Positions 1 through 64,000 of a stretch of DNA of 64,000 nucleotides are shown piece after piece (positions within the stretch are counted from its first letter, which is position 1; every line of letters starts with the position of its first letter). Source of the stretch: a virus (Duplodnaviria > Heunggongvirae > Uroviricota > Caudoviricetes); IMG/VR virus record IMGVR_UViG_3300017792_000001, positions 200,697-264,696 of that record. The stretch is one strand, 5' to 3'. The position numbers and the translations under genes were made by a program. The notes under the pieces were generated by a model. The model had not been told where the DNA came from. It was given only the letters and a program-made list of their open reading frames with translations, and did no database searches.

Positions 1-186
1 ACGCTATTGCCAACAAACCATGCAGTTGCCTTGCCCAGTACGAGAGCGAAATCAACTTCTATGAGGAGTGCCCGCTACTCGGTATTTGCTTCAAGCCGGG
101 ACTCGACAAGAAGCTCAAGGCGATGCTCAAAGAAACTCCATACACTGACGCGGCGCGTGACAATATCATCGCACGCCTCCCAATAG
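1..186 (+). CDS. 3' end of a hypothetical protein (partial)
   Basis: Open frame from the window edge to TAG at 184-186 (...AARDNIIARLQ*), followed by the GAGG RBS of the next gene. Confidence 0.6.
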   Translation, partial: TLLPTNHAVALPSTRAKSTSMRSARYSVFASSRDSTRSSRRCSKKLHTLTRRVTISSHASQ

Positions 187-196
187 AGGTTCAACC

Positions 197-1024
197 ATGA
201 CGAAGATCAGTTTCCCACTCAAGTCCGAAGCCAACGTCAATATGTACGGGGATGGCGGTCACGGCTCGGTGCCGCAACTCCTGCCTTCTGACGAAGAACT
301 GGCGAACATCGAGAAGCAGCGCCGCGCAGAGGAACTGGAGCTCGAAAAGAACAAGGTCAAGCAGAAGCCTGACAACAAGAAGACCAAGGACTCGGACGAA
401 GATGGCGGTGATGTCGGCGACGAAGATGAAGACGCTGATGACGATGCCGATTCCGAAGAAGACGACGGTGAAGACGGCGATGATGCCGGTGATGAATCGG
501 ACGATGACGAGGAAGAAGATGAAGATGACGAAGCTACGGCTAGCGCTACGGCTGGCTCACGCAAGATCCGTCGGGTCGCTATCGCAGCAGACGGTGGCTA
601 CAACAATGTGTTCAGTGGCTTCCCTGGCGTCGGCAAATCCACTGTCTTCCGAAAAGCTGACGGCCTCGTTGTCGCAGACAGTGACAGCAGCACCTTCGAC
701 AAGTCCGAGTTCCCTGACAACTACCTGATGCATATCCAGGAAACCCGTCCAAACGTTGACGTGCTGCTGGTGTCGAGTCACAACGTGGTGCGCGACGAAC
801 TGGAAGAACGCGGCATCCCGTTCCATCTGGTCTATCCGACTGTTGATCAGAAAGAAGACTACATGAAGCGCTACCGTGAGCGTGGCAGCCCGCAACCTTT
901 CCTCGATCTGATGGATCAGAACTGGGAGAAGTTTATCGGCGAATGCGCTCAGCAAGTTGGCTGCACGCACGTTGTTCTCAAGCCCGGTCAGTTCTTGGGT
1001 GACGTGATCCAAGACTACCTGTAA
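197..1024 (+). CDS. P-loop NTPase/kinase-like protein with N-terminal leader and acidic linker (putative head-associated)
   Basis: Walker A GFPGVGKS in the C-terminal half; N-terminal MTKISFPLKSEAN leader, D/E tract, EATASATAG motif; RBS GAGG. Confidence 0.7.
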   Translation: MTKISFPLKSEANVNMYGDGGHGSVPQLLPSDEELANIEKQRRAEELELEKNKVKQKPDNKKTKDSDEDGGDVGDEDEDADDDADSEEDDGEDGDDAGDESDDDEEEDEDDEATASATAGSRKIRRVAIAADGGYNNVFSGFPGVGKSTVFRKADGLVVADSDSSTFDKSEFPDNYLMHIQETRPNVDVLLVSSHNVVRDELEERGIPFHLVYPTVDQKEDYMKRYRERGSPQPFLDLMDQNWEKFIGECAQQVGCTHVVLKPGQFLGDVIQDYL

Positions 1025-1029
1025 TCGAC

Positions 1030-1059
1030 AAGCCCTCCACTGCGAGGGCTTTGTTCGTT
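1030..1059 (+). terminator. Intrinsic terminator-like hairpin
   Basis: aagccctc / gagggctt stem followed by tgttcgtt. Confidence 0.7.
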
Positions 1060-1069
1060 CGGAGGCAAC

Positions 1070-1345
1070 ATGACCAGTGAAGAACGGTTACGCGCAATTC
1101 TCGACCGATATCCGAACATCGAAGACGCTCTGCAATTCCGCCCAATGGAATCAGCACCGCTCGACCATAAGATCTGGATCATCGTCTGCACGACGCATGG
1201 TAATATAGAGCCAGCACATTACATGGCAGACGGCGACTTCAAAGATCGCTGGGGACGGGAGAACGTCCGCTTTCAATGTCTGGGCTGGCTACCATTCACC
1301 GCTGTAGCACCACAGCTTGACCATCGGTTACCTGGTCGAACGTGA
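1070..1345 (+). CDS. Hypothetical protein
   Basis: GGAGG RBS, 91 aa ORF. Confidence 0.65.
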   Translation: MTSEERLRAILDRYPNIEDALQFRPMESAPLDHKIWIIVCTTHGNIEPAHYMADGDFKDRWGRENVRFQCLGWLPFTAVAPQLDHRLPGRT

Positions 1346-1346
1346 T

Positions 1347-1354
1347 ACTGTAAA
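1347..1354 (+). promoter_or_regulatory. ACTGTAAA candidate phage (middle) promoter motif
   Basis: Recurs shortly upstream of several gene starts (1391, 17988, 19767, 21908, 26628, 40715). Confidence 0.5.
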
Positions 1355-1390
1355 CAGCATTCATACGAACACAACCAACGGAATACGAAC

Positions 1391-3436
1391 ATGGCGAAGA
1401 AGGCCAAGAAATCTCCGGTTGATGAAGCCGAGGTTGGCACAAAGAAACGCAAGAAGTCAGCGAGTCAAGACGGGTTCATTATTGCGGAAGGTTTGCAGGG
1501 TATCCGACTGAACCCAACCGTCTATCTCGGATCGCTCGGCCATGACATGGCATACCGCGTCGTCAAGGAAGAAGTTGACAACAGTTACGACGAAGCCGTT
1601 GCAGGTCGGAACAAGTTGATCGAGGTGATCCTCGACTATGACAATGACCGTCACATCGTGGCTGACGCCGCCGGCGGTATTCCGACCGACTACAAAAAGC
1701 TCGAAGATGGCAGCAAAGAAACGATCATGACCGCAGCGTTCACCCGAGCGCACGCCGGTGGCAAGTTCAACAACGAAGCGTACAAGACCTCGGCCGGTAC
1801 TCACGGTATCGGGGTCGCTGCCGTTAACGCTGTGTGTGAAGAACTCCGCGTCTGGTCCATGTACAACGGTCGGTGCGCTTTCCAATCGTTCGCGAAAGGC
1901 AAGATCACCACCGAAGGCAAAGACCCGATCAAGGTCAAAGCTGTGGACAAGGACGTGATGTCCCTGCTCACCATGAAGCAATCGAAGTACGGTACGATCA
2001 TCTGCGGCAAGCTCGACCAGACCATCGTGTCTGAGTCCGTGATGCGCGGGCAGAAGCTGCCGAAGGATTATGTTCACGCGATCCCACAAGCGAAGCCAAT
2101 CGCCAAGTGGTTGAAGAACATGGCGAACCTGAACCCTGGTCTGGAGATTCGTTTCTCCCTGATCAAGAAGGGCAAGCGCAAAGACTACGTGTTCATCAAC
2201 AAGAAGGACCTGTCGTGGGTTCCTCGCGCCATGTGCGAAGACCGCGAACTGGGTATGCTCGGCAAGCCACTTACTCACAAGTCGGAGCACATCAGCCTGA
2301 CCGTTGTGTGGGCAGAGCACCCGGACGCCGAGAACTTCCTGACGTTCGTGAACACCAGCCCGACTGTCGATGGCGGCTGGCACGTCAACGGCTTCGCGTC
2401 TGCCTTGATGTCTGCAATCAAGCCGTACCTGCCTGCCCCAAAGGGCAAGAAGAAAAGCACAGGCTTCTCGCAGAACGACCTGTTGATCGGCCTCACCGGC
2501 ATGTTCGACTATCGTATGCACGGTGCGCAGTACACGTCCCAGGTGAAAGACAAGCTCGCCAGCCGTGTTGACAAGTTGGTCTATGACGAACTGTTCCCCG
2601 TGATGGAGGAATACTTCAAGAACAACAAGAAGGTTGCAAACACGATCATCAAGCGCGCTCTGGTAATGACCAAAGGCCGTGAAGATCTGGCTGCAGTCGT
2701 CAAGTCCATGGCTGACGTGAAGAAGACCACGAAGGGTTCTGCCCTGCCATCGTCTCTGGCAGTCGCACCTAACTGCAAACCACATGAGCGCGAAATGTTC
2801 ATCGTGGAAGGTGACTCTGCGGCAGGTCCAGCAATCGACGCCCGTGACGCGACGTACCAAGAAGTGATGTGCGCGGGTGGTAAGCCGCTGAACAGCCTGA
2901 AAGCCACGTTGGCCAAAGTGCTGGGTCACGAAGAAGTCCAGAACATGCTGATTGGCCTTGGTGCTGACATCAAGACTCTGGATCCGAAGTCCGAGAACCC
3001 GATTCTCTCGACTGCGAACCTGCGTGTTGCGAACATCATCTTCCTCGTCGACCCGGACCCTGACGGTGGACACATCGCCGTACTGTTCCTCGCAGCGATC
3101 TACCGCTTGCTGCCAGATATGTTCAAAGAGGGTCGCGTCTGGTGTGTTCGTGCACCGCTGTATGCTGTGCTGCACCAAGGCGAACTCTACGGTGGCATGA
3201 CATTCAACGAGTGTCGCGCCAAAGCTCCGAAGGCTGTAAAAGACAAAGAGATTATTCGAATCAAAGGTTGGGGTGAAGTTGATGAAACGTACCTCGAACC
3301 AATCGCCTTCGATCCAGACAAGCGCAAACTGATTCGTCTCAACCCATTCGAGAACGCAGAACAGGCTGCCTGGTTCCGCGGCGTTGTTGCAGAAGATGCC
3401 GTGTACCGCCGTCGTTTGCTAGGGCTGGAGGACTAA
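1391..3436 (+). CDS. gyrB: Type IIA DNA topoisomerase subunit B (GyrB/ParE-like)
   Basis: GHKL motifs EEVDNSYDE, DAAGGIP, HAGGKF, GTHGIGVAAVNA; TOPRIM EGDSA, DPDPDGGHI; RIKGWGE. Confidence 0.95.
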   Translation: MAKKAKKSPVDEAEVGTKKRKKSASQDGFIIAEGLQGIRLNPTVYLGSLGHDMAYRVVKEEVDNSYDEAVAGRNKLIEVILDYDNDRHIVADAAGGIPTDYKKLEDGSKETIMTAAFTRAHAGGKFNNEAYKTSAGTHGIGVAAVNAVCEELRVWSMYNGRCAFQSFAKGKITTEGKDPIKVKAVDKDVMSLLTMKQSKYGTIICGKLDQTIVSESVMRGQKLPKDYVHAIPQAKPIAKWLKNMANLNPGLEIRFSLIKKGKRKDYVFINKKDLSWVPRAMCEDRELGMLGKPLTHKSEHISLTVVWAEHPDAENFLTFVNTSPTVDGGWHVNGFASALMSAIKPYLPAPKGKKKSTGFSQNDLLIGLTGMFDYRMHGAQYTSQVKDKLASRVDKLVYDELFPVMEEYFKNNKKVANTIIKRALVMTKGREDLAAVVKSMADVKKTTKGSALPSSLAVAPNCKPHEREMFIVEGDSAAGPAIDARDATYQEVMCAGGKPLNSLKATLAKVLGHEEVQNMLIGLGADIKTLDPKSENPILSTANLRVANIIFLVDPDPDGGHIAVLFLAAIYRLLPDMFKEGRVWCVRAPLYAVLHQGELYGGMTFNECRAKAPKAVKDKEIIRIKGWGEVDETYLEPIAFDPDKRKLIRLNPFENAEQAAWFRGVVAEDAVYRRRLLGLED

Positions 3437-5025
3437 TGGCCGCCAAGAAGAAGGTCAGCAAGAAAGCTGGCAAAGTGAAAGAAAAGAACCGCGACAGAAC
3501 GATTGCCAAGGACAGCAAGTCGCTGTACCCGATGCTCGGTCAGCGCGAAGACACAATCGAAGACATCGGCCTCCAGGAATACACCGAAGAATGTCTGCGC
3601 ATCTACGGCAGCTACGTCGTTGAAGACCGGGCAGTCCCTGACTTCCGTGACGGGTGCAAGCCTGTTCACCGTGCGCTGCTCTGGTCGTTGTCTGAACTGG
3701 GTCTGACCCCGGACAAGGGCTACAAGAAAGCGGCGCGTACTGTCGGTGACACCATCGGTAAGTTTCACCCTCACGGTGACGGTGCTGCTTATGGTGCGAT
3801 GGTCACGATTGCCAACACGATGCCGCCTGTGGTCGATGGTCAAGGTAACTGGGGCACGCCGATCAACCCGGCTGCTGCACAGCGATACACCGAAGCCAAG
3901 ATGTCGAAGTTTGCGCATCTGTTCATGCTCGACAGCAAGTACCTGTCGGTCGTGCCGAAGGTGCCGAACTTCTCTGGCGATGACGTGATCCCGCTGTACC
4001 TGCCAGCGCTGCTGCCGTACGTGTTGTTCAACGGTAACGTCCCGGCTCCGGCCTACGGCGTTCGTGCTGGTAACCCGAGCTTTAAGTTCACCGACGTTGC
4101 CAAGATCGTGATCGCCATGCTCAAGGGCAAAGCTGTCACTGCGAAGATGCTCGCGAAGCACATGGCGATTCACCACCCGTACGGTTGTGAGAACATCACC
4201 AGCGACGCCGAATATCTGAACATGATGGCAACCGGCAAAGGCAGCATTACCTATGCCCCGCTGATGGGTGTTGACTTCAAGACCCGCAAGATCAACATCC
4301 GGTCGTTCGTACCTGCCGGTCTGGCGAGTAAGGGCACCATCGACAAAACCCTGGCGAAGCTGAGCACGTTCAACGGTGTCAAGAAGGTGTTCTCGCAGCA
4401 AGGCAAGAAGACCAAAGGCTCCGGCCCGTACGGTGCGATCTTCGTTGTTGAAGTGGCTCGCAACGTCGGTGAAGATGCGTTCGCTGATCTGGTCGAGAAG
4501 GTCGAAGCACAGGTAACCAACAGCGTCGGCTATCGTCTCGGTATCACCATCCGTAAAGACGGCGAGCAGAACAAGTTCAAGTACCTGAGCTACGTCACGT
4601 TCTTCGAACAGTGGATCAAGTACCGCATTGCCCTTGAAATCAAACTGATCAAGTCCCTGATCGTCAAGGCTGAGCGCGACCTGCACGTCAACGAGGTGTA
4701 CCTGTTCGCTGTCGAGAACATGGACAAGATCCTCAAAGCCTTGCCGAAGGTGCTCACCAGCACTGACCCGGACAAGACGCTCGCGAAGATCCTGAGCATC
4801 CCGGTTGAAGACGCTGTGATCATCCTCGACCGGAAAGTTCGTCAGTTGGCTAAGATGGAAGCCGACGCACTGAAAGCCAAGATCAAGGACCTCAAGTCTG
4901 AAATCAAGACCCTGAACGCAGACCTGAAAGCTCCAGGTGAACGTGCAGCCCGTGACACGACTGAGCGCGTGAAGAAGTACCTGAAGAAACCTGACCTCAA
5001 CAAATCGGGGTTGACCTTCGAGTAA
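3436..5025 (+). CDS. gyrA: Type IIA DNA topoisomerase subunit A (GyrA/ParC-like, no C-terminal pinwheel)
   Basis: RAVPDFRDGCKPVHR, FHPHGD, DGQGNWG, catalytic AAAQRYT; only 529 aa; 1-nt overlap with the B subunit gene. Confidence 0.95.
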   Translation: MAAKKKVSKKAGKVKEKNRDRTIAKDSKSLYPMLGQREDTIEDIGLQEYTEECLRIYGSYVVEDRAVPDFRDGCKPVHRALLWSLSELGLTPDKGYKKAARTVGDTIGKFHPHGDGAAYGAMVTIANTMPPVVDGQGNWGTPINPAAAQRYTEAKMSKFAHLFMLDSKYLSVVPKVPNFSGDDVIPLYLPALLPYVLFNGNVPAPAYGVRAGNPSFKFTDVAKIVIAMLKGKAVTAKMLAKHMAIHHPYGCENITSDAEYLNMMATGKGSITYAPLMGVDFKTRKINIRSFVPAGLASKGTIDKTLAKLSTFNGVKKVFSQQGKKTKGSGPYGAIFVVEVARNVGEDAFADLVEKVEAQVTNSVGYRLGITIRKDGEQNKFKYLSYVTFFEQWIKYRIALEIKLIKSLIVKAERDLHVNEVYLFAVENMDKILKALPKVLTSTDPDKTLAKILSIPVEDAVIILDRKVRQLAKMEADALKAKIKDLKSEIKTLNADLKAPGERAARDTTERVKKYLKKPDLNKSGLTFE

Positions 5026-5030
5026 TCGCC

Positions 5031-5540
5031 ATGCCATTTGATCCGAACAAGGCTCAACCAATCAAGGTTGGGTCGCTGCGTCCTCCACCGCTGAGCTATC
5101 ACAGTGTCAGTGGGTTCACTTGGGTTCTGCGCGAATCTGGACAACCAGTGCGCGTGCATGAACTCGTTTCTGCTGCATCGCCCGACCACCGCTACCGTCT
5201 TCTCGGTCCAGAAGGTGTCGTCGAGGTACGAATTCAAATCGGCGGCTTTCAGGACAAGATGAATGTCACCGTGTTCTCCACGGCCGACGGTGAGACTGAC
5301 ATCAGTTTCGCCACGTCGATAACGCATCTGCGGCTCAACCGTGAAGCGCTTATGGATATGACCAAAGGCGTGTTCAATGGATTCCGCATGGTCAACGGTC
5401 AGCGTGAGTATGTTGCACTTCAGGCAACAGACATCATGCGCAACAAGTGCATCGAGCACTACGCCTACACAATCACGCCGTGCGCTCTCTTTCTGGGCGC
5501 AGGACGCAAGCCAATCTTTCTACCATTCGAGGTGAAGTGA
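5031..5540 (+). CDS. Hypothetical protein
   Basis: 169 aa ORF packed directly after gyrA. Confidence 0.65.
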   Translation: MPFDPNKAQPIKVGSLRPPPLSYHSVSGFTWVLRESGQPVRVHELVSAASPDHRYRLLGPEGVVEVRIQIGGFQDKMNVTVFSTADGETDISFATSITHLRLNREALMDMTKGVFNGFRMVNGQREYVALQATDIMRNKCIEHYAYTITPCALFLGAGRKPIFLPFEVK

Positions 5541-6061
5541 TGATCTACGTCCACCCTGACAACAATCCGAGTGCGCTCGAATACAACTCGGTGATGTACT
5601 GTTTCATGCGGAGTTGGAACTGCCCGGACATCGAGGGCTTCGACTTCAAGGGCGACACGTGGTTCGCTGTGCCTGCACTGCGCCGTGAAACCCAGCGTGA
5701 CGTGACGTTCACCATCATCAATAGCAAGATCGAAATGACTGCCATGATGATCGTCGCGGACAACGGCATGCTGCTGAAAGCCACGCGTGTGAATCTCCAG
5801 CAGAAGGTCGCGCAGCACCAGATCGAGCAAATCACCCAGCAGGCGTTCGACATCGGCAAGTGGGAGAAGCTGCACAGCAAGCCATTCCCCTACGAGAATA
5901 TGTTTGACGGCAAGCTGGTGCAGAAGCGCTATCAAGCCAAGAACGGCACGAACAGCGAGGCTTACTTCTCCATCGCGAGTGAGAACGCCCTGTTCACCGA
6001 AATCAAGAAGAAGGTTTCTCCGAAGCCTTGCAACTGCGGTAAGCCGCAATACGTGGGGTGA
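5540..6061 (+). CDS. Hypothetical protein
   Basis: ATG overlaps the previous stop (TGATG), GAGG RBS; ends with CNCGK. Confidence 0.65.
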   Translation: MIYVHPDNNPSALEYNSVMYCFMRSWNCPDIEGFDFKGDTWFAVPALRRETQRDVTFTIINSKIEMTAMMIVADNGMLLKATRVNLQQKVAQHQIEQITQQAFDIGKWEKLHSKPFPYENMFDGKLVQKRYQAKNGTNSEAYFSIASENALFTEIKKKVSPKPCNCGKPQYVG

Positions 6062-6064
6062 CCT

Positions 6065-6292
6065 ATGCCACACATGCTGCAACTTGAACACCACCTGCCT
6101 TTCGCAATCATGGGCGACGCAGAACTCAAGCGTCTTGACGAGTTGGTTGCAGCAGGTGAGGATTTCATTATCCAGGTATACAAACCCTCAGATGACATCG
6201 CACGCCAGCTCCCAGGGCAAGGCTACATCGCGTATGTCAAAGCAGCACCAAAGGAAACCGACGATGATCAAAGTATTCAAACGGTGGATTAA
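6065..6292 (+). CDS. Hypothetical protein
   Basis: 75 aa ORF in the operon. Confidence 0.55.
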   Translation: MPHMLQLEHHLPFAIMGDAELKRLDELVAAGEDFIIQVYKPSDDIARQLPGQGYIAYVKAAPKETDDDQSIQTVD

Positions 6293-6935
6293 CCACCACA
6301 CGAACCGCCAGATCGGCACTTACATGGATCGCTGGTACATTATTCCGCCTGCGTGGAATCTGCCGATCTGTGTGCGTCTGCAACACATCAAACGTGCTGA
6401 CGCCGAGCGCATTCCGCACAATCACCCGTACGCCTTCAAATCTGTCGTGCTCAAGGGCTGGTACGTCGAAGATCAGGTTCAGGACTTCACTGAGCTTGCT
6501 CCGGGCAGCGACCAGAAAGTATTCGACGTGCGTGCCATACACCACACGCCGTTCAAGGTGTTCCAGATTGCGCAAGAGAAGTATCACCGTCTGGTCAATA
6601 TGTCCGAAGGTGGTGTCTGGACTCTGATCTGGCATCCACGCAAAGCGAAGGAAAGCGCTTGGGGTTATCTCGACGAAGACGGCACGCACATCCCGCATGA
6701 TGAATACGTGCGCCCACCAGGATACGATCTGCCGTACAAAGCGAGCGCGTATCGTCGTGACGGTCCGAAGAACAACGATGGTCCTGGTCCCTACGGCCCT
6801 CGCGGTCCCGGCGGTCCAAAGGGTAGCGCGACCAACTCGTTTGACGTTGAGCTTCGTGGCAGCCTTGAGGTTGAAGTGATGAACGCCGCAATCTACAACC
6901 CCAAAGCCGTACAGAAGGGTGACTTGCCGAAATGA
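6264..6935 (+). CDS. Cupin-like protein
   Basis: PHNHPY..SVVLKGWYVE..YHRL..GVWTL two-motif cupin pattern; start moved to ATG 6264 after AAGGA. Confidence 0.65.
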   Translation: MIKVFKRWINHHTNRQIGTYMDRWYIIPPAWNLPICVRLQHIKRADAERIPHNHPYAFKSVVLKGWYVEDQVQDFTELAPGSDQKVFDVRAIHHTPFKVFQIAQEKYHRLVNMSEGGVWTLIWHPRKAKESAWGYLDEDGTHIPHDEYVRPPGYDLPYKASAYRRDGPKNNDGPGPYGPRGPGGPKGSATNSFDVELRGSLEVEVMNAAIYNPKAVQKGDLPK

Positions 6936-6995
6936 AAATGCCTGTGTATCAACTCGACTTCCGAATGCGATTATCCCGCATATCGGAGAAACATC

Positions 6996-7157
6996 ATGGC
7001 ACGTACAAAGAAAGGCAGCAAAGGTCCTGGGTATGAATACTGGAGTCGTCGCCCTTACAATGGGCACAACCCCGGCAAAGTAACCAAGCGCATCTGCCAT
7101 CAAATGGAACGAGCAATCGCGAAGCGCGACATCCAGAGCGAACTCGACCACCTGTGA
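6996..7157 (+). CDS. Small basic protein (53 aa, MARTKKGSKGPGYEYWSRRP...), not in the ORF track
   Basis: Translated by hand; GGAG RBS; followed by a terminator. Confidence 0.7.
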   Translation: MARTKKGSKGPGYEYWSRRPYNGHNPGKVTKRICHQMERAIAKRDIQSELDHL

Positions 7158-7161
7158 CACT

Positions 7162-7192
7162 GAGCCCGGCCATTGCGTCGGGCTTTGTCGTT
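7162..7192 (+). terminator. Intrinsic terminator-like hairpin
   Basis: agcccggc / gtcgggct stem followed by ttgtcgtt. Confidence 0.7.
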
Positions 7193-7241
7193 CTGAGCAC
7201 CGCACAGACAACCTGATCTATGAGCGTCACCGCTAAACGGC

Positions 7242-7326
7242 TTGTACTACTGATGACAGTCGTGATATAATGATCTAGCTGATCGAACAGCAGCGTGATC
7301 AATAGTGGTTACGCAAATAGGTTAGG
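7242..7326 (+). promoter_or_regulatory. Early sigma70-type promoter A with conserved downstream element
   Basis: TTGTAC-18-TATAAT with extended TG; downstream TAGTGGTT-N7-TAGGTTAGG. Confidence 0.8.
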
Positions 7327-7335
7327 AAAACGAAC

Positions 7336-8268
7336 ATGAGCAATTCAACTGCGAAGATCGCGGCGGTAGAAACCCTGTCAGATGCACTCATTGCCTTCGG
7401 CTACCAGAAGGACATCGAAGGCATGTGGGAGCGCAAGGCCAAAGCCACCGTGAAAGCGCATGAAATGGAATTTGGAATTCTCAACAAGGTCCTCGTTGCC
7501 GACGATCTGGTTTCAATCGAGGGTATGTCCCGGGTTTGTTTGTACAACCAGCTGAACAATAGCAGTCAGGTACGCTGGTTGATGCAGACTGATACGCCGA
7601 TGGCTGGCGTCAAGTTCCCTACAGACTACCGTGAGTTCGACGAGTGGAAGTTTGAAACGATCGGCAAGTTCTCGGACGTCATGTACGTTGGGCACAAACA
7701 AAACGAAGGCTGGATGTGTGTTGATATCCAAGACGAAATCGTGGTGGGCTTCACGACCGGTACGTTCAAGCAAATGTTTGAGCGGTTCTGCAACGCTTCG
7801 ATGGTGCAACTGGAGCTGAGCTTCCGCAACTGGATGTGCCAGAAGGGAACAGCCACCCTGAACGACTTGTACACCCAACAAGTTGATCGGCATAAGGCGT
7901 ATGTGAATGAGGAGCGTCGCAAACTGGAGCGTCGTCTCGCTGCCCGCACCAAGCTTGTTGTCGCAGGCTCCGTCCGCATTCACGACAGCATCGAAATGAT
8001 CGCTGAGGCCTGCACCGAAAACCCGCAGAATGTTGCACTGGGTGAGGGCGTCAACTACTACCTCGTGTACATGATCGACCACACGGCTAATCATGCCCAT
8101 GAGGAGAATGCAAACTCGCTCAACGCCAAGAACTGGGAGAACTTCTGCATCGGCCACACCAAGCAGAAGCGCACCAATGAAATCGCCTGGGCGTATCGTA
8201 CTGTAAACAAACACAAAGTGCCGTATGCAATCTGGAACCCGAGCGCAATGCTCTGGGAACTGCTCTAA
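7336..8268 (+). CDS. Hypothetical early protein
   Basis: 310 aa ORF directly after promoter A. Confidence 0.75.
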   Translation: MSNSTAKIAAVETLSDALIAFGYQKDIEGMWERKAKATVKAHEMEFGILNKVLVADDLVSIEGMSRVCLYNQLNNSSQVRWLMQTDTPMAGVKFPTDYREFDEWKFETIGKFSDVMYVGHKQNEGWMCVDIQDEIVVGFTTGTFKQMFERFCNASMVQLELSFRNWMCQKGTATLNDLYTQQVDRHKAYVNEERRKLERRLAARTKLVVAGSVRIHDSIEMIAEACTENPQNVALGEGVNYYLVYMIDHTANHAHEENANSLNAKNWENFCIGHTKQKRTNEIAWAYRTVNKHKVPYAIWNPSAMLWELL

Positions 8269-8316
8269 CTCAAACACGGGGTGGGCGCACAAGCGCCTGC
8301 CTCTCTGGGGATACAA

Positions 8317-9186
8317 ATGACCCGCAAGAAGATCACCCACCCGCCGCGAAATGAAAAGTTGCTGCTGGACCAAATCGCAGCGTGCAAGACACCCGTGCAG
8401 GTCATGAAGCTGTTCGGGTACGGCGTTGAACATCTGCGTGACGATGTTGACTGGGGTTTCAACCCGGTGCAGTCGCCGTGGACGTTCGTGAGCCGTGATT
8501 GGGAAATGCGCTTCGACACCTGCCTCGATGCGACAAACAAACGCCTGCCAGTGTTTCACTGCATCAGCGTGGTCGAGTCGTCGAACAGTGGCTCGATGTT
8601 CACCCTGTTCAAGGCGACCAGCAATCTGCCCAACTTCAACTTCCCGGTGGACAAGAAGTATGCCGCCTCCTGGATCGTTGCAGAGTTTAGCCGGGCAGAC
8701 GGGCGCTTCCAGAACTCGATGATCATCGGCACGTTTGCTGAGGCTCTCAAGGCATTCGTGAAGATCGACCGCAAGAAGATGTCCGCAAGCTACGCTGAGT
8801 TGGTGACTGGCCTTGACCCGAGCAACCTGGGCAAACTGCGCACCAGCCTGCAAGATGCAATGCTGGACGAGATTGACGAGGCTGAGCAACAACACGCAAT
8901 GGTGATCGCGAGCATTCGCAACCGCCACCGCAACCAGCTCAACTACTTCACGGCATTGTTTGACGAGGCTCAGGCAGCAATTGATGCCAAGCAGAAAGCC
9001 CAGTACGCTTTCGAGTTGAACGGCTACCCGCCGAGCAAGATGTACACCACGTACAAGGAAGCACGTCGCTCCCACAGTCGTCGCAACACGCCGAACGTGG
9101 ACTGCGTGATCTACCGCTACGTGAAGAAACAACCCCAAAAGTTTGCGCGGTGGTCTGTCGATGACCGCGTGTGGATTATCCTCTGA
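8317..9186 (+). CDS. Hypothetical early protein, C-terminus paralogous to 7336..8268
   Basis: Shared YRxVxK..[YF]AxW.....W..L terminus; ATG 8317 preferred over GTG 8281. Confidence 0.7.
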   Translation: MTRKKITHPPRNEKLLLDQIAACKTPVQVMKLFGYGVEHLRDDVDWGFNPVQSPWTFVSRDWEMRFDTCLDATNKRLPVFHCISVVESSNSGSMFTLFKATSNLPNFNFPVDKKYAASWIVAEFSRADGRFQNSMIIGTFAEALKAFVKIDRKKMSASYAELVTGLDPSNLGKLRTSLQDAMLDEIDEAEQQHAMVIASIRNRHRNQLNYFTALFDEAQAAIDAKQKAQYAFELNGYPPSKMYTTYKEARRSHSRRNTPNVDCVIYRYVKKQPQKFARWSVDDRVWIIL

Positions 9187-9194
9187 GCACGAAC

Positions 9195-9509
9195 ATGACC
9201 AGCAAGAAAGAAGTATCGAACGACGAACAAGATTGGGGTGACTGCAACACAACCAGTATCGACGATCAGGCGACAACGCTTGGTGAGCAAAAGTTTTGCT
9301 GCCACCGCATGTTCTTCCTGGCGTACCTGATGATCACCCTGATAGTTTTTGGTTACATCACGCAACGCACCGAACATCTGAGCGGCGACGCTCTGTCTGC
9401 ATACTGGACTGGCGGCCTGCTGTGCTACGTCGCTGTCATGGCTTGCGGTATGTTACTCCACGCACTTGCAATCTTCGACCTAACCGTCAATCATTATACC
9501 AAGGACTGA
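9195..9509 (+). CDS. Membrane protein (2 predicted TM segments)
   Basis: Two hydrophobic stretches; ACGAACATG start. Confidence 0.65.
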   Translation: MTSKKEVSNDEQDWGDCNTTSIDDQATTLGEQKFCCHRMFFLAYLMITLIVFGYITQRTEHLSGDALSAYWTGGLLCYVAVMACGMLLHALAIFDLTVNHYTKD

Positions 9510-9511
9510 AC

Positions 9512-9961
9512 ATGAAACGCATTCTGCTCGCTCTCGCTGTGATCGCATCCACTGGCTGCCACGCTGCTATCTCGAAGCCAGTGCCGATGCAAACCTCAGG
9601 TCCCGTATCGTATCAAGATTCGGGCATCGAAGAGGCTGTCGTCTGCAAGTCGAAGTCGGACGCCATGACGTATGTGAAGTACGCTGGCGACAATGACACC
9701 GAAGGGTATGTCAAGTTTACCAAGACTCAGATGGCCAAAGGCGCCTGCCAGTTTCTGGGTAACAGCGACGCTATGACCGTGGTTGACCACCAGGTCGTGC
9801 TGACTGATAACGGGCCACTGTTCATCATCAAGTTCACTCAAGGCAAAGCTGTCTGGTGGGCCAGCGCAAACTACTTCCCAGCTTCGTACCCAATGAGCGG
9901 CATGTGGGAAGACGAACTGTCAGGTGAGCCGATTGAGGGCTTACTCGGAGAAGACGAGTGA
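9512..9961 (+). CDS. Exported protein / possible lipoprotein
   Basis: Signal peptide MKRILLALAVIASTGC with lipobox-like STGC; AAGGA RBS. Confidence 0.65.
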   Translation: MKRILLALAVIASTGCHAAISKPVPMQTSGPVSYQDSGIEEAVVCKSKSDAMTYVKYAGDNDTEGYVKFTKTQMAKGACQFLGNSDAMTVVDHQVVLTDNGPLFIIKFTQGKAVWWASANYFPASYPMSGMWEDELSGEPIEGLLGEDE

Positions 9962-10248
9962 GGTTTGTGTGGGTGCTTGTCTTGATGTCGCTTGTTTGCC
10001 AAGCCCCGGCTGCCACATACGTTAAACACAATGGCTTCGCGTGCAAGACTCCAGAAATTTGGATGCAGTACGCGACCGCCATTGATAAGAGCGATGCGAA
10101 GACGATCCGTAATGTCCGTCTCTCGCAGCGCTGTGTTGACCTAGTACCCGGTGAAGTCGAAGTCCTTGAGCGCGTGGAGGACTTCTTGCGGATCAAGGCG
10201 AATGATGGTCGCAAACTCTACATTCCCAAGGTGTACATTCGAGAATGA
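9958..10248 (+). CDS. Exported protein
   Basis: Hydrophobic signal peptide MRFVWVLVLMSLVCQAPA; GTGA overlap with previous gene. Confidence 0.6.
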   Translation: MRFVWVLVLMSLVCQAPAATYVKHNGFACKTPEIWMQYATAIDKSDAKTIRNVRLSQRCVDLVPGEVEVLERVEDFLRIKANDGRKLYIPKVYIRE

Positions 10249-11150
10249 AGACCAAGAAGAAAGAGGAGTTGCTGCTGATATTTGATGGCAGCAACTGCAT
10301 GGCGCGGGCTTTCTTCGCCGTGCCGCAGATGACCACCAGCAAAGGCTTTCACACGAACGCCATCAAGGGTACGATCAACATTGTCACTGCCGTGATTCGT
10401 GAGGCAGCACCCACGCACATTGCGCTGACGATGGACCGGAAGTACCCGACGCACCGTCACAACATCTTCGCGGACTACAAGGGCAATCGCGTCCGTGATC
10501 CCGAGGAACAGGCTCGTCTCGTTCCTCAGCGCAAGCCGCTGTATGACTTGCTCCGGGCCATGGGCATTCGCGTAGTTCACAAAGCAGGCGTGGAGGCTGA
10601 CGACATCGTTGGCACTCTCGCCCGCAAGGCTGCACGTAAAGGCATGCGAGTCATCATCGTGTCGAACGACAAAGACTTTGGCCAGTTGCTGGATGATCCG
10701 CTGATCGAACAGTGGAAGTACATCGACAAGGTTGTTGGCTACAAGAAGGTCAACGTCACGAACTGCGAGGAAGTCTACGGTGTGCCGCCTGCCAGAGTGA
10801 TCGACAAGCTGATGATGGAGGGTGACAAGGTTGACAACATCCCCGGCGTCAAAGGAATTGGCCTTGCCGCAATTCGGAAGCTGATCGCGACGCATAAGCG
10901 GATCGAGAAGGCCGACCTGTCTGTGTTGAACAAGACCCAGCGCGCCACGTTTGAGGCGAGTCGCAAACAACTCAAGCTGACCCGCGAGCTGGTGACCATC
11001 AACTGCGACATCATGCAGATCAACGTGGCGAATCTCAAACCCACAGAGCCGGACGTCAAGTTGATCAACCGTATCTGTAAAGCGTTAGAAGCCCAGCAGA
11101 TCAGAAACACCGTTCTGCGGTATGTGGCAGATCGTCAGAACCGTATCTAA
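10245..11150 (+). CDS. 5'-3' exonuclease / flap endonuclease (PolI N-domain, T4 RNase H or T5 D15 type)
   Basis: IFDGSN, YKGNR, GVEADD, SNDKDF, GDKVDNIPGVKGIG (H3TH). Confidence 0.93.
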   Translation: MKTKKKEELLLIFDGSNCMARAFFAVPQMTTSKGFHTNAIKGTINIVTAVIREAAPTHIALTMDRKYPTHRHNIFADYKGNRVRDPEEQARLVPQRKPLYDLLRAMGIRVVHKAGVEADDIVGTLARKAARKGMRVIIVSNDKDFGQLLDDPLIEQWKYIDKVVGYKKVNVTNCEEVYGVPPARVIDKLMMEGDKVDNIPGVKGIGLAAIRKLIATHKRIEKADLSVLNKTQRATFEASRKQLKLTRELVTINCDIMQINVANLKPTEPDVKLINRICKALEAQQIRNTVLRYVADRQNRI

Positions 11151-11170
11151 AAACATATCCATTAGCGCTA

Positions 11171-11258
11171 TAGACGTGCCCGCTGCGATGTGATATACTA
11201 GCCACGTGTAGCGACCCGAGCTACAACACTATTGGTTACGAACTTAGATAAGGTTAAT
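11171..11258 (+). promoter_or_regulatory. Early sigma70-type promoter B with conserved downstream element
   Basis: TAGACG-17-TATACT with extended TG; hairpin tgtagc/gctaca; TATTGGTT-N7-TAGATAAGGTT. Confidence 0.75.
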
Positions 11259-11264
11259 ACGAAC

Positions 11265-11480
11265 ATGACTACTACCTCCGCTTTCGACCTGAACGACATC
11301 CAGCTTTTCATCAACCTGCGCACCAACGAAGTCACCGCGCAGTACGGCGACATTCGTGGCTCTTACGCTCTGGCAGAGTTTGCAAATGACCACGATGCAC
11401 CGCTCGGCGAAATCTCCATCGTCAGCCTGATGCTTTCGGTGCGTGTGAAGTTTGCACAAGAAGCCATCAAAGTTTCCTGA
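11265..11480 (+). CDS. Small hypothetical early protein
   Basis: ACGAACATG start after promoter B. Confidence 0.6.
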   Translation: MTTTSAFDLNDIQLFINLRTNEVTAQYGDIRGSYALAEFANDHDAPLGEISIVSLMLSVRVKFAQEAIKVS

Positions 11481-11568
11481 TTGCCCAAATTCAGTAGCTC
11501 CTAACCCGAGCTACTCTGTGTGGACAAACTCGTACCACAACTTAATCACCAACATGGAAATACTGAAC

Positions 11569-12018
11569 ATGACCAAGAAAATCGAAGCTGCCCTGTCGTC
11601 TGTTAAAGTCGTTCGTCAGGAGCTGGGTGCTGCTACTCGTTCCGTGGTCAAGGCCGCCAAGAACGTTGCAACGCTGGAAGCCAAGCTGCTGGCCGCTCAG
11701 CAAGAACTCGACACCGCCGCTACCCGTGCCGAAGACGCCTTGAAGAAAGCACTGGCGACCACCAAGGCTCTCGACACTTCGAAGCTCAAGAAGGTCCCGG
11801 CCGTCAAGCCAGCCACCAAGACCACCGCGAAGCCGCTGCCGAAGCCTGCTGCCAAGGCAACTGCAAAGCCAGTCGCGAAGAAGCCTACCCGTGCTGAAAC
11901 CCGCGCTGCAAACAAACCAGCGGCCAAGCCTGCTGCGAAGCCAGCGGTCAAGAAAGCCCCGGTGAAAGCTGCTGGCAAGAAGTCCGTAGTTGCGATCAAG
12001 AACAGCGCCGCTATCTAA
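11569..12018 (+). CDS. Histone H1/AlgP-like DNA-binding protein (coiled coil + KPAAK repeats)
   Basis: N-terminal coiled coil then KPAAK/KPVAK repeats. Confidence 0.75.
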   Translation: MTKKIEAALSSVKVVRQELGAATRSVVKAAKNVATLEAKLLAAQQELDTAATRAEDALKKALATTKALDTSKLKKVPAVKPATKTTAKPLPKPAAKATAKPVAKKPTRAETRAANKPAAKPAAKPAVKKAPVKAAGKKSVVAIKNSAAI

Positions 12019-12038
12019 CAGCGCCGCGTAGTTTGCAT

Positions 12039-12066
12039 GGGCGGTGGGAGCACTGCCGCCCTTTGT
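12039..12066 (+). terminator. Terminator-like hairpin
   Basis: gggcggtgg / ctgccgccc stem followed by tttgt. Confidence 0.6.
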
Positions 12067-12082
12067 CTAAGGGGTTAAGAAG

Positions 12083-12334
12083 ATGGTCAAGGAATTTATA
12101 CCGGAGGGTTTCAAGCCGGATGAAGAAGCGGAAGAACTCGCCAGACAGATCCGTCTGCTAGAAGCGAGTCTGTCCCGAACGACCACAAAGCCGACTCGCA
12201 GTCGTGCAGTGCAGCCGGAGCCAGTTGAAGCACCGGAGCCCTACGCAAACAAAGCCAGCATCTTCCTTGACGAAGACGAAGGTGCTCGCAGATTGAACGG
12301 TGGCCCGCGCGGTCGCGTCCATTCTCGTTTCTGA
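12083..12334 (+). CDS. Hypothetical protein
   Basis: 83 aa ORF. Confidence 0.55.
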   Translation: MVKEFIPEGFKPDEEAEELARQIRLLEASLSRTTTKPTRSRAVQPEPVEAPEPYANKASIFLDEDEGARRLNGGPRGRVHSRF

Positions 12335-12392
12335 CAATCACATGCGCAATTAACGGACCTCAGGGTCCGTTAGCCATTTCTCGGGTCTAAAA

Positions 12393-12641
12393 ATGAACGC
12401 ATTGATAATCTGGTGGTGCAGCGTCAAGCCCAAAGCGAAGTGGTTGATCGTGTGGGCGTTCCTGTATTTCAACGTCTGTATGCTCCTCCTGTTCTTCGAC
12501 TTGTTTGAAGACTGGAACTGGCTGAACCAGTTTGTGTGGATCTTCATCAGCTCCATTCCGCTGTGGAACAAACGCCTCGCTACGTGGCTCAACATGAACC
12601 CGAAGTTATCCGACTGGTTCAAACGCAAACTAACCAAGTAA
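12393..12641 (+). CDS. Small Trp-rich membrane protein
   Basis: Two hydrophobic aromatic-rich segments. Confidence 0.6.
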   Translation: MNALIIWWCSVKPKAKWLIVWAFLYFNVCMLLLFFDLFEDWNWLNQFVWIFISSIPLWNKRLATWLNMNPKLSDWFKRKLTK

Positions 12642-12658
12642 CAAAAGGAACCTCGAAC

Positions 12659-12976
12659 ATGCGCAAGTTACTCATTGCACTGGCAGTTGTGGCACAGCCT
12701 GCATTTGCCGACAGCTACCTGATGTCGTTTACCCCGGAAGGCCACGCTCAGTTGATCATGGAGCACGACCTGGCCCTCCCGCCGAATCCCCTTATGCGTG
12801 GCCCGCTTTTCTGGTCGTTGATCGACGACGAGAACCCGCATGTTTCTGAGTACATCGGAGCCGCAGAGACGGTCGTTGTTATGTCCGATGCCAAGCGTGA
12901 GAAACTCCGAGCGCAGTGCGAACATATCGACGATGCCTGCGTTGATTCCATCCTCAGTGAACAAGGCCATGACTAA
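12659..12976 (+). CDS. Exported protein
   Basis: Signal peptide MRKLLIALAVVAQPAFA; AAGGA RBS. Confidence 0.65.
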   Translation: MRKLLIALAVVAQPAFADSYLMSFTPEGHAQLIMEHDLALPPNPLMRGPLFWSLIDDENPHVSEYIGAAETVVVMSDAKREKLRAQCEHIDDACVDSILSEQGHD

Positions 12977-13343
12977 GCAAAGATTGACCAAGAAGCAGCA
13001 AACGGCTTTGCGTCAAGCGAAGCTACAAGAACAGGCCGCACTCCAGAAGGCTTTGAAGCAGCGACCAAAGATCGACAACCGAGAGATATCGGTGAATGCC
13101 ATACCACGTTATGATTACGAAGATCGAGTAGGCATCCGTAGCTTGCCCTCAGCGCCAGAAGCGCCGGAAGTATTGCACGCGAAGCCTGTCTACGAGAAAG
13201 GTTCTGAGTTGGCTGTGAGGGAGCAGTTGGCTCAGGAAGAAAAGGACAGAAAGCGAAAACGCCTTGCCCCGCTGTACAACAAGGGCCCGGTGCAGTACAT
13301 CACCGACGACGCCGACCCGAAAGAACTCGGTCGCAAACTCTGA
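12969..13343 (+). CDS. Conserved phage protein resembling T4 gp61.1
   Basis: C-terminal APLYNKGPVQYIT..LGRK motif as remembered for that family. Confidence 0.6.
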   Translation: MTKQRLTKKQQTALRQAKLQEQAALQKALKQRPKIDNREISVNAIPRYDYEDRVGIRSLPSAPEAPEVLHAKPVYEKGSELAVREQLAQEEKDRKRKRLAPLYNKGPVQYITDDADPKELGRKL

Positions 13344-13352
13344 GAGGCAAAC

Positions 13353-14216
13353 ATGAACGCCATCATCCGCAGTAACGAGCACTTGATGCCCGCGCTGACC
13401 TTCGCAAACAAACAGATCGACCAATTCGGTGCGCGCAAGCGGCTTACCTTCTCCGAACTGGCGCTGATCGTGGAAGCGATCTACACCATGTGCAACCTCA
13501 GCGGCAGCCTCGTGCTGTCGTATGCGTTGCTCTCCCGTGCCAAGTGCCTGGTGCTGGACGAACACGGTTACTTCACGCTGCATGACGTGAACGACACCAA
13601 GTTCGACCACATCATCCCAAACTTCTTGCGTGACCTGCCGTTCTACATGGACAACAAGGTCAAGTACGAGCAGCTTGACACGTTCGTTCCCCTATTCACG
13701 CTTGGCCTTGGCGCAAACACCGTTGTGTTGAAGAACACGATCTGGGTACGCAGCCGCGAGCGTAACGATATTCACCTGCCGATTCTCCTGGGGAGTCAGA
13801 TGGTGGATGCTTCACAAGTGGATAACAAGCACGCCAGCGTTGTGGTGCCGATTGTTCACTTGGTCAAAGATGCGCCTGTTTGTTCCTTGTTGCAACTTCC
13901 TGCTGCGACGTTCGACAAGGTGTACGCATCGACGGTACGGGCACAGCGCACAAGCCATAGCGGCTTCGCGTTGAGTCTGCGTAAAGCGAGTGGCCGCCAC
14001 AGCCATCCGGATGTGTTTATCAAACCTCTGGATCAACGACTGTCGCGGGACAATGTGCATAACGTTGTCGGTCAGTTCTGGCCAAACTATGAGGCATATG
14101 CCAAGAAGATTGCGGCGCAGAATGCAAACATGCCCAAGCATGTGATCGAAGCGGTGACGCACACGCTGATCAACACTCAAAAGAAGCCGGGCGAGTTGTC
14201 TGCGCTGATCTTTTGA
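13353..14216 (+). CDS. Hypothetical protein
   Basis: 287 aa ORF, GAGG RBS. Confidence 0.7.
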   Translation: MNAIIRSNEHLMPALTFANKQIDQFGARKRLTFSELALIVEAIYTMCNLSGSLVLSYALLSRAKCLVLDEHGYFTLHDVNDTKFDHIIPNFLRDLPFYMDNKVKYEQLDTFVPLFTLGLGANTVVLKNTIWVRSRERNDIHLPILLGSQMVDASQVDNKHASVVVPIVHLVKDAPVCSLLQLPAATFDKVYASTVRAQRTSHSGFALSLRKASGRHSHPDVFIKPLDQRLSRDNVHNVVGQFWPNYEAYAKKIAAQNANMPKHVIEAVTHTLINTQKKPGELSALIF

Positions 14217-14223
14217 CTACCAC

Positions 14224-14313
14224 TTGTGCTCATTTAGCAGCATGTGATATGATGCCGTCGTGAGCGACAAGCAGCTTCAAACATAATGGTTCTAAACTTA
14301 GATCAGGTTAATT
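14224..14313 (+). promoter_or_regulatory. Early sigma70-type promoter C with conserved downstream element
   Basis: TTGTGC-18-TATGAT with extended TG; TAATGGTT-N7-TAGATCAGGTT. Confidence 0.75.
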
Positions 14314-14327
14314 GAGGAAGTACGAAA

Positions 14328-15692
14328 ATGGCTATCGACAAAGCGACGTTGAAAGAAATGGTTGGCAAGCGTATCACCATCGACGGTACCAAACACCGTG
14401 TGGAAAAAGTGGTCATGAAGACCGGCCTGATCGTCACACGCGATGGCGCAGAGGCTCTGGCGGAGGGCGTCTACAAGAAAGGTCCTGGGTTCTTCTATGA
14501 CTCGCCGAAGGGCAGCAAGAAGAAGGCTGCAGCCGCTGCCGAACCCGTGAAAGAAACTGCGCGTGCTCGCCGTGCCCGTGAGAAGGCAGAGGCTGAGCCA
14601 GTAGAGACAGCCCGCGAGAAACGTGCGCGTCTCAAGCGTGAAGCCGAGGAAGAGGAGGAACCAGCCAAGCCTGCGCGTGCTCGCCGTCGTTCCTCTGACA
14701 AGACTCCTGGCGCCAAGGGTGACGGTGCCAAAGTCCCTGGCAAGAAAAAGAAATTGTTTGAAGCGTTCACCCAGGCCATTGCCGAGCGTGTCAGTCAAGA
14801 GTCCTACGATCTGCTGGCCGAAGCGTACGGTGATCGTGGTGACTACGCCATCACGCCTGTTGCTGTCGGCGCCGCGTTCGACAATGACGCGCTCAAAATC
14901 ACCATCACCGTGATGTCGGCGGGCAAGTCGGCGAAGGAAATCAAAGCCTACATCCGCGACCATCGCGAGGCTACAGACATCGCCAGTGACGACGAGGAAG
15001 ATGATGACCTCGACGATGATGATCTGGAAGACGATGACAGCGAAGACGAGGACCTGGAGGATGACGACAGCCTCGAAGACGAGGAAGATGACGAGGAGGA
15101 CGATGATGACTCCGAAGACGCCTTCGAGGCTGCGTTGAACGAACTCTCCTTGAAGGATCTGCGCAAGATCGCCAAGGACATGGAAATCGACGACTACAAG
15201 GACTTCTCCAAGGAAGACCTGGCACAAGAACTGTCCGAGTACGAAGAATCGGATGTCCGTGAATCGGCAGCCACTGCCGGCGTAACACTTGGCGATGGCG
15301 ACGAGGAAGACGATGATGCAGAAGATGACGATGACGATGGATCGGAAGACGATGCCGACGACGAAGAACAGGAAGAAGCGGCTACTGTCGAAGACCTGGT
15401 GGGCGAGGTACTGGAAGTAGCACCAGACCTGAAAGCCAAGTCGGTCACCAAGTTTGTTGAAGCGTTCCTCGCCAACGACGAGTGCCAAGAGAAGTTTGAC
15501 GGCGAACTCGTACCTGGCCGTACCCAGCTGCAAGAGAAGGGCAACAAGGGCCCTGAAATGTTGCTGCTCGGTTACGACGAAGCCAACGAAGTGATCAAGC
15601 TGCTGAACATCAGCACCGGCAAGACTCGCAGCAAGACCATCAGCGAAGTCGTCCACATGGAAATCCTGGAAGCGGCTGACGACGCCGAGTAA
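14328..15692 (+). CDS. Multidomain acidic protein with Rho-N/HeH-like nucleic-acid-binding motif
   Basis: LNELSLKDLRKIAKDMEI...SKEDLAQEL between two D/E tracts; R/K-rich segment. Confidence 0.65.
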   Translation: MAIDKATLKEMVGKRITIDGTKHRVEKVVMKTGLIVTRDGAEALAEGVYKKGPGFFYDSPKGSKKKAAAAAEPVKETARARRAREKAEAEPVETAREKRARLKREAEEEEEPAKPARARRRSSDKTPGAKGDGAKVPGKKKKLFEAFTQAIAERVSQESYDLLAEAYGDRGDYAITPVAVGAAFDNDALKITITVMSAGKSAKEIKAYIRDHREATDIASDDEEDDDLDDDDLEDDDSEDEDLEDDDSLEDEEDDEEDDDDSEDAFEAALNELSLKDLRKIAKDMEIDDYKDFSKEDLAQELSEYEESDVRESAATAGVTLGDGDEEDDDAEDDDDDGSEDDADDEEQEEAATVEDLVGEVLEVAPDLKAKSVTKFVEAFLANDECQEKFDGELVPGRTQLQEKGNKGPEMLLLGYDEANEVIKLLNISTGKTRSKTISEVVHMEILEAADDAE

Positions 15693-15748
15693 CACCACCG
15701 GGGCCTCCGGGCCCCAACCCCTACGAACATGATGCCGAGATAACTACC

Positions 15749-16222
15749 ATGCTTGATTCAATTGCTGAGCTTTTCCGTTTAGCGACGTTCTTTCCGAAAC
15801 TGACGGGCCTACGCAAACACGTAGAGCCAAACACTGGTGATTGCACCAACATCGAGTCGATCGGCATCGTCGTGCGTTCTGTAAATGTAGAGTTCGTTCG
15901 CTATAAACAATGTGGTGATCCGCAGGTGCTGGTTATGATTCACAGCACCGAACGTGGTTCTGCCATGTTCATGTGCAACAGCAAGATTCTGGCTGACAGC
16001 GAACAGGCAGGCAAACTCCTGTACAAGCTGATCGACTCGGATCTAAAGGATCTGGTGGACGAAGCCAACGATAAGGTGTTTCGTGAAGGCATGCGTCAAT
16101 TGGAGCTAAACAGCGCCATCCGCCGTGCCACGCCTGTAGTGAGTGACGCTCAGGCTGACGACTTCATCAACAAAACTTCCGACGGTGAGTTTGCCACCGT
16201 ATCCGAATTCTATAAAGGCTGA
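15749..16222 (+). CDS. Hypothetical protein
   Basis: 157 aa ORF. Confidence 0.6.
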   Translation: MLDSIAELFRLATFFPKLTGLRKHVEPNTGDCTNIESIGIVVRSVNVEFVRYKQCGDPQVLVMIHSTERGSAMFMCNSKILADSEQAGKLLYKLIDSDLKDLVDEANDKVFREGMRQLELNSAIRRATPVVSDAQADDFINKTSDGEFATVSEFYKG

Positions 16223-16227
16223 TTGTC

Positions 16228-16575
16228 ATGAGTGAGTCTCTGCAAGTAATCCTAGCTGACTTCATTGGTGACGATGAAATCAACTGCTCCGTATTTCCCG
16301 AGGACCAATTCGGCCTGCCTGAAGTTGACGGCAAGATCACCGAAGAAGCTCTCACCGTGCTGGGCGAGTTTAACCTGCTCGCGGCTGATCGCAACGTCGT
16401 TGCCATCCCTTGCGCCATTCAAGGCGTAACCGGTGTGTTCATGGCTAAGCTGGATGTGGAGCTGTCCGACAACGACTTGCAGGTATATGCGATGTTTGCA
16501 GAGCCTGTGATCGCAGGCAACCACGTCGAGGCACTCAACTGCCAACGCTTTATCGCCCTGCTGAAAAAAGTGTGA
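16228..16575 (+). CDS. Hypothetical protein
   Basis: 115 aa ORF. Confidence 0.6.
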   Translation: MSESLQVILADFIGDDEINCSVFPEDQFGLPEVDGKITEEALTVLGEFNLLAADRNVVAIPCAIQGVTGVFMAKLDVELSDNDLQVYAMFAEPVIAGNHVEALNCQRFIALLKKV

Positions 16576-16595
16576 ACAGTAAGCAGGAGGTGCCT

Positions 16596-17984
16596 ATGAA
16601 AGCAGAAGCATTACAAACCTGTCTGAATGACCTGTATGAGCGCAACTTTCTGGTGCGTACTACGGACAAGAAGGCTAACCACCTTGAATACGAAAAGCGG
16701 TTCGATACCGTGTTCCATCATCGGTTCGTGTTCAAAGGTCGGCTGATCGACGAGGAGATTGACATCGTGCCTGCGCTGCCGAAAGCTGCACTCTCGGGTA
16801 TTGTGCTGGGCGCCATCAATGGCAACCTCCCCGACATGGCAACCGTCGCTATGATGTACAGCGCCGGCTTTGCACTGCCGCACGATTTGGTCAAAGCAGA
16901 AGCATGGGGCTGTTTCGCCTGTATGCAGCCAGCGCCAAACGCAACGTATGTGCAAGCCATAGCAAGTTTGAAAGCCGATCACAAGCAGGCACAAGCGCGA
17001 GCGCGTGACGAAATGATCTGGCCCGAGGAGTTCGAGGAAACAATCGAGACCGTCCTCACCAAATGCAATGCGTTGCGCCCGTACAAGAACCAGCCGCTCC
17101 CTCGTGGCGCACTGATCACACCACGCCTCGCTGGCGTGAAGATCAATCTGGTGTACCGCGCATACAAGATCGGCGACAAGTTCCACGCTCACCTGTACGG
17201 TGCGTTCATGCACATCGGCGGCAAGATCGTGTATACGTTGGATCAACTGCGCTATCTGGACATTCCGATTGAACTCGGCATGCACGGTCCGCGCAAGATC
17301 ATCAACAACTATACACCGTTTGGTGAGACTGCAAAGTTGTACGTGGTTCAAGGCACTCTGGTTGCGCCGAAGGGATTGCGTGAAGATATGCGCAAGCACT
17401 TCCCTGACGTGCGAACTGTGAAAGACTTGTTAGACCACTATATGGCAAGCCTGAAGCGCGTTCGTATTGACGACTTCGGGTTTGTTATTGCGGACCTGCG
17501 AGAGAAGCTGCGTGAGTGTACGTCGCGCCTTGCACGGTACGCTGGCAAGAAGAAGTATGCTGATGAATACAGCAAACTCCAAAAGCGTAAAGCCAAGTTA
17601 GAAAAGCGCATCGAGAACGAGTCTGCCGAGTTGGAAGCGGCAAGGGCGGAATATGTAAAGACACTGCCTGAGCACTACGTTCGATTCGTGGCGACTGGAA
17701 TGTTTGTATACCAGAACGGCAAGCTGATGGGCCCGCAAGTGCGTATCCGTACTCCCGTTCACCTGCAATCGCTGGGTTTCCGAACCCTGTATCATCCAGT
17801 CGTTGAGTTTGTTGGCTATGAAGTCGAGAAGGATGGGTCACTATCTGGATTTGATAATATCATCGCCAAGTTTGAATCAGCATTCGATGACCAGTACACC
17901 GTGACAGGTTTGACTATCAGACCTGGTGCGCAAAGTGTAAACATTAACCGTTGCTACTCGTATACGAAGTCAAAAGGAGAATAA
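16596..17984 (+). CDS. Degenerate NAD-dependent DNA ligase adenylation-domain-like protein with a Sel1-like repeat
   Basis: TPRLAGVKINLVY (cf. PKxDG..ISLxY), VVQGTL, RFVATG, LQSLGF, YTVTGLTIR; AGGAGG RBS. Confidence 0.5.
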   Translation: MKAEALQTCLNDLYERNFLVRTTDKKANHLEYEKRFDTVFHHRFVFKGRLIDEEIDIVPALPKAALSGIVLGAINGNLPDMATVAMMYSAGFALPHDLVKAEAWGCFACMQPAPNATYVQAIASLKADHKQAQARARDEMIWPEEFEETIETVLTKCNALRPYKNQPLPRGALITPRLAGVKINLVYRAYKIGDKFHAHLYGAFMHIGGKIVYTLDQLRYLDIPIELGMHGPRKIINNYTPFGETAKLYVVQGTLVAPKGLREDMRKHFPDVRTVKDLLDHYMASLKRVRIDDFGFVIADLREKLRECTSRLARYAGKKKYADEYSKLQKRKAKLEKRIENESAELEAARAEYVKTLPEHYVRFVATGMFVYQNGKLMGPQVRIRTPVHLQSLGFRTLYHPVVEFVGYEVEKDGSLSGFDNIIAKFESAFDDQYTVTGLTIRPGAQSVNINRCYSYTKSKGE

Positions 17985-17987
17985 CCC

Positions 17988-19043
17988 ATGACCACTATCG
18001 CCTCCGAAGCTGATCGCCTCGCCCAACAAATCGTGAGCGAGCAAGACAGCACCGAGCCCCTGACCGCAGTTGCTACTGCCGCTACCCGCGCCGACCTGGG
18101 CGAAATCAACATCCCGGACGTCGATGACGGTGTTGACAGCGAAGACGAGTTCCAACCACGACTGCTGAGCCAAATGCTTTCGCAAGCTGCTGGTGAAGTC
18201 GGCATGGTTCGTCTGAGCATCAAGCCGAACCTCGCATTCGTGCTGAACCTGTTCAACGACCAGATCCACGAAGAACTGGTTACCGTCGGCAACTTCGAGA
18301 ACGAGGGTGATTCGTTCAACATCATCCAGCCGCTCGCGAAGAAGAACGAGCGCTCCGGCCGCGTCGGCGTGCTGCGTGAACCGATGCGTGAGTTCGTCAA
18401 GGTGTTGAACACCATGCTCGACTACACCGACACCATCGTGACCAGCCCTGAATCGGGTACCACGATCGTCGATGCGCTGGTGACTGAATTCACCACCCTG
18501 GCCGAGAACACCCTGTTTGCAAACTTCCCGCTGATCGACGGCCGCCGTGCAATTCCTGTGCTGTCCGGCGACGAAGAAGCTCCGGGCTACCTGCTCGACG
18601 TGAACCACTTCCTGCGCGTTCACACCCTGATCGAAGCGCAGCAAGACGTTGCCGAAACCGGCCTGGTTACCGACGTTACGGTAACTGTGAAATTCGTTGT
18701 ACATCTGCGCGTTCCGTTGTTGCTGCGTGAATCGAGCGACAAGTTCGAGAAGACCCTGAAGGGCCACTTCAAGTACCTGGAAAACGCTGGCACCAAAGCT
18801 GGTATCCCGACCACGATCTACGCTGGCTTCAACTCTACCGACCTGGCAGCGCCTGCGGTCGTCAACGCTCTCAACTGGATTCGCGAAACCGATCCAGGCA
18901 TGGAAGTGCTGTCGTACCGCAATGCTGATCAAGGCGGTGATTTCCTGGGCGTCCCGGGCTTTGAGTCCGAAGACTACGCCGACACCCTGTTCAACGGCGG
19001 CGATTTCATCGTCGCTTTCAATCTCGAAAATGAAGGTGAGTAA
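17988..19043 (+). CDS. Hypothetical protein (codon usage suggests high expression)
   Basis: AGGAG RBS; upstream GTGTAAA motif. Confidence 0.75.
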   Translation: MTTIASEADRLAQQIVSEQDSTEPLTAVATAATRADLGEINIPDVDDGVDSEDEFQPRLLSQMLSQAAGEVGMVRLSIKPNLAFVLNLFNDQIHEELVTVGNFENEGDSFNIIQPLAKKNERSGRVGVLREPMREFVKVLNTMLDYTDTIVTSPESGTTIVDALVTEFTTLAENTLFANFPLIDGRRAIPVLSGDEEAPGYLLDVNHFLRVHTLIEAQQDVAETGLVTDVTVTVKFVVHLRVPLLLRESSDKFEKTLKGHFKYLENAGTKAGIPTTIYAGFNSTDLAAPAVVNALNWIRETDPGMEVLSYRNADQGGDFLGVPGFESEDYADTLFNGGDFIVAFNLENEGE

Positions 19044-19048
19044 GTAAC

Positions 19049-19651
19049 ATGGCTAAGAAAGAAAAAGCTGCCAAAGGCGATAAGAAAGTTCGCAACACTG
19101 CGAATCGCCTGACCCGTGCCGACAAGATCGAAAAGCGCCTGCGTGGCGTCAGCGCCAAGACCTCGTTCAAATCGAAGTCTGCTCTGTTCACCTTCCGTGT
19201 TTTCCGCCTGGCCCCGGTTGCTGTTCACGGCTTCATCCTCGCCGAAAACGCCGACAGCATCCTGCTGCGTCACAAGCGCACCAACGCTTCGAAGCGCATG
19301 GTCGTGAGCCGCATCAGCCACAGCGACATCATCGAGCTTTACGGCACCGTCGGTGAAACTTCCAGCGCGCTGGTCGTGAAAGAAACCCAGATCCACGAAG
19401 TCGTCGGCAAGATCGTCGAAGACAAGGGCGGTGTTATCACCATCCAGACCGCATCCGGCGAAACTGTGAAGTTGTTCCAGAACGCACAGTCGCGCATCGA
19501 AGTCTCCGTTGAAGACGAAGGCGGCAGCGAAGAAGGCGGCGGCAAGAAGTCCAAGAAGTCGAAGGCCGACAAGCCTGAGAAGTCTGGCAAGAAAAAGAAG
19601 AAGGCCAAGCCTGCGGAAGATGATGACGAAGACGACGACCTCGACGACTGA
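19049..19651 (+). CDS. Basic protein with possible tandem Sm/SH3-like beta-barrels and K-rich/acidic tail
   Basis: Two all-beta segments (VHGFILAENADSILL.., VVGKIVEDKGGVITI..); tail KKSKK...DDLDD. Confidence 0.6.
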   Translation: MAKKEKAAKGDKKVRNTANRLTRADKIEKRLRGVSAKTSFKSKSALFTFRVFRLAPVAVHGFILAENADSILLRHKRTNASKRMVVSRISHSDIIELYGTVGETSSALVVKETQIHEVVGKIVEDKGGVITIQTASGETVKLFQNAQSRIEVSVEDEGGSEEGGGKKSKKSKADKPEKSGKKKKKAKPAEDDDEDDDLDD

Positions 19652-19669
19652 TCATCCGGCCTGGTAACT

Positions 19670-19706
19670 GTAAACTGCTAACACACAGTACACGTTAGCA
19701 GTTTAC
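19670..19706. repeat. Perfect 13-bp inverted repeat overlapping an ACTGTAAA motif
   Basis: gtaaactgctaac (19670-82) / gttagcagtttac (19694-706). Confidence 0.85.
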
Positions 19707-19766
19707 TGCGGTAAGTGTAAAATCAATTCGTATTAGTTCACAACTCAAACAAGTGGAGATTCACAC

Positions 19767-20285
19767 ATGGCTAAGGCAAAAGCAAGCGCGAAGAAGAAAG
19801 TCGGCAAGAAAGGTAGCAAGAAGGACCTGCCGAAGTTCGACCTGACCGGTATGCTCGCCGTTACCCTGCTGTCCTGGCTGCAACAGCTTCAGGAAGCGGG
19901 CGCTGAAACCATCGAAGACGCTATCGACCTGGTCGGTGAAGGCGTCCCGGACACCGACGTCGATGATGACGCGGACGAAGACGACGACGCCGATGAAGAT
20001 GACGGCGACGACGAAGATGACGAAGAAGAGGAGGACGACGAGGAAGACGACGACTCCGACGAAGATGACGACGACGAGGACGATGAGGACTCGGACGACG
20101 ACGAAGATGATGACGAAGACGACGAGGAGGAAGATGATGACTCCGAAGACGACGACGATGACGAGGACGATGAAGAGGAGGACGACGAGGAAGACGACGA
20201 CTCCGATGATGACGATGATGAAGAAGAGGAAGATGACGACGACGAGGATGATGAAGACGACGAAGACGAAGAAGACTTCGACTGA
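19767..20285 (+). CDS. Poly-Asp/Glu protein with basic N-terminus
   Basis: About 110 nearly continuous D/E residues; GGAG RBS. Confidence 0.8.
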   Translation: MAKAKASAKKKVGKKGSKKDLPKFDLTGMLAVTLLSWLQQLQEAGAETIEDAIDLVGEGVPDTDVDDDADEDDDADEDDGDDEDDEEEEDDEEDDDSDEDDDDEDDEDSDDDEDDDEDDEEEDDDSEDDDDDEDDEEEDDEEDDDSDDDDDEEEEDDDDEDDEDDEDEEDFD

Positions 20286-20483
20286 TTCCTGATCCCCGGT
20301 CGGCGCGTGGGCTAGGTTGCGACTGAGCGCCCACACTCGATTCATCATGCTGCATCCAGGAGGTGAGAGTTGAGTTTGCCTCCTGTCACAAAAGTTTGAG
20401 CATCATAATTCTTTAGCTGCTCTAAAAGTCTGGCGACACATTGAAGCTGCCGCCGCTTACCACTCAAACAGGAATACCGAACA

Positions 20484-21089
20484 ATGGCTAAGTCCGACGT
20501 TACCATCAACAAGAAATCCGAACTGGGTCGCCTGCGCAAAGAAGAACGCGCGCTGAAAGGCACCGTTGGCCAACTGGAAAAAGCGCTCAAGTCCGCGCAA
20601 GACGCGCTGAAAGGCGTTTCGACCCAGATCACCGCAGTAGACAAACTGTCCGCTGACGGCGCCCCGGCCAAGGCCGAGAAAGGCAGCAAGAAGTCCAAGA
20701 AAGCCGACAAAGCTGAAAAGCCGGCCAAGGGCGACAAGAAGTCGAAGAAAGCTGACAAGGCTGAAAAAGCCGAGAAGCCTTCCAAGAAGGACAAGAAAGC
20801 CAAGGCAGACAAAGCTGAAAAGCCTGCCAAAGAAGGCAAGAAGTCCAAGAAAGTGAAAGAAGAAAAGGCTGAAAAGCCGTCGAAGAAGGACAAGAAGGCC
20901 AAGGCTGAAAAAGCTGAAAAGCCTTCGAAAAAGGACAAGAAAGCAGCCAAGGCCGACAAAGCCGAAAAAGGCGGCAAGAAGTCCAAAGCTGAAAAGCCTG
21001 CCAAAGAAGGCAAGAAGTCCAAGAAAGAAGGCAAGAAGTCGAAAGCCAAAGACGATGACTTCGATGACTTCGACGACCTCGAAGACTGA
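20484..21089 (+). CDS. Histone-like Lys-rich repeat protein
   Basis: Coiled-coil N-terminus, repeats of KADKAEKP[AS]K..KK.KK, acidic DDFDDFDDLED tail. Confidence 0.8.
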   Translation: MAKSDVTINKKSELGRLRKEERALKGTVGQLEKALKSAQDALKGVSTQITAVDKLSADGAPAKAEKGSKKSKKADKAEKPAKGDKKSKKADKAEKAEKPSKKDKKAKADKAEKPAKEGKKSKKVKEEKAEKPSKKDKKAKAEKAEKPSKKDKKAAKADKAEKGGKKSKAEKPAKEGKKSKKEGKKSKAKDDDFDDFDDLED

Positions 21090-21143
21090 TCATTCTGCGG
21101 CATCGGCCAGGGGCTTCCCGGACTACGTCTGGGTAGCCTAAAG

Positions 21144-21191
21144 AAAGCGCGCCCAAAACTTAATTGTGAGTAGGCGCGCTTTTTCCGTTTT
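21144..21191 (+). terminator. Terminator-like hairpin
   Basis: aaagcgcgcc / ggcgcgcttt stem followed by ttccgtttt. Confidence 0.65.
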
Positions 21192-21201
21192 GGAGTCCGT
21201 C

Positions 21202-21963
21202 ATGAATTGGAAACACTCGTTCTACGAACTATACGCAATGACCTTCGGTCAGGCGTTCACCATTGACGAAGCACACCGCTTGTTGAACGAGCACCGTGAA
21301 GATCGTCTATTCTCCATTGCCTCAGCGGGCGCCGAAAGCAAACGCGCACAGGCAAAAGTCATTGATGCCAAAATGAGTATCAACGACTACAATGCAGTCC
21401 CTCCCCGAGAAACGAAGTCCAACTTCCGGCGTTCAGAGGCATTCCTTCTGGAGACCGAGGCTCGTTTCATCATTGCGCGCCCATGTCTCGAAATGGCCCG
21501 TGCAGAACTCTCCTTCCTAGAATTGTTGATCAAGTACATCGACGACAACAAGCTGCGGATCCATGCGCGTGTTGAAGTCGGCTACCAGTACGTGCAAGAA
21601 ATGGAGATTGCCTTCGACCTGCTCTGGCAGCTTTGCTACGACGGTGCTCACTCGGCGTTGATGCGCAACATCTTCGCACACCCGAAGGGTGAACAGTTGA
21701 TCGAAATCCGCAAGGAGTGGAAAGAGGCGCTGCCTACCCGTAAGGCCATCAGCGAGAGCCTTGCCAAGGTCTACAATCTGGCACCTGCGCAACTAGCCAT
21801 TACTGTAAACGTATTCGAGAAGCTACAGAGTGCGATACAGTCCAATGAGTTGAACACGTACCGCATTGCGTCTGAAAAGGCCATGATCAAACTAGAGGAG
21901 ACTGCACTTGCTCAGTCATCAAGAAGTCCTGAAACAGGCCCTGGAGTTACGAGCGTCGATTGA
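21202..21963 (+). CDS. Hypothetical protein
   Basis: GGAG RBS then ATG 21202. Confidence 0.7.
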   Translation: MNWKHSFYELYAMTFGQAFTIDEAHRLLNEHREDRLFSIASAGAESKRAQAKVIDAKMSINDYNAVPPRETKSNFRRSEAFLLETEARFIIARPCLEMARAELSFLELLIKYIDDNKLRIHARVEVGYQYVQEMEIAFDLLWQLCYDGAHSALMRNIFAHPKGEQLIEIRKEWKEALPTRKAISESLAKVYNLAPAQLAITVNVFEKLQSAIQSNELNTYRIASEKAMIKLEETALAQSSRSPETGPGVTSVD

Positions 21964-22306
21964 CGACCTTCGCTCCTCGACGTACATCGTTGTCAACTTT
22001 ACCGACGACAACCAGACGCCGTATATGTTCATTGCGTCGTTTGATATGGACGCCATGGAGTATGCGTACAACGTCACCGATGCCAACTTCATCGAAATCA
22101 AAGGCATCAGCCAGACCAGTCCAGAGACGATCGTGGCTTTCGGTGAGTTCATAAAGAACATGCGCGAATACATTGCTGGCGGGCCGCACCCGTACACCGA
22201 CAAACTCGCGGCACATCAACCGAATATCATCAACCCGATGGACGAACTGAAAAACACCCAGTTTGAATCCGACCGGGACGTTGACGATTCCGAAGCCCAG
22301 TTGTGA
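21908..22306 (+). CDS. Hypothetical protein
   Basis: GAGGAG RBS before TTG start. Confidence 0.6.
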   Translation: MLSHQEVLKQALELRASIDDLRSSTYIVVNFTDDNQTPYMFIASFDMDAMEYAYNVTDANFIEIKGISQTSPETIVAFGEFIKNMREYIAGGPHPYTDKLAAHQPNIINPMDELKNTQFESDRDVDDSEAQL

Positions 22307-22312
22307 CGTAAC

Positions 22313-23029
22313 ATGGATATCTACCCAATGCGAAATTTCTACAGCTGCGGCTGCTACGTCGCAGATGATGTGCCGGTCATCAGTCGCTGCGGGGAACACA
22401 ACGGCTTCGTGATCTGCCGAACCAACTGTCGCGTTACAAACCCACGTCAGTTGATCATTGGTAAGCGCAAGCGGTTGAAGATCATCCATCACAACCTGTA
22501 TGACGTGCTGTCGATGTTGAAGCAACCCGTGGATCTGGTGTTCGCATACCCAGAGCACGACCTGTTCATGATGCCGCACATGCTCACACCGTTCGGTTTC
22601 AGGAATAGCCGTGTCGAGGTGTTCAAACACGTTGCACGCCTGCTCAAGCCCGATGGCAAGGCAGTTTTCTTGATCGACCCAATCGACCTAGCGACTGTGT
22701 TGTACCAGGCCAAGCTGCGCAAGTTTGAAGTGCATACGCGCTTCTTTCCAGTGGTCATTCGACCTGAGCCACTTCGGTGGAGTAAGTCGCTTGAGAAACA
22801 CAAGGTCTATAAAATTGCCGTGGGGTTAAACACTGGACCCCTTCCTCAGCTCCGTCTTGACGACCTCACGCCGTTCTTTGATGCGCTGAACGTTCCAGAC
22901 GCGGGCAGGATATTGGACCTTTCCTGTATTCACATCGGTGCTGTCAAGAAGGCAAGACCGAATTCGAAAATTGTAGGGATATGCGAAGATGCAAACCGTT
23001 ACCGAAAATTCATTGAAGCCAACAGTTGA
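22313..23029 (+). CDS. Degenerate N6A/N4C DNA methyltransferase-like protein
   Basis: VDLVFAYPEH (cf. VDLIxxDPPY), RLLKPDGKAVF, GRILDLSC (cf. VLDPFxG); Cys-rich N-terminus. Confidence 0.5.
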   Translation: MDIYPMRNFYSCGCYVADDVPVISRCGEHNGFVICRTNCRVTNPRQLIIGKRKRLKIIHHNLYDVLSMLKQPVDLVFAYPEHDLFMMPHMLTPFGFRNSRVEVFKHVARLLKPDGKAVFLIDPIDLATVLYQAKLRKFEVHTRFFPVVIRPEPLRWSKSLEKHKVYKIAVGLNTGPLPQLRLDDLTPFFDALNVPDAGRILDLSCIHIGAVKKARPNSKIVGICEDANRYRKFIEANS

Positions 23030-23810
23030 ACAGACAGCCCTGTTGTGGGAATTGGTGCTACCCGATCCAGCTTTCGACGAAGCTGTAGAGCGCTGCATCG
23101 CCAAAGGCCGTGAAGACCTGGCGCTGTACGAAGGCACCAAGACCTACGCATACCAGATGACGCTGTGCGTGATCACCTCGATTTTCAACGAAGCCATCAA
23201 GCTCGTTCACTTCGACGGTGAGTTGCTGCACATCTTCATGAAGAACAAACTGCCGCCGAACCACATCATGTTGCTCAAGCGCCTGTTTGACTCCAAGATG
23301 TGGCTGCCTGACAAGGTGCTGCACGACATTCTCGGTGGCGAGCAAGCCCTGTTCTCTGTGCGCGAACAAGTAGGTGACGACGTACTCGAAACGACCTACA
23401 CAGGGCTCACGTCCTACGAAGGTCCAACCGACTACACCGAAATCAAGGATCTGCTGATCGCTGCCAACGTCCTGGACAACCACAACACGGTTGCTCTTGT
23501 GTACGAAGTCGGCGGTCTGCGTGAAACACCGTACGAAAATGCTCGGTACGACAACCTGACCTCGCGGTTCATTGGCGGTACAGAACGGTTGATCGACACC
23601 TTGATGTTTGCCCGTGAACTCCAGGGTGATCCCTTAAAGCGTAAAGCAGTTGTAGCAGAGGCTGAACGTTACTTCGCCGCGACGAAGTTTAAGGTAGTCC
23701 CAAAGCAAACTACCCAGATGAAGCTCGACGATGCGCGTAAAGAGGCGAAAGAAGCCGCGAAGCCATTCAAGACGCTCAAGAAGATGAAGAAGGCTGCCAA
23801 GGCCAAGTAG
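22989..23810 (+). CDS. Hypothetical protein
   Basis: 273 aa ORF with Lys-rich C-terminus. Confidence 0.7.
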   Translation: MQTVTENSLKPTVEQTALLWELVLPDPAFDEAVERCIAKGREDLALYEGTKTYAYQMTLCVITSIFNEAIKLVHFDGELLHIFMKNKLPPNHIMLLKRLFDSKMWLPDKVLHDILGGEQALFSVREQVGDDVLETTYTGLTSYEGPTDYTEIKDLLIAANVLDNHNTVALVYEVGGLRETPYENARYDNLTSRFIGGTERLIDTLMFARELQGDPLKRKAVVAEAERYFAATKFKVVPKQTTQMKLDDARKEAKEAAKPFKTLKKMKKAAKAK

Positions 23811-23819
23811 AGGATCCCA

Positions 23820-24476
23820 ATGGCGAAGAAGCCCTACAAAGGCATCACAAAAAGCCGCAGCAACACCAGCGGCCGTAAGTCTGCTGCAAAGCGTGAAGCT
23901 GAGAAAACGAAGGAACGCATGACGGAGCGCAAAGCCGTTCTGCATACGTCGAAGCGTAGCGGCAAGGAGCGACTCGCCAAAGGTGTTCCCTACAAACTGA
24001 AACGTCTGGAGGCAATGCCTGTACGGCAGCTTCCAGCGACAGCAGCCAATCAGAAAGGGCGCACGCTGCGTCAACTCATTCGTGGCACACCGAAGCTGTT
24101 CATCAACAACGCGGTGGACGTTGAAGCCAAGAAGATTGAGCGCAAGAAGACCAAGACCGGACGCCCCGTCATTATGGGGCAGATGGTTACTTGGGACCCG
24201 TGGCGTAAAGACCGTGTGCGCCGTGTGCATGATGCGTACATCATCGGTCTCGACGATGACCCAGACAAGCCGATCAACCGCCACCAGAAAGTCTTGGTGC
24301 AATGTTCGTGCGAGAACTTCGTCTACGTCTGGGAGTATGCGAATGCCACGGTTGGTGCGAGTCGCCTGATCTACTCGAACGGTGAGCCACCAAACTTCAC
24401 GAACCCGAAGCTCGCTGTTGGTCTATGCAAGCACTTGATCGCGCTCGCCAAGATCATCATGGAGAAAGACGTATGA
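23820..24476 (+). CDS. SWIM zinc-finger protein
   Basis: VQCSCENF...GLCKHLIAL (CxC...CxH). Confidence 0.8.
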   Translation: MAKKPYKGITKSRSNTSGRKSAAKREAEKTKERMTERKAVLHTSKRSGKERLAKGVPYKLKRLEAMPVRQLPATAANQKGRTLRQLIRGTPKLFINNAVDVEAKKIERKKTKTGRPVIMGQMVTWDPWRKDRVRRVHDAYIIGLDDDPDKPINRHQKVLVQCSCENFVYVWEYANATVGASRLIYSNGEPPNFTNPKLAVGLCKHLIALAKIIMEKDV

Positions 24477-25078
24477 GAACCAACGGTTGTTTGCAGCTGG
24501 ATGTTAGCCAGCAAAGCATCGTGTTCTTTCCGCACTACCAGATCGGCGACTACAGCGACCCTGTGATAATCAGTCATTCGCTGAGCGGCCCGAACGACAA
24601 GGTGATTCTGCTCACAAGCATGGCTCAAGCCCATGAGACATACGGACCCGGATCGTATGAGTACCCACTTGCATTCTGCCTGCGTGAGGCGTTGCGAGCT
24701 GGTGCTCCTGCAATCTGGGCTTTTTCGTCTAGCGAGCCTGACCTGTTTGACGCAATCCGAAGTCTGATCAAAGAGGGAGTCTACCCATTCGCGGCTGACC
24801 TCAAGATCATCTTCGAAGAATTGAATCTGGCTGCGATGAAGTACGTGCCCATTCCGTATGAGCCAGAACCAGAAGTCAACTACAGGTCTGTCTTCGCAAA
24901 CGCGAATGAGAGCCAGCGTCTTGACGCGCAGACAATGTTCACGGCATATCCTGACATTCATCTGCGCAACTACGGTACACCTGGACCCATCGGTCACTCC
25001 CCAGGTCCGAGCAATCCCAAACAAACCAAAGACTACCGCAATATCGGTAAGTCGTCGAACGCAAAGAAGCGGTGGTGA
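24473..25078 (+). CDS. Hypothetical protein
   Basis: ATGA overlap with previous gene; GGAG RBS. Confidence 0.6.
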   Translation: MRTNGCLQLDVSQQSIVFFPHYQIGDYSDPVIISHSLSGPNDKVILLTSMAQAHETYGPGSYEYPLAFCLREALRAGAPAIWAFSSSEPDLFDAIRSLIKEGVYPFAADLKIIFEELNLAAMKYVPIPYEPEPEVNYRSVFANANESQRLDAQTMFTAYPDIHLRNYGTPGPIGHSPGPSNPKQTKDYRNIGKSSNAKKRW

Positions 25079-25081
25079 AGT

Positions 25082-25585
25082 ATGAGCGAACACGTCCAGT
25101 TGCTTGCAAAGAACATCGAAATCGACACGCTGCAAAAGACGGTGGTCAAGCTGAGTCTCGACCTCGCCACCGTTACGCACGAACAAGGGCTGCTCAAGAA
25201 TGCCTACAACCAGCTCAATGAAAACGCCGTGCAGCAAGCGGATCAAATGAGCAAAGCCAACGTTGCTCTGGTGCTGGAGAAGAACGCGGTTGAAGAAGCC
25301 CGCGGCCGTCAGCAAGAACGCATCCAGGAAATGGAAGACGACCTCACTGGGGTGCGCCACGAGAAAGACCGGCACGAAATCATCTACACCCACATCTTCT
25401 CCGAAATCAAGAACGGCAGTTCGATCATCATGCTGCCAGGCCATAAGTCTCTCGGCAAGGTCAAGAAAACCGACCTGCGGATTGAACTGAACTCAGGGCA
25501 CACGCTCTCTGGTATCGTCACGTACATCGACAACCTGTACCAGCAGATCGACAATCCAGAACTTCGGAGATTACTGCGCGCATGA
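25082..25585 (+). CDS. Coiled-coil hypothetical protein
   Basis: Heptad-rich N-terminal half. Confidence 0.65.
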   Translation: MSEHVQLLAKNIEIDTLQKTVVKLSLDLATVTHEQGLLKNAYNQLNENAVQQADQMSKANVALVLEKNAVEEARGRQQERIQEMEDDLTGVRHEKDRHEIIYTHIFSEIKNGSSIIMLPGHKSLGKVKKTDLRIELNSGHTLSGIVTYIDNLYQQIDNPELRRLLRA

Positions 25586-26601
25586 GCATAGACAAGAACC
25601 TCACTGGAGAACAAATCCAGAAGGTCATGGATATGCTGCTGTACAAAGCGCTTGAACCTATCATGCTTCACTCGAATGTGTTTGATGCACAGGTGTCCCA
25701 CATCCTCACGACAGTAACGACAAACCGTAAGCGCAAGTTGTCCAGCGTGCCGCGGGAGTTGCTGACTGAGAACTTGGCCGCTGTGCTCGCACGCAATGAC
25801 GGTGCAACCAAGTTCAAGACGTTTCGTGAATGCCGCATTGAACGCTCCTTCATTCACTGCTTCATCAAGCGGTTTCTGGAGGTCAACCATGAATTTCTGG
25901 ACGTGTATCGTGCGTGGCTGATTGATCCGACCAGCGAGCGCAAGAACCACGTAGACAATCTGGCGTATGTCCACGGCGGGTGTCACAAGCGGGCAGATAT
26001 GTACCGCATCATGACGCACAGCGCAGACTACCTGGACAAGTTCTACGCATTCCGCGCCAGCGTACTCGACAACTACCTGCGTCATTCATCGACCCAGGCC
26101 AAGTCGCACGTCGCTGCAAACTCACACAACCAACTGAGCTTCTCCGACCTCAAGCAATCAATTTTGAAGGCTATGGTCGTCGCTCTCGATAAGTACGACA
26201 GCAGTAAGGGCGCACTCACCACGTACATCAACTGGTGGGTTCTAAATGCCCAGACGTGCAGTGCTGATCACGAATATGGTGTCGCATATACCGTACCTCA
26301 AAGCCAGCGCCGCCGGCTCGCCGAAGGCAAAAGCAATGAGGTTAATTTCAGCGTCTCGCTTGATGCGTTGAAGAAACCGGGTGATGAAGATGACCGCTCG
26401 TTGTACTCGTCCTTGTCGGACGGGCATTTCATGGATGAAGATTTCGAGCGGCTGGAAAGTCAGCAACTGGTGCAGTTGTTAGCCAAGGAAGTCGATAGAG
26501 GTGGAGTCGCCCGATTGACTCTGGACATCGGAGAATTTTTCACCAAAGAAGAACGTGAACTCATGCGCCGTCACACGCAAGAGGAAACTGTTAATAACTA
26601 A
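25582..26601 (+). CDS. Phage RNA polymerase sigma factor (sigma70 region 2-like)
   Basis: DLKQSILKAMVVALDKYDSSKGALTTYINWWV matches region 2.2-2.4 (..AVDKFD...FSTYATWWI); also VSLDA. Confidence 0.8.
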   Translation: MSIDKNLTGEQIQKVMDMLLYKALEPIMLHSNVFDAQVSHILTTVTTNRKRKLSSVPRELLTENLAAVLARNDGATKFKTFRECRIERSFIHCFIKRFLEVNHEFLDVYRAWLIDPTSERKNHVDNLAYVHGGCHKRADMYRIMTHSADYLDKFYAFRASVLDNYLRHSSTQAKSHVAANSHNQLSFSDLKQSILKAMVVALDKYDSSKGALTTYINWWVLNAQTCSADHEYGVAYTVPQSQRRRLAEGKSNEVNFSVSLDALKKPGDEDDRSLYSSLSDGHFMDEDFERLESQQLVQLLAKEVDRGGVARLTLDIGEFFTKEERELMRRHTQEETVNN

Positions 26602-26627
26602 CATATACAAACCAGGAGTCATCAAAC

Positions 26628-27902
26628 ATGAGTGGATTTGGAAACATCCAGCCACGCACAGGTAACAAGGATTCTGTTCGTCTGGAAGAAGTCATTAAGA
26701 TGCACAAATGGCCCGCCGACGAATGGAGCCAAGTGCGTTTCATGCCAGGCAAGATTCTGCCAGTTAAGCGTCACTGGATCAGCATCATCGCAGGCAAAGA
26801 CAAGAAAGAAATCACGATCCCTCGTTATTGCCTGGCGTTCGACAACAACAACGAGAACGAGCCGCGTAAAGACGCGAAGGGCAAGCCGATCAAATGCCCG
26901 TACTGCGACCTGGCTCACGGCCAAGACGCAAGCGCTCGTTACGAGTTCTTCTACCTGGCCAACGCGATCATCCGTGAAGTGCAGGAAGATATGCCTGCTC
27001 GCGCCAAGAAGATCGAGCGCACCAAGGAAGAAAAGAAGACTGGCTTCAAGGACATCAGATCGAAGTCCTGGACCCCGGTAGAAGTTTGTCGTATCACCTC
27101 GACGGTCGCGAACCGCATCAAAGAGCTGGGCGACGGCAACTTCGTCAAGAAGGGTGGCGAGAAGAAAGCCTTCGACGTTACTCACCCGAAATACGGTATC
27201 GACATCCGCGTCAAGTACAAGCCGAAAGCATCCGGCACCGAGAAGTACAGCGCTGACAAAGACGACCGCACTCCGCTGACCGACGACGAGTTGAAGTACC
27301 TGATCTGGCGCCTCGACGAAACCCTGATCGACGTGACCGGCCGCATGGAACCTGCGCAGGCTCTCGAAGACTTCAAGCGCATGGAAGTTGTCGGTGCTGA
27401 CGAAGTTGACGACGACAGCGAAGGCTACAGCCTGGGCGACGACGACGGCAAGAAGAAAAAGAAGAAGGGCGACAAGAAGAAAAAGTCGGCCGCCTTCGAT
27501 GATGACGATGACGATGACGAGCCTAAGAAAGGCAAGAAATCATCCAAGTCCTCGAAGTCTTCCAAGAAGTCGAAAGAAGATGATGCTCCGAAGAAAAAGA
27601 AAAAGGCCAAGCCTGCTTTCTCTGACGACGATGATGACGACGATGACGAGCCGAAGAAAAGCAAGAAATCTTCCGGCGACAAGAAGTCCAAGTCGAAAGA
27701 CAAGGTGAAGTCGAAGAAATCTTCTTCTGACGACGCACCGAAGAAGAAAAAGAAGGCCAAGAAAGAGGAAGACGAGCCGAAGAAGAAAAAGAAATCTTCT
27801 GACAGCAAGAAGTCCTCGAAGTCTTCCAAGGACAAGAAGGCCGACAAGCCAAGCTCCAAGAAAGGCAAGAAGAAATCTGCCTGGGACGATGACGACGAAT
27901 AA
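26628..27902 (+). CDS. Single-stranded DNA-binding protein (T4 gp32-like) with a very long K/D block tail
   Basis: VRFMP, HW, CPYC, YLANAII, GIDIRVKY core; directly upstream of recA. Confidence 0.7.
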   Translation: MSGFGNIQPRTGNKDSVRLEEVIKMHKWPADEWSQVRFMPGKILPVKRHWISIIAGKDKKEITIPRYCLAFDNNNENEPRKDAKGKPIKCPYCDLAHGQDASARYEFFYLANAIIREVQEDMPARAKKIERTKEEKKTGFKDIRSKSWTPVEVCRITSTVANRIKELGDGNFVKKGGEKKAFDVTHPKYGIDIRVKYKPKASGTEKYSADKDDRTPLTDDELKYLIWRLDETLIDVTGRMEPAQALEDFKRMEVVGADEVDDDSEGYSLGDDDGKKKKKKGDKKKKSAAFDDDDDDDEPKKGKKSSKSSKSSKKSKEDDAPKKKKKAKPAFSDDDDDDDDEPKKSKKSSGDKKSKSKDKVKSKKSSSDDAPKKKKKAKKEEDEPKKKKKSSDSKKSSKSSKDKKADKPSSKKGKKKSAWDDDDE

Positions 27903-27909
27903 GTAGGGA

Positions 27910-27939
27910 GGGTGGGCTTCGGCTCACCCATTCTCGTTT
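27910..27939 (+). terminator. Terminator-like hairpin with UUCG loop
   Basis: gggtgggc-ttcg-gctcaccc followed by attctcgttt; identical hairpin at 49997. Confidence 0.7.
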
Positions 27940-27951
27940 CTGGAGATACGC

Positions 27952-29433
27952 ATGGCTAAGTCGAAAAAGAAGGACGTCGCTGTTATTGACGTCTCGGGAG
28001 ATTCAGTCCCGTCGAAGAAGAAAGGCAAGAAGGGTAAAGCCCTTGCCGAGGTTGCACCGTTCAATCCCTATGCTCACTTGGGCACTGAGATTGACGCGAT
28101 GGAAAAGAAGTTCGGCCTGACGTCGATGGCAGTGAGCGAATCGGAAGATCGCCTGTCCACCGGCCTCCTGTCGATTGACGTGAACCTCGCTGGTGGTCTG
28201 CTGCCGGGTGGCTGGTACACGTTCTTCGGTGGTGAACAGTCGTGTAAGTCCACGCTCGCCACCACAGCAATGGGTTCGATTGCAACTAACGCCACGTTCC
28301 AAGGCATTGGTGCAATGTTCGACTACGAAGGTTCGTTCCAGGCTGACTACGCCGAGAACATCTTCAAGTACATGAACCACGGCAAGCGCATTTCGGTTGA
28401 TAACGTCTTCGGCGTGAAAGACCAGAAGGGTTGGGTTATCCCACCGCGCGTTCGCTACTACGCACCGTCTGTTGGTGAAGACTTCTACAACTGGCTCGCC
28501 AAGCTTGAGAAGACTCTGCCAGACCTGATTCAAGAAGATGGCAAGTTCTACTACATCTTCGAGAACACCAAGGTCAACCAGAAGGCGCTGTCCGGCAAGT
28601 ACGACAAGGACTTCTTCCGTCGTGAAGGTAAGTTCCGTCTGCCTGCCCCGAACGGTATGCCGCAAGCGGTCGTACTCGTTGACTCGTATCCTGCGATGGT
28701 CCCTAAACAGACCGACGACAAGGACGAGGGCGACAAGTCCCTGGGTTCACAAGCCCGTATGCACGCTGCAAACTTGCCGCGTGTGAAAGGCGCAATGCGT
28801 TCGAAGCGGATCATCGTGCTGGGTATCAACCAGTTGCGTGACATCCCGATGGCCATGTACGGCCCGACCGAACAAGAACCTGGCGGTAAAGCGCTGCGCT
28901 TCTACTCCGACTGTCGTTTGAAGATGACTTCGGTCAGCGTTCCCCACGCCAAAGGCCAGTTCGAGGAAGAAGACACAATCTCCGGTGAAGGTGCTGACAA
29001 GTACCGCTACCTGAAGTGCAAGGTGCAGAAGAACAAACTCGGTGGCCCACAAGCCGCTGAAATCTCGCTGCGCATTCGCGTTTCGGACGCCGATGGTAAC
29101 GCCTCCGGTTTCTGCCGGTGCTGGGACGCATACCAGTACCTGAAGATGACTGGGCAACTCGGTGGCAATCGCAAGAAGCTCAAGTTCCTGACTGGCCCGC
29201 TCGAAGGCATCACTGTCTCCTGGCTCCAGTTCAAGGCCCTGATCGACGGCGATGCAGCGATGATCAAGAAAGGCTGCGAGAAGCTGAAAGTGAAACCGTT
29301 CCGCTTGTACGAATGGTGTCGCAAACAGGTTGTCGAGAAGCAAGCCTATCCTCTGCTCAAGGCTGCCATCAAAGCCGAGAACACCAAGTCCAAGCAGCCT
29401 GCGGAAATCGCTGAGGGTGCTGACGAGGAGTGA
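27952..29433 (+). CDS. recA: RecA/UvsX-like recombinase
   Basis: STGLLSIDVNLAGGL, GGEQSCKST, VLVDS, LGSQAR, INQLR, PGGKALRFYSDCRL, KNK. Confidence 0.92.
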   Translation: MAKSKKKDVAVIDVSGDSVPSKKKGKKGKALAEVAPFNPYAHLGTEIDAMEKKFGLTSMAVSESEDRLSTGLLSIDVNLAGGLLPGGWYTFFGGEQSCKSTLATTAMGSIATNATFQGIGAMFDYEGSFQADYAENIFKYMNHGKRISVDNVFGVKDQKGWVIPPRVRYYAPSVGEDFYNWLAKLEKTLPDLIQEDGKFYYIFENTKVNQKALSGKYDKDFFRREGKFRLPAPNGMPQAVVLVDSYPAMVPKQTDDKDEGDKSLGSQARMHAANLPRVKGAMRSKRIIVLGINQLRDIPMAMYGPTEQEPGGKALRFYSDCRLKMTSVSVPHAKGQFEEEDTISGEGADKYRYLKCKVQKNKLGGPQAAEISLRIRVSDADGNASGFCRCWDAYQYLKMTGQLGGNRKKLKFLTGPLEGITVSWLQFKALIDGDAAMIKKGCEKLKVKPFRLYEWCRKQVVEKQAYPLLKAAIKAENTKSKQPAEIAEGADEE

Positions 29434-29461
29434 TCTGCTCGCTGCCTGATTTTTGATCAAC

Positions 29462-29546
29462 TTGACTTCGATTTTGTGATGTGATACAATGACTTGCTGA
29501 TCGAAGTCGAGCTTGATTCATATTGGTTACGCGATTAGGTTAGGTT
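29462..29546 (+). promoter_or_regulatory. Early sigma70-type promoter D with conserved downstream element
   Basis: TTGACT-17-TACAAT with extended TG; TATTGGTT-N7-TAGGTTAGGTT. Confidence 0.8.
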
Positions 29547-29660
29547 TATGCGACATAAAAAGTTTGCAAGGTATATTGCAACTCCAGTCACCGAGCATGA
29601 TGCTTTGTGCCTGCAAATCCAGCGCTCATATTCGGCGCTGCAACCTGATGGGCGAGTAAG

Positions 29661-29667
29661 TAATTTA
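29661..29667 (+). promoter_or_regulatory. TAATTTA candidate late promoter
   Basis: Same heptamer precedes the structural operons. Confidence 0.55.
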
Positions 29668-29699
29668 CTCACTTGTCACTTTGGCTACAGGGGATTGCC

Positions 29700-30854
29700 A
29701 TGTTAGACTCTTACATCAAAGAGTTGGATAAGAAACACGCAGACAAAACCAACACCGACACCACTCCACAGGAAGTGCCGCAAACGTTGGTCATCTTGTA
29801 TAAGCTGGCATCGAAGTTGAATCAGTTCATCACTGTGGAACTGCTCAAGCCAGAAACCAAGATGTATCCCAGGTCTTTGAAGGCCGTCTTGGTTCCACTT
29901 ATCGAAGGTATCGACGCATCCGACCAGCAGTTGAAAACGCTGCGCGTTGGTGCTGACACTCGGGCTACCGTGCCTGAAGGCTTCAACAAAATCCTCAGCC
30001 GCCTGAATCGGGTGTCTGTCGAGATTGCGAACGCCACGATCTACGCCGATAAGGAAGAACGTCTCACCCGCCGGGAACTCATGCAGATTTACCATGATTC
30101 GTTCCCGTTCGCCGACTTGAAACAGGCGCTCGAAAAGCACATCGAACTCGTCCGTGCCAATCGCTTGAAAGAGCGTATGCACCTGACTCACACTGACCGC
30201 GACAACATCGTTGCTGATGGCAAGCCGTACACGCCACCTGCAAACGAAAGTGAAGCGAACAAGGTGCTGCGTCAACAGGCTGAACTGCGCCGGAAATCGG
30301 CAATGGGTACAGCACTGGGTCAGAAGATCGACAGCTACAAGCGCGCTTACTCCAAACTGCCCACCTCGCTGAAAGGCCTGCCATTCGCAGCACTCCGGAT
30401 GCCGATTGTCCCTGACTTCAAGGACATGGGGTTGCAGATTGAACCAGAGAAGAAGTTGAAGTCCCTGGGTTTCAAAGTCACCGTACTGTCCGATGCGTTC
30501 GTCGTACTCGAAGACCAATTCCTCCTCGCGTTCGACCACAAGCAACTCGACATCGATACAGGCGTGCGCAAGAACAAGGCAGGCGCTTTCGTCGTCGTTC
30601 GCAAGACCGGCCCGAAAGAAACCCTTGAACACAACGAGACAACCGACAAGTTGCTCAAGTTCATTGACAGCATCAACGAGAAAAGCCACGAACGTTACGC
30701 TCTAGGCTCGACGGTGTTTGTTCCAAACCCACGTAACTCAAAGCTGTGGCTGGCTTGGGTAGTGCGTGAGAATCAGCGCAAAGGTATTGCGCAGATGGCA
30801 TCAACGGTAGAAGCAGGCTGGGGCTTGCCCCTCAGTATCCTCGAAAATGAGTAA
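29700..30854 (+). CDS. Hypothetical protein
   Basis: AGGGG RBS then ATG 29700. Confidence 0.7.
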   Translation: MLDSYIKELDKKHADKTNTDTTPQEVPQTLVILYKLASKLNQFITVELLKPETKMYPRSLKAVLVPLIEGIDASDQQLKTLRVGADTRATVPEGFNKILSRLNRVSVEIANATIYADKEERLTRRELMQIYHDSFPFADLKQALEKHIELVRANRLKERMHLTHTDRDNIVADGKPYTPPANESEANKVLRQQAELRRKSAMGTALGQKIDSYKRAYSKLPTSLKGLPFAALRMPIVPDFKDMGLQIEPEKKLKSLGFKVTVLSDAFVVLEDQFLLAFDHKQLDIDTGVRKNKAGAFVVVRKTGPKETLEHNETTDKLLKFIDSINEKSHERYALGSTVFVPNPRNSKLWLAWVVRENQRKGIAQMASTVEAGWGLPLSILENE

Positions 30855-31362
30855 GCAGGAGAAGTATCAGGAAGGGTTGTGTTTGATCTGCACCCGACAC
30901 TTCTCTACGCTGCACTGGCACCACACAGTACCGCAAGCACTTGGCGGCAAGGACAGTTTGCAGATTCCACTCTGCGGTTCTTGTCACACGCAACTCCATG
31001 CGCATGCGGAGGGAATCGTTGCCCAACAACGTGGTGGCCGGAAGATAGGTCGCAACTACTGGACCGATCACACGCAAGAAGAAAATGCAAAACCCTACTT
31101 AGAAATACTCGTGACATCCATCATGAACGCTCCAGCTTCTCTCGCAGGGAAGATGTACATGATCCAGTCGCGCATTCCAGCTGAGGTGCATCGTGCGCTT
31201 CATCTGTACAAGATGGATTCAGGGCTTCGGAACCTAGACCAAGCTCTGCTACTATGTCTCTCAGAGACACTCAAGAAAAAGGGTTATCTAAATGGAAATG
31301 ACAAACCGGACTCGTCGTCAAGTAAAGGCGAGCCTAAAAAGCCAGCAGCCCCTCTGTGGTGA
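30847..31362 (+). CDS. HNH-family nuclease domain protein
   Basis: CLIC...HWHHTVPQALGG...LCGSCH. Confidence 0.8.
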   Translation: MSKQEKYQEGLCLICTRHFSTLHWHHTVPQALGGKDSLQIPLCGSCHTQLHAHAEGIVAQQRGGRKIGRNYWTDHTQEENAKPYLEILVTSIMNAPASLAGKMYMIQSRIPAEVHRALHLYKMDSGLRNLDQALLLCLSETLKKKGYLNGNDKPDSSSSKGEPKKPAAPLW

Positions 31363-32131
31363 CTGCGTAGGACTCAAATGCGAAAAGTTGATTGGTGACA
31401 ACAAGCAGGTTTGCTCCAAGTTAGGTAAGACAGCGACGTCCAAAACGTGCCCGCATTTCATCGCCGACACGAAACCCCTCCAGCCGTTGCTCAAGCGCGA
31501 TGCCTTCGACGCTTTGTCACGACTGCTCCAGGAAATTCCCAAAGACGCACTCCGCAATGTCGCCTCGTTGTTGTACAATGAGAAGAAGACACGGGCTGCC
31601 GGGTATTTCTTCGGCCAGAAAGTTTACGTGCGTTATCGCGGTGCAGCAAACGCCGACTACCTGAGCAACTTCATGATCGCTCGGGTCATGTCCGTAAACA
31701 GCGAATTCATTCGCCTCACCTCGCAAGACGGTAAGTGCAACCTCACCTTCATGAAGAAGACCTGTCAGGAGATTATCCTGTCGGTTGACGAGTTCGACGA
31801 ACTCCGGAAGAAGATGGTTGCCAAGGGTCGTCTCGTTGACCCTGACGTCAAGAAGCTCATTGCCAAGAAGTACCGAGCCGAGGAGGAGTACGAACTGAAC
31901 ATGAACAGCGAGAGCGCTGGTGGTCAAGTCACGACCATCGACTCCGTGTTCAAAGAAAACAACCTCCCACGTCGCAAGCCCAAGAAGACCGTCGATCTGG
32001 TCGATCTGGTCAATGGTCTTATGGCTGGACACACCGACGTTGACAAGGCATCCAAGGGCTACAAGCGACCGAGCGACAAGCGCAAGACCAGCAACTCTGG
32101 TTACGAACGCATTGACGTATCGGGGGATTGA
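31292..32131 (+). CDS. Hypothetical protein with Cys-rich N-terminus
   Basis: CGDC..C..C..CPHF. Confidence 0.65.
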   Translation: MEMTNRTRRQVKASLKSQQPLCGDCVGLKCEKLIGDNKQVCSKLGKTATSKTCPHFIADTKPLQPLLKRDAFDALSRLLQEIPKDALRNVASLLYNEKKTRAAGYFFGQKVYVRYRGAANADYLSNFMIARVMSVNSEFIRLTSQDGKCNLTFMKKTCQEIILSVDEFDELRKKMVAKGRLVDPDVKKLIAKKYRAEEEYELNMNSESAGGQVTTIDSVFKENNLPRRKPKKTVDLVDLVNGLMAGHTDVDKASKGYKRPSDKRKTSNSGYERIDVSGD

Positions 32132-32134
32132 CCT

Positions 32135-33268
32135 GTGGATAGTTTGTGCTCAGCAATTCGTCACGTACTCAAAATGGATCTGGAGTCTGATCGTGCCAAG
32201 CAAGTCGCACAGGCAACAGTTCTGTACCTCTGCGGTGTCACTGACGCCTACGAGTACCAGCACTACATGAAGGCGAATGTCCGGTTTCGTGATCTGGACA
32301 TTAGTGCGAAGGACTTCCGATTGATGCTGATCGAAAAGTCCTACTTTACGTTGAACGTCAAGTTCTGCGCCCTCAACCTCTGTAAAGTAGCAGTGTCACA
32401 GGACAGTTTGCAGCACTACGCCAATGCGTTTGAGATTGTGCGTAATGATGCGGTGATGCTGCGCCGTGTGTTCGAAGATCGGAAGTTCCGTCGCAACATG
32501 CGGGCGAGCGACCGACTGCAAGACATTCGACTCAAGGACATTGAAGAAGGTAGCGTCGAGAAGACGCAAGCGGACTTCAACGATATGTACCATGAGTTGA
32601 TGAAACACATCCGCCAGAAAACATTCAAGAAACTGCGATTCTTGGTGAAAGCGGAGAACAGTGAGTTCTCGGACTTTAACGGCGAACTCCTGTACAAAGC
32701 AATTAAGGCCTACTATATGATCGTCCCTACACAGAAGACGACAGCGCATGTGCTCAACTATCTCCGCAGTACCTGCACCAACCATGCGCTGAACATCATT
32801 GGCATGAAGACCTCGGACAAGCGTCGCCGATTGAGCAACGTCGGTGGTGATGGATTTGGAGGCAACAACTTTAGCCTCACCTGTGTTTCTGAAAACCAGT
32901 TGGTGAAAGTCGATGGAGAGGACGGCCTGAGTTATGAAGGCTCGTTGAATGACCAGAACCACTCGGACAATAGCAACATGATTTCGGAGCTCAACTTCGA
33001 GCGCGTCGTGCAGCAGTACGGGAGGTCCAATCTTCGCCGTCGTGCGATCCAGATAGTTGCTGGTCAGGAAGATTCACGCTTTACTCGCTACCTGCGCGTG
33101 CGTGAGTTCATTCGTCCTGAAGAAGATTGCACCGATTTTGTCACCCGCACCAAACACGAAAATGTTGTCGTGTACCTCGCTGATCACCTCGGCGTACCCA
33201 CGAAGCGCCTCGAAAAGTTCCTGAAAAAGGTGGGAACTGAATTGATCAAACACAGGAGCGTTGCATGA
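32135..33268 (+). CDS. Candidate second (late, gp55/ECF-like) sigma factor
   Basis: Helical protein with a region-2-like segment ELLYKAIKAYY...LNYLRSTCTNHALNII; weak similarity judged by eye. Confidence 0.4.
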   Translation: MDSLCSAIRHVLKMDLESDRAKQVAQATVLYLCGVTDAYEYQHYMKANVRFRDLDISAKDFRLMLIEKSYFTLNVKFCALNLCKVAVSQDSLQHYANAFEIVRNDAVMLRRVFEDRKFRRNMRASDRLQDIRLKDIEEGSVEKTQADFNDMYHELMKHIRQKTFKKLRFLVKAENSEFSDFNGELLYKAIKAYYMIVPTQKTTAHVLNYLRSTCTNHALNIIGMKTSDKRRRLSNVGGDGFGGNNFSLTCVSENQLVKVDGEDGLSYEGSLNDQNHSDNSNMISELNFERVVQQYGRSNLRRRAIQIVAGQEDSRFTRYLRVREFIRPEEDCTDFVTRTKHENVVVYLADHLGVPTKRLEKFLKKVGTELIKHRSVA

Positions 33269-33627
33269 ACACTATCGACGCTTGCGTTCTCGAAAAAGCG
33301 GCATTTGCCTGTTTCGGGAATAAGTTGGAAGACAGCTTCAAACGATTGCTGTTTCTCAACATCGACAAGTATGTGAGTGAAAACCCGAACTGCACGGCTA
33401 ACCAGTGCTACTTCAAAGTCCTTGAACTGATGGCAGTTGAACGCCCGGACTTTGACGCTGCCGTTCGCGCAATGAAAACCCCGTTTCAGCGGCTGTCGAT
33501 CAACTCGTATGTCCGTAACAAGAAACAGTACATTCACCTGGTCCCATCTGAAAGTGAAAACTGGAAAGTATGGGTGAAAACCGTAACCGAGAACTACCCG
33601 GAGTTGACTATCTGGGTTAATGGGTAA
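33265..33627 (+). CDS. Hypothetical protein
   Basis: AGGAG RBS; ATGA overlap. Confidence 0.65.
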   Translation: MNTIDACVLEKAAFACFGNKLEDSFKRLLFLNIDKYVSENPNCTANQCYFKVLELMAVERPDFDAAVRAMKTPFQRLSINSYVRNKKQYIHLVPSESENWKVWVKTVTENYPELTIWVNG

Positions 33628-33632
33628 GACCA

Positions 33633-35096
33633 ATGCCAGCGCTGCTATTTGATCAAGACTCGGAAATTCGGTGTATCAAGACGCTCACCGACGAGTCGAT
33701 ACCTTCAGGTTTGCGCAGCACACTTCTCGGCAAGCTAAGTAAGGAGCATTTCTATAATGCTCCTACTCTGGCAGCATTCAACCGGATCGACACCCTAGCC
33801 AAAAAGCGCTTTGAGATTGTAGACCTCAACTCGCTGGTCGCCGATCCGGTGATCGACGAAGATTTGCGCGATATCCTAAAATCGCAAGTACGAAAAAAGA
33901 AGTCATGCAGTAACAAGAAACAAGTTTCGAACATGCTGGATGTTCTCGAACGCTACCGCAAGATCCGCGCAGTCTATGGCATTGCCCAGGACAGCTTCAA
34001 GGAGCTTGAGAAGTCCGAGATTGACATCGACACCCTGTTGAACAAGGTGACTGAGGCCGTAGCGCGTGCGAATGCCTCTCTCGCCGAAGACCAGTTCTTC
34101 CTGAACTTTGGTGTGAACGACACCTCTGCTCAGATCGTTGACCAAGTGATCAATCGCAAGGTCAGCCCGCGTATCAAGACTGGTTGGGTTGAATACGACA
34201 AGCGAAACGGTGGACTGCCAGAGCATGGCGTGTTCATTATCTCCGCGACAACTTCTGGCGGTAAGTCTGTTCTCGCCATGAACCTTGCAGTGCGTCTGTA
34301 CCGCAAGAACAAGAAGTCCGTGTGTCGTATCTCGCTTGAGATGGATGAAGAACAAGAGACTCGCCGGATGGCGTCTCACTTGACCAAGATTCCGTTCAAC
34401 AAGTTCAAGGATAACAAACTCAGTATGGCTGACAAGGCCAACGTGAAGAAAGCCTTCGAGGACTTCTCTGCGTTCGGTCTGAAACACGGCATCGCCTACA
34501 CTACGATTTCCCCGACTCGCGCTGTGTCTATTCACGACGTGTTCCGGATGATCAAGGCGTTTGCATACCAGATCATCATGATCGACTACATCGGTCTGCT
34601 TGCTGGTATGGACTCCGAGAGCCAGTGGTTCCAACTGAGCGAAGTAGCTGCCCACTCCAAGCGCTTCTCGCGTGAAGGTAGTAAGGCACTGGTCATCATT
34701 CTTGCCCAGCTCGATGATACGACCGACAAGCTGCGTTACTCCAAGGGTATCAAAGAACACGCCGACACCATGTGGCAATGGAACTACACGAAGCCTGAAC
34801 AACGTGACGTCCGCATTCTGCCGATCCGCGTTGAGAAAGATCGTGATGGTGAAGTGTTCAACTTCGACCTGGCTGAGCGGTATGACATCATGACCGCAGA
34901 GAACATGCCAGATAGCGCTGTCGATTATTCAGAGGAAGACGAAGATGCGCCGGCCAAAAAGTCCAAAAAGGACAAAGGCGGCAAGTCAGGAAAAGGAAGT
35001 AAAGGCGAGAAAGACGGTAGCAAGAAGAAAAAGAAAGTCCGAGCAACCACTAACGATGACGATGACGACTCCCCAGCAGAGTATGCCCTCGCTTAG
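33633..35096 (+). CDS. dnaB: Replicative DNA helicase (DnaB/SF4)
   Basis: IKTGW..D...GG, ATTSGGKS, SLEM, IMIDYIGLL, ILAQL, IKEHAD, KDRDG. Confidence 0.92.
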   Translation: MPALLFDQDSEIRCIKTLTDESIPSGLRSTLLGKLSKEHFYNAPTLAAFNRIDTLAKKRFEIVDLNSLVADPVIDEDLRDILKSQVRKKKSCSNKKQVSNMLDVLERYRKIRAVYGIAQDSFKELEKSEIDIDTLLNKVTEAVARANASLAEDQFFLNFGVNDTSAQIVDQVINRKVSPRIKTGWVEYDKRNGGLPEHGVFIISATTSGGKSVLAMNLAVRLYRKNKKSVCRISLEMDEEQETRRMASHLTKIPFNKFKDNKLSMADKANVKKAFEDFSAFGLKHGIAYTTISPTRAVSIHDVFRMIKAFAYQIIMIDYIGLLAGMDSESQWFQLSEVAAHSKRFSREGSKALVIILAQLDDTTDKLRYSKGIKEHADTMWQWNYTKPEQRDVRILPIRVEKDRDGEVFNFDLAERYDIMTAENMPDSAVDYSEEDEDAPAKKSKKDKGGKSGKGSKGEKDGSKKKKKVRATTNDDDDDSPAEYALA

Positions 35097-35097
35097 T

Positions 35098-35883
35098 ATG
35101 TCACTGTTCGGAATCACCGAGCCCACGGAGGAGGATAATACCCCCACCGTGGCATTCCAGGGAGTGCGCAGGGTCGTTGACCTTCGCATTCCCACTTCTG
35201 TTTCCCGCGCCAAGAAACCCAAGCCGAAAGTAGTGCCCACCCTCGGGCATTCGATCAGCTTTTCTGACAAAGCCCCAGTTCAGGAAGTAGACGAAGATGA
35301 TGACGGCGTTGGCGAGGTCTACGACGACCGCGTTGAAATCGACATTCCCGACGATTACTATGACAAGCTCACACGTCAAAAAGCCACCCCAGAAACACCC
35401 CAGTATGACGTGGTTGGAGACAATGAATTCGAGGTTCCAGACGAACTTATCCGTGAGATTCAAGTAGACACTGACACACGCGAGAAGCTCCTGCGTGACG
35501 TATTATTCGAGCAAGCCAGCCTCCTGTACGCATACGACGATGCTTCTAATTTTGTAGAAGCAGTTATGTGTGACGGACTGGAAATGGAAGTCGAAATGGA
35601 CAGAGAGATTCTGCCAGAGGCTTTCGTTCCCCTTTCTCGATTGAGTGTTCTATCCGCCTTCATTGATCAGTGCAGTTTAAGCGACCAAGTTAAGAAAGCC
35701 CTCATGGGCAGACTGACTGTTCGCACTGCGGATGAAATGGTGTTGGCGATGCACAAGTCGAAAGCTCCGGGCGCACTAGCCGCATTGCACAAGCAATATG
35801 CAGCTACGGTGACTCGGTCCGGTGTACAACCTGATGCAGAGGCACCCCAGAATACCGTCGGTGTTCGCGCATCCAGGAAGTAA
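35098..35883 (+). CDS. Hypothetical protein (possible terminase small subunit, by position only)
   Basis: Immediately upstream of the large terminase; start 35083 or 35098. Confidence 0.5.
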   Translation: MSLFGITEPTEEDNTPTVAFQGVRRVVDLRIPTSVSRAKKPKPKVVPTLGHSISFSDKAPVQEVDEDDDGVGEVYDDRVEIDIPDDYYDKLTRQKATPETPQYDVVGDNEFEVPDELIREIQVDTDTREKLLRDVLFEQASLLYAYDDASNFVEAVMCDGLEMEVEMDREILPEAFVPLSRLSVLSAFIDQCSLSDQVKKALMGRLTVRTADEMVLAMHKSKAPGALAALHKQYAATVTRSGVQPDAEAPQNTVGVRASRK

Positions 35884-35886
35884 GCC

Positions 35887-38061
35887 ATGAAAATCAAGAA
35901 AGGTAAGGGTCTTCGGGCAAAGGGCGATAACATTTATGACCTTGCGCTCGACGACCCATTTGCGTTTCTGAAGGGTCTGCGCGGCGGTGAGATTGTCACT
36001 GCTGATGGCTTCGACCCTGACGCGATGAACAAAGCCGCTCACCTCATTGGGCACGGCAACTTTGATGAACAGGAGATTGACATTGCCCGGACGATCCGGG
36101 AAGTAGTTGACTCCAAGATCCTCGTACCGCGCGATATGAAGATTGACGACTCGGGTATTCCGGTTGCCAAGAACATTGTCGAGTGGTGCACCAAGGACAA
36201 GTTCTCCATGATCAATGGTGAACGTCCGTATATCGAACAAATCATCTGGGGCATTATCTCGTTCAACGAATGGTGCCCGCGCTGTACAGATGTCGAGTAC
36301 CTGTTTGACACGCACAAGGTTGATGACACCTACCGCAAGCTAGAGCGCAAAGTCGCCATGCTCGAAAACGGTGTCTGCCCGCATTGCAAATGGGGTCGGT
36401 CTAAACTGATCGCCAAGGGCAAGATGAAACTGATCCAGGAGCTGGCAGTCTGTGCTGGTCAGCGTTCTGGTAAGTCGATGTCCATTGCGGGTTACTTCGC
36501 GCCATATCTCACGCACCGTCTGCTCAAGCTCCAGAACCCCAACGCGGTTTACGGACTCAAGACCGGTACGATGCTGCACTGTACGTTCGTTGCGCTGACC
36601 TATGCTCAAGCCAAGGACACACTGTGGCAAAACTTCTACGCCACCCTAACGGAGTCTGCGTGGTTCAAAGAGTATCATTCGATGCTCAACCACTACAGCG
36701 ACAAGTACGGCGAGAAGCTCCTCAAATTCAACGACACCTATGTTGCTTATCCTTGCCGTGGCCTCATGGCTTACCCAGCGGGTCCAGACAAGCGGGTTCT
36801 CCGTGGCCGTACTCGTTACTTCACGGCAGTGGATGAGGTCGGTTACTTCGACAGTAACCGTGATACCAAAAAGGTGAAGGACAACGCCCACGAAGTATGT
36901 GGTGCACTTGACCGTTCGCTGCTGACTGTTCGTGGTGCTGCTGAATCGCTCCTGCGTGATGGTCATGATGACGTGTACCCAGGCTATGCCATGAACGTGT
37001 CGTCACCTTCTCACCGTAACGATATGATCATGACGCTGCTTCGTCGTGCTGAGAACTCGGACACAATGTACGGCGCACACCGCCCTACTTGGGAAGTAAA
37101 CCCGACTCTGCCACGCAATGGTGCCACGATCAAAGAAGCATTCCGTACGGATCCGCTGAACGCTGAGCGAGATTACGGTGCTGTTCCACCGCTGGCCTCC
37201 AACCCGTTCCTCCAGAATCTTTCTGAGATTGAGAACTGCCAAGGGCCGAAGTCGAACCCACTCACGCTGCGTCGCCGTGTGATCAACTCGAAGAAACGTG
37301 GCGAGTCGTTCACCTGGGCTGAGGTCAAGAAGTGCAAGAAGGGTAAGTACCCGACCATGCTCGCACTCGACGCCGGTTACACCAACAACTCCTTCTCTGG
37401 GGCAATTGGTCGGTACGATGACAAGCTCGGTGGTGTGCGAGTCGAATGCCTGTTTGAGGTTATCCCTGAACTCGGCGCTCCGCTCAATCACTCCAAGATT
37501 TTCGATGAACTGATCCTCCCTGTCATGGAAGCACGCAACGTCCGCATCCTGCTTGCTGACCGGTGGAACAGTATCAAGCTGCTGCAAGATGCCAAGCTCC
37601 TGCGTCCAGAATTGGAAGTAGCGGCACAGCACAGCCTGAAGTACAAGGACATCTTCAACATCAAGACGCTGATCCAACAAGGCACTCTGATCGTTCCCGC
37701 GATTGAGCGTGACTCGTTCAAGTCCTGTGTCGAGTTTGATGACGAACATTACCCGATGTGCTTCAACAACCAGCCTGCCTCTCACCTGTTGATGCAGATG
37801 GCAACTGTGAAAGATACAGGGAAGATGATTGATAAAGCGGACGGTTATACCGACGACTTGTTCCGGGCAACCGCTTTGCTCAACTGGGGTCTACATGAGG
37901 AGGAGTACCAAGAACTTCTCTCGATGGCTCCAATGGATATGACAGCAACCCGGCCCATTGCTATCGGTGCTTCGCGTCTCTACTCAGGTGGCGGCGGTGG
38001 TATTGGCGGTGGCAGTCAATCAGTCCCAGTAATCGGCGCCATGCTCGGCGGCCGCAGGTAA
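35887..38061 (+). CDS. Terminase large subunit
   Basis: Walker A AGQRSGKS, Walker B TAVDE, motif III VSSP, RNase H-like ALDAG and DDLF; two CxxC in the N-terminal part. Confidence 0.9.
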   Translation: MKIKKGKGLRAKGDNIYDLALDDPFAFLKGLRGGEIVTADGFDPDAMNKAAHLIGHGNFDEQEIDIARTIREVVDSKILVPRDMKIDDSGIPVAKNIVEWCTKDKFSMINGERPYIEQIIWGIISFNEWCPRCTDVEYLFDTHKVDDTYRKLERKVAMLENGVCPHCKWGRSKLIAKGKMKLIQELAVCAGQRSGKSMSIAGYFAPYLTHRLLKLQNPNAVYGLKTGTMLHCTFVALTYAQAKDTLWQNFYATLTESAWFKEYHSMLNHYSDKYGEKLLKFNDTYVAYPCRGLMAYPAGPDKRVLRGRTRYFTAVDEVGYFDSNRDTKKVKDNAHEVCGALDRSLLTVRGAAESLLRDGHDDVYPGYAMNVSSPSHRNDMIMTLLRRAENSDTMYGAHRPTWEVNPTLPRNGATIKEAFRTDPLNAERDYGAVPPLASNPFLQNLSEIENCQGPKSNPLTLRRRVINSKKRGESFTWAEVKKCKKGKYPTMLALDAGYTNNSFSGAIGRYDDKLGGVRVECLFEVIPELGAPLNHSKIFDELILPVMEARNVRILLADRWNSIKLLQDAKLLRPELEVAAQHSLKYKDIFNIKTLIQQGTLIVPAIERDSFKSCVEFDDEHYPMCFNNQPASHLLMQMATVKDTGKMIDKADGYTDDLFRATALLNWGLHEEEYQELLSMAPMDMTATRPIAIGASRLYSGGGGGIGGGSQSVPVIGAMLGGRR

Positions 38062-38067
38062 GAGACC

Positions 38068-38613
38068 ATGATCGACATTTCCAAGTATAAGTGGTTTGTG
38101 TACGGCGGTCGCGACATCACCCTCGTCACAGACCATCCGGAGTTCGACCTGCAAATGGTCAAGGACTCCAAGTTCGGGTATCGCAAGATCGGCGCGAATC
38201 ATTACATCGTCAGCCGGAAGATCCTCGACATCCGTTTCAAGGTTAAAGAGAAAGACGCCACGCGCATCATCACTAACTCTGTCGGTTGGAAAGGTACGAT
38301 CCGTGGCACCAAGGTAGAAGCAGGCATTGGCGGTAAGCAGAAGCCTGTGAAAGCCCATCCGGGTGATTCAAACTTCCCGGACCCGAACGACAAGAACACC
38401 TACATTCTGGACATCGACTCCTCCAATCTCAAACGAGCTTGGCTGGATAAGAAGGCCAAAGAACTCCATGTGATCTTTCACAGCGATGTTCACTGGCTAT
38501 ACGAAGATGTGTCACTTGCACAGGCGAAGCAGATGGAGAGCGCCCCTTCACAGGGGCAATACTTCCATTACCGCATCCGCAATGTGAAAAAACAACGCAA
38601 GATCAGCGGTTGA
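38068..38613 (+). CDS. KTSC-domain protein with an extra N-terminal domain
   Basis: IDSSNL...ELHVIFHS..WLYEDVS....MESAPSQGQYFHYRIR. Confidence 0.8.
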   Translation: MIDISKYKWFVYGGRDITLVTDHPEFDLQMVKDSKFGYRKIGANHYIVSRKILDIRFKVKEKDATRIITNSVGWKGTIRGTKVEAGIGGKQKPVKAHPGDSNFPDPNDKNTYILDIDSSNLKRAWLDKKAKELHVIFHSDVHWLYEDVSLAQAKQMESAPSQGQYFHYRIRNVKKQRKISG

Positions 38614-38622
38614 GGTTCAAAG

Positions 38623-40509
38623 ATGCGAATTAAACGCCGCCCTACTTACACGCATATGGGGAATCCCTCGCCAGGTGGTACAGTCGCCGGCGAGCGTGAC
38701 CTCGGCACCCACAACGCGCAGAAGCGTGAAGATCGTGGGCGCTCCGGGAAGATGGAAGCAACTGCCGGTGCAGCTACTGGCATGCGTAACACTAGCGTCA
38801 ACAACCTGCCGGTCGAGATTGACATTGATCCGTTGCTCAAGGGCATCGTCTTCTCTGAGGATCTTGAGCAGAAGAAACTGGTAATGCGGATCTACAAGGA
38901 CATTTACTACAACGACCCGATCGGTGGTTCGTGCGTAGACTTGACCTCGACGCTCCCGTTCTCCGACTTCAACATCGGCGGTGTGCAGAACAGCAAGGTA
39001 TCGGACACGTTCAACGAGGTGATCGAACGCCTGAACATCCGTACTCTCCTGCCTGAGTTGTCTATCGACCACCAAGTTACCGGTGCGTTCGTGGGCAACA
39101 TGCTGTACAACCCGCAGAAGAATACCTTCGTTGACCTGATCTGCCATCAGTACGAGAACTGCAAGGTCGATCCACTGCCGTTCTACTCGCAGGACCCGAT
39201 GATCACCGTCGCGTTCCCCGAGTCGCACAAGACCATTCTGTCGTCCGATAGTCCGCGTATCAAGAAGCTGCGCGAGTACCTGGGCCCAGAAGTCGTCAAG
39301 CAAATCAGTAACGATGCACTGGAGCTGGATCCGCTTTCGACGATCTACATCCCGCGCAAATCGTTCACGCACTCGACTGGTGTGTCGTACTACCGCCGCA
39401 TCCTGCCGATCTGGTTGCTTGAGAAGAACCTGTTCCGCGGTACGCTCGTTGAGTCTGCGCGTCGTCAACGTGGTATCCTCCACCTGACTCTGGGTGACGG
39501 CGACCAGTGGGAACCAACACTCGCTGATATGAACATGGCGATGGAGTTGTTCCAGAATGCTGACGCTGACCCACTGGGTGCAGTGATCGCAACGCGCATG
39601 GGTATCGCTTCTGAGGAGATCCGCCAAGGTGGTGACTTCTGGAAGGTAACCGATATCTGGGACCAGACCATGGCGATGAAGCTGCGCGCCCTTGGTATCA
39701 GTGAGTCGTTCCTCTCCGGTGAAGCGACGTACTCGAACCAAGACACAAGCCTGACCGTGTTCACCGAAGCGCTGCGTGCGTATCGTGACACCATCACCAC
39801 GAAGCTGTTCTACAACAAGATTTTCCCGCTGGTATCTGCGCTGCACGGTTACACGGTCAACAATGCTGGCAAGCTGTCGATCAAAGGCAACATGCTCGAC
39901 AAGTTTGACACCATGAGCAACCACGAGATTCTGCAAGATGGTTCGCGTCTGCTGATCCCGTCTGTTCACTGGGCCAAGCAACTCAAACCAGAAGGCGACC
40001 AAGCGTATCTCGATATGCTCCAGAACCTCACAGAAAAGGGCGTGCCTGTTCCTCTGCGAGCAATGGCTGCAGCCGGTGGATTCAACCTCGACAGTTTGCT
40101 CGCGGACCAAGAGGACGACTTCGAACTCCTCAAACGTATCGGCAGATACCAGAAGAAGCTGGGCGAAGTGAAGAAGGAATTCTTCCCAGAAGCCGCAGAC
40201 AGCGACATCGAAGCTACTGCTCGCAGCCAAGCGCTGCAAGGCCTGATGTTCGACAACTTCATGGCAGGTGGTCGTTCTACGATTCTCAACCAAGGCAACG
40301 GTCGTATTCCTGCTCTCGCCATGCGTGACTTCGGTGAAGCATCCGAGGTTGCAGGTGAGACGCACGATGGCAAGCGTCGTTGGTTGCCGAACCAGAAGCT
40401 GGCTAACGAACGGGTTAACCGCAAGATTGCCAAGCAGTTGGCGGGTATTGTGAAAATGAACAATACACCACTGACTCGCATGACCATGTCGAAGCGCATG
40501 GACGTGTAA
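38623..40509 (+). CDS. Portal protein
   Basis: 628 aa two genes after the terminase; portal-like features (IYKDIYYNDPIGGSCVD, GVSYYRRI, LRALGISESFLSGEATYS). Confidence 0.75.
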   Translation: MRIKRRPTYTHMGNPSPGGTVAGERDLGTHNAQKREDRGRSGKMEATAGAATGMRNTSVNNLPVEIDIDPLLKGIVFSEDLEQKKLVMRIYKDIYYNDPIGGSCVDLTSTLPFSDFNIGGVQNSKVSDTFNEVIERLNIRTLLPELSIDHQVTGAFVGNMLYNPQKNTFVDLICHQYENCKVDPLPFYSQDPMITVAFPESHKTILSSDSPRIKKLREYLGPEVVKQISNDALELDPLSTIYIPRKSFTHSTGVSYYRRILPIWLLEKNLFRGTLVESARRQRGILHLTLGDGDQWEPTLADMNMAMELFQNADADPLGAVIATRMGIASEEIRQGGDFWKVTDIWDQTMAMKLRALGISESFLSGEATYSNQDTSLTVFTEALRAYRDTITTKLFYNKIFPLVSALHGYTVNNAGKLSIKGNMLDKFDTMSNHEILQDGSRLLIPSVHWAKQLKPEGDQAYLDMLQNLTEKGVPVPLRAMAAAGGFNLDSLLADQEDDFELLKRIGRYQKKLGEVKKEFFPEAADSDIEATARSQALQGLMFDNFMAGGRSTILNQGNGRIPALAMRDFGEASEVAGETHDGKRRWLPNQKLANERVNRKIAKQLAGIVKMNNTPLTRMTMSKRMDV

Positions 40510-40513
40510 ACGG

Positions 40514-40520
40514 TAATTTA
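40514..40520 (+). promoter_or_regulatory. TAATTTA candidate late promoter, preceded by GTGTAAA
   Basis: Lies 5 nt before the structured non-coding element. Confidence 0.55.
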
Positions 40521-40525
40521 TCGGC

Positions 40526-40622
40526 ATCAGACACACGCAGATTAACTAAGGGCTGGTGGATTGCTGCGAGCTTCCACCAATACCTGGCGGTTACTCCTTT
40601 CTCCGTTCTGCGTGTGTTTGAT
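40526..40622 (+). ncRNA. Putative structured non-coding RNA
   Basis: 16-bp closing stem 40526-41/40607-22 (one G-U pair), inner stem 40554-60/40573-79, no convincing + strand ORF, flanked by a promoter motif and a terminator. Confidence 0.6.
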
Positions 40623-40637
40623 AACTCCTCATCTTCA

Positions 40638-40671
40638 AGGGCTAGCGCGACGGCGTTTAGCCCTATTTTTT
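40638..40671 (+). terminator. Intrinsic terminator
   Basis: agggctagcgc-gacg-gcgtttagccct followed by atttttt. Confidence 0.8.
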
Positions 40672-40714
40672 GGTCTCCAGAACTGTAAATTCTGAGAAAG
40701 ACAGGAGTACGTCT

Positions 40715-41023
40715 ATGCTCAACGAACGTCCCCACATGCGCGTCAACCTCACCAATGAAGAACTGGCAGAAGTGCGTGTGCTGATCGACTCAAAGCGATA
40801 CCAGAATGGAGACACCAGCCACCTCGCTGCCAAGTTGAAAGAACTGGCGAAGAAGAACGGTGGCAACTTCGATTACCGCATGGCGTTGCTCGGTGTCATC
40901 ACCGACTTGAATGTGATCGACACGCAGGTTAAGCACGTCAAGTTTGATCTGACGGTTAATCTCACCGATCTACCGACTTCTACCAAAGTAAAGGAGCACT
41001 TCTTTGGCGACCGTAAAGTTTAA
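40715..41023 (+). CDS. Hypothetical protein
   Basis: AGGAG RBS; ACTGTAAA at 40682. Confidence 0.65.
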   Translation: MLNERPHMRVNLTNEELAEVRVLIDSKRYQNGDTSHLAAKLKELAKKNGGNFDYRMALLGVITDLNVIDTQVKHVKFDLTVNLTDLPTSTKVKEHFFGDRKV

Positions 41024-41540
41024 CTCCAAAATTCCCGAGTACGCATTCCTGTCTGCGTTCTATCCCGGTCCGTTCATCGCGCCGTTGGGAAAGAAGATGG
41101 TGCTGTTCCCGCATCGTGAAGCCTACTATCAGGCGCACAAGACGAAGGACCAAGAGCAGGTGGCGAAGATCGTCAACTCGCTTGAAGGCAGTCGTGCGAA
41201 GTATTTCGGTAGTGCCAAGGGCGGTGCTCGCATCATCGACGGGTTCGACAAGAAACGCAAGGACATCATGCGTGAAGCGATCCGCTACCAGATGACCCAG
41301 AACCCGTTGATCCGTGCCTTGCTGCATTCGACTGGCTCGGCGAAGATCAAAGAAGAGGCGTACTGGGACGACTACTTCGGCACCGGGCGCGACGGTAAAG
41401 GCAAGAACGTTCACGGCAAGCTGCTGGTTGAGTACCGCGACGAAGGTATCCCAGAAGACGAACAGGAGAAGTACAAGCCGAAGGCCAAGTACAAAACACT
41501 CCACTTCTATCCAATAATCAAGGCAGAGCGCAATGACTAA
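41004..41540 (+). CDS. NADAR-family (YbiA / DarG1 / T4 gp30.3-like) hydrolase
   Basis: FLSAFY, EAYYQAHK, QNPLIRALLHSTG, EEAYWDDYFG, GKNVHGKLL; TTG start after AAGGAG. Confidence 0.85.
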   Translation: MATVKFNSKIPEYAFLSAFYPGPFIAPLGKKMVLFPHREAYYQAHKTKDQEQVAKIVNSLEGSRAKYFGSAKGGARIIDGFDKKRKDIMREAIRYQMTQNPLIRALLHSTGSAKIKEEAYWDDYFGTGRDGKGKNVHGKLLVEYRDEGIPEDEQEKYKPKAKYKTLHFYPIIKAERND

Positions 41541-41970
41541 GAAGACTCAAGTGGCAACCACCGATAGTCCGAAGCTGTACCCTCAGACTCCGGCGCTGCT
41601 GCAATCCGCAGAGTTCGACGACATGCACTTCACCGACATGGTAGTGCTGGACGAACAAGTGCTCAAGGACAAGTGCTCGCTGCTCGCCACGACTGCGCAT
41701 GCCGAATACTTCATCGGTAGTACCTTCGCCGCAAGCAGTCTCGCACCCGGCCAGTTGATTGATCTGGAAATCAGCGTCGTCAAGGAAGCCAAGACACTCG
41801 CAGGTGAAGGCAAGCACCGTGTGAGCCTGTCGAGCGTAGGCACTCAATACGCCGTGCTGCAAAGTTACGTCACTGCTGGACTGTGCGCCCAGAAGTTCAT
41901 GCAGAACAAAATCACCTGGGCTGAATACAAACGCGCTCTCACAGAGCTGGTTGAAGGAGACATTGTATGA
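41533..41970 (+). CDS. Hypothetical protein
   Basis: 145 aa ORF overlapping neighbours. Confidence 0.6.
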   Translation: MTKKTQVATTDSPKLYPQTPALLQSAEFDDMHFTDMVVLDEQVLKDKCSLLATTAHAEYFIGSTFAASSLAPGQLIDLEISVVKEAKTLAGEGKHRVSLSSVGTQYAVLQSYVTAGLCAQKFMQNKITWAEYKRALTELVEGDIV

Positions 41971-42311
41971 CACCGATCACTCAATGGCATGACTACATCG
42001 ACGAGGAGAAGTTGGCTTGGTTGAAGCACAACGTCCTCAAGCGTGAACTTGCGGTAGCAGACGACCACGTACCAGATCATTACGACCTGACGTTCGTGGC
42101 GAAGTGCGAGCAAGCCCTCACCCGCGACCAGCGCGACCAGTACATCAAGTACATGAACAGCGCCATTGCTCAAGTGACCTATGAAGGCCTGAGCGACGAG
42201 GAGCAACAGTCGGAAGCGACTGCCGACAAGTTCTACTGGAACTACCTGACAGCCGCCCACGACCTCCGCGCACAGTGCATCTGGAACGTGGTAATGGACT
42301 ACGCGCCTTAA
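41967..42311 (+). CDS. Hypothetical protein
   Basis: AAGGAG RBS. Confidence 0.65.
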   Translation: MTPITQWHDYIDEEKLAWLKHNVLKRELAVADDHVPDHYDLTFVAKCEQALTRDQRDQYIKYMNSAIAQVTYEGLSDEEQQSEATADKFYWNYLTAAHDLRAQCIWNVVMDYAP

Positions 42312-42364
42312 TACGGCGGTCTGCCAAGTAATTTCTCCTCATTGGCCCGGTAGGAGAAAGAGCT

Positions 42365-43000
42365 ATGCAGGTTAGAGTGATCCAAGAACCTATAAGTCCG
42401 GCCGACCTATACCAACCATGTGACATTCTGGTACTGCCAGTATTCATTCGCTCGGATATGTATGAGTCCGTAGCCTTTGACTGTCAGTACCGTCGTCAGG
42501 TGGTTTTTGATTATCTCAAGTCACGCAATGTGACGTTTATAGGCTTGCCGGACAACGTTGCTGTCCTGTTTCTCAGTGTGAGTGGCAAGCACCGAAAGAA
42601 GCAGATCCTTAAACACACCTTGAAGTTGTACCGTGCTGCTGTACGGGATGACTACGAGGACTTTGATGTAAGCCTCAAAGGACTGCGGAATATTTACGTG
42701 ACGTCCGCATCCGATGAACCACCGTCTGAATATCTGCTGATGCCCAAGTCTCAGCACGCACTGATCATTCATTCTGGTGACCCGCAACTTGATCGCGCAT
42801 TCCGTGCAATGATCAGGGCGGGAGAATTCGAGAAGTATACGGCAGAGACGCTTGCCCATCCAACGGTACGCTCCGCATTCTGCCGTACACTGCACAAGAT
42901 CGGACTTGAGAAAGGGTTCGATCTGGAAGTAATCAACTTAATCAGGCATCGCCGCAAAGTCTTCGTGACCTGCGACGTTATGGAACTGGAAGCCTCATGA
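42365..43000 (+). CDS. Hypothetical (late) protein
   Basis: AGGAG RBS; TAATTTC at 42329. Confidence 0.65.
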   Translation: MQVRVIQEPISPADLYQPCDILVLPVFIRSDMYESVAFDCQYRRQVVFDYLKSRNVTFIGLPDNVAVLFLSVSGKHRKKQILKHTLKLYRAAVRDDYEDFDVSLKGLRNIYVTSASDEPPSEYLLMPKSQHALIIHSGDPQLDRAFRAMIRAGEFEKYTAETLAHPTVRSAFCRTLHKIGLEKGFDLEVINLIRHRRKVFVTCDVMELEAS

Positions 43001-43209
43001 GCGCAGAAACCGCACACGTCATTGCAGAGAAGACACGCTATACAGCCAATCTCGTTGCGCAAGGTCAGTTCAGTCTGGCTACTGCGCAATTGGTTGAGTT
43101 GGCTCGCGCCGATGACGCCCTCTACCAAGCAGTTCTCAAGAACCTCGAAGACTACGTGTTCAAAGGCGACCTTGACGACCTGATTGCTACAGTCGATATG
43201 GTGAAGTAA
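42997..43209 (+). CDS. Small hypothetical protein
   Basis: ATGA overlap. Confidence 0.55.
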   Translation: MSAETAHVIAEKTRYTANLVAQGQFSLATAQLVELARADDALYQAVLKNLEDYVFKGDLDDLIATVDMVK

Positions 43210-44019
43210 ATGGCAGGCGGCCCAATCAACATTACCCGGTTCATGTCCTCTCAGGGCTTGGACCAAAAGATGACCTACGAGGCTCACGTTGTCAACAATA
43301 ATGACCCGCGAAAACTGGGACGCATTCAAGCGCGCATTGATGGTATTTTTGATGGCATCCCTGATGATCATCTGCCTTGGTGTGTCCCTATGTATCATCA
43401 CGCTGACGGTGCTTATAACCCAGGCGGTGATGCCCTTGATCGAGCTGGCTCGTTCATGGTACCGAAGAACAAGCATAAAGTCGGCCTTCGTTTCCCGACT
43501 GGAGACCCTCATCGTTGCGTGTGGGGACCTTACACGGTCGATGATCAAGTAGCGCTACCAGAGAAGAACAAGAACTATCCCGATCGGGCCGTGTTCAAGT
43601 TCAGCAACGGCACGTACTGCATCCTCGATACCAAGACCAACGAAATCTTCTTCAACAACCCCGGCGACATGGACATCACGATCCTCGGGGACGTGAACCA
43701 GTACATCGTTGGCAACCAGCAATTGGTAGTGAGTGACCGCAAAGGTCTGATCCCTTCCTATCTACTGAATGCACCGGACACTGTGCTCGGTCGTCTCAGT
43801 CCCAAGCCTGCGAAAGAGATTCCGTTTCTGGGACTTCTTGGGCCTGCTGTTCGAGGCAATCGACACATCCACGTTACTGGCGACCAAACGATGCAGGTCG
43901 ACGGCAACCGCAAGACCGTGATCGCAGGGCAAGACCTGTTGATCGTGGGTAAGAATCGCATCGAGAAGATCAAGCAAATTCACCGGATTGAATGCGCTCG
44001 TTCTGAAACCAACGGTTGA
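43210..44019 (+). CDS. Baseplate central spike (T4 gp5 / gpV / VgrG OB-fold + beta-helix repeats)
   Basis: VVNNNDPRKLGRIQARI..LPW; V.G[ND] repeats near the C-terminus. Confidence 0.85.
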   Translation: MAGGPINITRFMSSQGLDQKMTYEAHVVNNNDPRKLGRIQARIDGIFDGIPDDHLPWCVPMYHHADGAYNPGGDALDRAGSFMVPKNKHKVGLRFPTGDPHRCVWGPYTVDDQVALPEKNKNYPDRAVFKFSNGTYCILDTKTNEIFFNNPGDMDITILGDVNQYIVGNQQLVVSDRKGLIPSYLLNAPDTVLGRLSPKPAKEIPFLGLLGPAVRGNRHIHVTGDQTMQVDGNRKTVIAGQDLLIVGKNRIEKIKQIHRIECARSETNG

Positions 44020-44028
44020 GGAAATAAC

Positions 44029-44400
44029 ATGGAAGCCAAAGACGTACCTGGTGCTCGTAAGTACCATGCCATCCTGTTTAAACAGGGTGAACCAATTGAA
44101 GTGCATCACATGACGATGGAGCCGACGGTCGAACAAAGCCGTACCCGTGCTGTGTCGTCGATGAACTGGTTCAATGACCGTGAAGCCAAGCTGCTGTACG
44201 AAAAAGGTGTGCAGCCGTTTCACACGAACATCAAGATGCAGCAGGACTGGGACTTCCATGTGAAGTTTGAGCGCCGTGCATTTGAACCAGATCCAGCACC
44301 TGTCGATTCATTGCCGCAGTTCACGCACGCCTCGATCTGGGATTTCTACAAGGCCATCGGTTACGACTACAAGGCCAAACGCTATGTGAGGTCGGAATGA
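44029..44400 (+). CDS. Hypothetical protein, paralog family member 1
   Basis: HASIWDFYKAIGYDYKAKRY. Confidence 0.7.
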   Translation: MEAKDVPGARKYHAILFKQGEPIEVHHMTMEPTVEQSRTRAVSSMNWFNDREAKLLYEKGVQPFHTNIKMQQDWDFHVKFERRAFEPDPAPVDSLPQFTHASIWDFYKAIGYDYKAKRYVRSE

Positions 44401-44759
44401 ACGATAATCCACTTCACTACGTTATGTTCTGGAAAGACTCCGACAAGATCGCGGTGCACAAGTTTACGCTTGAGCCCAAGCCGGAAGACAACAGGTACCG
44501 AGCGCAACGCAGCTACAACGCCACGCGTGACCGTGAAATGCAGAAGCTGCGCGACGGTAAAGAGTTTCGGTTCCGCATGCACTTGGTAGAAGCACATCAG
44601 TTTGCAACGGGCCAACGTTTCGAGGAGATTCTCGGCGCTCAAGACGCTGAGTTCGTACCTACCAGTTCGTTGCCTGTCTTTGAACATGCCTCTATCTGGG
44701 ATATGTACAAGGCAGTTGGCTACGACTACAAGAAGAAACGTTACGTGAGGACAGACTGA
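44397..44759 (+). CDS. Hypothetical protein, paralog family member 2
   Basis: HASIWDMYKAVGYDYKKKRY. Confidence 0.7.
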   Translation: MNDNPLHYVMFWKDSDKIAVHKFTLEPKPEDNRYRAQRSYNATRDREMQKLRDGKEFRFRMHLVEAHQFATGQRFEEILGAQDAEFVPTSSLPVFEHASIWDMYKAVGYDYKKKRYVRTD

Positions 44760-46027
44760 TGGCTAGCAAACACCTGTGGATCGCCGAGCTGCAAGACCGT
44801 GACGGCAAGGCAGTCGAGTATCACAGCCTCGAACTCGAACCAGAGCACTACGAAAAGAAGGGTGACTGGAACCGTGCAATGACAAGCTGGTCGAACTTCC
44901 GCCAGCGCGAACGCGGTAACCTGAAGTGCAATCGCCCTCGTAACAGTCGCTGCAAGTGGGCAGTTAGCTGGCGGCCAGCAGACGATGCAGCGTACCAGTT
45001 GTTCGGTCTGCCTGAGGGTATCAAGCACCACAAAACCATCTGGGACTTGTACGAGGCCATTGGCTACAACTACAAGGCCAAGAAGTACGAACGCGCCGTG
45101 ACTGTCTATGCCATCGACCCAGGCAGCGAAGGCAGCGCGGTAGAAACCACATTCGAGGACGGGAAGCTTGTACAGATCCGTACTCTAGAGCCAGAGGATA
45201 ACAAAATGCCGGAACCAAGACGTATGCGCGGTGATGCCCCAGGTTTGGTGCACATTGACGAAGCAGGTTTCTTGAGTAACGATGGTCGTCCCGTCTACTC
45301 AGTTACTGGCGGCGGTGAAGAATCCCGCTTTGTTGTTCGCAATATGGCCACCGGCGAGTTTGTTGCTTTTGACGAAGCTCCACCACCCGGCCCATTGACT
45401 GTCCCTATTCCTGAAAAGATCGGCGTGATCGCAACCAGCTCTACTGCTGAGACTGTCACCGTCACCGAGCGCGCTGCTATGGGTGCTGGTATGGTTGCAG
45501 AACCCGCATCGCTGGAAGAAGCGAACCGTCTGCGTGCCAAGGTAGGGCTTGACCCATTGTTCGCTCAACCGATCCCTGAAGTCAGCGACCCTGGGTTTGC
45601 CCAAGAGACTCCGCAGATCAACGATCCCGGCTTCGCAGTCGCTCCAGAGATTGCTGCGTTCGCTGCCGAGGGTAATGCACCCGAAGGTTTCGAAATCACC
45701 GCACCTAACCCTGGGGCATGGCAAGAACCAGTAGTCAACCCGTTCAACGGTCTGAACGTCACTGCTGCACAAGCCCAGGCAATCGCTGCCAAGGTAAACG
45801 CAGAACCTGACGTAGAAGCCAAGAAGCGTATTCTGCAAGCCGAGTTGCGGTTCCATGCTGCTGATCAAGTACGCAATGCCGTCGTAATGCCCGGCGACAA
45901 GCGCAATGATCCACGTGTGATCGCGCACAAGAAAGGGGTGGTGAAAGCCCACCAGAAACTCAAACGTCAACAGGCTAAAGCAGAGAAGATGAAGGCTCTG
46001 CAAGTGAAGGCATTCAGTGGCAAGTGA
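44759..46027 (+). CDS. Hypothetical protein, paralog family member 3 with a long C-terminal extension
   Basis: HKTIWDLYEAIGYNYKAKKY at about aa 90-110. Confidence 0.7.
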   Translation: MASKHLWIAELQDRDGKAVEYHSLELEPEHYEKKGDWNRAMTSWSNFRQRERGNLKCNRPRNSRCKWAVSWRPADDAAYQLFGLPEGIKHHKTIWDLYEAIGYNYKAKKYERAVTVYAIDPGSEGSAVETTFEDGKLVQIRTLEPEDNKMPEPRRMRGDAPGLVHIDEAGFLSNDGRPVYSVTGGGEESRFVVRNMATGEFVAFDEAPPPGPLTVPIPEKIGVIATSSTAETVTVTERAAMGAGMVAEPASLEEANRLRAKVGLDPLFAQPIPEVSDPGFAQETPQINDPGFAVAPEIAAFAAEGNAPEGFEITAPNPGAWQEPVVNPFNGLNVTAAQAQAIAAKVNAEPDVEAKKRILQAELRFHAADQVRNAVVMPGDKRNDPRVIAHKKGVVKAHQKLKRQQAKAEKMKALQVKAFSGK

Positions 46028-46201
46028 ACCGTCGACCCGTAGCTTCCTGTCCGGTGATCTTCTCTGGGGCGTGAAGCAGTCTGATCCCACTGGTGTTGTC
46101 CCTGTCCGCAATCGTCATCTGGTTGTACAGACCCGTGACTTCACCACCAAACACCGCTCTCGTTTCCTATCCGAGAACGCCAGCACTTATTTGAGGTAGC
46201 C

Positions 46202-46567
46202 ATGCGTATTGTATACCGCGACATCGCTCAAGAGTTTGCTGTGCTGATGCAAGAGGCGATGCAGAATCGCGACAAGGTATCCAGTATTCAGGTTACCCGT
46301 GCCGAGTTGTCTGCGCTGCTCAACCATCTGGACGGCAAGCGGTTCTTCTCCGATTACTGGGGCCCGCGTGAAGTACGACTGCGCCAGCTTTCCACCGAGC
46401 ATCACGCATTGACCCAGAAACTGGAGCATGTGACGACTCAGGTAGAGCGCCAGGAAATCTTCGATGCCAAGTCTGCTATCGAACGCGAACAGGCGAAGAT
46501 CACCGAAGAAGTGCCGGATCAGATCACGCAGAACGGCATCCTCATCAAAGTCGTCATGAAGGCCTGA
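46202..46567 (+). CDS. Hypothetical protein
   Basis: GAGG RBS; coiled-coil segment. Confidence 0.65.
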   Translation: MRIVYRDIAQEFAVLMQEAMQNRDKVSSIQVTRAELSALLNHLDGKRFFSDYWGPREVRLRQLSTEHHALTQKLEHVTTQVERQEIFDAKSAIEREQAKITEEVPDQITQNGILIKVVMKA

Positions 46568-46569
46568 TC

Positions 46570-46914
46570 ATGGAACCGAAATCGTACAACTATCTACCCA
46601 TCGGCCGTGGCGACCAGTTCGTTAAGAACGGTGAGTTTGTGGTTACTGGGCACGATGCTTTGCTCAAGGCTGCAGCCGAGTTCCTTGCGAGTCACAATGC
46701 CAAGCCGCAGGAAGTTGACATCGGCTTCATGGGCATTAAAGGCCCGCTGCTGCTCGACACGAAAGACGAGGAGGTTGACCATCAGCGTTGCGGTTATCCT
46801 CGCGTCGTCAAGTTCGCACTGGTGGAGAAACCCGAAGGCGCCATTGCCAAGCTGATCTACAGCTTCGATCACTTCGACCTGTCAACCATGCAAGGTTACC
46901 TGAATCGTCCGTAA
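46570..46914 (+). CDS. Hypothetical protein
   Basis: 114 aa ORF before a terminator. Confidence 0.6.
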   Translation: MEPKSYNYLPIGRGDQFVKNGEFVVTGHDALLKAAAEFLASHNAKPQEVDIGFMGIKGPLLLDTKDEEVDHQRCGYPRVVKFALVEKPEGAIAKLIYSFDHFDLSTMQGYLNRP

Positions 46915-46921
46915 CAAACCA

Positions 46922-46955
46922 AAGACCCTGCCTAACCGCGGGGTCTTTTCGTTTT
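46922..46955 (+). terminator. Intrinsic terminator
   Basis: aagaccctgc / gcggggtctt followed by ttcgtttt. Confidence 0.75.
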
Positions 46956-46963
46956 CCGCGTCG

Positions 46964-46970
46964 TAATTTA
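46964..46970 (+). promoter_or_regulatory. TAATTTA candidate late promoter
   Basis: About 40 nt upstream of the virion gene at 47009. Confidence 0.6.
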
Positions 46971-47008
46971 GTGCTGGTAGTACGTTCACTACAGATAGGA
47001 GCACAAAC

Positions 47009-48634
47009 GTGGAATTTCACAATCCCAAAGTCATTGGTGACTTGACGCTTACCCAAGCGCCAACGTTGCCAGACCATGGTGTTCGTCTACAGGATCTGGA
47101 TGCTCGCGTCCAGCCACTGAAAGCGTTCGCCACGGATATTGTTGGTACCGGCGGTACTGGCATCGTCGCACAGAAGGTCTACGCCCCTACCGTTCCAGCA
47201 AACAAGATTTTGCTGAGCGCTGTGGCAGATACCGAGAACGTCACCGTTCAAGTGCTCGGGCAAGGCGGCTTGTTCACTGCGCCTGTAGTGAAAGTTAACG
47301 GAATCACCGTTGCAAACTGGGCACCGTCTGGCGACAGCAACCTGTTCGCTGGTTCGGTCGATCTGGTTCTCGCAACTTCCGGTGACATCACCATCGAGAC
47401 AGAAGGCGGCACTACCTCCAAGGTCACCCTGACTCTTGCTACCGAAGGTCCAGTTGTTCAAACTGTTACCATCGGCGCATTGCCTGGTGCTCAGACCGAA
47501 GCGAAGCAGAACGACGTGGTTTCGATCACTGGTGCTGTCGCGAACGATGCAGTCTCCATGGCCGTTTCTGATCTTGGTGCTGCCAAGTCTGGTACGATCA
47601 CAACGTTCGGCGCCAACAACAGCGCTGGTCAAGGCTTCAAAACCTTCACTGGTACTTTCGTTGCTGCGAATCGCACTGGTCTGCAAAACGTTACGGTCGT
47701 TGCGAAGAACGCTCTGGGCACTGACGGTACTCCAGTTGCTTCTGGCAATCAGATCACCCTCAACCAGACCGTGCCTACAATCGGCGCTGTGTCGGTCAAC
47801 TACCCGAACGGTCAGTCTGGCCTCAAGAACGGCGACGTTGCAGCAGTCAGCTCCACGATCACCAATGCTGATAGCGTTACCTACGCTTTCAACGCTGCTG
47901 GTCAGACCGTTGCTATCGAAGACCCGAACGTGTACGCGGTCAGCAAGAACGTCACGCTCACCGACGGCACGTACAACGTGGCGAACAACTACACCATCAC
48001 GGCTGTTAAAGCGTCGAACGGTGCGCAAGCCACTCGCCAAGCCTCCATCAAGATCGCAAACACCGCAGCTACTGCCACTATCACAGTGCAAGGCAACCCG
48101 GCTCGTCTGCGTACCGATGCGAACGGCGAAACGTACACCCTGGTTGTTACTCCGAACCAAGTGCTCAACGGCAACCCGAACCTCGATCTGGGCGACGGTG
48201 CAACGTGGGTCGGCAACTGGGCCAACAACGCGAACGTCTTCACTCGTACCTTCTCGGTCAGTGATGCAACTCCACGTGGCGCACTCGCGATCACTGGTAC
48301 CATCAACAACCTGGCAAACATCGGCAGCCCTGCTACTGGCAGCGTAACCGTTGGCGGCTTGCTCGAACGCACCATCACGTTCGCAGCGTTCAGCCGTACC
48401 GCACCTCTGGGTGTCAAGGTTGCTGACATCAGCAAAGCGCGTGCTCGTTACGCCGGTGCTTCCAGCGATCTGGCGCGTCGTGCTGATACCACTGACGTTG
48501 CTGCATCGTTCACCATCGTCAACCAAGCTGGCGTGTATGACCCGAATGGCGATTACCTGTTCATCTCGGATGCTGCGTATGCTGGTGCGAACACCTCCGG
48601 CACACTGCAACTGACCTTCGAGGAGACCCTGTAA
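47009..48634 (+). CDS. Virion structural protein with Ig-like beta-sandwich repeats (fibre or decoration)
   Basis: T/A/G/N/V-rich all-beta sequence; AGGAG RBS + GTG. Confidence 0.7.
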   Translation: MEFHNPKVIGDLTLTQAPTLPDHGVRLQDLDARVQPLKAFATDIVGTGGTGIVAQKVYAPTVPANKILLSAVADTENVTVQVLGQGGLFTAPVVKVNGITVANWAPSGDSNLFAGSVDLVLATSGDITIETEGGTTSKVTLTLATEGPVVQTVTIGALPGAQTEAKQNDVVSITGAVANDAVSMAVSDLGAAKSGTITTFGANNSAGQGFKTFTGTFVAANRTGLQNVTVVAKNALGTDGTPVASGNQITLNQTVPTIGAVSVNYPNGQSGLKNGDVAAVSSTITNADSVTYAFNAAGQTVAIEDPNVYAVSKNVTLTDGTYNVANNYTITAVKASNGAQATRQASIKIANTAATATITVQGNPARLRTDANGETYTLVVTPNQVLNGNPNLDLGDGATWVGNWANNANVFTRTFSVSDATPRGALAITGTINNLANIGSPATGSVTVGGLLERTITFAAFSRTAPLGVKVADISKARARYAGASSDLARRADTTDVAASFTIVNQAGVYDPNGDYLFISDAAYAGANTSGTLQLTFEETL

Positions 48635-49065
48635 TGGCTAACCCATTCGAAGACTTCATCCAGCGTGAAATGCCGCTGCGTCCGTTCATGCCCTCTGACA
48701 TCGCTGTCGAGTCCGTGATCATTCGTCGTGGCGAAGGCCCGCGTCAACTGGCTGGTGTGCAACTCACCGAAGGCCAAGTGCTCGGTCTGAAAAACGGCTT
48801 GCTGCAAGGTGTAACTGCTGGTGCTGGCGGCTCTGCCGTTGATGCCGTTGCTTACGAGCAGGAAGAAGCAGCCACTACCTGGACTGTCACTCACAACCGC
48901 AATAATGTAAACGTTGTTGTGAACGTGTATGACGCCGACGGTAACTGGTTCGCGCCTAACGGCCTGAAAGTAACTGCCAACACCGTGGTCGTCGATGTAC
49001 TGGAAGCGCAAGCAGGTCGCGTCGTGTTGATTTTCATCCCGGCAACGCCTGAAGAACCCGCTTAA
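48634..49065 (+). CDS. Virion structural protein
   Basis: AATTWTVTHN..VVVNVYDADG motif typical of fibre-associated proteins. Confidence 0.6.
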   Translation: MANPFEDFIQREMPLRPFMPSDIAVESVIIRRGEGPRQLAGVQLTEGQVLGLKNGLLQGVTAGAGGSAVDAVAYEQEEAATTWTVTHNRNNVNVVVNVYDADGNWFAPNGLKVTANTVVVDVLEAQAGRVVLIFIPATPEEPA

Positions 49066-49082
49066 CTCGATGGAGCTACAAG

Positions 49083-49520
49083 GTGTTTCCATTATCTCAA
49101 CTCAACTCTCTCGTCCAGGCGGTCGTGCTCACAGCAGACCTAAAGCCCATGGAAAAGATTGCTTTCCGCAACATGGCAGTCCTGCTATTCAAGGACGTGT
49201 CGATTGACGGCAAGTTACACGAAAAGCCATTGATCGTTGTGGACAAGCTCAACAATGATCCAGCCCTGATCATGATCGTGAAATTCACCAACGAGGCGCT
49301 GGATCAGTTCACCTACACATTTCAGTTTGAGTGCTGGCCTACGAACAAGCTCCAACAGGTTGATGCGCCATGGATGCCAGGCGACGTCAAGGTAGTACCG
49401 AAGCCGAAGATGAAACTCAGCTTCTTAGCCGAGCGGAATGCGGTGGTCTACTTCAACCAGGCCTTCGAGGGTAACTTCAAGGATACACTCAGACAAATGG
49501 CGCAGGTGCTTGGACGATGA
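49083..49520 (+). CDS. Hypothetical protein
   Basis: 145 aa ORF. Confidence 0.55.
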   Translation: MFPLSQLNSLVQAVVLTADLKPMEKIAFRNMAVLLFKDVSIDGKLHEKPLIVVDKLNNDPALIMIVKFTNEALDQFTYTFQFECWPTNKLQQVDAPWMPGDVKVVPKPKMKLSFLAERNAVVYFNQAFEGNFKDTLRQMAQVLGR

Positions 49521-49990
49521 TCGTCTTTCTGGACAAGGACGGTGTGTTCGAGCATTATCGGGCGCATTGTGCAGGCCTCAAGTACGATCCCATTGCTTCA
49601 CGGGTATTGTCTGGCTTTTTCAAGCGCCCTGATGTTCAGGTGGTTATCAGCGCGACGTTCAGGAAGATCCACACCCGAGAGTCTGCTCTTGAGCACCTCA
49701 AGGAACGTGGCATCACCTGTACGCTGCATGAAGACTGGCGCACCGATACCAAGGTCTGTAGGAGTTCTGAGATTTATGACTGGCTGGAACGTCATGGCTT
49801 TCCGGATGACTACCTGATGATCGACGATGAATCTCCGCTACCTCATTTGGATCCCGCGAAGTGGATTCAGGGACACCCATATGAGGGCTTGCTCACCGAA
49901 TCGCTCAAGCGGCTCGACGCATTAGCTGGGATTGATTACGGGCATTCGATGAAATGGGAATCGCAGCGTAGAATCCGCGATAAGCAGTAA
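49517..49990 (+). CDS. HAD-superfamily phosphatase (Swiss-Army-Knife RNA-repair type)
   Basis: IVFLDKDGV, VVISATFR, YLMIDD. Confidence 0.8.
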   Translation: MIVFLDKDGVFEHYRAHCAGLKYDPIASRVLSGFFKRPDVQVVISATFRKIHTRESALEHLKERGITCTLHEDWRTDTKVCRSSEIYDWLERHGFPDDYLMIDDESPLPHLDPAKWIQGHPYEGLLTESLKRLDALAGIDYGHSMKWESQRRIRDKQ

Positions 49991-49994
49991 CACC

Positions 49995-50021
49995 AAGGGT
50001 GGGCTTCGGCTCACCCTTTTT
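49995..50021 (+). terminator. Intrinsic terminator
   Basis: aagggtgggc-ttcg-gctcaccctt followed by ttt. Confidence 0.8.
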
Positions 50022-50047
50022 CAGGTCTCCAATCTATCCCTAGTGCA

Positions 50048-50054
50048 TAATTTA
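50048..50054 (+). promoter_or_regulatory. TAATTTA candidate late promoter
   Basis: 24 nt upstream of the 50079 start. Confidence 0.55.
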
Positions 50055-50078
50055 CTCGCATGTTAACGGAGACATGCT

Positions 50079-51425
50079 ATGGACCTTGCACTAGCGGCCA
50101 CTTCTGATTTTGCCGGGTATACATACACCAGCAAGACCAAGATTCTGTTCGACGATCACCACGATGAATACGAAGTGGACTTTGTTGAAGGTGACAAGTT
50201 CAAGATTCAGATCAACGGCGGTAACGTCATCCTTATCCATGCCGATGCACCAAAGGTGAAATTCATCTGCCCGGTCACGGATAAGAAGTACATCAAGCTC
50301 ATGCGCGGCAGTACGCCCGCTGCTTTCGAGTTTATCCCAACACCGAAATTTCCGCACTACCCATTTATTCCGCGATTGACCTTCGAGTTGATCCCGCATA
50401 TCTACGAATACCTGAACAACACCTACTTCAACGGCATGTGCCCGAAGTCGATTCTGTTCAAGAAGTCCACGTCGAAAGAAGCACTCGGCGTTGCGATGTA
50501 CGACAAGGTTCGTGGGCGTGAACTGTTCCGCATGAAAGTCAACATGAAGATGATCGGCAACGATATGATCCTCTTCATCGACACCTTGCTCCACGAAATG
50601 ATTCACCTGTACTTGTACCGCAAAGGACTTGATCAACACCGCAACGATATCCTGCAAGATGGCCATGGCGTGTACTTCCAGGCTGAAATGAATCGACTGA
50701 ATAAGCTCGGGTTCAACATCAGCATCATCCTGCAATGGGAACAGCGGGATCAGGAGATTGCCAGTGAGTATTACGTGCTCGCGATCACTGACTCGAAACA
50801 CCCGAAGAACGGCAAATACTTCTGGACCACGACCAACATTGAGCGTGACTTCCAGACGTTCGTTGCGCAGATCACCAAGTATGATCCAGCATCGCTGTTC
50901 ACCATCGAATTGTACGCCACCAAGAATCAGGCGCTCAAAGGGCAACCGATGATACAGACGAACGGGAAGATCCCTGAGTCGAAGCTGGGTCTCTGGTGGA
51001 AGAAACAGGAAGTTGGCGGTCGCATGGTGCAGTCTTTCCAAGTGACACCTCAATCTGCGGTGGATAGCAACCAGTTCATCAAGGTGCCGAAGGCCGAGGA
51101 AGTCTACTACGCCCAGCCGCTTGCTGTGTTCAGTAGCTGGTTGCGGAAGACCAAGATCAACTATGCCAATGACGATGCAGCGTACTCAATCTGGATTCGA
51201 TTCCCAGTTGCGAAGATCATCCCGTTCGCTGAGGCCGAGTTGATTGAAATCCACAAAGCCCTTGCACGTGGACTTGCTGATCAGGATATCAAGCGCCGTC
51301 TTACTGCCGTGTTCGCTCGCTTCGACAACCGTGCCAATCAGGGCGAGTATCGTCGTGCGATTACCGCCATCATTGAGAAGCATAAGCTGGATGCTTTGCT
51401 TCAATACCCGCAATTGGGACTCTGA
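50079..51425 (+). CDS. SprT-like zinc metalloprotease domain protein
   Basis: YLNNTYFNG, TLLHEMIH (HExxH), GHGVYF. Confidence 0.8.
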   Translation: MDLALAATSDFAGYTYTSKTKILFDDHHDEYEVDFVEGDKFKIQINGGNVILIHADAPKVKFICPVTDKKYIKLMRGSTPAAFEFIPTPKFPHYPFIPRLTFELIPHIYEYLNNTYFNGMCPKSILFKKSTSKEALGVAMYDKVRGRELFRMKVNMKMIGNDMILFIDTLLHEMIHLYLYRKGLDQHRNDILQDGHGVYFQAEMNRLNKLGFNISIILQWEQRDQEIASEYYVLAITDSKHPKNGKYFWTTTNIERDFQTFVAQITKYDPASLFTIELYATKNQALKGQPMIQTNGKIPESKLGLWWKKQEVGGRMVQSFQVTPQSAVDSNQFIKVPKAEEVYYAQPLAVFSSWLRKTKINYANDDAAYSIWIRFPVAKIIPFAEAELIEIHKALARGLADQDIKRRLTAVFARFDNRANQGEYRRAITAIIEKHKLDALLQYPQLGL

Positions 51426-51428
51426 CCT

Positions 51429-51911
51429 ATGGGCCGCAAGGAAGTAACAAAGGCACTTACCGAGGCAGTCACTCATTACTTCGTCCACAAGATGTTTGCC
51501 GTGTTCCCTGAATTCGGTGTTGGTCGTCGTGGTGAGAGACGCCTTGATCTAATGTGCTTGCACACCAGCTTGAACGTCACCGGTATCGAGGTTAAAAGCT
51601 GCAAAGCTGATTATGCTGCTGACAAGAAATGGATGGAGTACTTGGCTTACACCAACAAACTCTACCTAGCCTTACCGCCGAGCATGATCGACTCGCCTTT
51701 CTACGAAAAGATACTCGCCGATATTACCCCACACGGTATTGGAGTGATGACACTCGCTCCATCAGGGTACATGATGGTTGTCAAACCGGCAAAGAGCCGA
51801 GACGTCGATGACCTAGTCATTGGCAAATTGCTGGTTAAGATGGCCTGGCGTGGAGGCGCCTCACGAAGGAATGTCTCCCGTAGAAAACGAATCTTTCTGG
51901 AGGAAAAGTAA
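51429..51911 (+). CDS. MmcB-like PD-(D/E)XK nuclease
   Basis: RLDLM..IEVKSCKADY..DKKW.EYL.Y...Y. Confidence 0.75.
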   Translation: MGRKEVTKALTEAVTHYFVHKMFAVFPEFGVGRRGERRLDLMCLHTSLNVTGIEVKSCKADYAADKKWMEYLAYTNKLYLALPPSMIDSPFYEKILADITPHGIGVMTLAPSGYMMVVKPAKSRDVDDLVIGKLLVKMAWRGGASRRNVSRRKRIFLEEK

Positions 51912-51912
51912 C

Positions 51913-52566
51913 ATGGCAAAGAAGCATCGTGGCGCGTTTATCTCAGTCGAAGGCCTTGATGGTGCCGGCAAGACCTCCAACATCCGCAACCTTGACAATC
52001 GGTTTGCGCATGGGGAAATGCCGTATTTCATCGCAAGCGAGTACGACGACAGCAAGTTCTGCAAGGGCATTCGTGACTCGCTGAACAACCAGAATCCAAC
52101 ATTGGATCCTGTTGCCGAAACCCTGGGGTTCTACCTCTCGCGTATCGAGCACACCCAGAAGATTCTGGCGCCGTATCTCAAGTCCGGCACGACCGTGATT
52201 ACGGACCGCTACTATCACAGCACCCTTGCGTACCAAAGCATCAAGCTGCAAGAAGCCCGTGTGCATGACATTCACAACATGGTCAAGGATCGCTTGGTAG
52301 AGCCTGATCTGATCCTGTTCTATGACATCCCAGTGGACGTGTACGAAGCCCGTGTGCGGATGCGTGGCAAGTCCCTGGACAAGATCGAAAGCCGTGGTCT
52401 GGAGTATTTCACCCAAGTCCGCGCTAATTTCCACAAGTTAGCAGTGAATGACCCACGCTTTATCGTGATCGACGCCTCGGTTCCACTTGAGGATGTCTTC
52501 ATCGAAACACAGCGTGTGGTTGACGAATTCCTAAGGACTTTCAATGAAAATCTCATTCAGCCTTAA
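51913..52566 (+). CDS. tmk: Thymidylate kinase
   Basis: FISVEGLDGAGKT, VITDRY, STLAYQ, PDL, IDAS. Confidence 0.92.
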   Translation: MAKKHRGAFISVEGLDGAGKTSNIRNLDNRFAHGEMPYFIASEYDDSKFCKGIRDSLNNQNPTLDPVAETLGFYLSRIEHTQKILAPYLKSGTTVITDRYYHSTLAYQSIKLQEARVHDIHNMVKDRLVEPDLILFYDIPVDVYEARVRMRGKSLDKIESRGLEYFTQVRANFHKLAVNDPRFIVIDASVPLEDVFIETQRVVDEFLRTFNENLIQP

Positions 52567-53011
52567 GTCACGCATCAAAGCGTTGGCGATGTCCACCAAC
52601 CGACTACCTGACGAAATCATTGCAAACCTCGTCAAGGGTCGGAAGCATTGGCGTGACCTGCCTGCGCGTCTTTCCTATCTACCGGTTCTCCATAAGGGCC
52701 GGTACATCGGTGTAATGAACGAGCAAAGCCCGCACGAAAACGCCGTTGCGTATGCCAAACTGCACAAGCTGGATGTGTGCGTCGGTTACGTTGTCTGGCG
52801 TGAAGAACCATCACTGCCATGGAAGATTGAACCGTACTCATTTTGCGTGAGACCAGATGATGATCGCGTGGTTGATCCCACAAAAGGTCATGACTGGTCC
52901 AAGATGAAGGTTTACTACCTCGGCTTCCGCGTTCCCAAGAAGGATATTGCTGGATTGAAGTATCTGCACTACTTCGAACGGATGCAGTACGTCCAGCAGC
53001 ACGCTGCATGA
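52544..53011 (+). CDS. Hypothetical protein with MKISFSL leader
   Basis: AAGGA RBS; TAATTTC at 52425. Confidence 0.65.
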   Translation: MKISFSLKSRIKALAMSTNRLPDEIIANLVKGRKHWRDLPARLSYLPVLHKGRYIGVMNEQSPHENAVAYAKLHKLDVCVGYVVWREEPSLPWKIEPYSFCVRPDDDRVVDPTKGHDWSKMKVYYLGFRVPKKDIAGLKYLHYFERMQYVQQHAA

Positions 53012-53021
53012 GGGTTGCACC

Positions 53022-53984
53022 ATGTCTCAGGCTTATGACGCACCGGTATCCATTGTTCTGAACAAAGATGTCCTTTTGACGCCTGAGACTCAGCGACTGC
53101 TGGCTGGTTTGGGCATCAACCCAAAAGAGACCAGCCAGTTTGAGTTGGTTGGAAGTGTGATGTCTCACAAGCACATGGTGAGTTCGTGGATTGTGTTGAA
53201 GATGCGGATCACGGCTATCCTGAAATCAGGTGTGCCGTACGCTGGACTCGACGACATCATGGCGATCACCATCAGCAACATCGCGCCCATTCAAACGGTA
53301 CGTGTTGCGCCAGAGGCAGAGCAAGAAGAGGTGTATCGGGTACGTGACCCGTTAATCACCAACAACATCGGCATTATGCCAAACGAAGAACTGGTCATCC
53401 GTCGTTCAGGTGACCTTTTGTCGTTAGCGCATGAGCAGTTTGAAATCCAGCTAAAGGAATGCGACCTGGCGAAGATCAAGGAGAAAAGCGTGCGCAAGGA
53501 GCGATACGCTGTGATCATGCCAGACGAAAGCATGTGGCGGGTCGTCTCGTTACAAGGCTACAGTCTTGCCGAAGTCATCGAGCAAGTCCAAGTTGCGCCG
53601 GAAGCGATGTTCTGTCGCTCTGGTATTGAAACAGGTTACTACAGCACTCCAGCTTTATTTCGGTTGAAGCGCACCATCTATAAAACAGACGGCAAGAAGA
53701 CCCACGTACTCAACTGGCTGCAACACCTGTACTTGTACGGTGAGTGGCCAGAAGATGCAGAGCTAGAACACCCGATCGTCATGCGTTGGAAGTCGATGCA
53801 CAAGGTACCCGACTTCGACACGGACGAGTTCGTTCAGTTCATGGCATTCCATGTGTGCCGCCATCGTTCGCTGACTGCTACTGTCCGCACCGAAGGCCGC
53901 ATGATTGTCACGGACAAAGGGCCAGTTCGCCCGCGTGACTTCTTCGCCCAATACGACGAGATTGCCCATGCAAACCAGTCTTAG
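53022..53984 (+). CDS. Hypothetical protein
   Basis: 320 aa ORF, GAGG RBS. Confidence 0.65.
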   Translation: MSQAYDAPVSIVLNKDVLLTPETQRLLAGLGINPKETSQFELVGSVMSHKHMVSSWIVLKMRITAILKSGVPYAGLDDIMAITISNIAPIQTVRVAPEAEQEEVYRVRDPLITNNIGIMPNEELVIRRSGDLLSLAHEQFEIQLKECDLAKIKEKSVRKERYAVIMPDESMWRVVSLQGYSLAEVIEQVQVAPEAMFCRSGIETGYYSTPALFRLKRTIYKTDGKKTHVLNWLQHLYLYGEWPEDAELEHPIVMRWKSMHKVPDFDTDEFVQFMAFHVCRHRSLTATVRTEGRMIVTDKGPVRPRDFFAQYDEIAHANQS

Positions 53985-55647
53985 TGCAGTCCAGAAGGAT
54001 TCGGTAGTTGCCTTCCTAAAACTCCTGGCCACTCTGTACGTTACCTACGACCAGAAACTGACGAAGGAACAACTCCGTCGGATGAACATGTGGGCATCGG
54101 AAGCAGAGGAATTCCTCACCAAGTTCAAGCTCAAAGCCCTCGCTGCCAAGGCCGTGCGTCTGGTAGTTGCTGGCGAAGACCCAAACACCGACGATGACAC
54201 TGACAGCGCAATCAGTGACTTCCTGTTGGAGTTGAAAGACCGCACCCCGTTGTTCCAGAAGGAAACGGACATCAGCCGCATTCAGATGGGCTTGATCAAC
54301 GACTTCCGTCTCGCGCACTTCGGGTCTGAAACTGCAGCCAAGCGATTGCTCAAGGGCGTTACGTCCATCGGCGATCCAATGGTCACCCAGTTTTACCAGC
54401 ACGACTTCGAAAGTCTGGATCACGGCAGCGTGTACTCCAAACTTCAGGCATTGGTGAAAAAGTACGGTAAAGTGCCGGGCTACATCATGCCAACCGAAGT
54501 GCTGGAAGCGTGGCAAGCAGAAGCGAAGGCCAAGGGCGTCAAACACCCAGGCCATGCCGAGTACCTGATGTTGCGTCGTGAAGTCAACGACATCTACAAG
54601 AAGGCTCTGGCGAACATCGTCCGTGGTGCCAACGAGAAGTACCTGCCACTGCGCGACGTTGTGCAGAAGCTCAAGGGTATGGGCGTTGTCCACAACCTGC
54701 CAACCGGGTATGTCGGTAACATCGACGACTTGGGCAACTTCTACACCACCACTGGTAAGAAGCTGCTCCAGAACCCAAGCGGCGAAGTGCTGATGAATCC
54801 GAAGTACGATGCGGATCAGGACAATGCGTATGTGTGCTCGTTCACACCGCCATTCGCCCAGAAGCCAACCCGTGCTTACACCGTTGAGTATCGTCAAGAT
54901 GCCAAGGGTGCCAAGTTTGAAATCGTCAACGACATCCTGCCGAAGCTGAATGCTTTGACCAAGAAGTGGTTGCCGGATCTGCGTCATGTCGGCAAGAAGA
55001 AAGAAGGTACTCTGGCTGCGTTGTGTGAGTTCATCTATGACACCTCTGCCCGCGTTGGCAACAAGAACGCGAACACTGGTGGCGTGAAGACTTACGGTGC
55101 CACCCAGCTTGAAGCCAAGCACTTCAAGTTTGCCCAGAACTCCTGCACCATCAAGTACGTCGGCAAGTCCGGCGGTGCCCAGGCCCACAAAGTCTCGTTC
55201 ACCTCTGTTCGTGGCAAGCAGCTCGGCGAAGCGCTGAACAAGCTGGCTGCTGGCAAGAAGCCTACTGATGCGGTATTCACGTTCAACGGTGAGCAAGTAA
55301 CTGGCACCATGATCAACCGCTATCTGCACAAGCTGGGCTTCCCGCGTGAGTTCACCGTGCATAAGCTGCGTACTGCGCGTGGTACTCAACTGGCGATGGC
55401 TATCCTGAACTCCAGCCCTTTCAAGAAGGGTGATGGCACTAAGGACACCGTCGTTCACAAATGGCTTGAGACTGAGCTATTGAAAGTCGGTTCGGAGCTT
55501 GGGCATATGTCGGGTGAGAAGGTCACCAGTGCTACAGCGATCCAGAACTACATCGCTCCTGAGATTCTGGCGCAGTTCTATGCCAAGCTCGGTATGCGCC
55601 CATCTTCGAAGGTCCAGAAGGCCATCGACTCCGCAAGCAAGGAATGA
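53968..55647 (+). CDS. DNA topoisomerase IB-like protein with a long N-terminal extension
   Basis: Catalytic pentad: ARVGN (R), YVGKSG (K), HKLRT (R), ELGH (H), TAIQNYI (Y); TYGATQL also typical of TopIB. Confidence 0.85.
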   Translation: MQTSLSAVQKDSVVAFLKLLATLYVTYDQKLTKEQLRRMNMWASEAEEFLTKFKLKALAAKAVRLVVAGEDPNTDDDTDSAISDFLLELKDRTPLFQKETDISRIQMGLINDFRLAHFGSETAAKRLLKGVTSIGDPMVTQFYQHDFESLDHGSVYSKLQALVKKYGKVPGYIMPTEVLEAWQAEAKAKGVKHPGHAEYLMLRREVNDIYKKALANIVRGANEKYLPLRDVVQKLKGMGVVHNLPTGYVGNIDDLGNFYTTTGKKLLQNPSGEVLMNPKYDADQDNAYVCSFTPPFAQKPTRAYTVEYRQDAKGAKFEIVNDILPKLNALTKKWLPDLRHVGKKKEGTLAALCEFIYDTSARVGNKNANTGGVKTYGATQLEAKHFKFAQNSCTIKYVGKSGGAQAHKVSFTSVRGKQLGEALNKLAAGKKPTDAVFTFNGEQVTGTMINRYLHKLGFPREFTVHKLRTARGTQLAMAILNSSPFKKGDGTKDTVVHKWLETELLKVGSELGHMSGEKVTSATAIQNYIAPEILAQFYAKLGMRPSSKVQKAIDSASKE

Positions 55648-55650
55648 TCC

Positions 55651-57039
55651 ATGCAGATTTCATTTCCGATGTCGATGCCTGCTTCAATTCAGGCAACTGC
55701 TGCCGCTCTGGCTGACATCAAGAAAGGCAGTACAGTCGCGATTCAAGTGGACACGCGCAAATGGTTCCTGGGTACTGTCACCAGTAAAGGTAGCAAGAAG
55801 ATCGCGGTCGATACCTTTGATGGTGTTTACTCGATTGCTACCGAGGACGTGGACGATGTTGTGCGCAGCGTCGATCTGTCGGCTATGAAAGCTGCCGAAG
55901 CCAAGCGTGCAATGAAAGCCACGTACACCGCTACCCAGTTAAAAGCGTTGACGCCGAAAGCAGCAACCAAGACCGCACTCAAAGCGCCGAAGGTCACTGC
56001 ACCTGCGAAGCCTCCGAAGGCTGAACCCAAGGCCAAGGTGATTGATCAGGAAGTAGGTAAAGGCAGCAAGCTTGCACCTGCTCCGAAGACGAAGAAGGTA
56101 GCTACTGCCAATCTCTACGGCATGGCATCGTTCACTCGTCGTGACGGCACGAACCCGATGGTCAGCATCTACAAGAAGATTTTCGGTGCCAGTCCACCAC
56201 ACGCGGGTACGAAGTTCAAGGTGAAAGACGGTAGTGATTCGCTGATGTGCGAAGTAAATCACATGGTCAGCAACCACGTCATGGTAGTCGATACCGAAGC
56301 GCGCCGCAATGTGGAGTTCATCTTCGTCAAAGACCAAGGTGTTTACCGCAACGACGAATACAGCGCCATTCCAGCACAGTATCAGAATCTGGTCAGCAAG
56401 CCACGAGCGCAGACCAGTATGCCAACGAAGCCGAGTCCGAATGTCAGCACCAAGACACCAGCACCGCGCATCGTTGAACCGTACAGCTATCGTGACAAGT
56501 ACGGCGAGACGGAACTGACCGACGCAGCCCTGCCTACTGACATCAGGGATCCAGCGATCTACAAGCAGACGTTCTACGGGCGCGTGCTGAGTACAGGTCG
56601 GGCATCGTCTCACCTGAGTGAGGTAGTGATCGTTGGTACTGGCACCTTCAAAGGCAAGACTGCCTGGGTAGCGTTCCCAATTCGCGACAAGACTGACCGT
56701 CCACGTCTGCTGTACTACCCGATCCATGCACCGAAACCTGAGTGGCTCACCAAGCCGCAAGTGTCGTTCGAGGATCTGAAACGCTACCGCCTGCGCAGTC
56801 AGCAGAAAGCGGAAGTGATGAATGATCGCAAGGAGAAGAAGGCTGAACTGGGTGCCCAAGTGGCCCAGACCATGGAGCTTCGTGTAGGGTATAACGCCCT
56901 GATCAAGTTCAGCAACGGCAACTTCTGGAAGCAGATCCTGCAAGTCGATCATGACAAGCAAGTGATCTACATTCAAGGTAGCCGCACCAAACGTCGCACC
57001 ATTCCGTTTGCTCTCATCCAGCAGACTGCACAGAAATAA
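55651..57039 (+). CDS. Multidomain basic protein with MQISFPM leader (putative internal head protein)
   Basis: SH3/KOW-like beta segments joined by K/P/A linkers. Confidence 0.6.
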   Translation: MQISFPMSMPASIQATAAALADIKKGSTVAIQVDTRKWFLGTVTSKGSKKIAVDTFDGVYSIATEDVDDVVRSVDLSAMKAAEAKRAMKATYTATQLKALTPKAATKTALKAPKVTAPAKPPKAEPKAKVIDQEVGKGSKLAPAPKTKKVATANLYGMASFTRRDGTNPMVSIYKKIFGASPPHAGTKFKVKDGSDSLMCEVNHMVSNHVMVVDTEARRNVEFIFVKDQGVYRNDEYSAIPAQYQNLVSKPRAQTSMPTKPSPNVSTKTPAPRIVEPYSYRDKYGETELTDAALPTDIRDPAIYKQTFYGRVLSTGRASSHLSEVVIVGTGTFKGKTAWVAFPIRDKTDRPRLLYYPIHAPKPEWLTKPQVSFEDLKRYRLRSQQKAEVMNDRKEKKAELGAQVAQTMELRVGYNALIKFSNGNFWKQILQVDHDKQVIYIQGSRTKRRTIPFALIQQTAQK

Positions 57040-57050
57040 GTGGAGCGTTT

Positions 57051-57245
57051 ATGAAGATTCGTATCACAATGAAGGCCGAGGCTAAGGAGGCAGGCGGCGG
57101 AAACTTCTCCGCAGACTTCGCAAAGGCTAAGGCTGCAGTAGCCGCAGCCACCCGTGACAGGGATAACGCCCAGGCCGCATTGGATCTGGCCCAGACGCGG
57201 TTGAATAAGATGGTAGAGGCTCAATTGCAGCGTTACGCCGCATAG
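57051..57245 (+). CDS. Small coiled-coil protein with MKIRITMKAEA leader
   Basis: GGAG RBS. Confidence 0.6.
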   Translation: MKIRITMKAEAKEAGGGNFSADFAKAKAAVAAATRDRDNAQAALDLAQTRLNKMVEAQLQRYAA

Positions 57246-57340
57246 CCTGTACTCCGTTTTTGCTATTGATAATATACAGTCTCTAGCGAATTTTATTGTA
57301 AGCGTTGGTGATCTACGGTTTAGAGCATTTTTGCAAGCTC

Positions 57341-57347
57341 TAATTTA
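57341..57347 (+). promoter_or_regulatory. TAATTTA candidate late promoter of the head operon
   Basis: AT-rich intergenic region upstream of scaffold and capsid genes. Confidence 0.6.
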
Positions 57348-57417
57348 TTTGAATCGTGACAAAAGTTGCGATTGCTTAACGTAGGTTTGTTATTCCTACA
57401 CAAATCTGGAGACAACA

Positions 57418-59445
57418 ATGACGAAGCCCACTATCCGCGGTATCGTTGTTGCCGGTAACTCTCTGGAAGAAGCACAAGAACTCTATCGCGCTGTGGCTAC
57501 TGGCCAAGACGTAAAGGCAATGCACGACGAGGGTGAAACCTTCGTTGTATTGTCGTCCGCGAAGTCCGATATCAGCATGATCAACCCACTGACTGGTGCG
57601 GACGATCTTCATGTTGGTGACGGCCTGACCGAGCAGATGGAATTCTTGTCTTCCGACAGCGAAGCCGTCAACATCAACTACACCGTGTGCCTGGCCGGCT
57701 GCCAAGCTCACGTCCTCGCTGACGACGCTGAAATGCTCACTCACTGCCCGGCCTGCGCTTCTGTGCTGCCTGAGCTGACTGCTGAGCAAATCGCTGCGCT
57801 GGCTGGCGAAGACGAAGACGAAGGTTGTGAAGGCTGCCAACTGGCCGCTATCGCTTCCGGCGCCACGCTCGAAGAAGCCGTTGCGAACTACCAGGCCATG
57901 GTGCTTGGTGAAAGCGAAAGCCCGCAGACCATCAAATGCGGCGACGTTCTCGTTTCCGTTGCTGGCGCTGGCGCGTTTGACCCGTACAAGGGTTGCGCAT
58001 CCACCATCGTCAAGCATGAACCCGAGTACCTGGAATCGTTGGCTTCGACCAGCGCCGAACTGGATGCTCACCACTTCGTTTGTGCTTCGAGCACCTGCGA
58101 AGCGCCGCACGTCGTTTCGTCTGACGACATGCCTGTCTTCTGCCCATCCTGCTCCAGCGGCCTGATGGAAGTTGACGACGTTCAAGAAGGTACCGAAGCC
58201 AACGCTGGTACTGACGACGAAGACGAAGACGACAACGATCAGGACGACAACAACGAAGCGAACGCCGGCACCGAAGATGATTCGGAAGAAGCCATCGCTG
58301 CTGCTGATGCCGACCTGGATCGCGAAATCGAAGAAGCCCTCGCAGGCTCCGACGATGACGACGACTCGGACGAAGATGACGAGGACGACGAAGACTTCGA
58401 AGACGACGATTCCGATGAGGATGAAGACGACGAAGAAGAGGAAGACGAGGACGAAGACGAGGATGATGAAGACCTCGGCGATGACGAAGATGAAGACGAA
58501 GAGGATGAGGACGAAGAAGACGACGCCCTGACCCTGTCGGTTTCCTCCGTCGTTGAAACTCCTGCCGTCACCCGCGCCCGCAATCGTCAAGAAGCCCGTG
58601 CTTCGGTTCAGCAAGAAGAACAGGAAAGCGAGCAAATGACCGCCGTTGCCGCATCGTTCATCGCCACTGCCTCTGCGCAGAGCGAGCTGGACGTCAAGAA
58701 AGTCGAAGTTACCTACAGCGCCCTGGCGTCGGGTAACAAGTGGTTTGCATTCTACGACGGCGTGCCGTTCGCAGTAGCAACCGCAGCGTCTGCTGAGAAG
58801 CACTCGCAAATCTTCAACACCGATGTCTTCGGCCGTGCGTTCCTCGCACAAGCCAGCGAGCAGGGTGTGAACGTCGCAGTCGAAAACATGGGCTTCCAGG
58901 AAATCAAACCTGAAATCCAAGTTGCCGATTACGTGAAGTCCGAAATCGACCAACAGGTTGAAGTGAAGACCAACGAAGTCGCGCAAGCTGCTGCGCAAGA
59001 AAAAGCTGAACACGCTGACCGCCACTTGGCTGCCATGGCACTCGCTGCTACTGGTCTGACCAACAACTTCTTCAAAGGTCACGTCAACCCGATTGCCCAG
59101 CAACTGATCGAGTCGCTGTCTGCTGTCGGCCTGGATAACGCCGCGTCCCTCGTGAACCAAGCGTTCGTCCAGAACAGCGAAGCCTGGCACAAGATGCTGT
59201 TGGCACAAGCCAGCAAGATCATGAGCTACGGCCTCGACGCCCAGAACGAAATCGCCGAAGCTATCACCGGGAGCAATCCTGTTGAAGCAAACGCCAGCGC
59301 TTCGCCGGTGTCCATCGGTCGACCAGTTCAGGTTGCTCCAAAAGTTCCACAACAGGAGTTCGTTGAAGCCAACGCCTCCGTACAACCATCTGCTGATTTC
59401 AATACCCTGCTCGCTGGTGCGATGCGCGGGATCGGCAAGCGCTAA
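57418..59445 (+). CDS. Prohead core / scaffolding protein
   Basis: Upstream of capsid genes; Cys clusters, long acidic tract, helical C-terminus, repeated EANA[GS]. Confidence 0.65.
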   Translation: MTKPTIRGIVVAGNSLEEAQELYRAVATGQDVKAMHDEGETFVVLSSAKSDISMINPLTGADDLHVGDGLTEQMEFLSSDSEAVNINYTVCLAGCQAHVLADDAEMLTHCPACASVLPELTAEQIAALAGEDEDEGCEGCQLAAIASGATLEEAVANYQAMVLGESESPQTIKCGDVLVSVAGAGAFDPYKGCASTIVKHEPEYLESLASTSAELDAHHFVCASSTCEAPHVVSSDDMPVFCPSCSSGLMEVDDVQEGTEANAGTDDEDEDDNDQDDNNEANAGTEDDSEEAIAAADADLDREIEEALAGSDDDDDSDEDDEDDEDFEDDDSDEDEDDEEEEDEDEDEDDEDLGDDEDEDEEDEDEEDDALTLSVSSVVETPAVTRARNRQEARASVQQEEQESEQMTAVAASFIATASAQSELDVKKVEVTYSALASGNKWFAFYDGVPFAVATAASAEKHSQIFNTDVFGRAFLAQASEQGVNVAVENMGFQEIKPEIQVADYVKSEIDQQVEVKTNEVAQAAAQEKAEHADRHLAAMALAATGLTNNFFKGHVNPIAQQLIESLSAVGLDNAASLVNQAFVQNSEAWHKMLLAQASKIMSYGLDAQNEIAEAITGSNPVEANASASPVSIGRPVQVAPKVPQQEFVEANASVQPSADFNTLLAGAMRGIGKR

Positions 59446-59461
59446 CTCCTGGAGATAAACC

Positions 59462-60148
59462 ATGATCGTTCAAAAATACACTCGTCTCTTTCTGTCCGAG
59501 CACCGCAAAGTTGAAAGCGGTGTCATCATCCAGGAAGAAGGCCAAGCAATGGTCAACGTCAAGGAAAACGGCGAAACTGTCGTGCGTCCTTCGACTGGTG
59601 CTGCTGGTGAAGTCTTCGCCGGTATCTCCATGGCCCGCAACACTCCGCCGACCACCCTGCAGTGGGTTGCTCAAGGCGTGATCCCTGATACTGGCGCCGT
59701 CGAGCTGCCGCGTACCCCGATCACCGGTCAGATCCTGGTCAAGGTCGGCACCGACGTTGCAACCATCAGCGCTGGTGCTCCTGCATCTGCTACTGAAACC
59801 CAGCTGGCCGGTGACGTGATCACCTTCCACGCTGACAACATCGGCAAGAACTACTTCGTCCAGATCGCTTACGAGCCTGGTATGCAAGAAGCTCTGCAAC
59901 TGGTTGGCTCCATGCCGATCGGCGGCCTGGCTGCTACCTACCAAGGTGTGGTCGGTGTCATCACTCGTGGTGAAGTTGCGACTTCGTTCTACGATGCCGC
60001 TTCCGACTGGTCCACTGCCCTGAAAGTCAAGCTGGGCGCTGATGGCCGTTTCACCACCTCCGGTCCTGGCGATGTTATCCCAGGTCTGACCGTGATCAAT
60101 GCGCCGTCGTCCGAGAACTCTGCTCTCACCCTGCGCGTCAACGTTTAA
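59462..60148 (+). CDS. Head structural / decoration protein
   Basis: Between scaffold and MCP; all-beta, G/A/T-rich. Confidence 0.6.
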   Translation: MIVQKYTRLFLSEHRKVESGVIIQEEGQAMVNVKENGETVVRPSTGAAGEVFAGISMARNTPPTTLQWVAQGVIPDTGAVELPRTPITGQILVKVGTDVATISAGAPASATETQLAGDVITFHADNIGKNYFVQIAYEPGMQEALQLVGSMPIGGLAATYQGVVGVITRGEVATSFYDAASDWSTALKVKLGADGRFTTSGPGDVIPGLTVINAPSSENSALTLRVNV

Positions 60149-60200
60149 CTGCGGCTGCCTGAGAGCAACGTAGAACTCGAACATTTTCTGGAGATTTACC

Positions 60201-61316
60201 ATGTCCAAACCAGCATTCGCCGGTGCAAGCCTTGTCCTGAAGGACGGCAGCCCAATCACCGACCTGCGCCTCGGCAAAGGCCGTGAACTCGCTCTGTCCG
60301 CTTCGACTGGCGACATCAACGCTTCGAGCACCAAGGACGCGATGGTTGTCCTGGGCCAACTGATGCAAGCATACGCCTCTGGCGAAATCATGCATCAACA
60401 GCCACAGACCATGTCTGCGCGCGAAGAAGCCACCGCTGCTACCGAAATGCGTCGTCAAGTTCTGGCCGAAGCCCGTGCTGACGTGACCGGCGCCAAGTGG
60501 GCCGCCCTGGGCGCCTCCCTGGCTCAACAAGTGAACGAACAAGCTGACCGTGAAGGCTTCGTGCGGAAGCTGATGGTCGGTAACACTCTGACCCAGGGTC
60601 AGTTCCAGCGTATCCCGATGCCGACCCATGACACCATGGCCGTCATCGCTACCTCCAGCGCGAACGTTGGTTACCAGACCATCCGTAACCGCGTGTTCAC
60701 CCCGGACGAGTTCGAAATTCAGGCCAACGTTCGCGTTGAAAACCTGGACATCCAACAAGTCAACGGCGACCTGCTGGATCACGCGTACAACGACGCGCTG
60801 CAATCCATCATGGTTGCAGAAGACCGTCTGTGGAAGAAAGCTGCTGACGCCACCGTCGGTGTTGTCAACAACCTGGAACTGATCGCTGGCGAACTGACCA
60901 CCAAGAACCTGGGTCGTCTGCGTCAAGCCATCGCTCGCTGGGGCCTGCCTGCTACCCACATCGTGATGTCCAACGATTACTGGGCTGACGTCATCGGTTC
61001 GAACGACTTCGCAACGTTCTTCGACCCGATCACCAAGTACGACCTGGTTCTGAACGGCCAGATCGGTACCCTGGTTGGCATGAACATCATCACCGACGCA
61101 TTCCGTCAGCCGAACCAGAAGGTTCTGAACCCTGGCGAAATCTACGTGGTGGCCTCGCCTGAGAACCACGGTGCCTACTCCACTCGTGGCGGCATCCAGT
61201 CCTCGCCTACCAACGGCGCTGACGCTGGTAACAGCACCCGCGGCTGGTTCATGGTTGAACCGTTCAGCTTGGTAATCGCGAACGTGCGCTCCGTGGTCAA
61301 AGGTCGTCGCATCTAA
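60201..61316 (+). CDS. Major capsid protein (HK97 fold)
   Basis: 371 aa; strong codon bias; MVAEDRLW, GQIGTLVGMNIITD, PGEIYVV, GWFMVE; position in head operon. Confidence 0.85.
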   Translation: MSKPAFAGASLVLKDGSPITDLRLGKGRELALSASTGDINASSTKDAMVVLGQLMQAYASGEIMHQQPQTMSAREEATAATEMRRQVLAEARADVTGAKWAALGASLAQQVNEQADREGFVRKLMVGNTLTQGQFQRIPMPTHDTMAVIATSSANVGYQTIRNRVFTPDEFEIQANVRVENLDIQQVNGDLLDHAYNDALQSIMVAEDRLWKKAADATVGVVNNLELIAGELTTKNLGRLRQAIARWGLPATHIVMSNDYWADVIGSNDFATFFDPITKYDLVLNGQIGTLVGMNIITDAFRQPNQKVLNPGEIYVVASPENHGAYSTRGGIQSSPTNGADAGNSTRGWFMVEPFSLVIANVRSVVKGRRI

Positions 61317-61403
61317 TGCGGCTGCACTGCATGATTTGCTAGACTGGAGAGCGCCCCTCCTGACAGCGTTGATTGCAGTGCGCCTTTGCCTGGAGTAAGC
61401 ATC

Positions 61404-61853
61404 ATGAGCGGCAAACTGAATCTCGCGCTTGCCGTTATCGCGATGCAGCATGGTAACAAGGACGACTGTCTGAGTTACATGGCAAAAGCTGCTGAATTCG
61501 GAGACGATCTAACCGATTTTGTCTCCGAGATCATTAAGCCGCCGCCACGTGCAGCGCGGAACGATGGCTCAACGCCACAAGCAGAAAACACACTGTCTCC
61601 GTCGCTCGCATCTTCGAATGCAGACTTCGTTACACTCGGCAACCGGGTCAGCCGTGTCATGGCAATTGCTGCAAGCCTTGATCATGGTGATGAAATGGAC
61701 GCTGAGCAAGCGGATGAGTTCTTTGACGATGACCTCGAACTCGATACCGGCATTGACGGTGTTGACGAGGACGACGAAGACGAAGAAGAAGACCAAGAAG
61801 AAGAAGAGGCCCTTGCCTCAACGACTGCCGGTCCTATTCGGTACAAGCGTTAA
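61404..61853 (+). CDS. Acidic head-associated protein
   Basis: GGAG RBS; SLAS, AIAAS, EALASTTAG motifs. Confidence 0.6.
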   Translation: MSGKLNLALAVIAMQHGNKDDCLSYMAKAAEFGDDLTDFVSEIIKPPPRAARNDGSTPQAENTLSPSLASSNADFVTLGNRVSRVMAIAASLDHGDEMDAEQADEFFDDDLELDTGIDGVDEDDEDEEEDQEEEEALASTTAGPIRYKR

Positions 61854-61856
61854 CAA

Positions 61857-61887
61857 GTGGCGGCCTTCGTGGTCGCCATTTTCGTTT
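61857..61887 (+). terminator. Intrinsic terminator
   Basis: gtggcggcc / ggtcgccat followed by tttcgttt. Confidence 0.7.
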
Positions 61888-61897
61888 GGAGTGCCTT

Positions 61898-62566
61898 ATG
61901 AAACTGACCGATAATGTGGATCGCATCGTTGACAAGAACAGCGCTGCATTCCTCACACTGTATACCTTCCGGGAAGCGGTTCAACGTTTCTTTGGGATCG
62001 AAGAATTCCCGCTGATCCAGTCTAACGACGTGAAGCGTGAAGTGAAAAAGAGCCTCGGTGTGGATGATCCAAACCACAGCGTCGCCGGTATTTACCCGTA
62101 CAGCTACTGGTCTTTGAGCGACATTGGTCTGGTAAAGGATCAACAGACGATCAAAGGCATCGCCCGGAACTCTCTGGGTTTCACGGTGGACGAACTCCAG
62201 AACGCAGTCGTCAAGAAGGCGTATCTGTTCCCATCGTCGATCAACGTGGAAATGCACTATCTCACCAAGGACTTGGTTGATGCAATGACCTTCATCAGTC
62301 GTGCATTGATTGTTGGGCATAGTGGTAAGCTCAACGCCGAGGTGCAGCTTGATGGTGCTAAGTGGTTCGTCACCACAACGATGACCAGCGAGTCCATCTC
62401 CATTCCTCGGAGTGATAAGGACAGCGAAGCGGATCCAGAAGCAATGGATCTTGTCGTCAGCTTCCGTATCGACACCAAGCTGGGCGTCATGCGTGATGTG
62501 CCGAAGATCAACAACCGCGGTACTGTCACTCAAGGCGTAGAGCTTCAGGAGCACGGCAATGGTTGA
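61898..62566 (+). CDS. Putative neck / tail-completion structural protein
   Basis: Position after head genes; fold guess only. Confidence 0.45.
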   Translation: MKLTDNVDRIVDKNSAAFLTLYTFREAVQRFFGIEEFPLIQSNDVKREVKKSLGVDDPNHSVAGIYPYSYWSLSDIGLVKDQQTIKGIARNSLGFTVDELQNAVVKKAYLFPSSINVEMHYLTKDLVDAMTFISRALIVGHSGKLNAEVQLDGAKWFVTTTMTSESISIPRSDKDSEADPEAMDLVVSFRIDTKLGVMRDVPKINNRGTVTQGVELQEHGNG

Positions 62567-63941
62567 TAAACTCCGCGGCAGTACGACGATCAGCACTGAA
62601 ATCCGTTCGTACCAGACTGACTCCATCAGTCGTAAGTCCCTCGCCCGTGCAACGGTTGCAGCGCGCAGCAATAAGATCGAGCAGCGCGACGTTGAGGTAA
62701 CGCAGACTCAACCGTACATCATCGCACGGCACAGCAACAAGTTCCTGCAAATCTCCACGACATTCCCTGTGATGGCAACGTTCATCCCTGGGGTACCTGA
62801 AGTGGCTGTCCCCGAAGTACCGACGACCACGTACACTACCGGTGTGTTGTACGTTGAGCCAACCCTTGAAGCAGGCGAGCCTATCTCTGTGGCGCTGTAT
62901 GACCCAGACCTCACAGGCAAGACTACTCAGGTGACGGTGTTCAACGCGACGACTGGTGAGACCGAGTTCTTGACGCTTACCCGTCTTGAGAACGATCTGT
63001 TCCGTGGTGCTATCCCGACGTTCCTGTGTCGCTACAAGGGCGACGACTTCGACGGCTTCCTGAATCTCCAACCCACAGACACCATTAAGATCATCTACCG
63101 CGATGGTCGTTTCAGTAATGGTGAACCGGGCACGGTGACTCACGTTGCACAGGTGATCAGCAGTGTGGCAGTGCCGCATCTGTTCGTTCGTCGTTCTGCG
63201 CCAGTAGATGCCGTCATTGGTATCTCGCTGCAAGACGTACCTGCAGGTGTCGTGCCTCAGGTTCGTGTCAGTGACCTGAAGTCAGCCACAGTCCGTGACA
63301 TCCTCCTCGTTGCAGTTGACGGTGAATATCAAGGAACGATCACGCCGAACGAAATGGTTCCCGGCATTGCAGTAGGTGACGTGCTGCTGTTTGAGTTCTC
63401 GTACCCAGACATCTTCGGTACAACTGCCGTGCTCACTGCGCGCTGTGCGCTTGGTACTGGCGAGACAGAAGGCACGTTGACTGTACCAGCCACGATCGGC
63501 CGTGCTGCTGACTTCACCATTGAACTGGATGACCCCGACGTTGATGTACCGTATGTCGATCTGGTCATCAGTGGCAATACCTCCAACCAGTTCGTTCGCT
63601 GGCGTGCTCTGCGTCGTGCGACTGGCTCTGGGCTTTACCGTTACAGCGCCACACTTCCACCGCTGTTCGACAATGACCATGCAATCACCGTGACGTATGC
63701 GGATTCGAGCGCTGGTACACCGAAACTTGTCCAACGTGTTATCGCAATCACGGACATCGCAGCGCCACCCGTAACTGGTCCTGTTGTTGTACCTGAAACA
63801 CCAACAAACGAAGTAGAGCAGTTGGCATTGCAGATGGAGATTAACGGATTGTTCGTTTTAAACGGCCGCTTCTCGGGGATTATCAAACTCCGTGCCGTGA
63901 ATAACGAGACTGTCCGCTGCTCCATTACGCAGGCAAGCTAA
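62559..63941 (+). CDS. Virion structural protein with repeated Ig-like modules
   Basis: Repeated L.DPD...V.V....T.E...L....G.[FY]......I...Y.D modules. Confidence 0.6.
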   Translation: MVDKLRGSTTISTEIRSYQTDSISRKSLARATVAARSNKIEQRDVEVTQTQPYIIARHSNKFLQISTTFPVMATFIPGVPEVAVPEVPTTTYTTGVLYVEPTLEAGEPISVALYDPDLTGKTTQVTVFNATTGETEFLTLTRLENDLFRGAIPTFLCRYKGDDFDGFLNLQPTDTIKIIYRDGRFSNGEPGTVTHVAQVISSVAVPHLFVRRSAPVDAVIGISLQDVPAGVVPQVRVSDLKSATVRDILLVAVDGEYQGTITPNEMVPGIAVGDVLLFEFSYPDIFGTTAVLTARCALGTGETEGTLTVPATIGRAADFTIELDDPDVDVPYVDLVISGNTSNQFVRWRALRRATGSGLYRYSATLPPLFDNDHAITVTYADSSAGTPKLVQRVIAITDIAAPPVTGPVVVPETPTNEVEQLALQMEINGLFVLNGRFSGIIKLRAVNNETVRCSITQAS

Positions 63942-63945
63942 TTTA
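63939..63945 (+). promoter_or_regulatory. TAATTTA candidate late promoter for the gene starting at 63993
   Basis: Followed by GGAG RBS and ATG at 63993 (gene runs off the window). Confidence 0.55.
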
Positions 63946-64000
63946 CACTCAGGTATCAAGACAGTACCTAATCCATTCATGGAGACCATTTCATGTTGAA

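Follow-up and report, generated by a model that had tools for sequence, protein, structure and literature searches.

The 277.6-kb genome of a PaBG-like jumbo phage contains eight cassettes of ~115 bp, each with a host-type extended -10 promoter, in which a 25-bp asymmetric word, TA..GGTTA......TAG.T.AGGT (TA..GGTTA-N6-TAG.T.AGGT, hereafter the box), lies at a fixed distance from the -10 hexamer. We propose, with a probability of roughly 0.5, that the boxes are paired DNA sites for a putative phage-specific factor that would control early promoters. The right box (~+26..+49) corresponds to the downstream element noticed in a preliminary description of the window, i.e. the stretch of 64,000 nt analyzed here. 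The left box (~-66..-43) is the same word in inverted orientation, mirror-symmetric to the right box about the -10 hexamer, and is found in six of the eight cassettes of this phage, including two of the four in the window.

The four promoters of the window (A to D) were located where the preliminary description had placed them, with the extended -10 sequences GTGATATAAT (hexamer 7266-7271), GTGATATACT (11194-11199), GTGATATGAT (14248-14253) and GTGATACAAT (29485-29490). In all of them TGn immediately precedes TAnnnT (TGATATAAT, TGATATACT, TGATATGAT and TGATACAAT, respectively), as in sigma70 extended -10 promoters, while the -35 regions match at just 3-5 of the 6 positions; each promoter is intergenic, 67-218 nt upstream of a gene on the + strand. 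Judged from these sequences, they would be early, sigma70-dependent promoters. The motif originally reported, TAnTGGTT-N7-TAGRTnAGG, has exact + strand matches at all four sites (7303, 11230, 14284 and 29521). Its spacing is indeed fixed, with 36-37 nt counted from the hexamer start instead of the 34-35 nt given before, and with gaps between hexamer end and motif start of 31, 30, 30 and 30 nt (A to D). A scan of the window allowing up to 2 mismatches returned 6 matches against 0.06 expected (none of 100 shuffles got to 6); the two additional matches, 7212-7235 and 11141-11164, are inverted copies on the - strand, just upstream of the -35 elements of promoters A and B, respectively. The related leader words were found as described (gctgatcgaa shared by A and D, agcgac...agct by B and C); of the leader hairpins suggested for the four sites, that of B is good (z -2.5), that of A moderate (z -1.0), and those of C and D are weak. 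Thus, the earlier four-site account was correct as to the sites and incomplete, as it missed the inverted upstream copies and the four cassettes outside the window. The features of the window cassettes are as follows (PWM scores are from a matrix made solely from the boxes of other phages):

Cassette A, 7163..7192, + strand: intrinsic-terminator-like hairpin with a T-rich tail, 3' of the small ORF 6996-7157 (stem AGCCCGGC/GTCGGGCT, loop CATTGC, tail TTGTCGTT); the PaBG orthologue has an equivalent hairpin
Cassette A, 7212..7235, - strand: left box, inverted, ~-66..-43, PWM 28.7 bits
Cassette A, 7242..7247, + strand: -35-like TTGTAC, 18-bp spacer containing the small palindrome ACTGATGACAGT (7249-7260)
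Cassette A, 7263..7271, + strand: extended -10 TGATATAAT, predicted TSS near 7278
Cassette A, 7278..7291, + strand: short leader hairpin GCTG-ATCGAA-CAGC, dG -4.8, z -1.0
Cassette A, 7303..7326, + strand: right box, ~+26..+49, PWM 29.6 bits; its 3' AGGA is the likely Shine-Dalgarno sequence (SD) of the gene starting at 7336
Cassette A, 7336..8268, + strand: first gene, 310 aa, no family match
Cassette B, 11141..11164, - strand: left box, PWM 28.7 bits, overlapping the stop codon (11148-11150) of the upstream gene 10245-11150
Cassette B, 11171..11176, + strand: -35-like TAGACG, 17-bp spacer
Cassette B, 11191..11199, + strand: extended -10 TGATATACT
Cassette B, 11207..11225, + strand: leader hairpin TGTAGC-GACCCGA-GCTACA, dG -7.7, z -2.5
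Cassette B, 11230..11253, + strand: right box, PWM 35.7 bits
Cassette B, 11265..11480, + strand: first gene, 71 aa, no family match
Cassette C, 14224..14229, + strand: -35-like TTGTGC, 18-bp spacer
Cassette C, 14245..14253, + strand: extended -10 TGATATGAT
Cassette C, 14284..14307, + strand: right box, PWM 29.5 bits, followed by a separate SD, GAGGAAG, before the ATG at 14328
Cassette C, 14328..15692, + strand: first gene, 454 aa, weak Rho_N/HeH-like motif
Cassette D, 29462..29467, + strand: -35 TTGACT, 17-bp spacer
Cassette D, 29482..29490, + strand: extended -10 TGATACAAT
Cassette D, 29521..29544, + strand: right box, PWM 30.5 bits, directly 3' of uvsX (27952-29433) and followed by a long conserved leader up to the gene at 29700

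The same architecture recurs in other phages. Pseudomonas phage PaBG possesses nine cassettes, among them positional orthologues of all four window cassettes, although the flanking proteins share just 40-84% identity, and metagenomic relatives contribute further ones. Altogether, the right box is present in all ~32 cassettes and the left box in 24; the latter is missing from cassette C and its PaBG orthologue, as well as from cassette D and its PaBG and metagenomic orthologues. The TG of the extended -10 is found in 30 of 32 cassettes. The following bases are invariant in both orientations: T1, A2, G5, G6, T7, T8, A9, T16, A17, G18, T20, A22, G23, G24 and T25. In the 24 two-armed cassettes (this phage, PaBG and several metagenomic lineages) the left box is separated from the -10 by 29-30 nt, the right box by 29-32 nt, and the arms from each other by 89-91 bp; spacing is kept within 1-2 bp, whereas the leaders and the sequences 5' of the -35 are no longer recognizably alike. 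The start codon follows at anything between 3 and more than 40 nt from the box, i.e. the box is anchored to the promoter instead.

The boxes are also exclusive to these promoters. The matrix derived from the other phages identified exactly 14 sites in the genome (24-36.5 bits), all within the eight cassettes, with the next best site at 13.7 bits and shuffled genomes reaching maxima of 12-16 bits; the cassette promoters make up 7 of the 12 intergenic extended -10 sites. Only two exact matches occurred in 596 Gbp of bacterial genomes, which we report as absence, and the box was not found in Lu11, a more distant relative; it is therefore not a host regulon site. The lower strand of the cassettes contains no credible promoter: TG is missing, and hexamer position 1 is C because a conserved G follows TATAAT, which makes it unlikely that the left box belongs to an antisense RNA leader. 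We found no published description of such a box architecture.

That the upstream copy is inverted, shares the invariant bases and is spaced as a mirror image suggests that the box is recognized as double-stranded DNA. The same bases are invariant in both orientations, the variable ones do not covary, and neither RNA strand is favored (see below); for these reasons we read the boxes as paired DNA sites. Among the three roles offered in the preliminary description, that of an operator for early shut-off fits this architecture best, with the addition that the box is also present, inverted, upstream of the -35 in the two-armed cassettes.

The main rival, which we regard as improbable but worth serious consideration, is an RNA stem formed in read-through transcripts: both arms, present in RNA from the upstream gene, would pair and enclose the promoter. 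Such a stem could hide the downstream ribosome-binding site, so that translation would proceed just from own-promoter transcripts, as for T4 e, soc and gene 49, or it could be an irregular duplex cut by RNase III, as between T7 early genes. The minimum-energy folds of most cassettes do pair the arms (mean 14.8 arm-arm pairs, mean z -2.9), roughly half of the cassettes probably use the AGG(T) that ends the right arm as their SD (the remaining ones have a separate SD 10-35 nt further on), and in several cassettes the upstream gene reads into the left arm with no terminator between them; however, 5 of 13 cassettes have a terminator immediately before the left arm. Furthermore, the covariation analysis in related phages that had been suggested earlier detected none at the variable box positions, where pairing of arms within a cassette is no more common than with arms of other cassettes and the observed values approximate the expected ones position by position (positions 3, 10, 12-15, 19 and 21 are paired in just 17-57% of cassettes, at chance level or lower). 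Overall, 392 Watson-Crick pairs between arms were counted against 385 +/- 4.8 expected (p 0.085). The arm-arm duplex energies of the two strands are alike (-14.9 vs -15.5), and the G-U-compatible mismatches (32 on the + strand, 51 on the - strand) reveal no strand bias. Arms of one cassette are predicted to form a slightly more stable duplex than shuffled partners do (-14.9 vs -13.3, reached in ~1% of shuffles), and two mirrored rare changes, the only ones seen among the cassettes, affect invariant positions in both arms (position 17 in PaBG 4414, position 23 in PaBG 108808); these observations could reflect either pairing or arm-to-arm conversion. Nonetheless, base identity is conserved beyond mere complementarity, the right arm is fully conserved even where the left arm is missing, the cassette consensus fold has an energy of just -2.8 kcal/mol, and an RNA stem does not need fixed, mirror-symmetric spacing about the -10 hexamer.

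Less probable still is a portable promoter cassette of the PeSL type (see below), in which the arms would mainly be homology or recognition sites for a recombination that shuffles ORFan modules, or else the terminal inverted repeats of a small mobile promoter unit, with no regulatory role. The cassettes do occur in ORFan-rich, variable regions: X19866 and X24490 of this phage bound a six-gene, 4.6-kb module missing from PaBG, where one cassette occupies that place, X54472 shows a gain of ORFans on either side in comparison with PaBG, and the near-identical arms of some cassettes suggest conversion. However, cassette positions are orthologous and syntenic between phages rather than scattered, recombination requires stretches of identity and not 14 invariant bases broken by free positions, and a distance to the -10 hexamer kept this strictly suggests a connection with transcription; inspection by eye showed no target-site duplications at the cassettes.

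We consider it least likely that the right box acts solely in RNA, as a single-stranded protein- or ribosome-binding site of the 5' UTR (for antitermination loading, the idea foremost in the preliminary description, RegA-type translational repression or translation enhancement, with the upstream copy being e.g. a UP-like A-tract): its presence in every cassette at a fixed distance from the predicted 5' end, the SD overlap, a 5' leader hairpin (z below -1) ahead of it in 18 of 32 cassettes and an A-rich left box spacer at ~-56..-51, where a distal UP subsite would sit, agree with this view, but it leaves the mirrored upstream copy unexplained, alifold of leader plus box in 31 cassettes gave no conserved secondary structure, an Rfam search yielded no match at E up to 1, and the variable distance to the start codon fits poorly. 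Hence the nut/put-like RNA site suggested before is not supported, and a translation enhancer is weak, since anchoring to the promoter speaks against it and the SD overlap for it. The right box may nevertheless have some role at the RNA level, because it is transcribed and probably supplies the SD of roughly half the cassettes.

Returning to the paired DNA sites, nearly all host-type promoters of the phage are boxed, so the most likely meaning of the boxes is one gene set switched by a putative phage protein. According to this model, a phage-specific, sequence-specific DNA-binding factor would read the boxes and control the entire host-promoter (probably early) gene set together. Repression appears a more likely mode than activation: the factor may bracket or bridge the promoter and thereby exclude or trap host RNA polymerase when transcription passes to the phage's own sigma factor and AACTGTAAAC-type promoters. 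Cassettes of types C and D, maintained as such in PaBG and metagenomic relatives, have the right box alone, which indicates that bridging is not obligatory; there the factor could act as a roadblock at ~+37. The centre-to-centre arm distance of 91 bp corresponds to ~8.7 helical turns, a non-integral number, and no whole-turn variants exist. We looked at the sole annotated candidate for a box-binding protein, an AmrZ-like RHH protein, and did not retain it.

Extended -10 promoters escape anti-sigma factors directed at sigma region 4, and a dedicated switch would thus explain how the early genes are turned off. We speculate, tentatively, that a phage protein reading the mirror-paired word could be the single master switch of the early program in PaBG-like jumbo phages, either by clamping host RNA polymerase between the two boxes or as an orientation-dependent gate, which polymerase may leave from within the cassette and which would block entry from either side.

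To our knowledge, hardly any work exists on how early transcription is organized and shut off in jumbo phages devoid of their own RNA polymerase; sigma factors are mentioned in the PaBG genome paper, but promoters are not. One conserved, precisely placed word on the whole host-promoter class of a clade would define its early regulon and offers a direct handle for DNA pull-down of the factor, and the model is testable in culture, as PaBG has the same cassettes and grows on P. aeruginosa PAO1. If the factor represented a new family, the cassette would also be a compact, portable, switchable promoter module for Pseudomonas.

Among known systems, the operators of gal (OE at -60.5 and OI at +53.5, with GalR and HU) and lac (O1 and O3, 92 bp apart) likewise place two copies of one recognition sequence upstream and downstream of the RNA polymerase footprint, ~90-115 bp apart, with a sigma70 promoter between them, and such a pair is present in 24 of ~32 cassettes. 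In contrast, the phage boxes are 25-bp, asymmetric, strictly inverted and mirror-symmetric about the -10 hexamer, they accompany almost all host-type promoters of a lytic jumbo phage, their binding protein is putative, and two cassette types (C and D) have the downstream site only.

In T4 e (lysozyme), soc, gene 49 and I-TevI, a hairpin with an internal promoter sequesters the ribosome-binding site; as here, the promoter lies between the halves of an inverted repeat. The downstream half covers the ribosome-binding site in T4, and the right box probably includes the SD in about half of the cassettes. The T4 stems are, however, gene-specific and maintained by complementarity, whereas a single word is common to all cassettes and phages here, its arms complement each other imperfectly, with chance pairing at variable positions, no strand bias and two mirrored changes only, and the downstream half lies at variable distances from the start codon. 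Lambda nut and HK022 put sites resemble the right box in being conserved and in lying within early transcribed DNA immediately 3' of early promoters, but the 31 cassettes analyzed by alifold have no conserved boxB-like or put-like structure, and the inverted copy upstream of the promoter is outside that promoter's transcript.

The PeSL (promoter-early stem-loop) elements of the T4-type phages RB49 and phi1 are repeated cassettes of ~100 bp as well, which combine a strong early promoter of the sigma70 type with an inverted repeat and the next gene's SD, and which are found in ORFan-rich variable regions where cassette-bounded gene modules differ among relatives (PMC2839356). In PeSL the repeat forms a compact GC-rich hairpin that lies within the promoter or overlaps it and terminates upstream transcription (PMC2839356), whereas the arms described here are 67 bp apart, outside the promoter, and conserved in base identity with no covariation; the repeated unit is thus shared and the compact terminating stem-loop is not (fold of -2.8 kcal/mol, separate terminators in 5 of 13 cassettes). 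Proteins p4 and p6 of phi29 bind inverted-repeat sites flanking early promoters, reshape the DNA and shut early transcription (PMC3100819, PMC1904284). Inverted-repeat sites on both sides of early promoters, which in the present phage are predicted ones, are the common feature; the phi29 sites (AACTTTTT-15 bp-AAAATGTT) are unrelated in sequence to the boxes and serve one control region (PMC3100819, PMC1904284), whereas the boxes constitute a genome-wide set of cassettes.

The preliminary description of the window had reported four extended -10 promoters (here those of cassettes A-D), each followed at a near-constant distance by an ungapped motif. Both promoters and motifs were found exactly where it had placed them, with a hexamer-to-motif gap of 30-31 nt and with the shared leader words present, and the four-site observation is confirmed as real. 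The motif pattern has 4 exact matches in the window, all on the + strand, and 6 matches at ≤2 mismatches versus 0.06 expected. The two additional matches on the - strand (7212-7235 and 11141-11164), missed in that description, are inverted copies of the motif located directly upstream of the -35 elements of promoters A and B. The claim that the leader can form a hairpin held convincingly for B only and moderately for A, and was unconvincing for C and D.

The motif scan of the whole phage genome (X), which had been proposed as a check, revealed eight cassettes, i.e. units of ~115 bp that combine a host-type extended -10 promoter with one or two copies of a 25-bp box, TA..GGTTA......TAG.T.AGGT. 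The right box is located downstream of the promoter, and in six of the eight cassettes an inverted left box is found 89-91 bp upstream of it.

Organization of a cassette (5' to 3', + strand):
terminator, optional
left box (inverted), about -66 to -43
-35-like hexamer
extended -10 element, TGnTAnnnT
variable leader, often with a hairpin
right box, about +26 to +49
Shine-Dalgarno sequence (SD)
start codon

Right boxes of the eight cassettes of X (genome positions):
19866, 24490, 42360, 54472, 207999, 211926, 214980, 230217

The left box of cassette B (11141-11164) overlaps the last codons of the upstream gene and its stop codon (11148-11150), and is therefore constrained by the coding sequence too.

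X is a single contig of 277,601 bp (53.6% G+C), in which the window spans bases 200697-264696 and lies within a + strand gene block of ~156 kb, according to our own rough gene calls. Family searches identified T4-type topoisomerase II subunits, SSB, UvsX, the large terminase and the portal protein among the products encoded in the window. The closest named relative is the Pseudomonas phage PaBG (Baikalvirus, 258 kb, host P. aeruginosa PAO1; terminase identity 77%), followed by Lu11 (~50%). Gene order in the window region matches that of PaBG, a phage sigma-factor gene directly upstream of ssb and uvsX included. Of the nine PaBG cassettes, seven have both boxes, and each of the window cassettes A-D has a positional orthologue in that phage, with the identity of the flanking proteins being just 40-84%. 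Cassettes C (before a 454-aa protein) and D (after uvsX) lack the left box, and so do their counterparts in PaBG and metagenomic relatives. Exact-pattern scans of IMG/VR added cassettes from about a dozen PaBG-like phage contigs and nothing convincing outside this group; a second scan, with the inverted-pair pattern, returned 88 stretches, of which the real ones belong only to the known PaBG-like lineages. Neither boxes nor cassettes were found in Lu11. A site of a host regulon was rejected on the basis of 2 exact matches in 596 Gbp of bacterial genomes.

Among ~32 distinct cassettes, the right boxes and the reverse-complemented left boxes exhibit the same information profile, TA..GGTTA(y)g....TAG.T.AGGT. 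The end of the left box is separated from the start of the hexamer by 29-30 nt and the end of the hexamer from the start of the right box by 29-32 nt, with an arm-to-arm distance of 89-91 bp; hence, the box pair is mirror-symmetric about the -10 hexamer. Between the boxes, orthologous cassettes differ almost wholly in sequence. A weight matrix trained exclusively on PaBG and metagenomic boxes identified exactly 14 sites in X (24-36.5 bits), with the next best site at 13.7 bits and shuffled genomes reaching 12-16 bits. The X genome has 12 intergenic TGnTAnnnT sites, seven of which are cassette promoters, and the eighth cassette carries GTGTATAAT. Thus, the boxes are an integral feature of essentially the whole class of host-type promoters. 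The distance from the right box to the start codon ranges from 3 to >40 nt, and the AGG(T) of the box is the sole plausible SD in about half of the cassettes, while the others possess a separate GGAG-type SD downstream; the right box is tied to the promoter and not to the start codon.

Two further sequence words were observed in the cassettes. In about half of all cassettes, in X, PaBG and metagenomic phages alike, the -35/-10 spacer (7249-7260 in the window, and equivalents) is conserved as ACTG-N4-CAG(T)-yTATG. Sigma70 promoters do not usually show such conservation, which may reflect a third recognition element or stem from concerted evolution. The second word, (A)AGTTTGCA, which includes TTGCAC, the -35 hexamer of the cassettes, occurs 3' of the right box at ~9 or ~20-22 nt, an offset of roughly one helical turn (window 29561-29568, genome 24531 and, in relatives, ~14 of 31 cassettes). 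Its place relative to the SD and the ATG varies: it can precede both, stand between them or follow both. As a genome-wide signal AGTTTGCA was rejected, since its copies are mostly intragenic and do not form a general intergenic motif; the 8-mer is specific in the cassette context only.

Two loci adjoining cassettes deserve separate mention. Cassette D is followed by a leader of 155-230 nt with blocks conserved between X (window 29545-29700) and PaBG (stretch L001:13690-13898), e.g. GCGCTGCAACCTGAT at 29635-29649, TAATTTA, and ACAGGGGA before the ATG at 29700. A 52-aa ORF at 29548-29706 is not conserved between the two phages and the leader has no match in Rfam; it may be a regulatory leader or contain a second promoter. 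The other locus, which is outside the window, is a six-gene module of 4.6 kb (genome 19866-24490) between the cassettes X19866 and X24490; its products include an H1-like protein rich in lysine and another that carries a phosphopantetheine-attachment domain. PaBG lacks the module and has one cassette at this position, which looks like gain or loss of a cassette-bounded module.

The boxes fit best with a single factor that recognizes double-stranded DNA at two sites, one on either side of RNA polymerase. This reading is suggested by the same invariant bases in both orientations and the mirror symmetry, by the spacing fixed to 1-2 bp and the exclusivity to cassette promoters, and by the absence of covariation and of strand bias. 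The covariation analysis across relatives, also proposed in the preliminary description, revealed pairing at chance level for the individual variable positions of the arms (3, 10, 12-15, 19, 21), and a total of 392 Watson-Crick pairs between left and right arms within cassettes versus 385 +/- 4.8 with shuffled partners (P-value 0.085). The alternative that the arms form an RNA hairpin in read-through transcripts is less likely but has points in its favour: arm-arm pairing is part of the minimum-energy fold in most cassettes, with a duplex energy slightly better than that of shuffled partners (-14.9 vs -13.3 kcal/mol, ~1% of shuffles). However, this energy is alike on both strands (-14.9 vs -15.5 kcal/mol) and the + strand shows no excess of G-U-compatible mismatches (32 vs 51 on the - strand), so that the strand-bias test, like that for covariation, argues against an RNA hairpin. 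Some cassettes have near-identical arms, and in PaBG 4414 and PaBG 108808 (cassettes named by position) two rare changes of invariant positions are mirrored in both arms, as an RNA stem would have it, but both features can be attributed to occasional conversion between the arms of a DNA palindrome. No conserved fold was found for the leader with the right box, the consensus fold of the whole cassette reached just -2.8 kcal/mol without the covariance bonus, and known RNA families (Rfam) gave no match at E-values up to 1. The lower strand has no credible promoter, which makes it improbable that the left box acts as an antisense RNA leader; a divergent promoter there was rejected (no TG, hexamer beginning with C). 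A sigma54 or T7-like phage-polymerase promoter within the box was dismissed by eye on spacing and key bases (GG-N10-GC is absent).

The proposed factor that would read the boxes as double-stranded DNA is probably encoded by the phage, because the box is absent from bacteria. X has a promoter type of its own, AACTGTAAAC, which precedes many genes by 20-45 nt on either strand; the Lu11 record labels this word "putative middle/late promoter", in the versions AAAACTGTAAATGG and AATACTGTAAATAT.

Sites of (A)ACTGT[AGT]AA[ACT] in the window (+ strand, 20-45 nt upstream of starts):
1347, 8200, 19667, 21802, 26587, 40682

About 33 such sites are found genome-wide on both strands, gene-oriented upstream of many start codons, and they probably represent a phage-sigma promoter class. 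The product of 25582-26601 is an orthologue of the PaBG "RpoD-like sigma factor", with a weak match to Sigma70 region 2 (E-value 2e-4) and none to region 4, a combination that would fit a single-box promoter such as AACTGTAAAC. Because the phage has both this promoter type and a sigma-like protein, we infer, as to direction and timing, that the boxes would serve to shut down all host-type promoters together once control passes to the phage programme.

Annotation shows a single sequence-specific regulator common to X and PaBG, an AmrZ-like Arc-family (ribbon-helix-helix) protein, encoded outside the window (X genome 62878-63180; PaBG gp184) and absent from Lu11, which also lacks boxes. Its 100 aa include a domain very close to P. 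aeruginosa AmrZ/AlgZ (3QOQ, E-value 1.9e-20; Pfam Arc, 6.6e-23), the aligned stretch retains the strand KFVVRLP, and the gene directly follows a AACTGTAAAC motif, which made it an attractive candidate. In the AmrZ structure, Lys18, Val20 and Arg22 of this strand contact bases, and the target comprises GGC/GCC half-sites with an A/T linker (PMC3325190, PMC3946381). As a specific reader of the boxes the protein was rejected, since such half-sites are not among the box invariants and the gene is present in boxless jumbo phages: four complete records carrying it have at most a single near-match each, and the one compared with X is unrelated to it. Many viral contigs encode homologues, some of them from other Pseudomonas-type jumbo phages, and the protein is therefore probably a captured host regulator. 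Family searches with 28 further proteins, mostly encoded 3' of cassettes or conserved in PaBG but not in Lu11, detected no sequence-specific DNA-binding domain, and only weak matches to Rho_N, H1-like and Sigma70_r2.

A literature search found no description of the box or cassette architecture, and the PaBG genome paper is silent on promoters and repeats. The proposed control by the boxes is directly testable in PaBG on PAO1. The nearest functional analogues of the box pairs include gal OE/OI and lac O1/O3, operator pairs that bracket a promoter. Another is the p4/p6 switch of phi29 (PMC3100819). As genome features in ORFan-rich regions, the cassettes resemble the promoter-early stem-loop cassettes (PeSLs) of T4-type phages (PMC2839356), also in that the module between X19866 and X24490 is missing from PaBG; however, they lack the hairpin-terminator that defines PeSLs. 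The interpretation offered in the preliminary description is partly supported: among its options, the nut/put-like site is not supported, while the operator fits best, in the form of bracketed promoter control in PeSL-like units with a putative reader.

Follow-up and report, generated by a model that had tools for sequence, protein, structure and literature searches.

A candidate small RNA gene with a covarying three-way-junction fold directly downstream of the portal gene in a PaBG-like jumbo phage

The window, by which is meant the whole 64,000-nucleotide stretch of DNA analysed, belongs to the 277.6 kb genome of a PaBG-like jumbo phage with direct terminal repeats, the packaging genes of which comprise a classical TerL large terminase (phrog_17415) and a portal. 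The portal gene lies on the plus strand at 38623..40509 (phrog_16240, E 9.7e-271), and its product shares 80.6% amino acid identity with the portal of Pseudomonas phage PaBG. With its stop codon, TAA, at 40507-40509, it is the upstream neighbour of a putative small RNA gene, of which one copy is found per genome. Past the stop codon, the plus strand carries TAATTTA at 40514..40520, a predicted late-class (-10-like) promoter with a predicted start at approximately 40525-40528, then a structured region and an intrinsic terminator at 40638..40671. A second predicted class of promoter, AACTGTAAA, follows on the same strand at 40681..40689; serving the next gene (plus strand, ribosome-binding site AGGAG at 40703-07, ATG at 40715) and being outside the RNA, it marks the 3' boundary of the latter. 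Both motifs named in the original prediction are present, namely TAATTTA, with a gap of about 5 nt to the closing stem, and GTGTAAA at 40504-10, which overlaps the portal stop codon. The latter is part of GTGTAAAC (40504..40511, plus strand), a candidate CTGTAAA-type promoter variant shared only by the closest relative, L003. Since the downstream promoter in L155 and L159 takes the form AAGTGTAAA(C/T), the GTGTAAAC variant may be functional.

The minimum free energy (MFE) of 40504-40680 was calculated as -65.4 kcal/mol, against -45.8 +/- 4.0 kcal/mol for dinucleotide shuffles (z -4.84), with 0/200 shuffles as good. Only five inverted repeats of at least 14 nt within 150 nt occur in the 64-kb window, and the most complementary of these forms the closing helix, P1, in which the 5' arm at 40526..40541 (ATCAGACACACGCAGA) pairs with the 3' arm at 40607..40622 (TCTGCGTGTGTTTGAT) over 16 bp with one G-U, exactly as had been predicted; the 3' arm is backed by both the MFE fold and covariation. 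The interior had been described as an asymmetric bubble below an apical stem. This topology proved to be wrong, as both the MFE structure and the covarying consensus place a three-way junction with two hairpins within P1, the junction making up the 5' 97 nt of the RNA. The junction strand J1/2 (UUAACUA, 40542..40548), in which UUAAY is conserved in alignment A6, leads into the long hairpin P2 (40549..40585). P2 contains the expected TGGTGGA/TCCACCA stem at 40554-60 and 40573-79 and is capped by the hexaloop GCUGCG (40563-40568) on a closing pair U40562-A40569. In the MFE fold, it is followed by the short hairpin P3 (40587..40606), the C/U-rich loop of which, UUACUCCUUUCU (40591-40602), resembles an anti-Shine-Dalgarno (anti-SD) sequence with an unpaired match of 8 nt, a length reached by 2/200 shuffles. 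The anti-SD-like ACUCCUUUCUCC noted previously is present, lying not in a bubble but in and at the 3' edge of the P3 loop.

Downstream of P1, a single-stranded spacer (40623..40637) bears a second ACUCCUC at 40624-40630 and runs up to the terminator. As predicted, the latter consists of a hairpin (40638-40664) and a U-run (40666-40671), the GC-rich hairpin being directly followed by U6 on the transcribed strand. All relatives whose contigs reach that far possess a GC-rich terminator hairpin with different stem sequences and a run of 6-8 U. The heptamer GGTCTCC, found after the U-run, occurs in a post-terminator position at only two sites genome-wide. The repeat of AAGGGCU (40548 and 40637), from which an alternative pairing had been proposed, is real, but the pairing finds no comparative support because the relatives do not conserve the repeat.

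The check proposed for the stem, that of compensatory changes in relatives, came out in its favour. Fourteen homologues each fold alone into the P1/P2/P3 topology with unrelated P1 sequences, and 12 relatives of PaBG keep the fold despite their different stem sequences. When the 12 sequences of alignment A6, which was fitted to the covariance model, were counted, changes on both sides were observed in 27/30 pairs, a level reached by 0/500 shuffles, and 92.9% of cells in paired positions were able to pair, as opposed to 35-45% when the partners were slid. Both-side changes affect 14/16 P1 pairs across relatives, the P2 helices likewise covary, and the P1 swaps are already visible in an alignment made with MAFFT only. 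P1 measures 14-17 bp in every homologue. In PaBG itself, the locus corresponds to 69,990-70,220, equivalent to 4890-5048 in L002. The best-conserved nucleotides are those of the loop and the junction (UU-RCUGCG-AGC and GA-UUAAY), with the closing G-C and A-U pairs being invariant in 12/12 and 10/10 sequences, respectively. The (U/C)U-RCUGCG-AGC loop is kept in 13 homologues, including the L006 type, with L160 having GGC for AGC, while the P3 hairpin is lost in L159. In paired positions, G-U was counted 34 times against 5 for A-C, an excess that indicates an RNA read from the plus strand. Plus-strand scores with the covariance model are 37-101 bits, whereas the minus strand does not exceed 26 bits, and the U-run after the terminator hairpin exists on the plus strand only. 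That a structured plus-strand RNA lies directly after the portal gene is therefore close to certain.

Not every related phage has the fold. The whole cassette of promoter, RNA, and terminator is absent from L161, L162 (where no gap is left at all), L164, and L165, and L163 has kept the promoter and terminator with the junction RNA gone. The variant of L006 and L158 was undetected by covariance models R1 and R2 (9.4 bits); the L006 type is nonetheless probably homologous, judging from its synteny, topology, and common UU-ACUGCG-AGC loop. The post-portal RNAs of Lu11, HRDY3, and L138 were likewise undetected by R1 and R2, and the Lu11 type was treated as a different RNA; a consensus fold for Lu11 and HRDY3, derived from two sequences, is uninformative. 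A blastn search in distant mode with 40400-40800 against 50,697 phage records returned no match even though PaBG was included, because the RNA is too diverged at the sequence level. Viral and bacterial contigs were also scanned for the motifs TTGCTGCGAGCTTC and ATTAAY..TGCTGCGAGC. Among the matches listed, nearly all were due to chance, and filtering of these by covariance model and P1 complementarity left known loci only, none of them in bacterial genomes, which hints that the RNA may be restricted to PaBG-like phages.

The promoter of the RNA was predicted on the basis of motif statistics and of the joint occurrence of motif and RNA. TAATTTA occurs at 17 sites genome-wide, 6.5 times the mean of 7-mers of the same composition, with 10/17 being located 10-80 nt upstream of open reading frames (ORFs). 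Both tail-sheath genes and the gene for endolysin are likewise preceded by it, and at other places in the genome it follows terminators and lies immediately before late genes. Next to the portal, it is found 0-4 nt past the stop codon in 14/14 relatives that bear the RNA and is missing from those that do not, with the exception of L163; in L161, only a CTGTAAAT promoter directly follows the portal stop. The absence of the motif where the RNA is absent argues that the promoter belongs together with the RNA and terminator in a single self-contained cassette. As for the second class, the genome contains 14 exact AACTGTAAA sites, most of them 11-38 nt ahead of a ribosome-binding site and ATG, including those preceding the genes for DNA polymerase and an Arc-like regulator, and the Lu11 record labels CTGTAAAT... 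as a 'putative middle/late promoter'. Two promoter classes, TAATTTA (late) and AACTGTAAA (earlier), are predicted for the whole phage.

The RNA is probably a promoter-to-terminator unit of its own, and the independent late RNA of about 100-145 nt first proposed here is supported to that extent by sequence and comparative evidence, that is, by the promoter motif, the terminator, the separate downstream promoter, and the covarying fold. In the window, the region is spanned by a plus-strand open frame of 44 aa and a minus-strand one of 106 aa. They are inconsistent between relatives, with L154 having only 40 codons open on either strand, and the RNA is accordingly taken to be non-coding. The fuller proposal, that this PaBG-like jumbo phage has a stand-alone small RNA gene after its portal, with a non-coding product of about 145 nt, is put forward tentatively.

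When known RNAs were searched for in Rfam, with cmscan applied to 40000-41200 at E <= 10 and to eight related loci at E <= 0.5, nothing attained a gathering score. Two functions had been suggested by analogy, neither of which is supported by the comparison. 6S RNA (RF00013), the proposed RNA polymerase decoy, is an interrupted rod of approximately 180 nt with a central bubble resembling an open promoter, whereas here a 97-nt junction holds two hairpins; no 6S match was obtained in 40000-41200 (E <= 10) or in the eight loci (E <= 0.5). The likeness to 6S RNA and the lambda '6S' RNA is that of a small, abundant-type RNA. The lambda PR'-tR' transcript is likewise a late-promoter-to-terminator unit; unlike in lambda, antitermination is not required at late promoters elsewhere in the present genome, and a separate promoter serves the next gene. 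The phi29 pRNA (RF00044) shares with the present RNA a three-way junction, a long helix closing the 5' and 3' ends, and a position adjoining a packaging gene. Its model, however, gave no match in 40000-41200 (E <= 10) or in the eight related loci (E <= 0.5). CGCAGC, the complement of the P2 loop GCUGCG, is absent from the P3 loop and the spacer; without complementarity between the P2 and P3 loops, of which the latter varies, no pRNA-like ring is possible. P3 is dispensable in the L159 lineage and the RNA is missing from some relatives. The phi29 motor, moreover, works on protein-primed DNA with the gp16 ATPase, as opposed to the classical TerL-type terminase and direct terminal repeats here.

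The only near-match in Rfam was that of the L159 3' module to MmgR/suhB (RF00519), an Hfq-dependent anti-SD small RNA of the alpha-r8 family in alpha-proteobacteria (PMC7143759). At 33.2 bits against a gathering score of 41, the match aligns CUCC-UAGACUU, the terminator, and the U-run; it was found in one of the eight related loci, with none for the window at E <= 10. Both RNAs place a single-stranded CUCC-type anti-SD motif just 5' of a GC-rich terminator, yet MmgR is bacterial and has no three-way junction, whereas the RNA described here is viral and has one. The likeness is a resemblance of the 3' module and not family membership. Among phages, small RNAs of virulent Pseudomonas phages have been mapped by ONT-cappable-seq, including ncRNA1 and ncRNA2 of PAK_P3 and candidates in phiKZ and 201phi2-1; these are genus-conserved, and several are late and abundant (PMC10914365, PMC11512511). 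Being short, structured, terminator-ended, and intergenic in lytic or jumbo phages, they are similar in kind to the present RNA without sequence or structure homology to it, the latter being set apart by its predicted promoter after a stop codon and its covarying three-way junction. Its arrangement also recalls the Type I small RNAs derived from 3' UTRs (DapZ, MicL), which are transcribed from a separate promoter close to where an ORF ends and have a terminator in common with the mRNA. The present RNA similarly starts a few bases past the portal stop and uses the terminator of the operon, with the difference that its promoter lies past the stop rather than inside the ORF and is a predicted phage late-class motif. 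A riboswitch was rejected in view of the lack of an Rfam aptamer match, the 14-17 bp of P1, the unconserved AAGGGCU, and the promoter situated between terminator and ORF.

Amongst the four functions originally suggested (6S-like decoy, SD-pairing small RNA, packaging RNA, and RNase III-processed 3' element), SD pairing fits best, as an unpaired CUCC/CCUUU recurs in most homologues. We therefore favour, while giving it somewhat less than an even chance, the reading of a late small RNA acting in trans through anti-SD-like loops. Host RNA polymerase with a phage sigma factor would initiate at TAATTTA (40514-20) and transcription would end at the intrinsic terminator (40638-71). In PaBG, genes 118 and 112 encode sigma factors. 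Late in infection, the exposed CUCC/CCUUU motifs could then pair in trans with GGAG-type ribosome-binding sites of mRNAs from the host or from earlier phage transcription and reduce the translation of these, with the rigid junction and conserved hexaloop serving to stabilise the RNA or to dock a protein. Unpaired C/U-rich motifs are found in almost all homologues, whether in the P3 loop, in the spacer, or in both places; L159 and L160 have theirs in the spacer only. An unpaired anti-SD match of 8 nt is shared by the window with L003, L004, and L157 (reached by at most 2/200 shuffles), and the match extends over 6 nt in PaBG, L156, and L135; in MFE folds, it is only 4 nt in L006, L154, and L159, and L155 has none. 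Such complementarity is not specific, because any C/U-rich loop matches any SD. When 617 crude translation-initiation regions of the phage were paired by duplexfold with the P3 loop, spacer, and P2 loop as queries, none beat shuffled queries.

A plain seed-pairing small RNA has no need of a P1 of 16 bp, of a junction that is conserved, or of a hexaloop that is invariant, and these features hint at a protein or tertiary partner. The possibility that the junction and its RCUGCG hexaloop serve some protein of the host or the phage as a decoy, sponge, or scaffold thus deserves consideration, though it is given only about half the weight of anti-SD pairing. In that case, the C/U-rich loops would make contact with the protein instead of seeding pairing. 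Examples of such a partner would be a defence sensor, an RNA chaperone, or a factor of the ribosome or of translation by which the 3' end of 16S rRNA is recognised. A peak of conservation in loop and junction is typical of a recognition surface, the anti-SD complementarity differs between lineages, and no RNA target stood out in the scan of phage initiation regions. On the other hand, no candidate partner was found: Ro60/TROVE, RNase III, Hfq, and ProQ are absent from the phage genome, and no 6S, Y RNA, or pRNA model matched. A Y RNA/Ro60 particle was rejected, with TROVE (PF05731) absent from the complete phage genome and no Y RNA match at 40000-41200. Nor could the neighbouring gene product of 102 aa be linked to the RNA, as it has no recognisable fold (AlphaFold pLDDT 77, no PDB fold at E <= 0.001); in L154, an unrelated ORF follows the same RNA in its place. 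Should the protein-decoy reading be true, the conserved hexaloop would be the handle for the partner.

Two further explanations, both unlikely, were weighed. In the first, that of a cis-acting leader, TAATTTA is the late promoter of the downstream genes and the junction with its terminator is an attenuator or processive antitermination element, along the lines of the short lambda PR'-tR' transcript or the put RNA of HK022; the small ORF, the NADAR gene, and the baseplate genes would be those reached by the read-through that it gates late in infection. The order of promoter, structured RNA, strong terminator, and genes is as such a leader would have it; L163 retains promoter and terminator without the junction RNA; and the P3 loop of the window is, by eye, complementary to the region of the next gene's ribosome-binding site in two blocks, UACUCCU and UUUCUC. 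Short 5' UTR RNAs are also often made by Pseudomonas phages via premature termination (PMC10914365). Against this, a conserved promoter that serves the downstream genes lies just past the terminator, and other TAATTTA promoters in the genome lead straight into genes with no terminator, indicating that the late genes need no antitermination. The 16-bp P1 cannot switch, no alternative pairing is conserved, and four relatives are devoid of the whole cassette. A put-type RNA modifies in cis the RNA polymerase by which it is transcribed, so that terminators are read through; here the context, with its separate downstream promoter, argues against the analogy.

The second, of equal standing, regards the element as the 3' UTR of the terminase-portal mRNA, in which the helix would block 3' exonucleases or be an RNase III or RNase E site, the small RNA being a processing product and TAATTT an AU-rich cleavage site. 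The preference of RNase E is loose and UAA|UUU is compatible with it. The terminator is common to the RNA element and the portal operon, and ncRNA1 and ncRNA2 of PAK_P3 provide a precedent of late, abundant RNAs processed from 3' UTRs (PMC10914365). Elsewhere in the genome, however, TAATTTA is promoter-like; the terminator hairpin by itself already guards the 3' end, close relatives thrive without the element, and stability alone leaves the conserved loop and junction sequences unexplained.

Less probable still is that the RNA is a late structural mimic or decoy, the rigid three-way junction of which would show a loop resembling the 16S 3' end (CCUCCUU/CUCCUUU) and the invariant hexaloop to a host factor. 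Its target could be a ribosome-directed defence toxin or an initiation component, or SD-led host mRNAs could be sequestered globally. An element acting as DNA, be it a cruciform, an operator, or a signal for packaging or replication, is very improbable, as is a small protein gene concealed on one or other strand: a perfect inverted repeat would covary at the DNA level too and the window frames of 44 and 106 aa are open, but the prevalence of G-U over A-C (34 vs 5), the three nested helices with a U-run on one strand, terminal repeats at the contig ends far from the RNA locus, and the lack of conservation of the frames speak against them.

Taken as a fold with predicted boundaries, the post-portal RNA is a well-supported new family with a defined three-way junction. 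A role is known for very few of the non-coding RNAs that virulent phages encode, and in our literature search neither a non-coding RNA nor a transcriptome was described for PaBG-like phages, the PaBG/Lu11 group being without a transcript map. Separately, the differing structured RNAs that follow the portal in Lu11, HRDY3, and L138 could conceivably reflect a conserved connection of head assembly with an RNA at this position. Were the mimic reading true, the RNA would be a counterpart of the T4 shut-off proteins RegB and RegA; if anti-SD pairing is at work, a lytic phage would be retuning translation late in infection by means of an RNA. PaBG, growing on P. aeruginosa PAO1, offers a culturable model for both the RNA and the two promoter classes.

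The candidate RNA gene occupies a 205-nt gap between the portal gene (38623-40509), itself preceded by genes for the large terminase (35887-38061) and a KTSC-domain protein (38068-38613), and a 102-aa ORF without known family that begins at the ATG at 40715 and is followed by a NADAR protein. The window covers bases 200,697-264,696 of the source phage genome, which is complete (277.6 kb, with direct terminal repeats), its closest named relative being the Pseudomonas jumbo phage PaBG (Baikalvirus), with a portal 80.6% identical in amino acids. The small protein 3' of the RNA (40715-41023) is conserved in seven relatives as M.V.VT..E..E.R.L...GD..L...NGG.F (alignment A8) and replaced by an unrelated ORF at locus L154; it has no Pfam or PHROG family, and nothing in the PDB matches its AlphaFold model (pLDDT 77). 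In several relatives, inteins carrying LAGLIDADG homing endonucleases (PF14890/PF14528) interrupt either the portal gene (P0007, P0024, P0056, and P0058; ~1,080-1,093 aa) or, in L161 and L162, the large terminase (1,222 aa); the portal and terminase of the window are intein-free. The portal ORF of the IMG/VR contig L012 (3001-4888) ends at 4536 (511 aa) and continues in another frame, a frameshift or an assembly error.

The features originally described in the gap were all recovered at their positions, and the region folds with a minimum free energy of -65.4 kcal/mol, against -45.8 +/- 4.0 for shuffles (z -4.84). No other local inverted repeat in the 64-kb window is as complementary as the 16-bp closing helix P1 (40526-41 paired with 40607-22); four others (14-21 nt, arms <150 nt apart) lie at 60656-60738, 6068-6161, 56667-56788, and 15068-15132. 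Rather than the interior bubble of the original prediction, P1 encloses a three-way junction in the fold, comprising the strand J1/2 (UUAACUA), the long hairpin P2 (40549-85) with internal loops and a hexaloop GCUGCG at its tip, and the 4-bp hairpin P3 (40587-40606) with the loop UUACUCCUUUCU. An unpaired spacer (40623-37) holding a second ACUCCUC leads to the terminator, a hairpin at 40638-64 followed by U6.

Portal-linked loci gathered from IMG/VR, JGI metagenomes, and Logan/ENA assemblies revealed a gap of ~190-230 nt with a common layout in 14 phages with portals 73-95% identical (the window, L003, L135, L154, L155, PaBG, L156, L004, L012, L157, L159, L160, and the L006/L158 type). Folded singly, and hence independently of any alignment, each of the 14 yielded P1 (14-17 bp), P2, and P3. 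The P1 arms of different relatives have unrelated sequences, for example AUCAGACACACGCAGA, GAGCAGGCACGAUCGG, GCAGGUACGAUCAGA, CAUCGAACGCUCACAGA, and GGGAGGUUGAGUCGA, and their swaps are visible already in a plain MAFFT alignment. A covariance model of five sequences found seven further plus-strand matches (37-80 bits), and all twelve sequences scored 37-101 bits on the plus strand and at most 26 bits on the minus strand. In the 12-sequence alignment, which was fitted to the covariance model, 92.9% of cells are paired (35-45% with partners slid by 1-3 columns), and compensatory, both-sided changes, the check originally proposed for the post-portal region of relatives, occur in 27 of 30 pairs; none of 500 shuffles reached these values. 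Conservation is strict at the inner P1 pairs (G-C in 12/12 and A-U in 10/10 sequences), J1/2 (UUAAY), and the P2 tip, (U/C)U-RCUGCG-AGC. No open reading frame across the element is conserved among relatives. Because G-U pairs exceed A-C pairs 34 to 5 and the U-run stands on one side only, the element is almost certainly a plus-strand RNA and not a DNA cruciform or minus-strand product.

The motif TAATTTA has 17 exact sites in the genome, whereas the 34 other 7-mers with its composition average 2.6; 10 of the 17 are followed, 10-80 nt downstream, by an SD-led ORF (minimum 90 aa). TAATTTA is assigned to a late promoter-like class since both tail-sheath genes and the endolysin lie behind it; as sTAATTTAy it precedes tail-sheath (twice), endolysin, and SprT-like genes, and sites within the window include 29661, 46964, 50048, 57341, and 63939. 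A second motif, AACTGTAAA (14 exact genome sites, ~2 expected; 19666 and 40681 within the window), stands mostly 11-38 nt before an RBS and ATG, has the DNA polymerase and an Arc-like regulator among the genes behind it, and is annotated as "putative middle/late promoter" in the Lu11 GenBank record. The earlier-class form AACTGTAAAC precedes the DNA polymerase, the Arc-like regulator, and small ORFs; at 19666-19722, an inverted repeat of 12-13 bp (TAAACTGCTAAC / GTTAGCAGTTTA) encloses it, and a second motif, GTGTAAAA, comes next, 45 nt ahead of the gene at 19767; the arrangement may represent a tandem promoter or one under operator control. Across the whole genome, both promoter-like classes show no evident -35 element and often stand directly 3' of terminators. 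Such -10-only motifs fit the encoding of sigma-70-like factors by PaBG-type phages, which lack their own RNA polymerase (PMC7412058).

All relatives that carry the RNA have TAATTT 0-4 nt past the portal stop, with 5-12 nt separating it from P1, and (A/G)(C/G)TGTAAA follows the terminator wherever the contig extends that far. GGTCTCC stands immediately 3' of a terminator U-run at two loci only, 40672-40678 and 50022-50028 (genome 241368 and 250719), and is conserved as GGYCTSC in relatives at the post-portal locus. The RNA-less relatives L161, L162, L164, L165, NCTB, Yoloswag, JA29, and fHe-Yen9-02 have no TAATTTA at the post-portal position, which argues that promoter, RNA, and terminator form one cassette gained or lost together; L161 keeps only CTGTAAAT between the portal and NADAR genes. 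The cassette thus appears to be an insertion upstream of the next gene's promoter, a layout classic for an independently transcribed accessory gene, and it probably constitutes its own promoter-to-terminator unit. The late-class motif before P1, the terminator, and the separate downstream promoter support the independent late RNA of ~100-145 nt envisaged at the outset, with a predicted transcript from ~40526 to ~40670 (~145 nt).

Among known RNA classes, the Rfam search originally suggested matched no family, neither in the window with Rfam 15 (E <= 10) nor at gathering score in eight related loci. The early 6S-like option falls, the element having neither the rod-and-bubble shape nor a 6S model match. 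Likeness to phi29 pRNA is similarly unsustainable: the loops are not mutually complementary, L159 has lost P3, the terminase is TerL-type, and close relatives do without the RNA. A riboswitch is rejected as a P1 of 14-17 bp cannot switch and a promoter separates terminator from ORF, and a Y RNA as the genome has no Ro60 gene. The only near-match is MmgR/SuhB, to which the seed-plus-terminator module of L159 aligned with 33.2 bits (threshold 41); MmgR, an Hfq-dependent trans-acting sRNA, is predicted to find its targets through an anti-SD motif (PMC7143759).

Besides the P2 tip and junction, only one feature is shared by most lineages, a pyrimidine tract that is left unpaired and contains CUCC or CCUUU. 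Most carry it in the P3 loop; the window, L154, and L004 have it in the spacer as well, and L159 and L160 have it there alone. Such positional freedom is expected of an accessible pairing seed. The unpaired anti-SD match spans 8 nt in the window, L003, L004, and L157 (reached by at most 2/200 shuffles) and 6 nt in PaBG, L156, and L135. Together with the MmgR/SuhB near-match, this tract and these matches lead us to favour, tentatively, a late trans-acting sRNA that would pair with GGAG-type ribosome-binding sites. Of the options in the original prediction, SD pairing fits best, given the tract in most lineages, but the match is absent in L155 and short in L006, L154, and L159. The complementarity is generic, and no target of the phage's own stands out in a target scan. 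The strict conservation of junction and hexaloop, which the anti-SD model leaves unexplained, leaves space for other readings: a protein-binding or decoy role, on balance unlikely, and a cis-acting leader or antitermination role or one as portal-mRNA 3'UTR, both considered more doubtful still.

No published ncRNA or transcriptome for PaBG-like phages was found in the literature search. Small RNAs transcribed from a dedicated promoter to a dedicated terminator are already established in phages (PMC10914365), so the element, which is absent from Rfam, adds a new family to that class. In L163 (2555-2668; portal 72% identical), TAATTTA, a small hairpin (AATGTCA...TGACATT), and the terminator are kept, the three-way junction is lost, and the cassette is only ~60 nt. 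A post-portal gap of at least 250 nt also occurs in more distant relatives (portals 52-61% identical). In Lu11 (L013, 3490-3720) and HRDY3 (L014, 3330-3575), it contains TAATTTA, CTGTAAAT, a multi-branch fold closed by a long stem, and a terminator nearly identical between the two; in L138 (2985-3300), TAATTTA and a long stem closing ~150 nt mark a third form at this position. The interiors differ, and the covariance models did not detect them. Given these different forms, the post-portal RNA slot extends beyond the three-way-junction family.

Follow-up and report, generated by a model that had tools for sequence, protein, structure and literature searches.

Unrelated proteins of a PaBG-like jumbo phage start with a common leader, a possible capsid-targeting peptide

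Several otherwise unrelated proteins of a PaBG-like giant (jumbo) phage start with the same kind of short peptide, and this leader exists under selection at the peptide level. Judging from its sequence, it may be a capsid-targeting peptide of the type known as the capsid-targeting sequence (CTS) of phage T4, in a version characteristic of the PaBG/Lu11 jumbo phages, a reading to which we give about an even chance. The DNA analysed here, termed the window, is a stretch of 64,000 nucleotides (positions 200697-264696 of the 277,601-bp phage genome), and 341 called genes served as the gene set for genome-wide counts. About 70% of the genes in this jumbo-phage lineage are orphans. The argument refers to the following features of the window (a slash marks the putative cut):

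197-1024, plus strand: P-loop kinase-like protein, 275 aa, with the leader M-T-K-I-S-F-P-L-K-S-E/A at 197-232
50048-50054, plus strand: TAATTTA motif of the late-promoter type, 31 nt ahead of the SprT-like gene (50079)
52544-53011, plus strand: basic protein, 155 aa, pI 9.6, with the strict leader M-K-I-S-F-S-L-K
53968-55647, plus strand: type IB topoisomerase (TopoIB), 559 aa, pI 9.5 (Pfam Topoisom_I, 1.3e-14)
55651-57039, plus strand: basic protein, 462 aa, pI 9.9, with the leader M-Q-I-S-F-P-M; first ORF of the slot between the TopoIB and scaffold-like genes
57051-57245, plus strand: Ala-rich basic protein, 64 aa, with the leader M-K-I-R-I-T-M-K-A-E/A; second ORF of the slot
57341-57347, plus strand: TAATTTA motif of the late-promoter type, 77 nt ahead of the scaffold-like gene
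57418-59445, plus strand: very acidic protein, 675 aa, pI 4.1 (PHROG 20988), candidate scaffold or core protein and possible leader receptor, just upstream of the gp81-like and capsid genes
59462-60148, plus strand: gp81-like virion structural protein (PHROG 16710)
60201-61316, plus strand: major capsid protein, 83% identity to PaBG gp80

The earlier note on this DNA had described a shared start on the unlike ORFs at 197, 52544, 55651 and 57051, and this is confirmed: on re-reading of the sequence all four start as had been quoted, each with a ribosome site of the GAGG/AGGA/GGAG type 5-8 nt ahead, and BLASTP detects no similarity among the carriers past the first ~9 residues. Translated in all six frames, the entire 277,601-bp genome contains four copies of the strict motif, [KQ]-I-S-F-[PS]-[LM], i.e. 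at 197, 52544 and 55651 in the window and, beyond it, in a 122-aa protein (genome positions 77701-78069, start M-K-I-S-F-P-L-R-S). Every copy lies at the second or third residue of a called gene that has a Shine-Dalgarno site. Based on N-terminal composition only 0.00025 occurrences at N-termini are expected, a figure that is generous because the motif was defined after the data had been seen. In a null test, in which residue columns were shuffled among the proteins and N-terminal pairs with at least 6/8 identities were counted, 10 such pairs were observed (three from the leader trio, the remainder true paralogues) as compared to an average of 0.45 and at most 4 after shuffling. As the DNA upstream of the leader genes is unrelated between copies and the codons for Ser, Lys, Ile, Phe, Pro and Leu vary at their synonymous sites, the likeness is maintained at the peptide level.

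The leader is composed of Met, one or two residues, Ile, a polar residue, Phe/Ile/Trp, any residue and Leu/Met, so that polar and hydrophobic residues alternate without a long hydrophobic run, and it is captured by the loose motif M-x-I-x-hydrophobic-x-L/M. Its carriers are mostly basic (pI 9-11.4, the proteome median being 6.3). The flavour of the leader is specific to each genome and common to non-homologous proteins, e.g. K-I-S-F-P-L (four times) in the studied phage, I-K-I-N-L-x-E-A (three times) in PaBG and M-K-V-N-I-A-L-A (twice) in L064, and in the studied phage several flavours are found side by side. On the 52544 protein the leader is retained in orthologues at ~70% identity, with 8/9 metagenomic orthologues keeping M-K-[IV]-[ST]-F-x-L-K; this protein has no Pfam or PHROG match, and its AF2 model is poor (pLDDT 51) with residues 1-19 being unstructured.

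The tie between leader genes and head genes that the earlier note had drawn is borne out by an enrichment in several related genomes. Loose leaders concentrate near the prohead protease and scaffold-like genes of the studied phage, PaBG and phage NCTB; with head-gene zones drawn post hoc, after the data had been seen, the loose motif is found on 8/25 head-zone genes vs 9/316 genes elsewhere in the studied phage, on 5/24 vs 7/275 in PaBG and on 7/16 vs 13/286 in NCTB. Across 32 dereplicated related loci 34/177 ORFs upstream of the scaffold gene match, about one third of these matches being a glycosyltransferase false positive, vs 6/233 ORFs downstream. The position of the scaffold-like gene itself is conserved in 59/59 related loci. 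The Erwinia-phage branch (Y3 and Yoloswag types) belongs to the same group as the studied phage; it keeps the protease and scaffold genes, and the neighbouring ORFs carry no such leaders.

The slot between the TopoIB and scaffold-like genes was compared in the studied phage, PaBG, L039/L048/L051, L047/L049 and NCTB, and in four genomes the leader heads every ORF in it though the cargo differs. Both slot ORFs of the studied phage (55651 and 57051) carry it, as do an ORF of PaBG and PaBG gp83 (both ..I-K-I-N-L-x-E-A), the three ORFs of L039/L048 (two with I-[KQ]-W-K-A-E-A, one with Q-I-T-F-P-I) and all three ORFs of NCTB. Thus, cargo genes vary between relatives while the type of leader stays: the 55651 protein has no PaBG orthologue and shows a weak relationship to the NCTB and L048 slot ORFs in its C-terminal part. 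The small leader ORF between the PaBG TopoIB gene and gp83 is without annotation in the current record (KF147891). PaBG gp86 and gp151 retain the leader as well, and together with gp83 and the PaBG head module (KF147891) they are direct orthologues or positional counterparts of the parts described here. In the accessible part of the PaBG virion study (PMC7412058), whose dataset comprises 14 Coomassie bands, band 9 of the purified virions was assigned to gp83, gp81 is detected in virions, gp80 sheds ~20% of its mass upon maturation, and the scaffold-like protein is not among the 14 bands; of the virion proteins listed there as 'Unknown' (gp81, gp83, gp191, gp261 and gp263) gp83 alone has the leader. 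The same part of that paper states that some virion proteins are processed, names no cleavage sites and does not mention a shared leader (PMC7412058).

From its predicted structure, the phage encodes a prohead protease of the gp21/assemblin fold (g181, genome positions 126292-127032, PHROG 18299). The AF2 model (pLDDT 88) has T4 gp21 as best structural match (5jbl_C, Z 11.7, rmsd 2.8 Å, 149/166 residues), followed by herpesvirus proteases with Z ~5, while at the sequence level there is no match in Pfam or the PDB; PaBG_00226 is annotated as prohead core protease. Proteases of the gp21 class cut after Glu (PMC9026906), as do all of the characterised head proteases of this class (PMC9026906, PMC5694885), and the specificity of gp21 was originally worked out on a glutamyl-alanyl bond (PMC9026906). 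By reading, ~10/16 loose-motif leaders near the head genes of the studied phage and PaBG have a Glu-Ala 8-14 residues from Met. With a stricter regex, i.e. Glu-Ala at residues 7-17, the counts are 6/15 leaders vs 16/326 other proteins in the studied phage, 3/6 vs 9/293 in PaBG and 0/13 leaders in NCTB, and among the strict-motif proteins those at 52544, 55651 and genome position 77701, three out of four, have no Glu-Ala nearby. The second head locus, which runs from a ligase via the protease to an Acb1-like gene, additionally contains three K/R/A-rich proteins with a pI of 10-11 that have ..I-R-I-Y-L-D-G-T-F-E-A in common. The small-x-small ([AS]-x-A) cleavage that had been proposed for the leader finds no support, as the sole head protease found has the gp21 fold and this class cuts after Glu; if the leader is cut, its removal after Glu is most likely. 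For the maturation site of the capsid protein no conserved Glu could be fixed.

In T4 the CTS comprises 10 residues (PMC9026906), is found on the internal proteins IPI, IPII and IPIII and on Alt, and is removed by gp21 (PMC9026906, citing Mullaney and Black 1996). Likewise, the leader described here is a peptide of ~10 residues that opens mostly basic proteins with nothing else in common (that of the 57051 protein has exactly 10), the cargo genes vary between relatives, a gp21-fold protease is present, and the leader often ends in Glu-Ala, the type of bond first shown for gp21. Since Asp at position 10 of the T4 CTS stops cutting and not targeting (PMC9026906), leaders without Glu could still target. 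We class the leader as a CTS-like variant and not as the T4 CTS because there is no sequence resemblance by inspection; the studied leader is rather an alternating hydrophobic strand, I-x-F/I/W-x-L/M, present in several flavours in a 277-kb PaBG-type jumbo phage. The phiKZ group, i.e. phiKZ, 201phi2-1 and SPN3US, also consists of jumbo phages whose gp21-related protease cleaves after Glu, and their head and inner-body propeptides are cut at S/A/G-x-E by gp175/gp245 (PMC5694885, PMC9026906). The identical N-termini of the diverged SPN3US head proteins gp53 and gp54 are reminiscent of the shared leader, and T-F-E, a published 201phi2-1 cleavage site (PMC5694885), parallels the I-R-I-Y-L-D-G-T-F-E-A leaders. 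However, propeptides of the phiKZ group mostly have at least 100 residues and sit on paralogues, whereas here 8-14 residues precede non-homologous proteins. PaBG gp83 and the small PaBG ORF have Leu at P3 of the putative site, and Lys or Ser is frequent there in the other leaders, unlike P3 Leu/Ile in T4 (motif L/I-x-E) and P3 Ser/Ala/Gly in phiKZ.

Because of the placement of the TAATTTA motifs the run 50079-57245 looks like one late operon, which probably starts at the motif at 50048. Of the 10 TAATTT sites in the window seven fall between genes, and such sites precede tail-assembly, scaffold-like and sheath genes. The statement that leader genes lie downstream of TAATTT is not confirmed, in that none of the leader genes in the window has the motif directly upstream. 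The suggested enzyme cocktail stands in part. Packaging of the P-loop kinase has moderate support from sequence comparison: the 197 protein consists of the leader, an acidic linker and a kinase domain (residues ~137-273, to which the PHROG 4182 match is restricted), its orthologue PaBG gp151 has a conserved N-terminus with S-A-E/A, the leader is also retained in HRDY3, and in L052 the orthologue (start M-K-V-L-L-S-L-A) is located between protease and scaffold. A homologue of the kinase domain in phiR1-37, g133, was labelled 'phage structural protein' by its depositors. Support for TopoIB as cargo is weak, coming from its late-operon position and from synteny, with the gene inside the head module in NCTB, L072, L075 and L094; its N-terminus is not a leader in the studied phage and is leader-like in relatives only (M-H-I-S-L-S.., M-L-I-T-L-S..). 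The 'shorter versions' of the leader noted for 50079 and 53968 do not match the motif, and SprT, tied to the leader genes by the common late operon and nothing further, has no support as cargo.

Several other explanations have to be considered. The leader might be recognized by another common partner, e.g. a chaperone, a modifying enzyme, a host or phage protease (as an N-degron) or a DNA-bound replication compartment, without any role in capsid loading. The kinase gene, surrounded by replication genes and not by late genes, fits this idea, which we nevertheless consider unlikely, given that in several genomes carriers cluster near the genes for protease, scaffold and capsid, that the positional counterpart gp83 is a published virion protein (PMC7412058), that Glu-Ala follows many leaders at a CTS-like distance, and that the loci examined contain no candidate partner enzyme whose distribution follows that of the leader. 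It is more improbable still that the starts share no function at all, being ordinary first β-strands combined with chance and a post-start bias towards Lys, Ile, Ser and Phe (A/T-rich codons). The loose pattern is indeed generic, matching the N-terminal strands of a sliding clamp and a glycosyltransferase, and the first codons of leader genes are A/T-richer than the genome; yet the strict six-residue motif is confined to four N-termini in six frames, the column shuffle is exceeded although it keeps positional composition, flavours specific to one genome turn up repeatedly on non-homologous proteins of PaBG, L048 and L064, and kinase homologues of other phage groups lack the N-terminal extension.

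The common starts might instead be remnants of modular recombination, 5' ends that were copied between loci and have yet to decay, with the peptide itself unselected. This would agree with the clearly recombination-prone, variable slot and with the three basic proteins of the second head locus, which are alike over 18-53 N-terminal residues as partial duplications would be. The saturated synonymous sites and unrelated upstream DNA, together with the persistence of the leader in 52544 orthologues and on the kinases of PaBG and HRDY3, make this highly improbable. Equally hard to credit is a cleavage at [AS]-x-A with loading of the whole late operon, SprT, TMK and TopoIB included, into the head, even though [AS]-L-[ASG] is conserved ahead of an invariant M-S-T-N-R-L-P in the 52544 orthologues, the operon has a late-type motif and relatives show synteny of TopoIB with head genes. 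A-x-A is the rule of signal peptidase and requires a hydrophobic core, and the leaders have no Sec-type core (~10 or more residues before A-x-A); moreover, the protease fold speaks for Glu, and SprT, MmcB and TMK are leaderless in every relative compared.

For the capsid-targeting peptide we infer docking, packaging, Glu-Ala cleavage and ejection. Points that speak against it are the leaderless Erwinia-phage branch, the lack of Glu-Ala on three strict-motif proteins and on the NCTB leaders, the unlike P3 residues, the kinase gene among replication genes, the generic loose motif with its post hoc zones, and gp83 as the one leader carrier among the five 'Unknown' PaBG virion proteins. The leader would form a short N-terminal amphipathic strand through which the freshly synthesised protein attaches to the prohead core, the partner probably being the acidic scaffold-like protein or the protease itself, and the capsid shell would then close around the docked cargo. 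On the carriers with Glu-Ala, about half of them, the gp21-fold protease may remove the leader at this bond, 8-14 residues from Met, and the mostly basic cargo would remain with the DNA and enter the next cell alongside it. Going further, and on doubtful ground, we speculate that PaBG/Lu11 phages use a co-evolving, genome-flavoured N-terminal address code, which is read by the prohead core and pre-loads a changeable, enzyme-containing cargo for delivery with the DNA, i.e. basic DNA-coating proteins, the P-loop kinase, an Acb1-like enzyme (the gene for this anti-CBASS phosphodiesterase is two genes from the protease) and perhaps TopoIB.

If the leader is a capsid address, a simple sequence rule would predict the head-borne proteins of a poorly known jumbo-phage lineage, and the leader could serve as a packaging tag in the engineering of Pseudomonas jumbo phages; if it is not, the tag still marks some shared interaction. 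In the former case CTS-type loading would not be limited to T4-like phages, but would travel with the gp21-fold protease into distant lineages, the peptide code drifting with its receptor. The possible cargo, i.e. kinase, Acb1-like enzyme, TopoIB and basic proteins, bears on how incoming DNA may be protected without a nucleus-like shell, and, should the address code be true, counter-defence and DNA-handling activities would be in the cell before phage gene expression.

Several otherwise unrelated proteins of this phage begin with the same short peptide. The N-termini at 197, 52544, 55651 and 57051 are exactly as quoted in the earlier note, and a further carrier beyond the window (genome 77701) begins M-K-I-S-F-P-L-R-S, but the 'shorter versions' claimed for the SprT-like and TopoIB proteins do not match the motif.

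Leader carriers and neighbouring genes (window numbers are gene starts unless a range is given)
Window 197, + strand: P-loop kinase-like protein, strict motif
Window 50079, + strand: SprT-like protein
Window 52544, + strand: strict-motif carrier
Window 53968, + strand: TopoIB
Window 55651, + strand: 462-aa protein, strict motif
Window 57051, + strand: leader-bearing protein
Window 57418-59445, + strand: acidic scaffold-like protein
Genome 77701: strict-motif carrier

The six-frame translation of the genome contains the strict motif [KQ]ISF[PS][LM] at four places, always at residue 2-3 of a gene, whereas 0.00025 occurrences are expected at N-termini, the motif having been defined post hoc. Permuting N-terminal columns among proteins yields 0.45 pairs with at least six of eight identities versus ten observed, three of which come from the leader trio and the remainder from genuine paralogue families. 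Every carrier is preceded by a Shine-Dalgarno-like site. As the 5' DNA of the carriers is unrelated, synonymous positions of the leader codons differ between copies and the carriers share no similarity with one another outside the leader, the likeness is real and maintained at the peptide level. The leader is very probably a selected, shared signal. The unrelated upstream DNA and the differing codons also rule out a DNA-level motif (promoter, RBS, downstream box), and paralogy is ruled out for the strict set, although it partly holds for three basic proteins of a second locus.

The window is part of a single 277,601-bp contig (bases 200697-264696), with all its genes on the + strand. The closest named relative is the Pseudomonas phage PaBG (Baikalvirus), whose TopoII large subunit is 80% identical and which matches 220 of the 341 genes called here; genes of this phage, PaBG, NCTB and the related loci were called by one routine, which relied on a self-trained codon model and a rule for ribosome sites. 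Neither the region nor the 462-aa protein found a match in the phage collection by nucleotide search and tblastn. A related-locus scan from the single sequence gave one 5-kb contig, 96% identical, and a 266-kb relative, reached via the 52544 orthologue, was read over 20 kb. Scanning IMG/VR for DNA coding M-K-I-S-F-P-L-K-S returned eight matches, all short random ORFs on unrelated contigs.

In PaBG the leader of the 52544 protein persists in gp86 and that of the 197 protein in gp151. Nine orthologues of the 52544 protein from metagenomes (66-97% identity) were compared, and eight begin M-K-[IV]-[ST]-F-x-L-K. A ribbon-helix-helix reading of the 52544 N-terminus was set aside, as it found no Pfam match even at E of 10; the AF2 model (pLDDT 51) is too poor to bear on it. 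In the distant relative HRDY3 a 230-aa protein corresponds to the N-terminal module of the kinase protein minus the kinase and starts M-K-I-T-I-S-I-P, the stand-alone kinase being leaderless; moreover, homologues from other phage groups align to residues ~137-273 only. Thus, the leader region is an add-on to the catalytic domain. In L052 a kinase orthologue (48% identity) lies between the protease and scaffold genes and starts M-K-V-L-L-S-L-A, followed at once by the P-loop. The genome-77701 carrier adjoins two basic proteins; in L053 and L054 their homologues directly precede the scaffold gene.

Comparison with PaBG, NCTB and the relatives shows that the leader belongs, as one flavour among others, to a looser pattern: Met, one or two residues, Ile/Val, x, hydrophobic, x, Leu/Met/Ala/Ser. 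Its occurrences cluster in two neighbourhoods. The first is the slot between the TopoIB and scaffold genes, whose proteins (64-591 aa) are mostly dissimilar in sequence and all bear a leader.

Leader-bearing ORFs of the TopoIB-scaffold slot
This phage: 55651 and 57051
PaBG: unannotated ORF and gp83, both ..I-K-I-N-L-x-E-A
70% relative (L039/L048/L051): three ORFs, two ..I-[KQ]-W-K-A-E-A, one Q-I-T-F-P-I
L047/L049: one ORF, M-K-I-L-I-S-L-S
NCTB: three ORFs

The unannotated PaBG ORF (KF147891; L001 about 9117-9360, + in the locus; GTG start, ..I-K-I-N-L-N-E-A) is orthologous to the 80-aa ORF of L039/L048 and appears to have been lost at re-annotation (protein id gap AGS81968). About 1.6 kb beyond the window, an 83-aa acidic protein (genome 266281-266532, +; L043) whose gene is flanked by those for sheath and tube begins M-S-K-I-Q-W-K-A-E-A, the flavour of two L039/L048 slot ORFs.

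The second neighbourhood extends from the DNA ligase gene through the gene following the prohead protease. In this phage it holds three K/R/A-rich proteins (pI 10-11) with a common ..I-R-I-Y-L-D-G-T-F-E-A, a 501-aa protein (M-L-V-S-L-S-L-A) whose place beside the protease is conserved throughout the group, and an Acb1-like protein starting M-M-I-K-L-S-M-K-K-E-E-A.

Genes around the prohead protease
Genome 124557-125090, - strand (L041:1557-2090:-): Acb1-like protein, outside the window
Genome 125197-126177, - strand (L041:2197-3177:-): alginate lyase
Genome 126292-127032, - strand (L041:3292-4032:-): prohead protease, PHROG 18299

Within head zones drawn post hoc, the loose pattern occurs in 8/25 proteins versus 9/316 outside for this phage, 5/24 versus 7/275 for PaBG and 7/16 versus 13/286 for NCTB. 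Across 32 dereplicated loci retrieved around the gp81-like gene, it marks 34 of 177 ORFs on the upstream side of the scaffold gene and 6 of 233 on the downstream side. About one third of the upstream matches come from a glycosyltransferase, the first strand of which fits through its fold, and orthologues cannot be counted as independent. The enrichment is real, though weaker than the raw p-values would imply.

Encoded two genes away from the protease, the Acb1-like protein contains two H-x-T motifs and gives a Pfam hit to Acb1 (anti-CBASS 2H phosphodiesterase, PF23474; 2.3e-14). Its leader ends Glu-Ala, as does that of its PaBG orthologue, and that of the L054 orthologue ends Glu-Gln; a role as a counter-defence enzyme carried in the capsid is possible. 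The alginate lyase (PF08787, 1.2e-34), which adjoins the protease and lacks a PaBG orthologue, is possibly a virion-borne depolymerase for mucoid Pseudomonas. Several basic head-neighbourhood proteins share the N-terminal motif W-F..K..Q..Y-[IV]..H-P-x-S-x-Y-A (genome 78078-78860, g131 and g132; genome 127384-128889, g183; L053, L054, L044, L099; NCTB 187111-188562), which looks like the signature of a second module of proteins associated with the head, so far undescribed in these phages.

The prohead protease has no sequence match in Pfam or PDB, but its AF2 model (22 homologues, pLDDT 88) best matches T4 gp21 (Foldseek probability 1.00; VIA-align Z 11.7, rmsd 2.8 A over 149 residues), followed by herpesvirus proteases (Z about 5). 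Characterised proteases of this class cleave after Glu: the T4 rule is L/I-x-E, first seen at a glutamyl-alanyl bond, phiKZ uses S/A-x-E, and T-F-E-275 is a cleavage site in 201phi2-1 (PMC9026906, PMC5694885). In this phage and PaBG many leaders have Glu-Ala 8-14 residues from Met, among them those of the 197, 57051, three basic and Acb1-like proteins of this phage, and of gp83, gp151, PaBG_00219/00220 and the small slot ORF of PaBG. By a regular expression over residues 7-17, leader proteins have it in 6/15 cases versus 16/326 others here, and in 3/6 versus 9/293 in PaBG. The spacing agrees with the capsid-targeting sequence (CTS) of T4 internal proteins, which is ten residues long, its front part serving targeting and residues 8 and 10 serving processing (PMC9026906). 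Weak points are that Glu-Ala is absent nearby in the 52544, 55651 and genome-77701 proteins and from the NCTB leaders, that P3 is not uniform, and that neither candidate Glu for capsid-protein maturation is kept across the group.

At its own N-terminus the protease reads ..S-T-S-F-S-L-G-x-A-P-V-E, similar to the K-I-S-F-S-L leader and with a Glu after it, and residues 3-10 form a strand in the model; T4 gp21 itself is suspected of CTS-like propeptides (PMC9026906). The scaffold-like protein, whose labels 'ATPase' (PHROG) and '60S ribosomal-like protein' (PaBG) look spurious, has two V-E-A-N-A-S repeats near its C-terminus, like the Glu-Ala-Asn junction of the kinase leader.

The PaBG virion analysis reports 14 Coomassie bands identified by MALDI. 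They include gp81, gp83 (35 kDa, unknown function) and the capsid protein, which has lost ~20% of its mass, and several proteins occur in more than one band (PMC7412058). Hence a leader-bearing slot protein, gp83, is a virion protein. The virion proteins of unknown function gp81, gp191, gp261 and gp263 have no leader, so the leader is not the sole route into the particle. The kinase-domain homologue g133 of phiR1-37 was labelled 'phage structural protein' by its depositors; among the papers searched, no usable virion proteome came to light for Lu11, AD1 or phiR1-37.

Seven of the ten + strand occurrences of TAATTTA in the window are intergenic (29661, 40514, 42329, 46964, 50048, 57341, 63939), preceding tail-assembly, scaffold-like and sheath genes, and one lies 31 nt upstream of the SprT-like gene. 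Its position before structural genes and the SprT-to-57245 operon suggests that TAATTTA is a likely late promoter core, and the tightly packed run of SprT, MmcB-like, thymidylate kinase, 52544, 53022, TopoIB, 55651 and 57051 has the look of a late operon. Late expression would fit with products destined for the particle. TopoIB maps within the head module in NCTB, L072, L075 and L094. SprT, MmcB and thymidylate kinase are leaderless in this phage and all the relatives compared.

The simplest reading is that the leader is a CTS-like capsid address whose sequence is particular to the lineage and which often precedes a Glu-Ala processing site; we consider capsid loading about evenly balanced, and cleavage at Glu-Ala in any given protein less probable than loading. 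Generic first strands plus start-codon bias, as the glycosyltransferase illustrates for the loose pattern, are an unlikely explanation of the likeness, given the excess of the strict motif over expectation. Recombination scars are an unlikely source of the shared starts, the upstream DNA being unrelated and the synonymous positions different. Recognition by some other common partner is a less probable reading than capsid loading; it has to be weighed against the head-zone enrichment and gp83. The [AS]-x-A cleavage of the earlier note finds no protease to match, since the only head protease found has the gp21 fold, and a Sec signal peptide is ruled out on leader composition.

If TAATTTA is a late promoter core, SprT-like, MmcB-like nuclease, thymidylate kinase and TopoIB proteins, i.e. 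enzymes of DNA-metabolism type, would be among the late genes. A capsid address of this kind is already known from T4; new here are the phage lineage, the peptide pattern, the several flavours side by side and the candidate enzymatic cargo.
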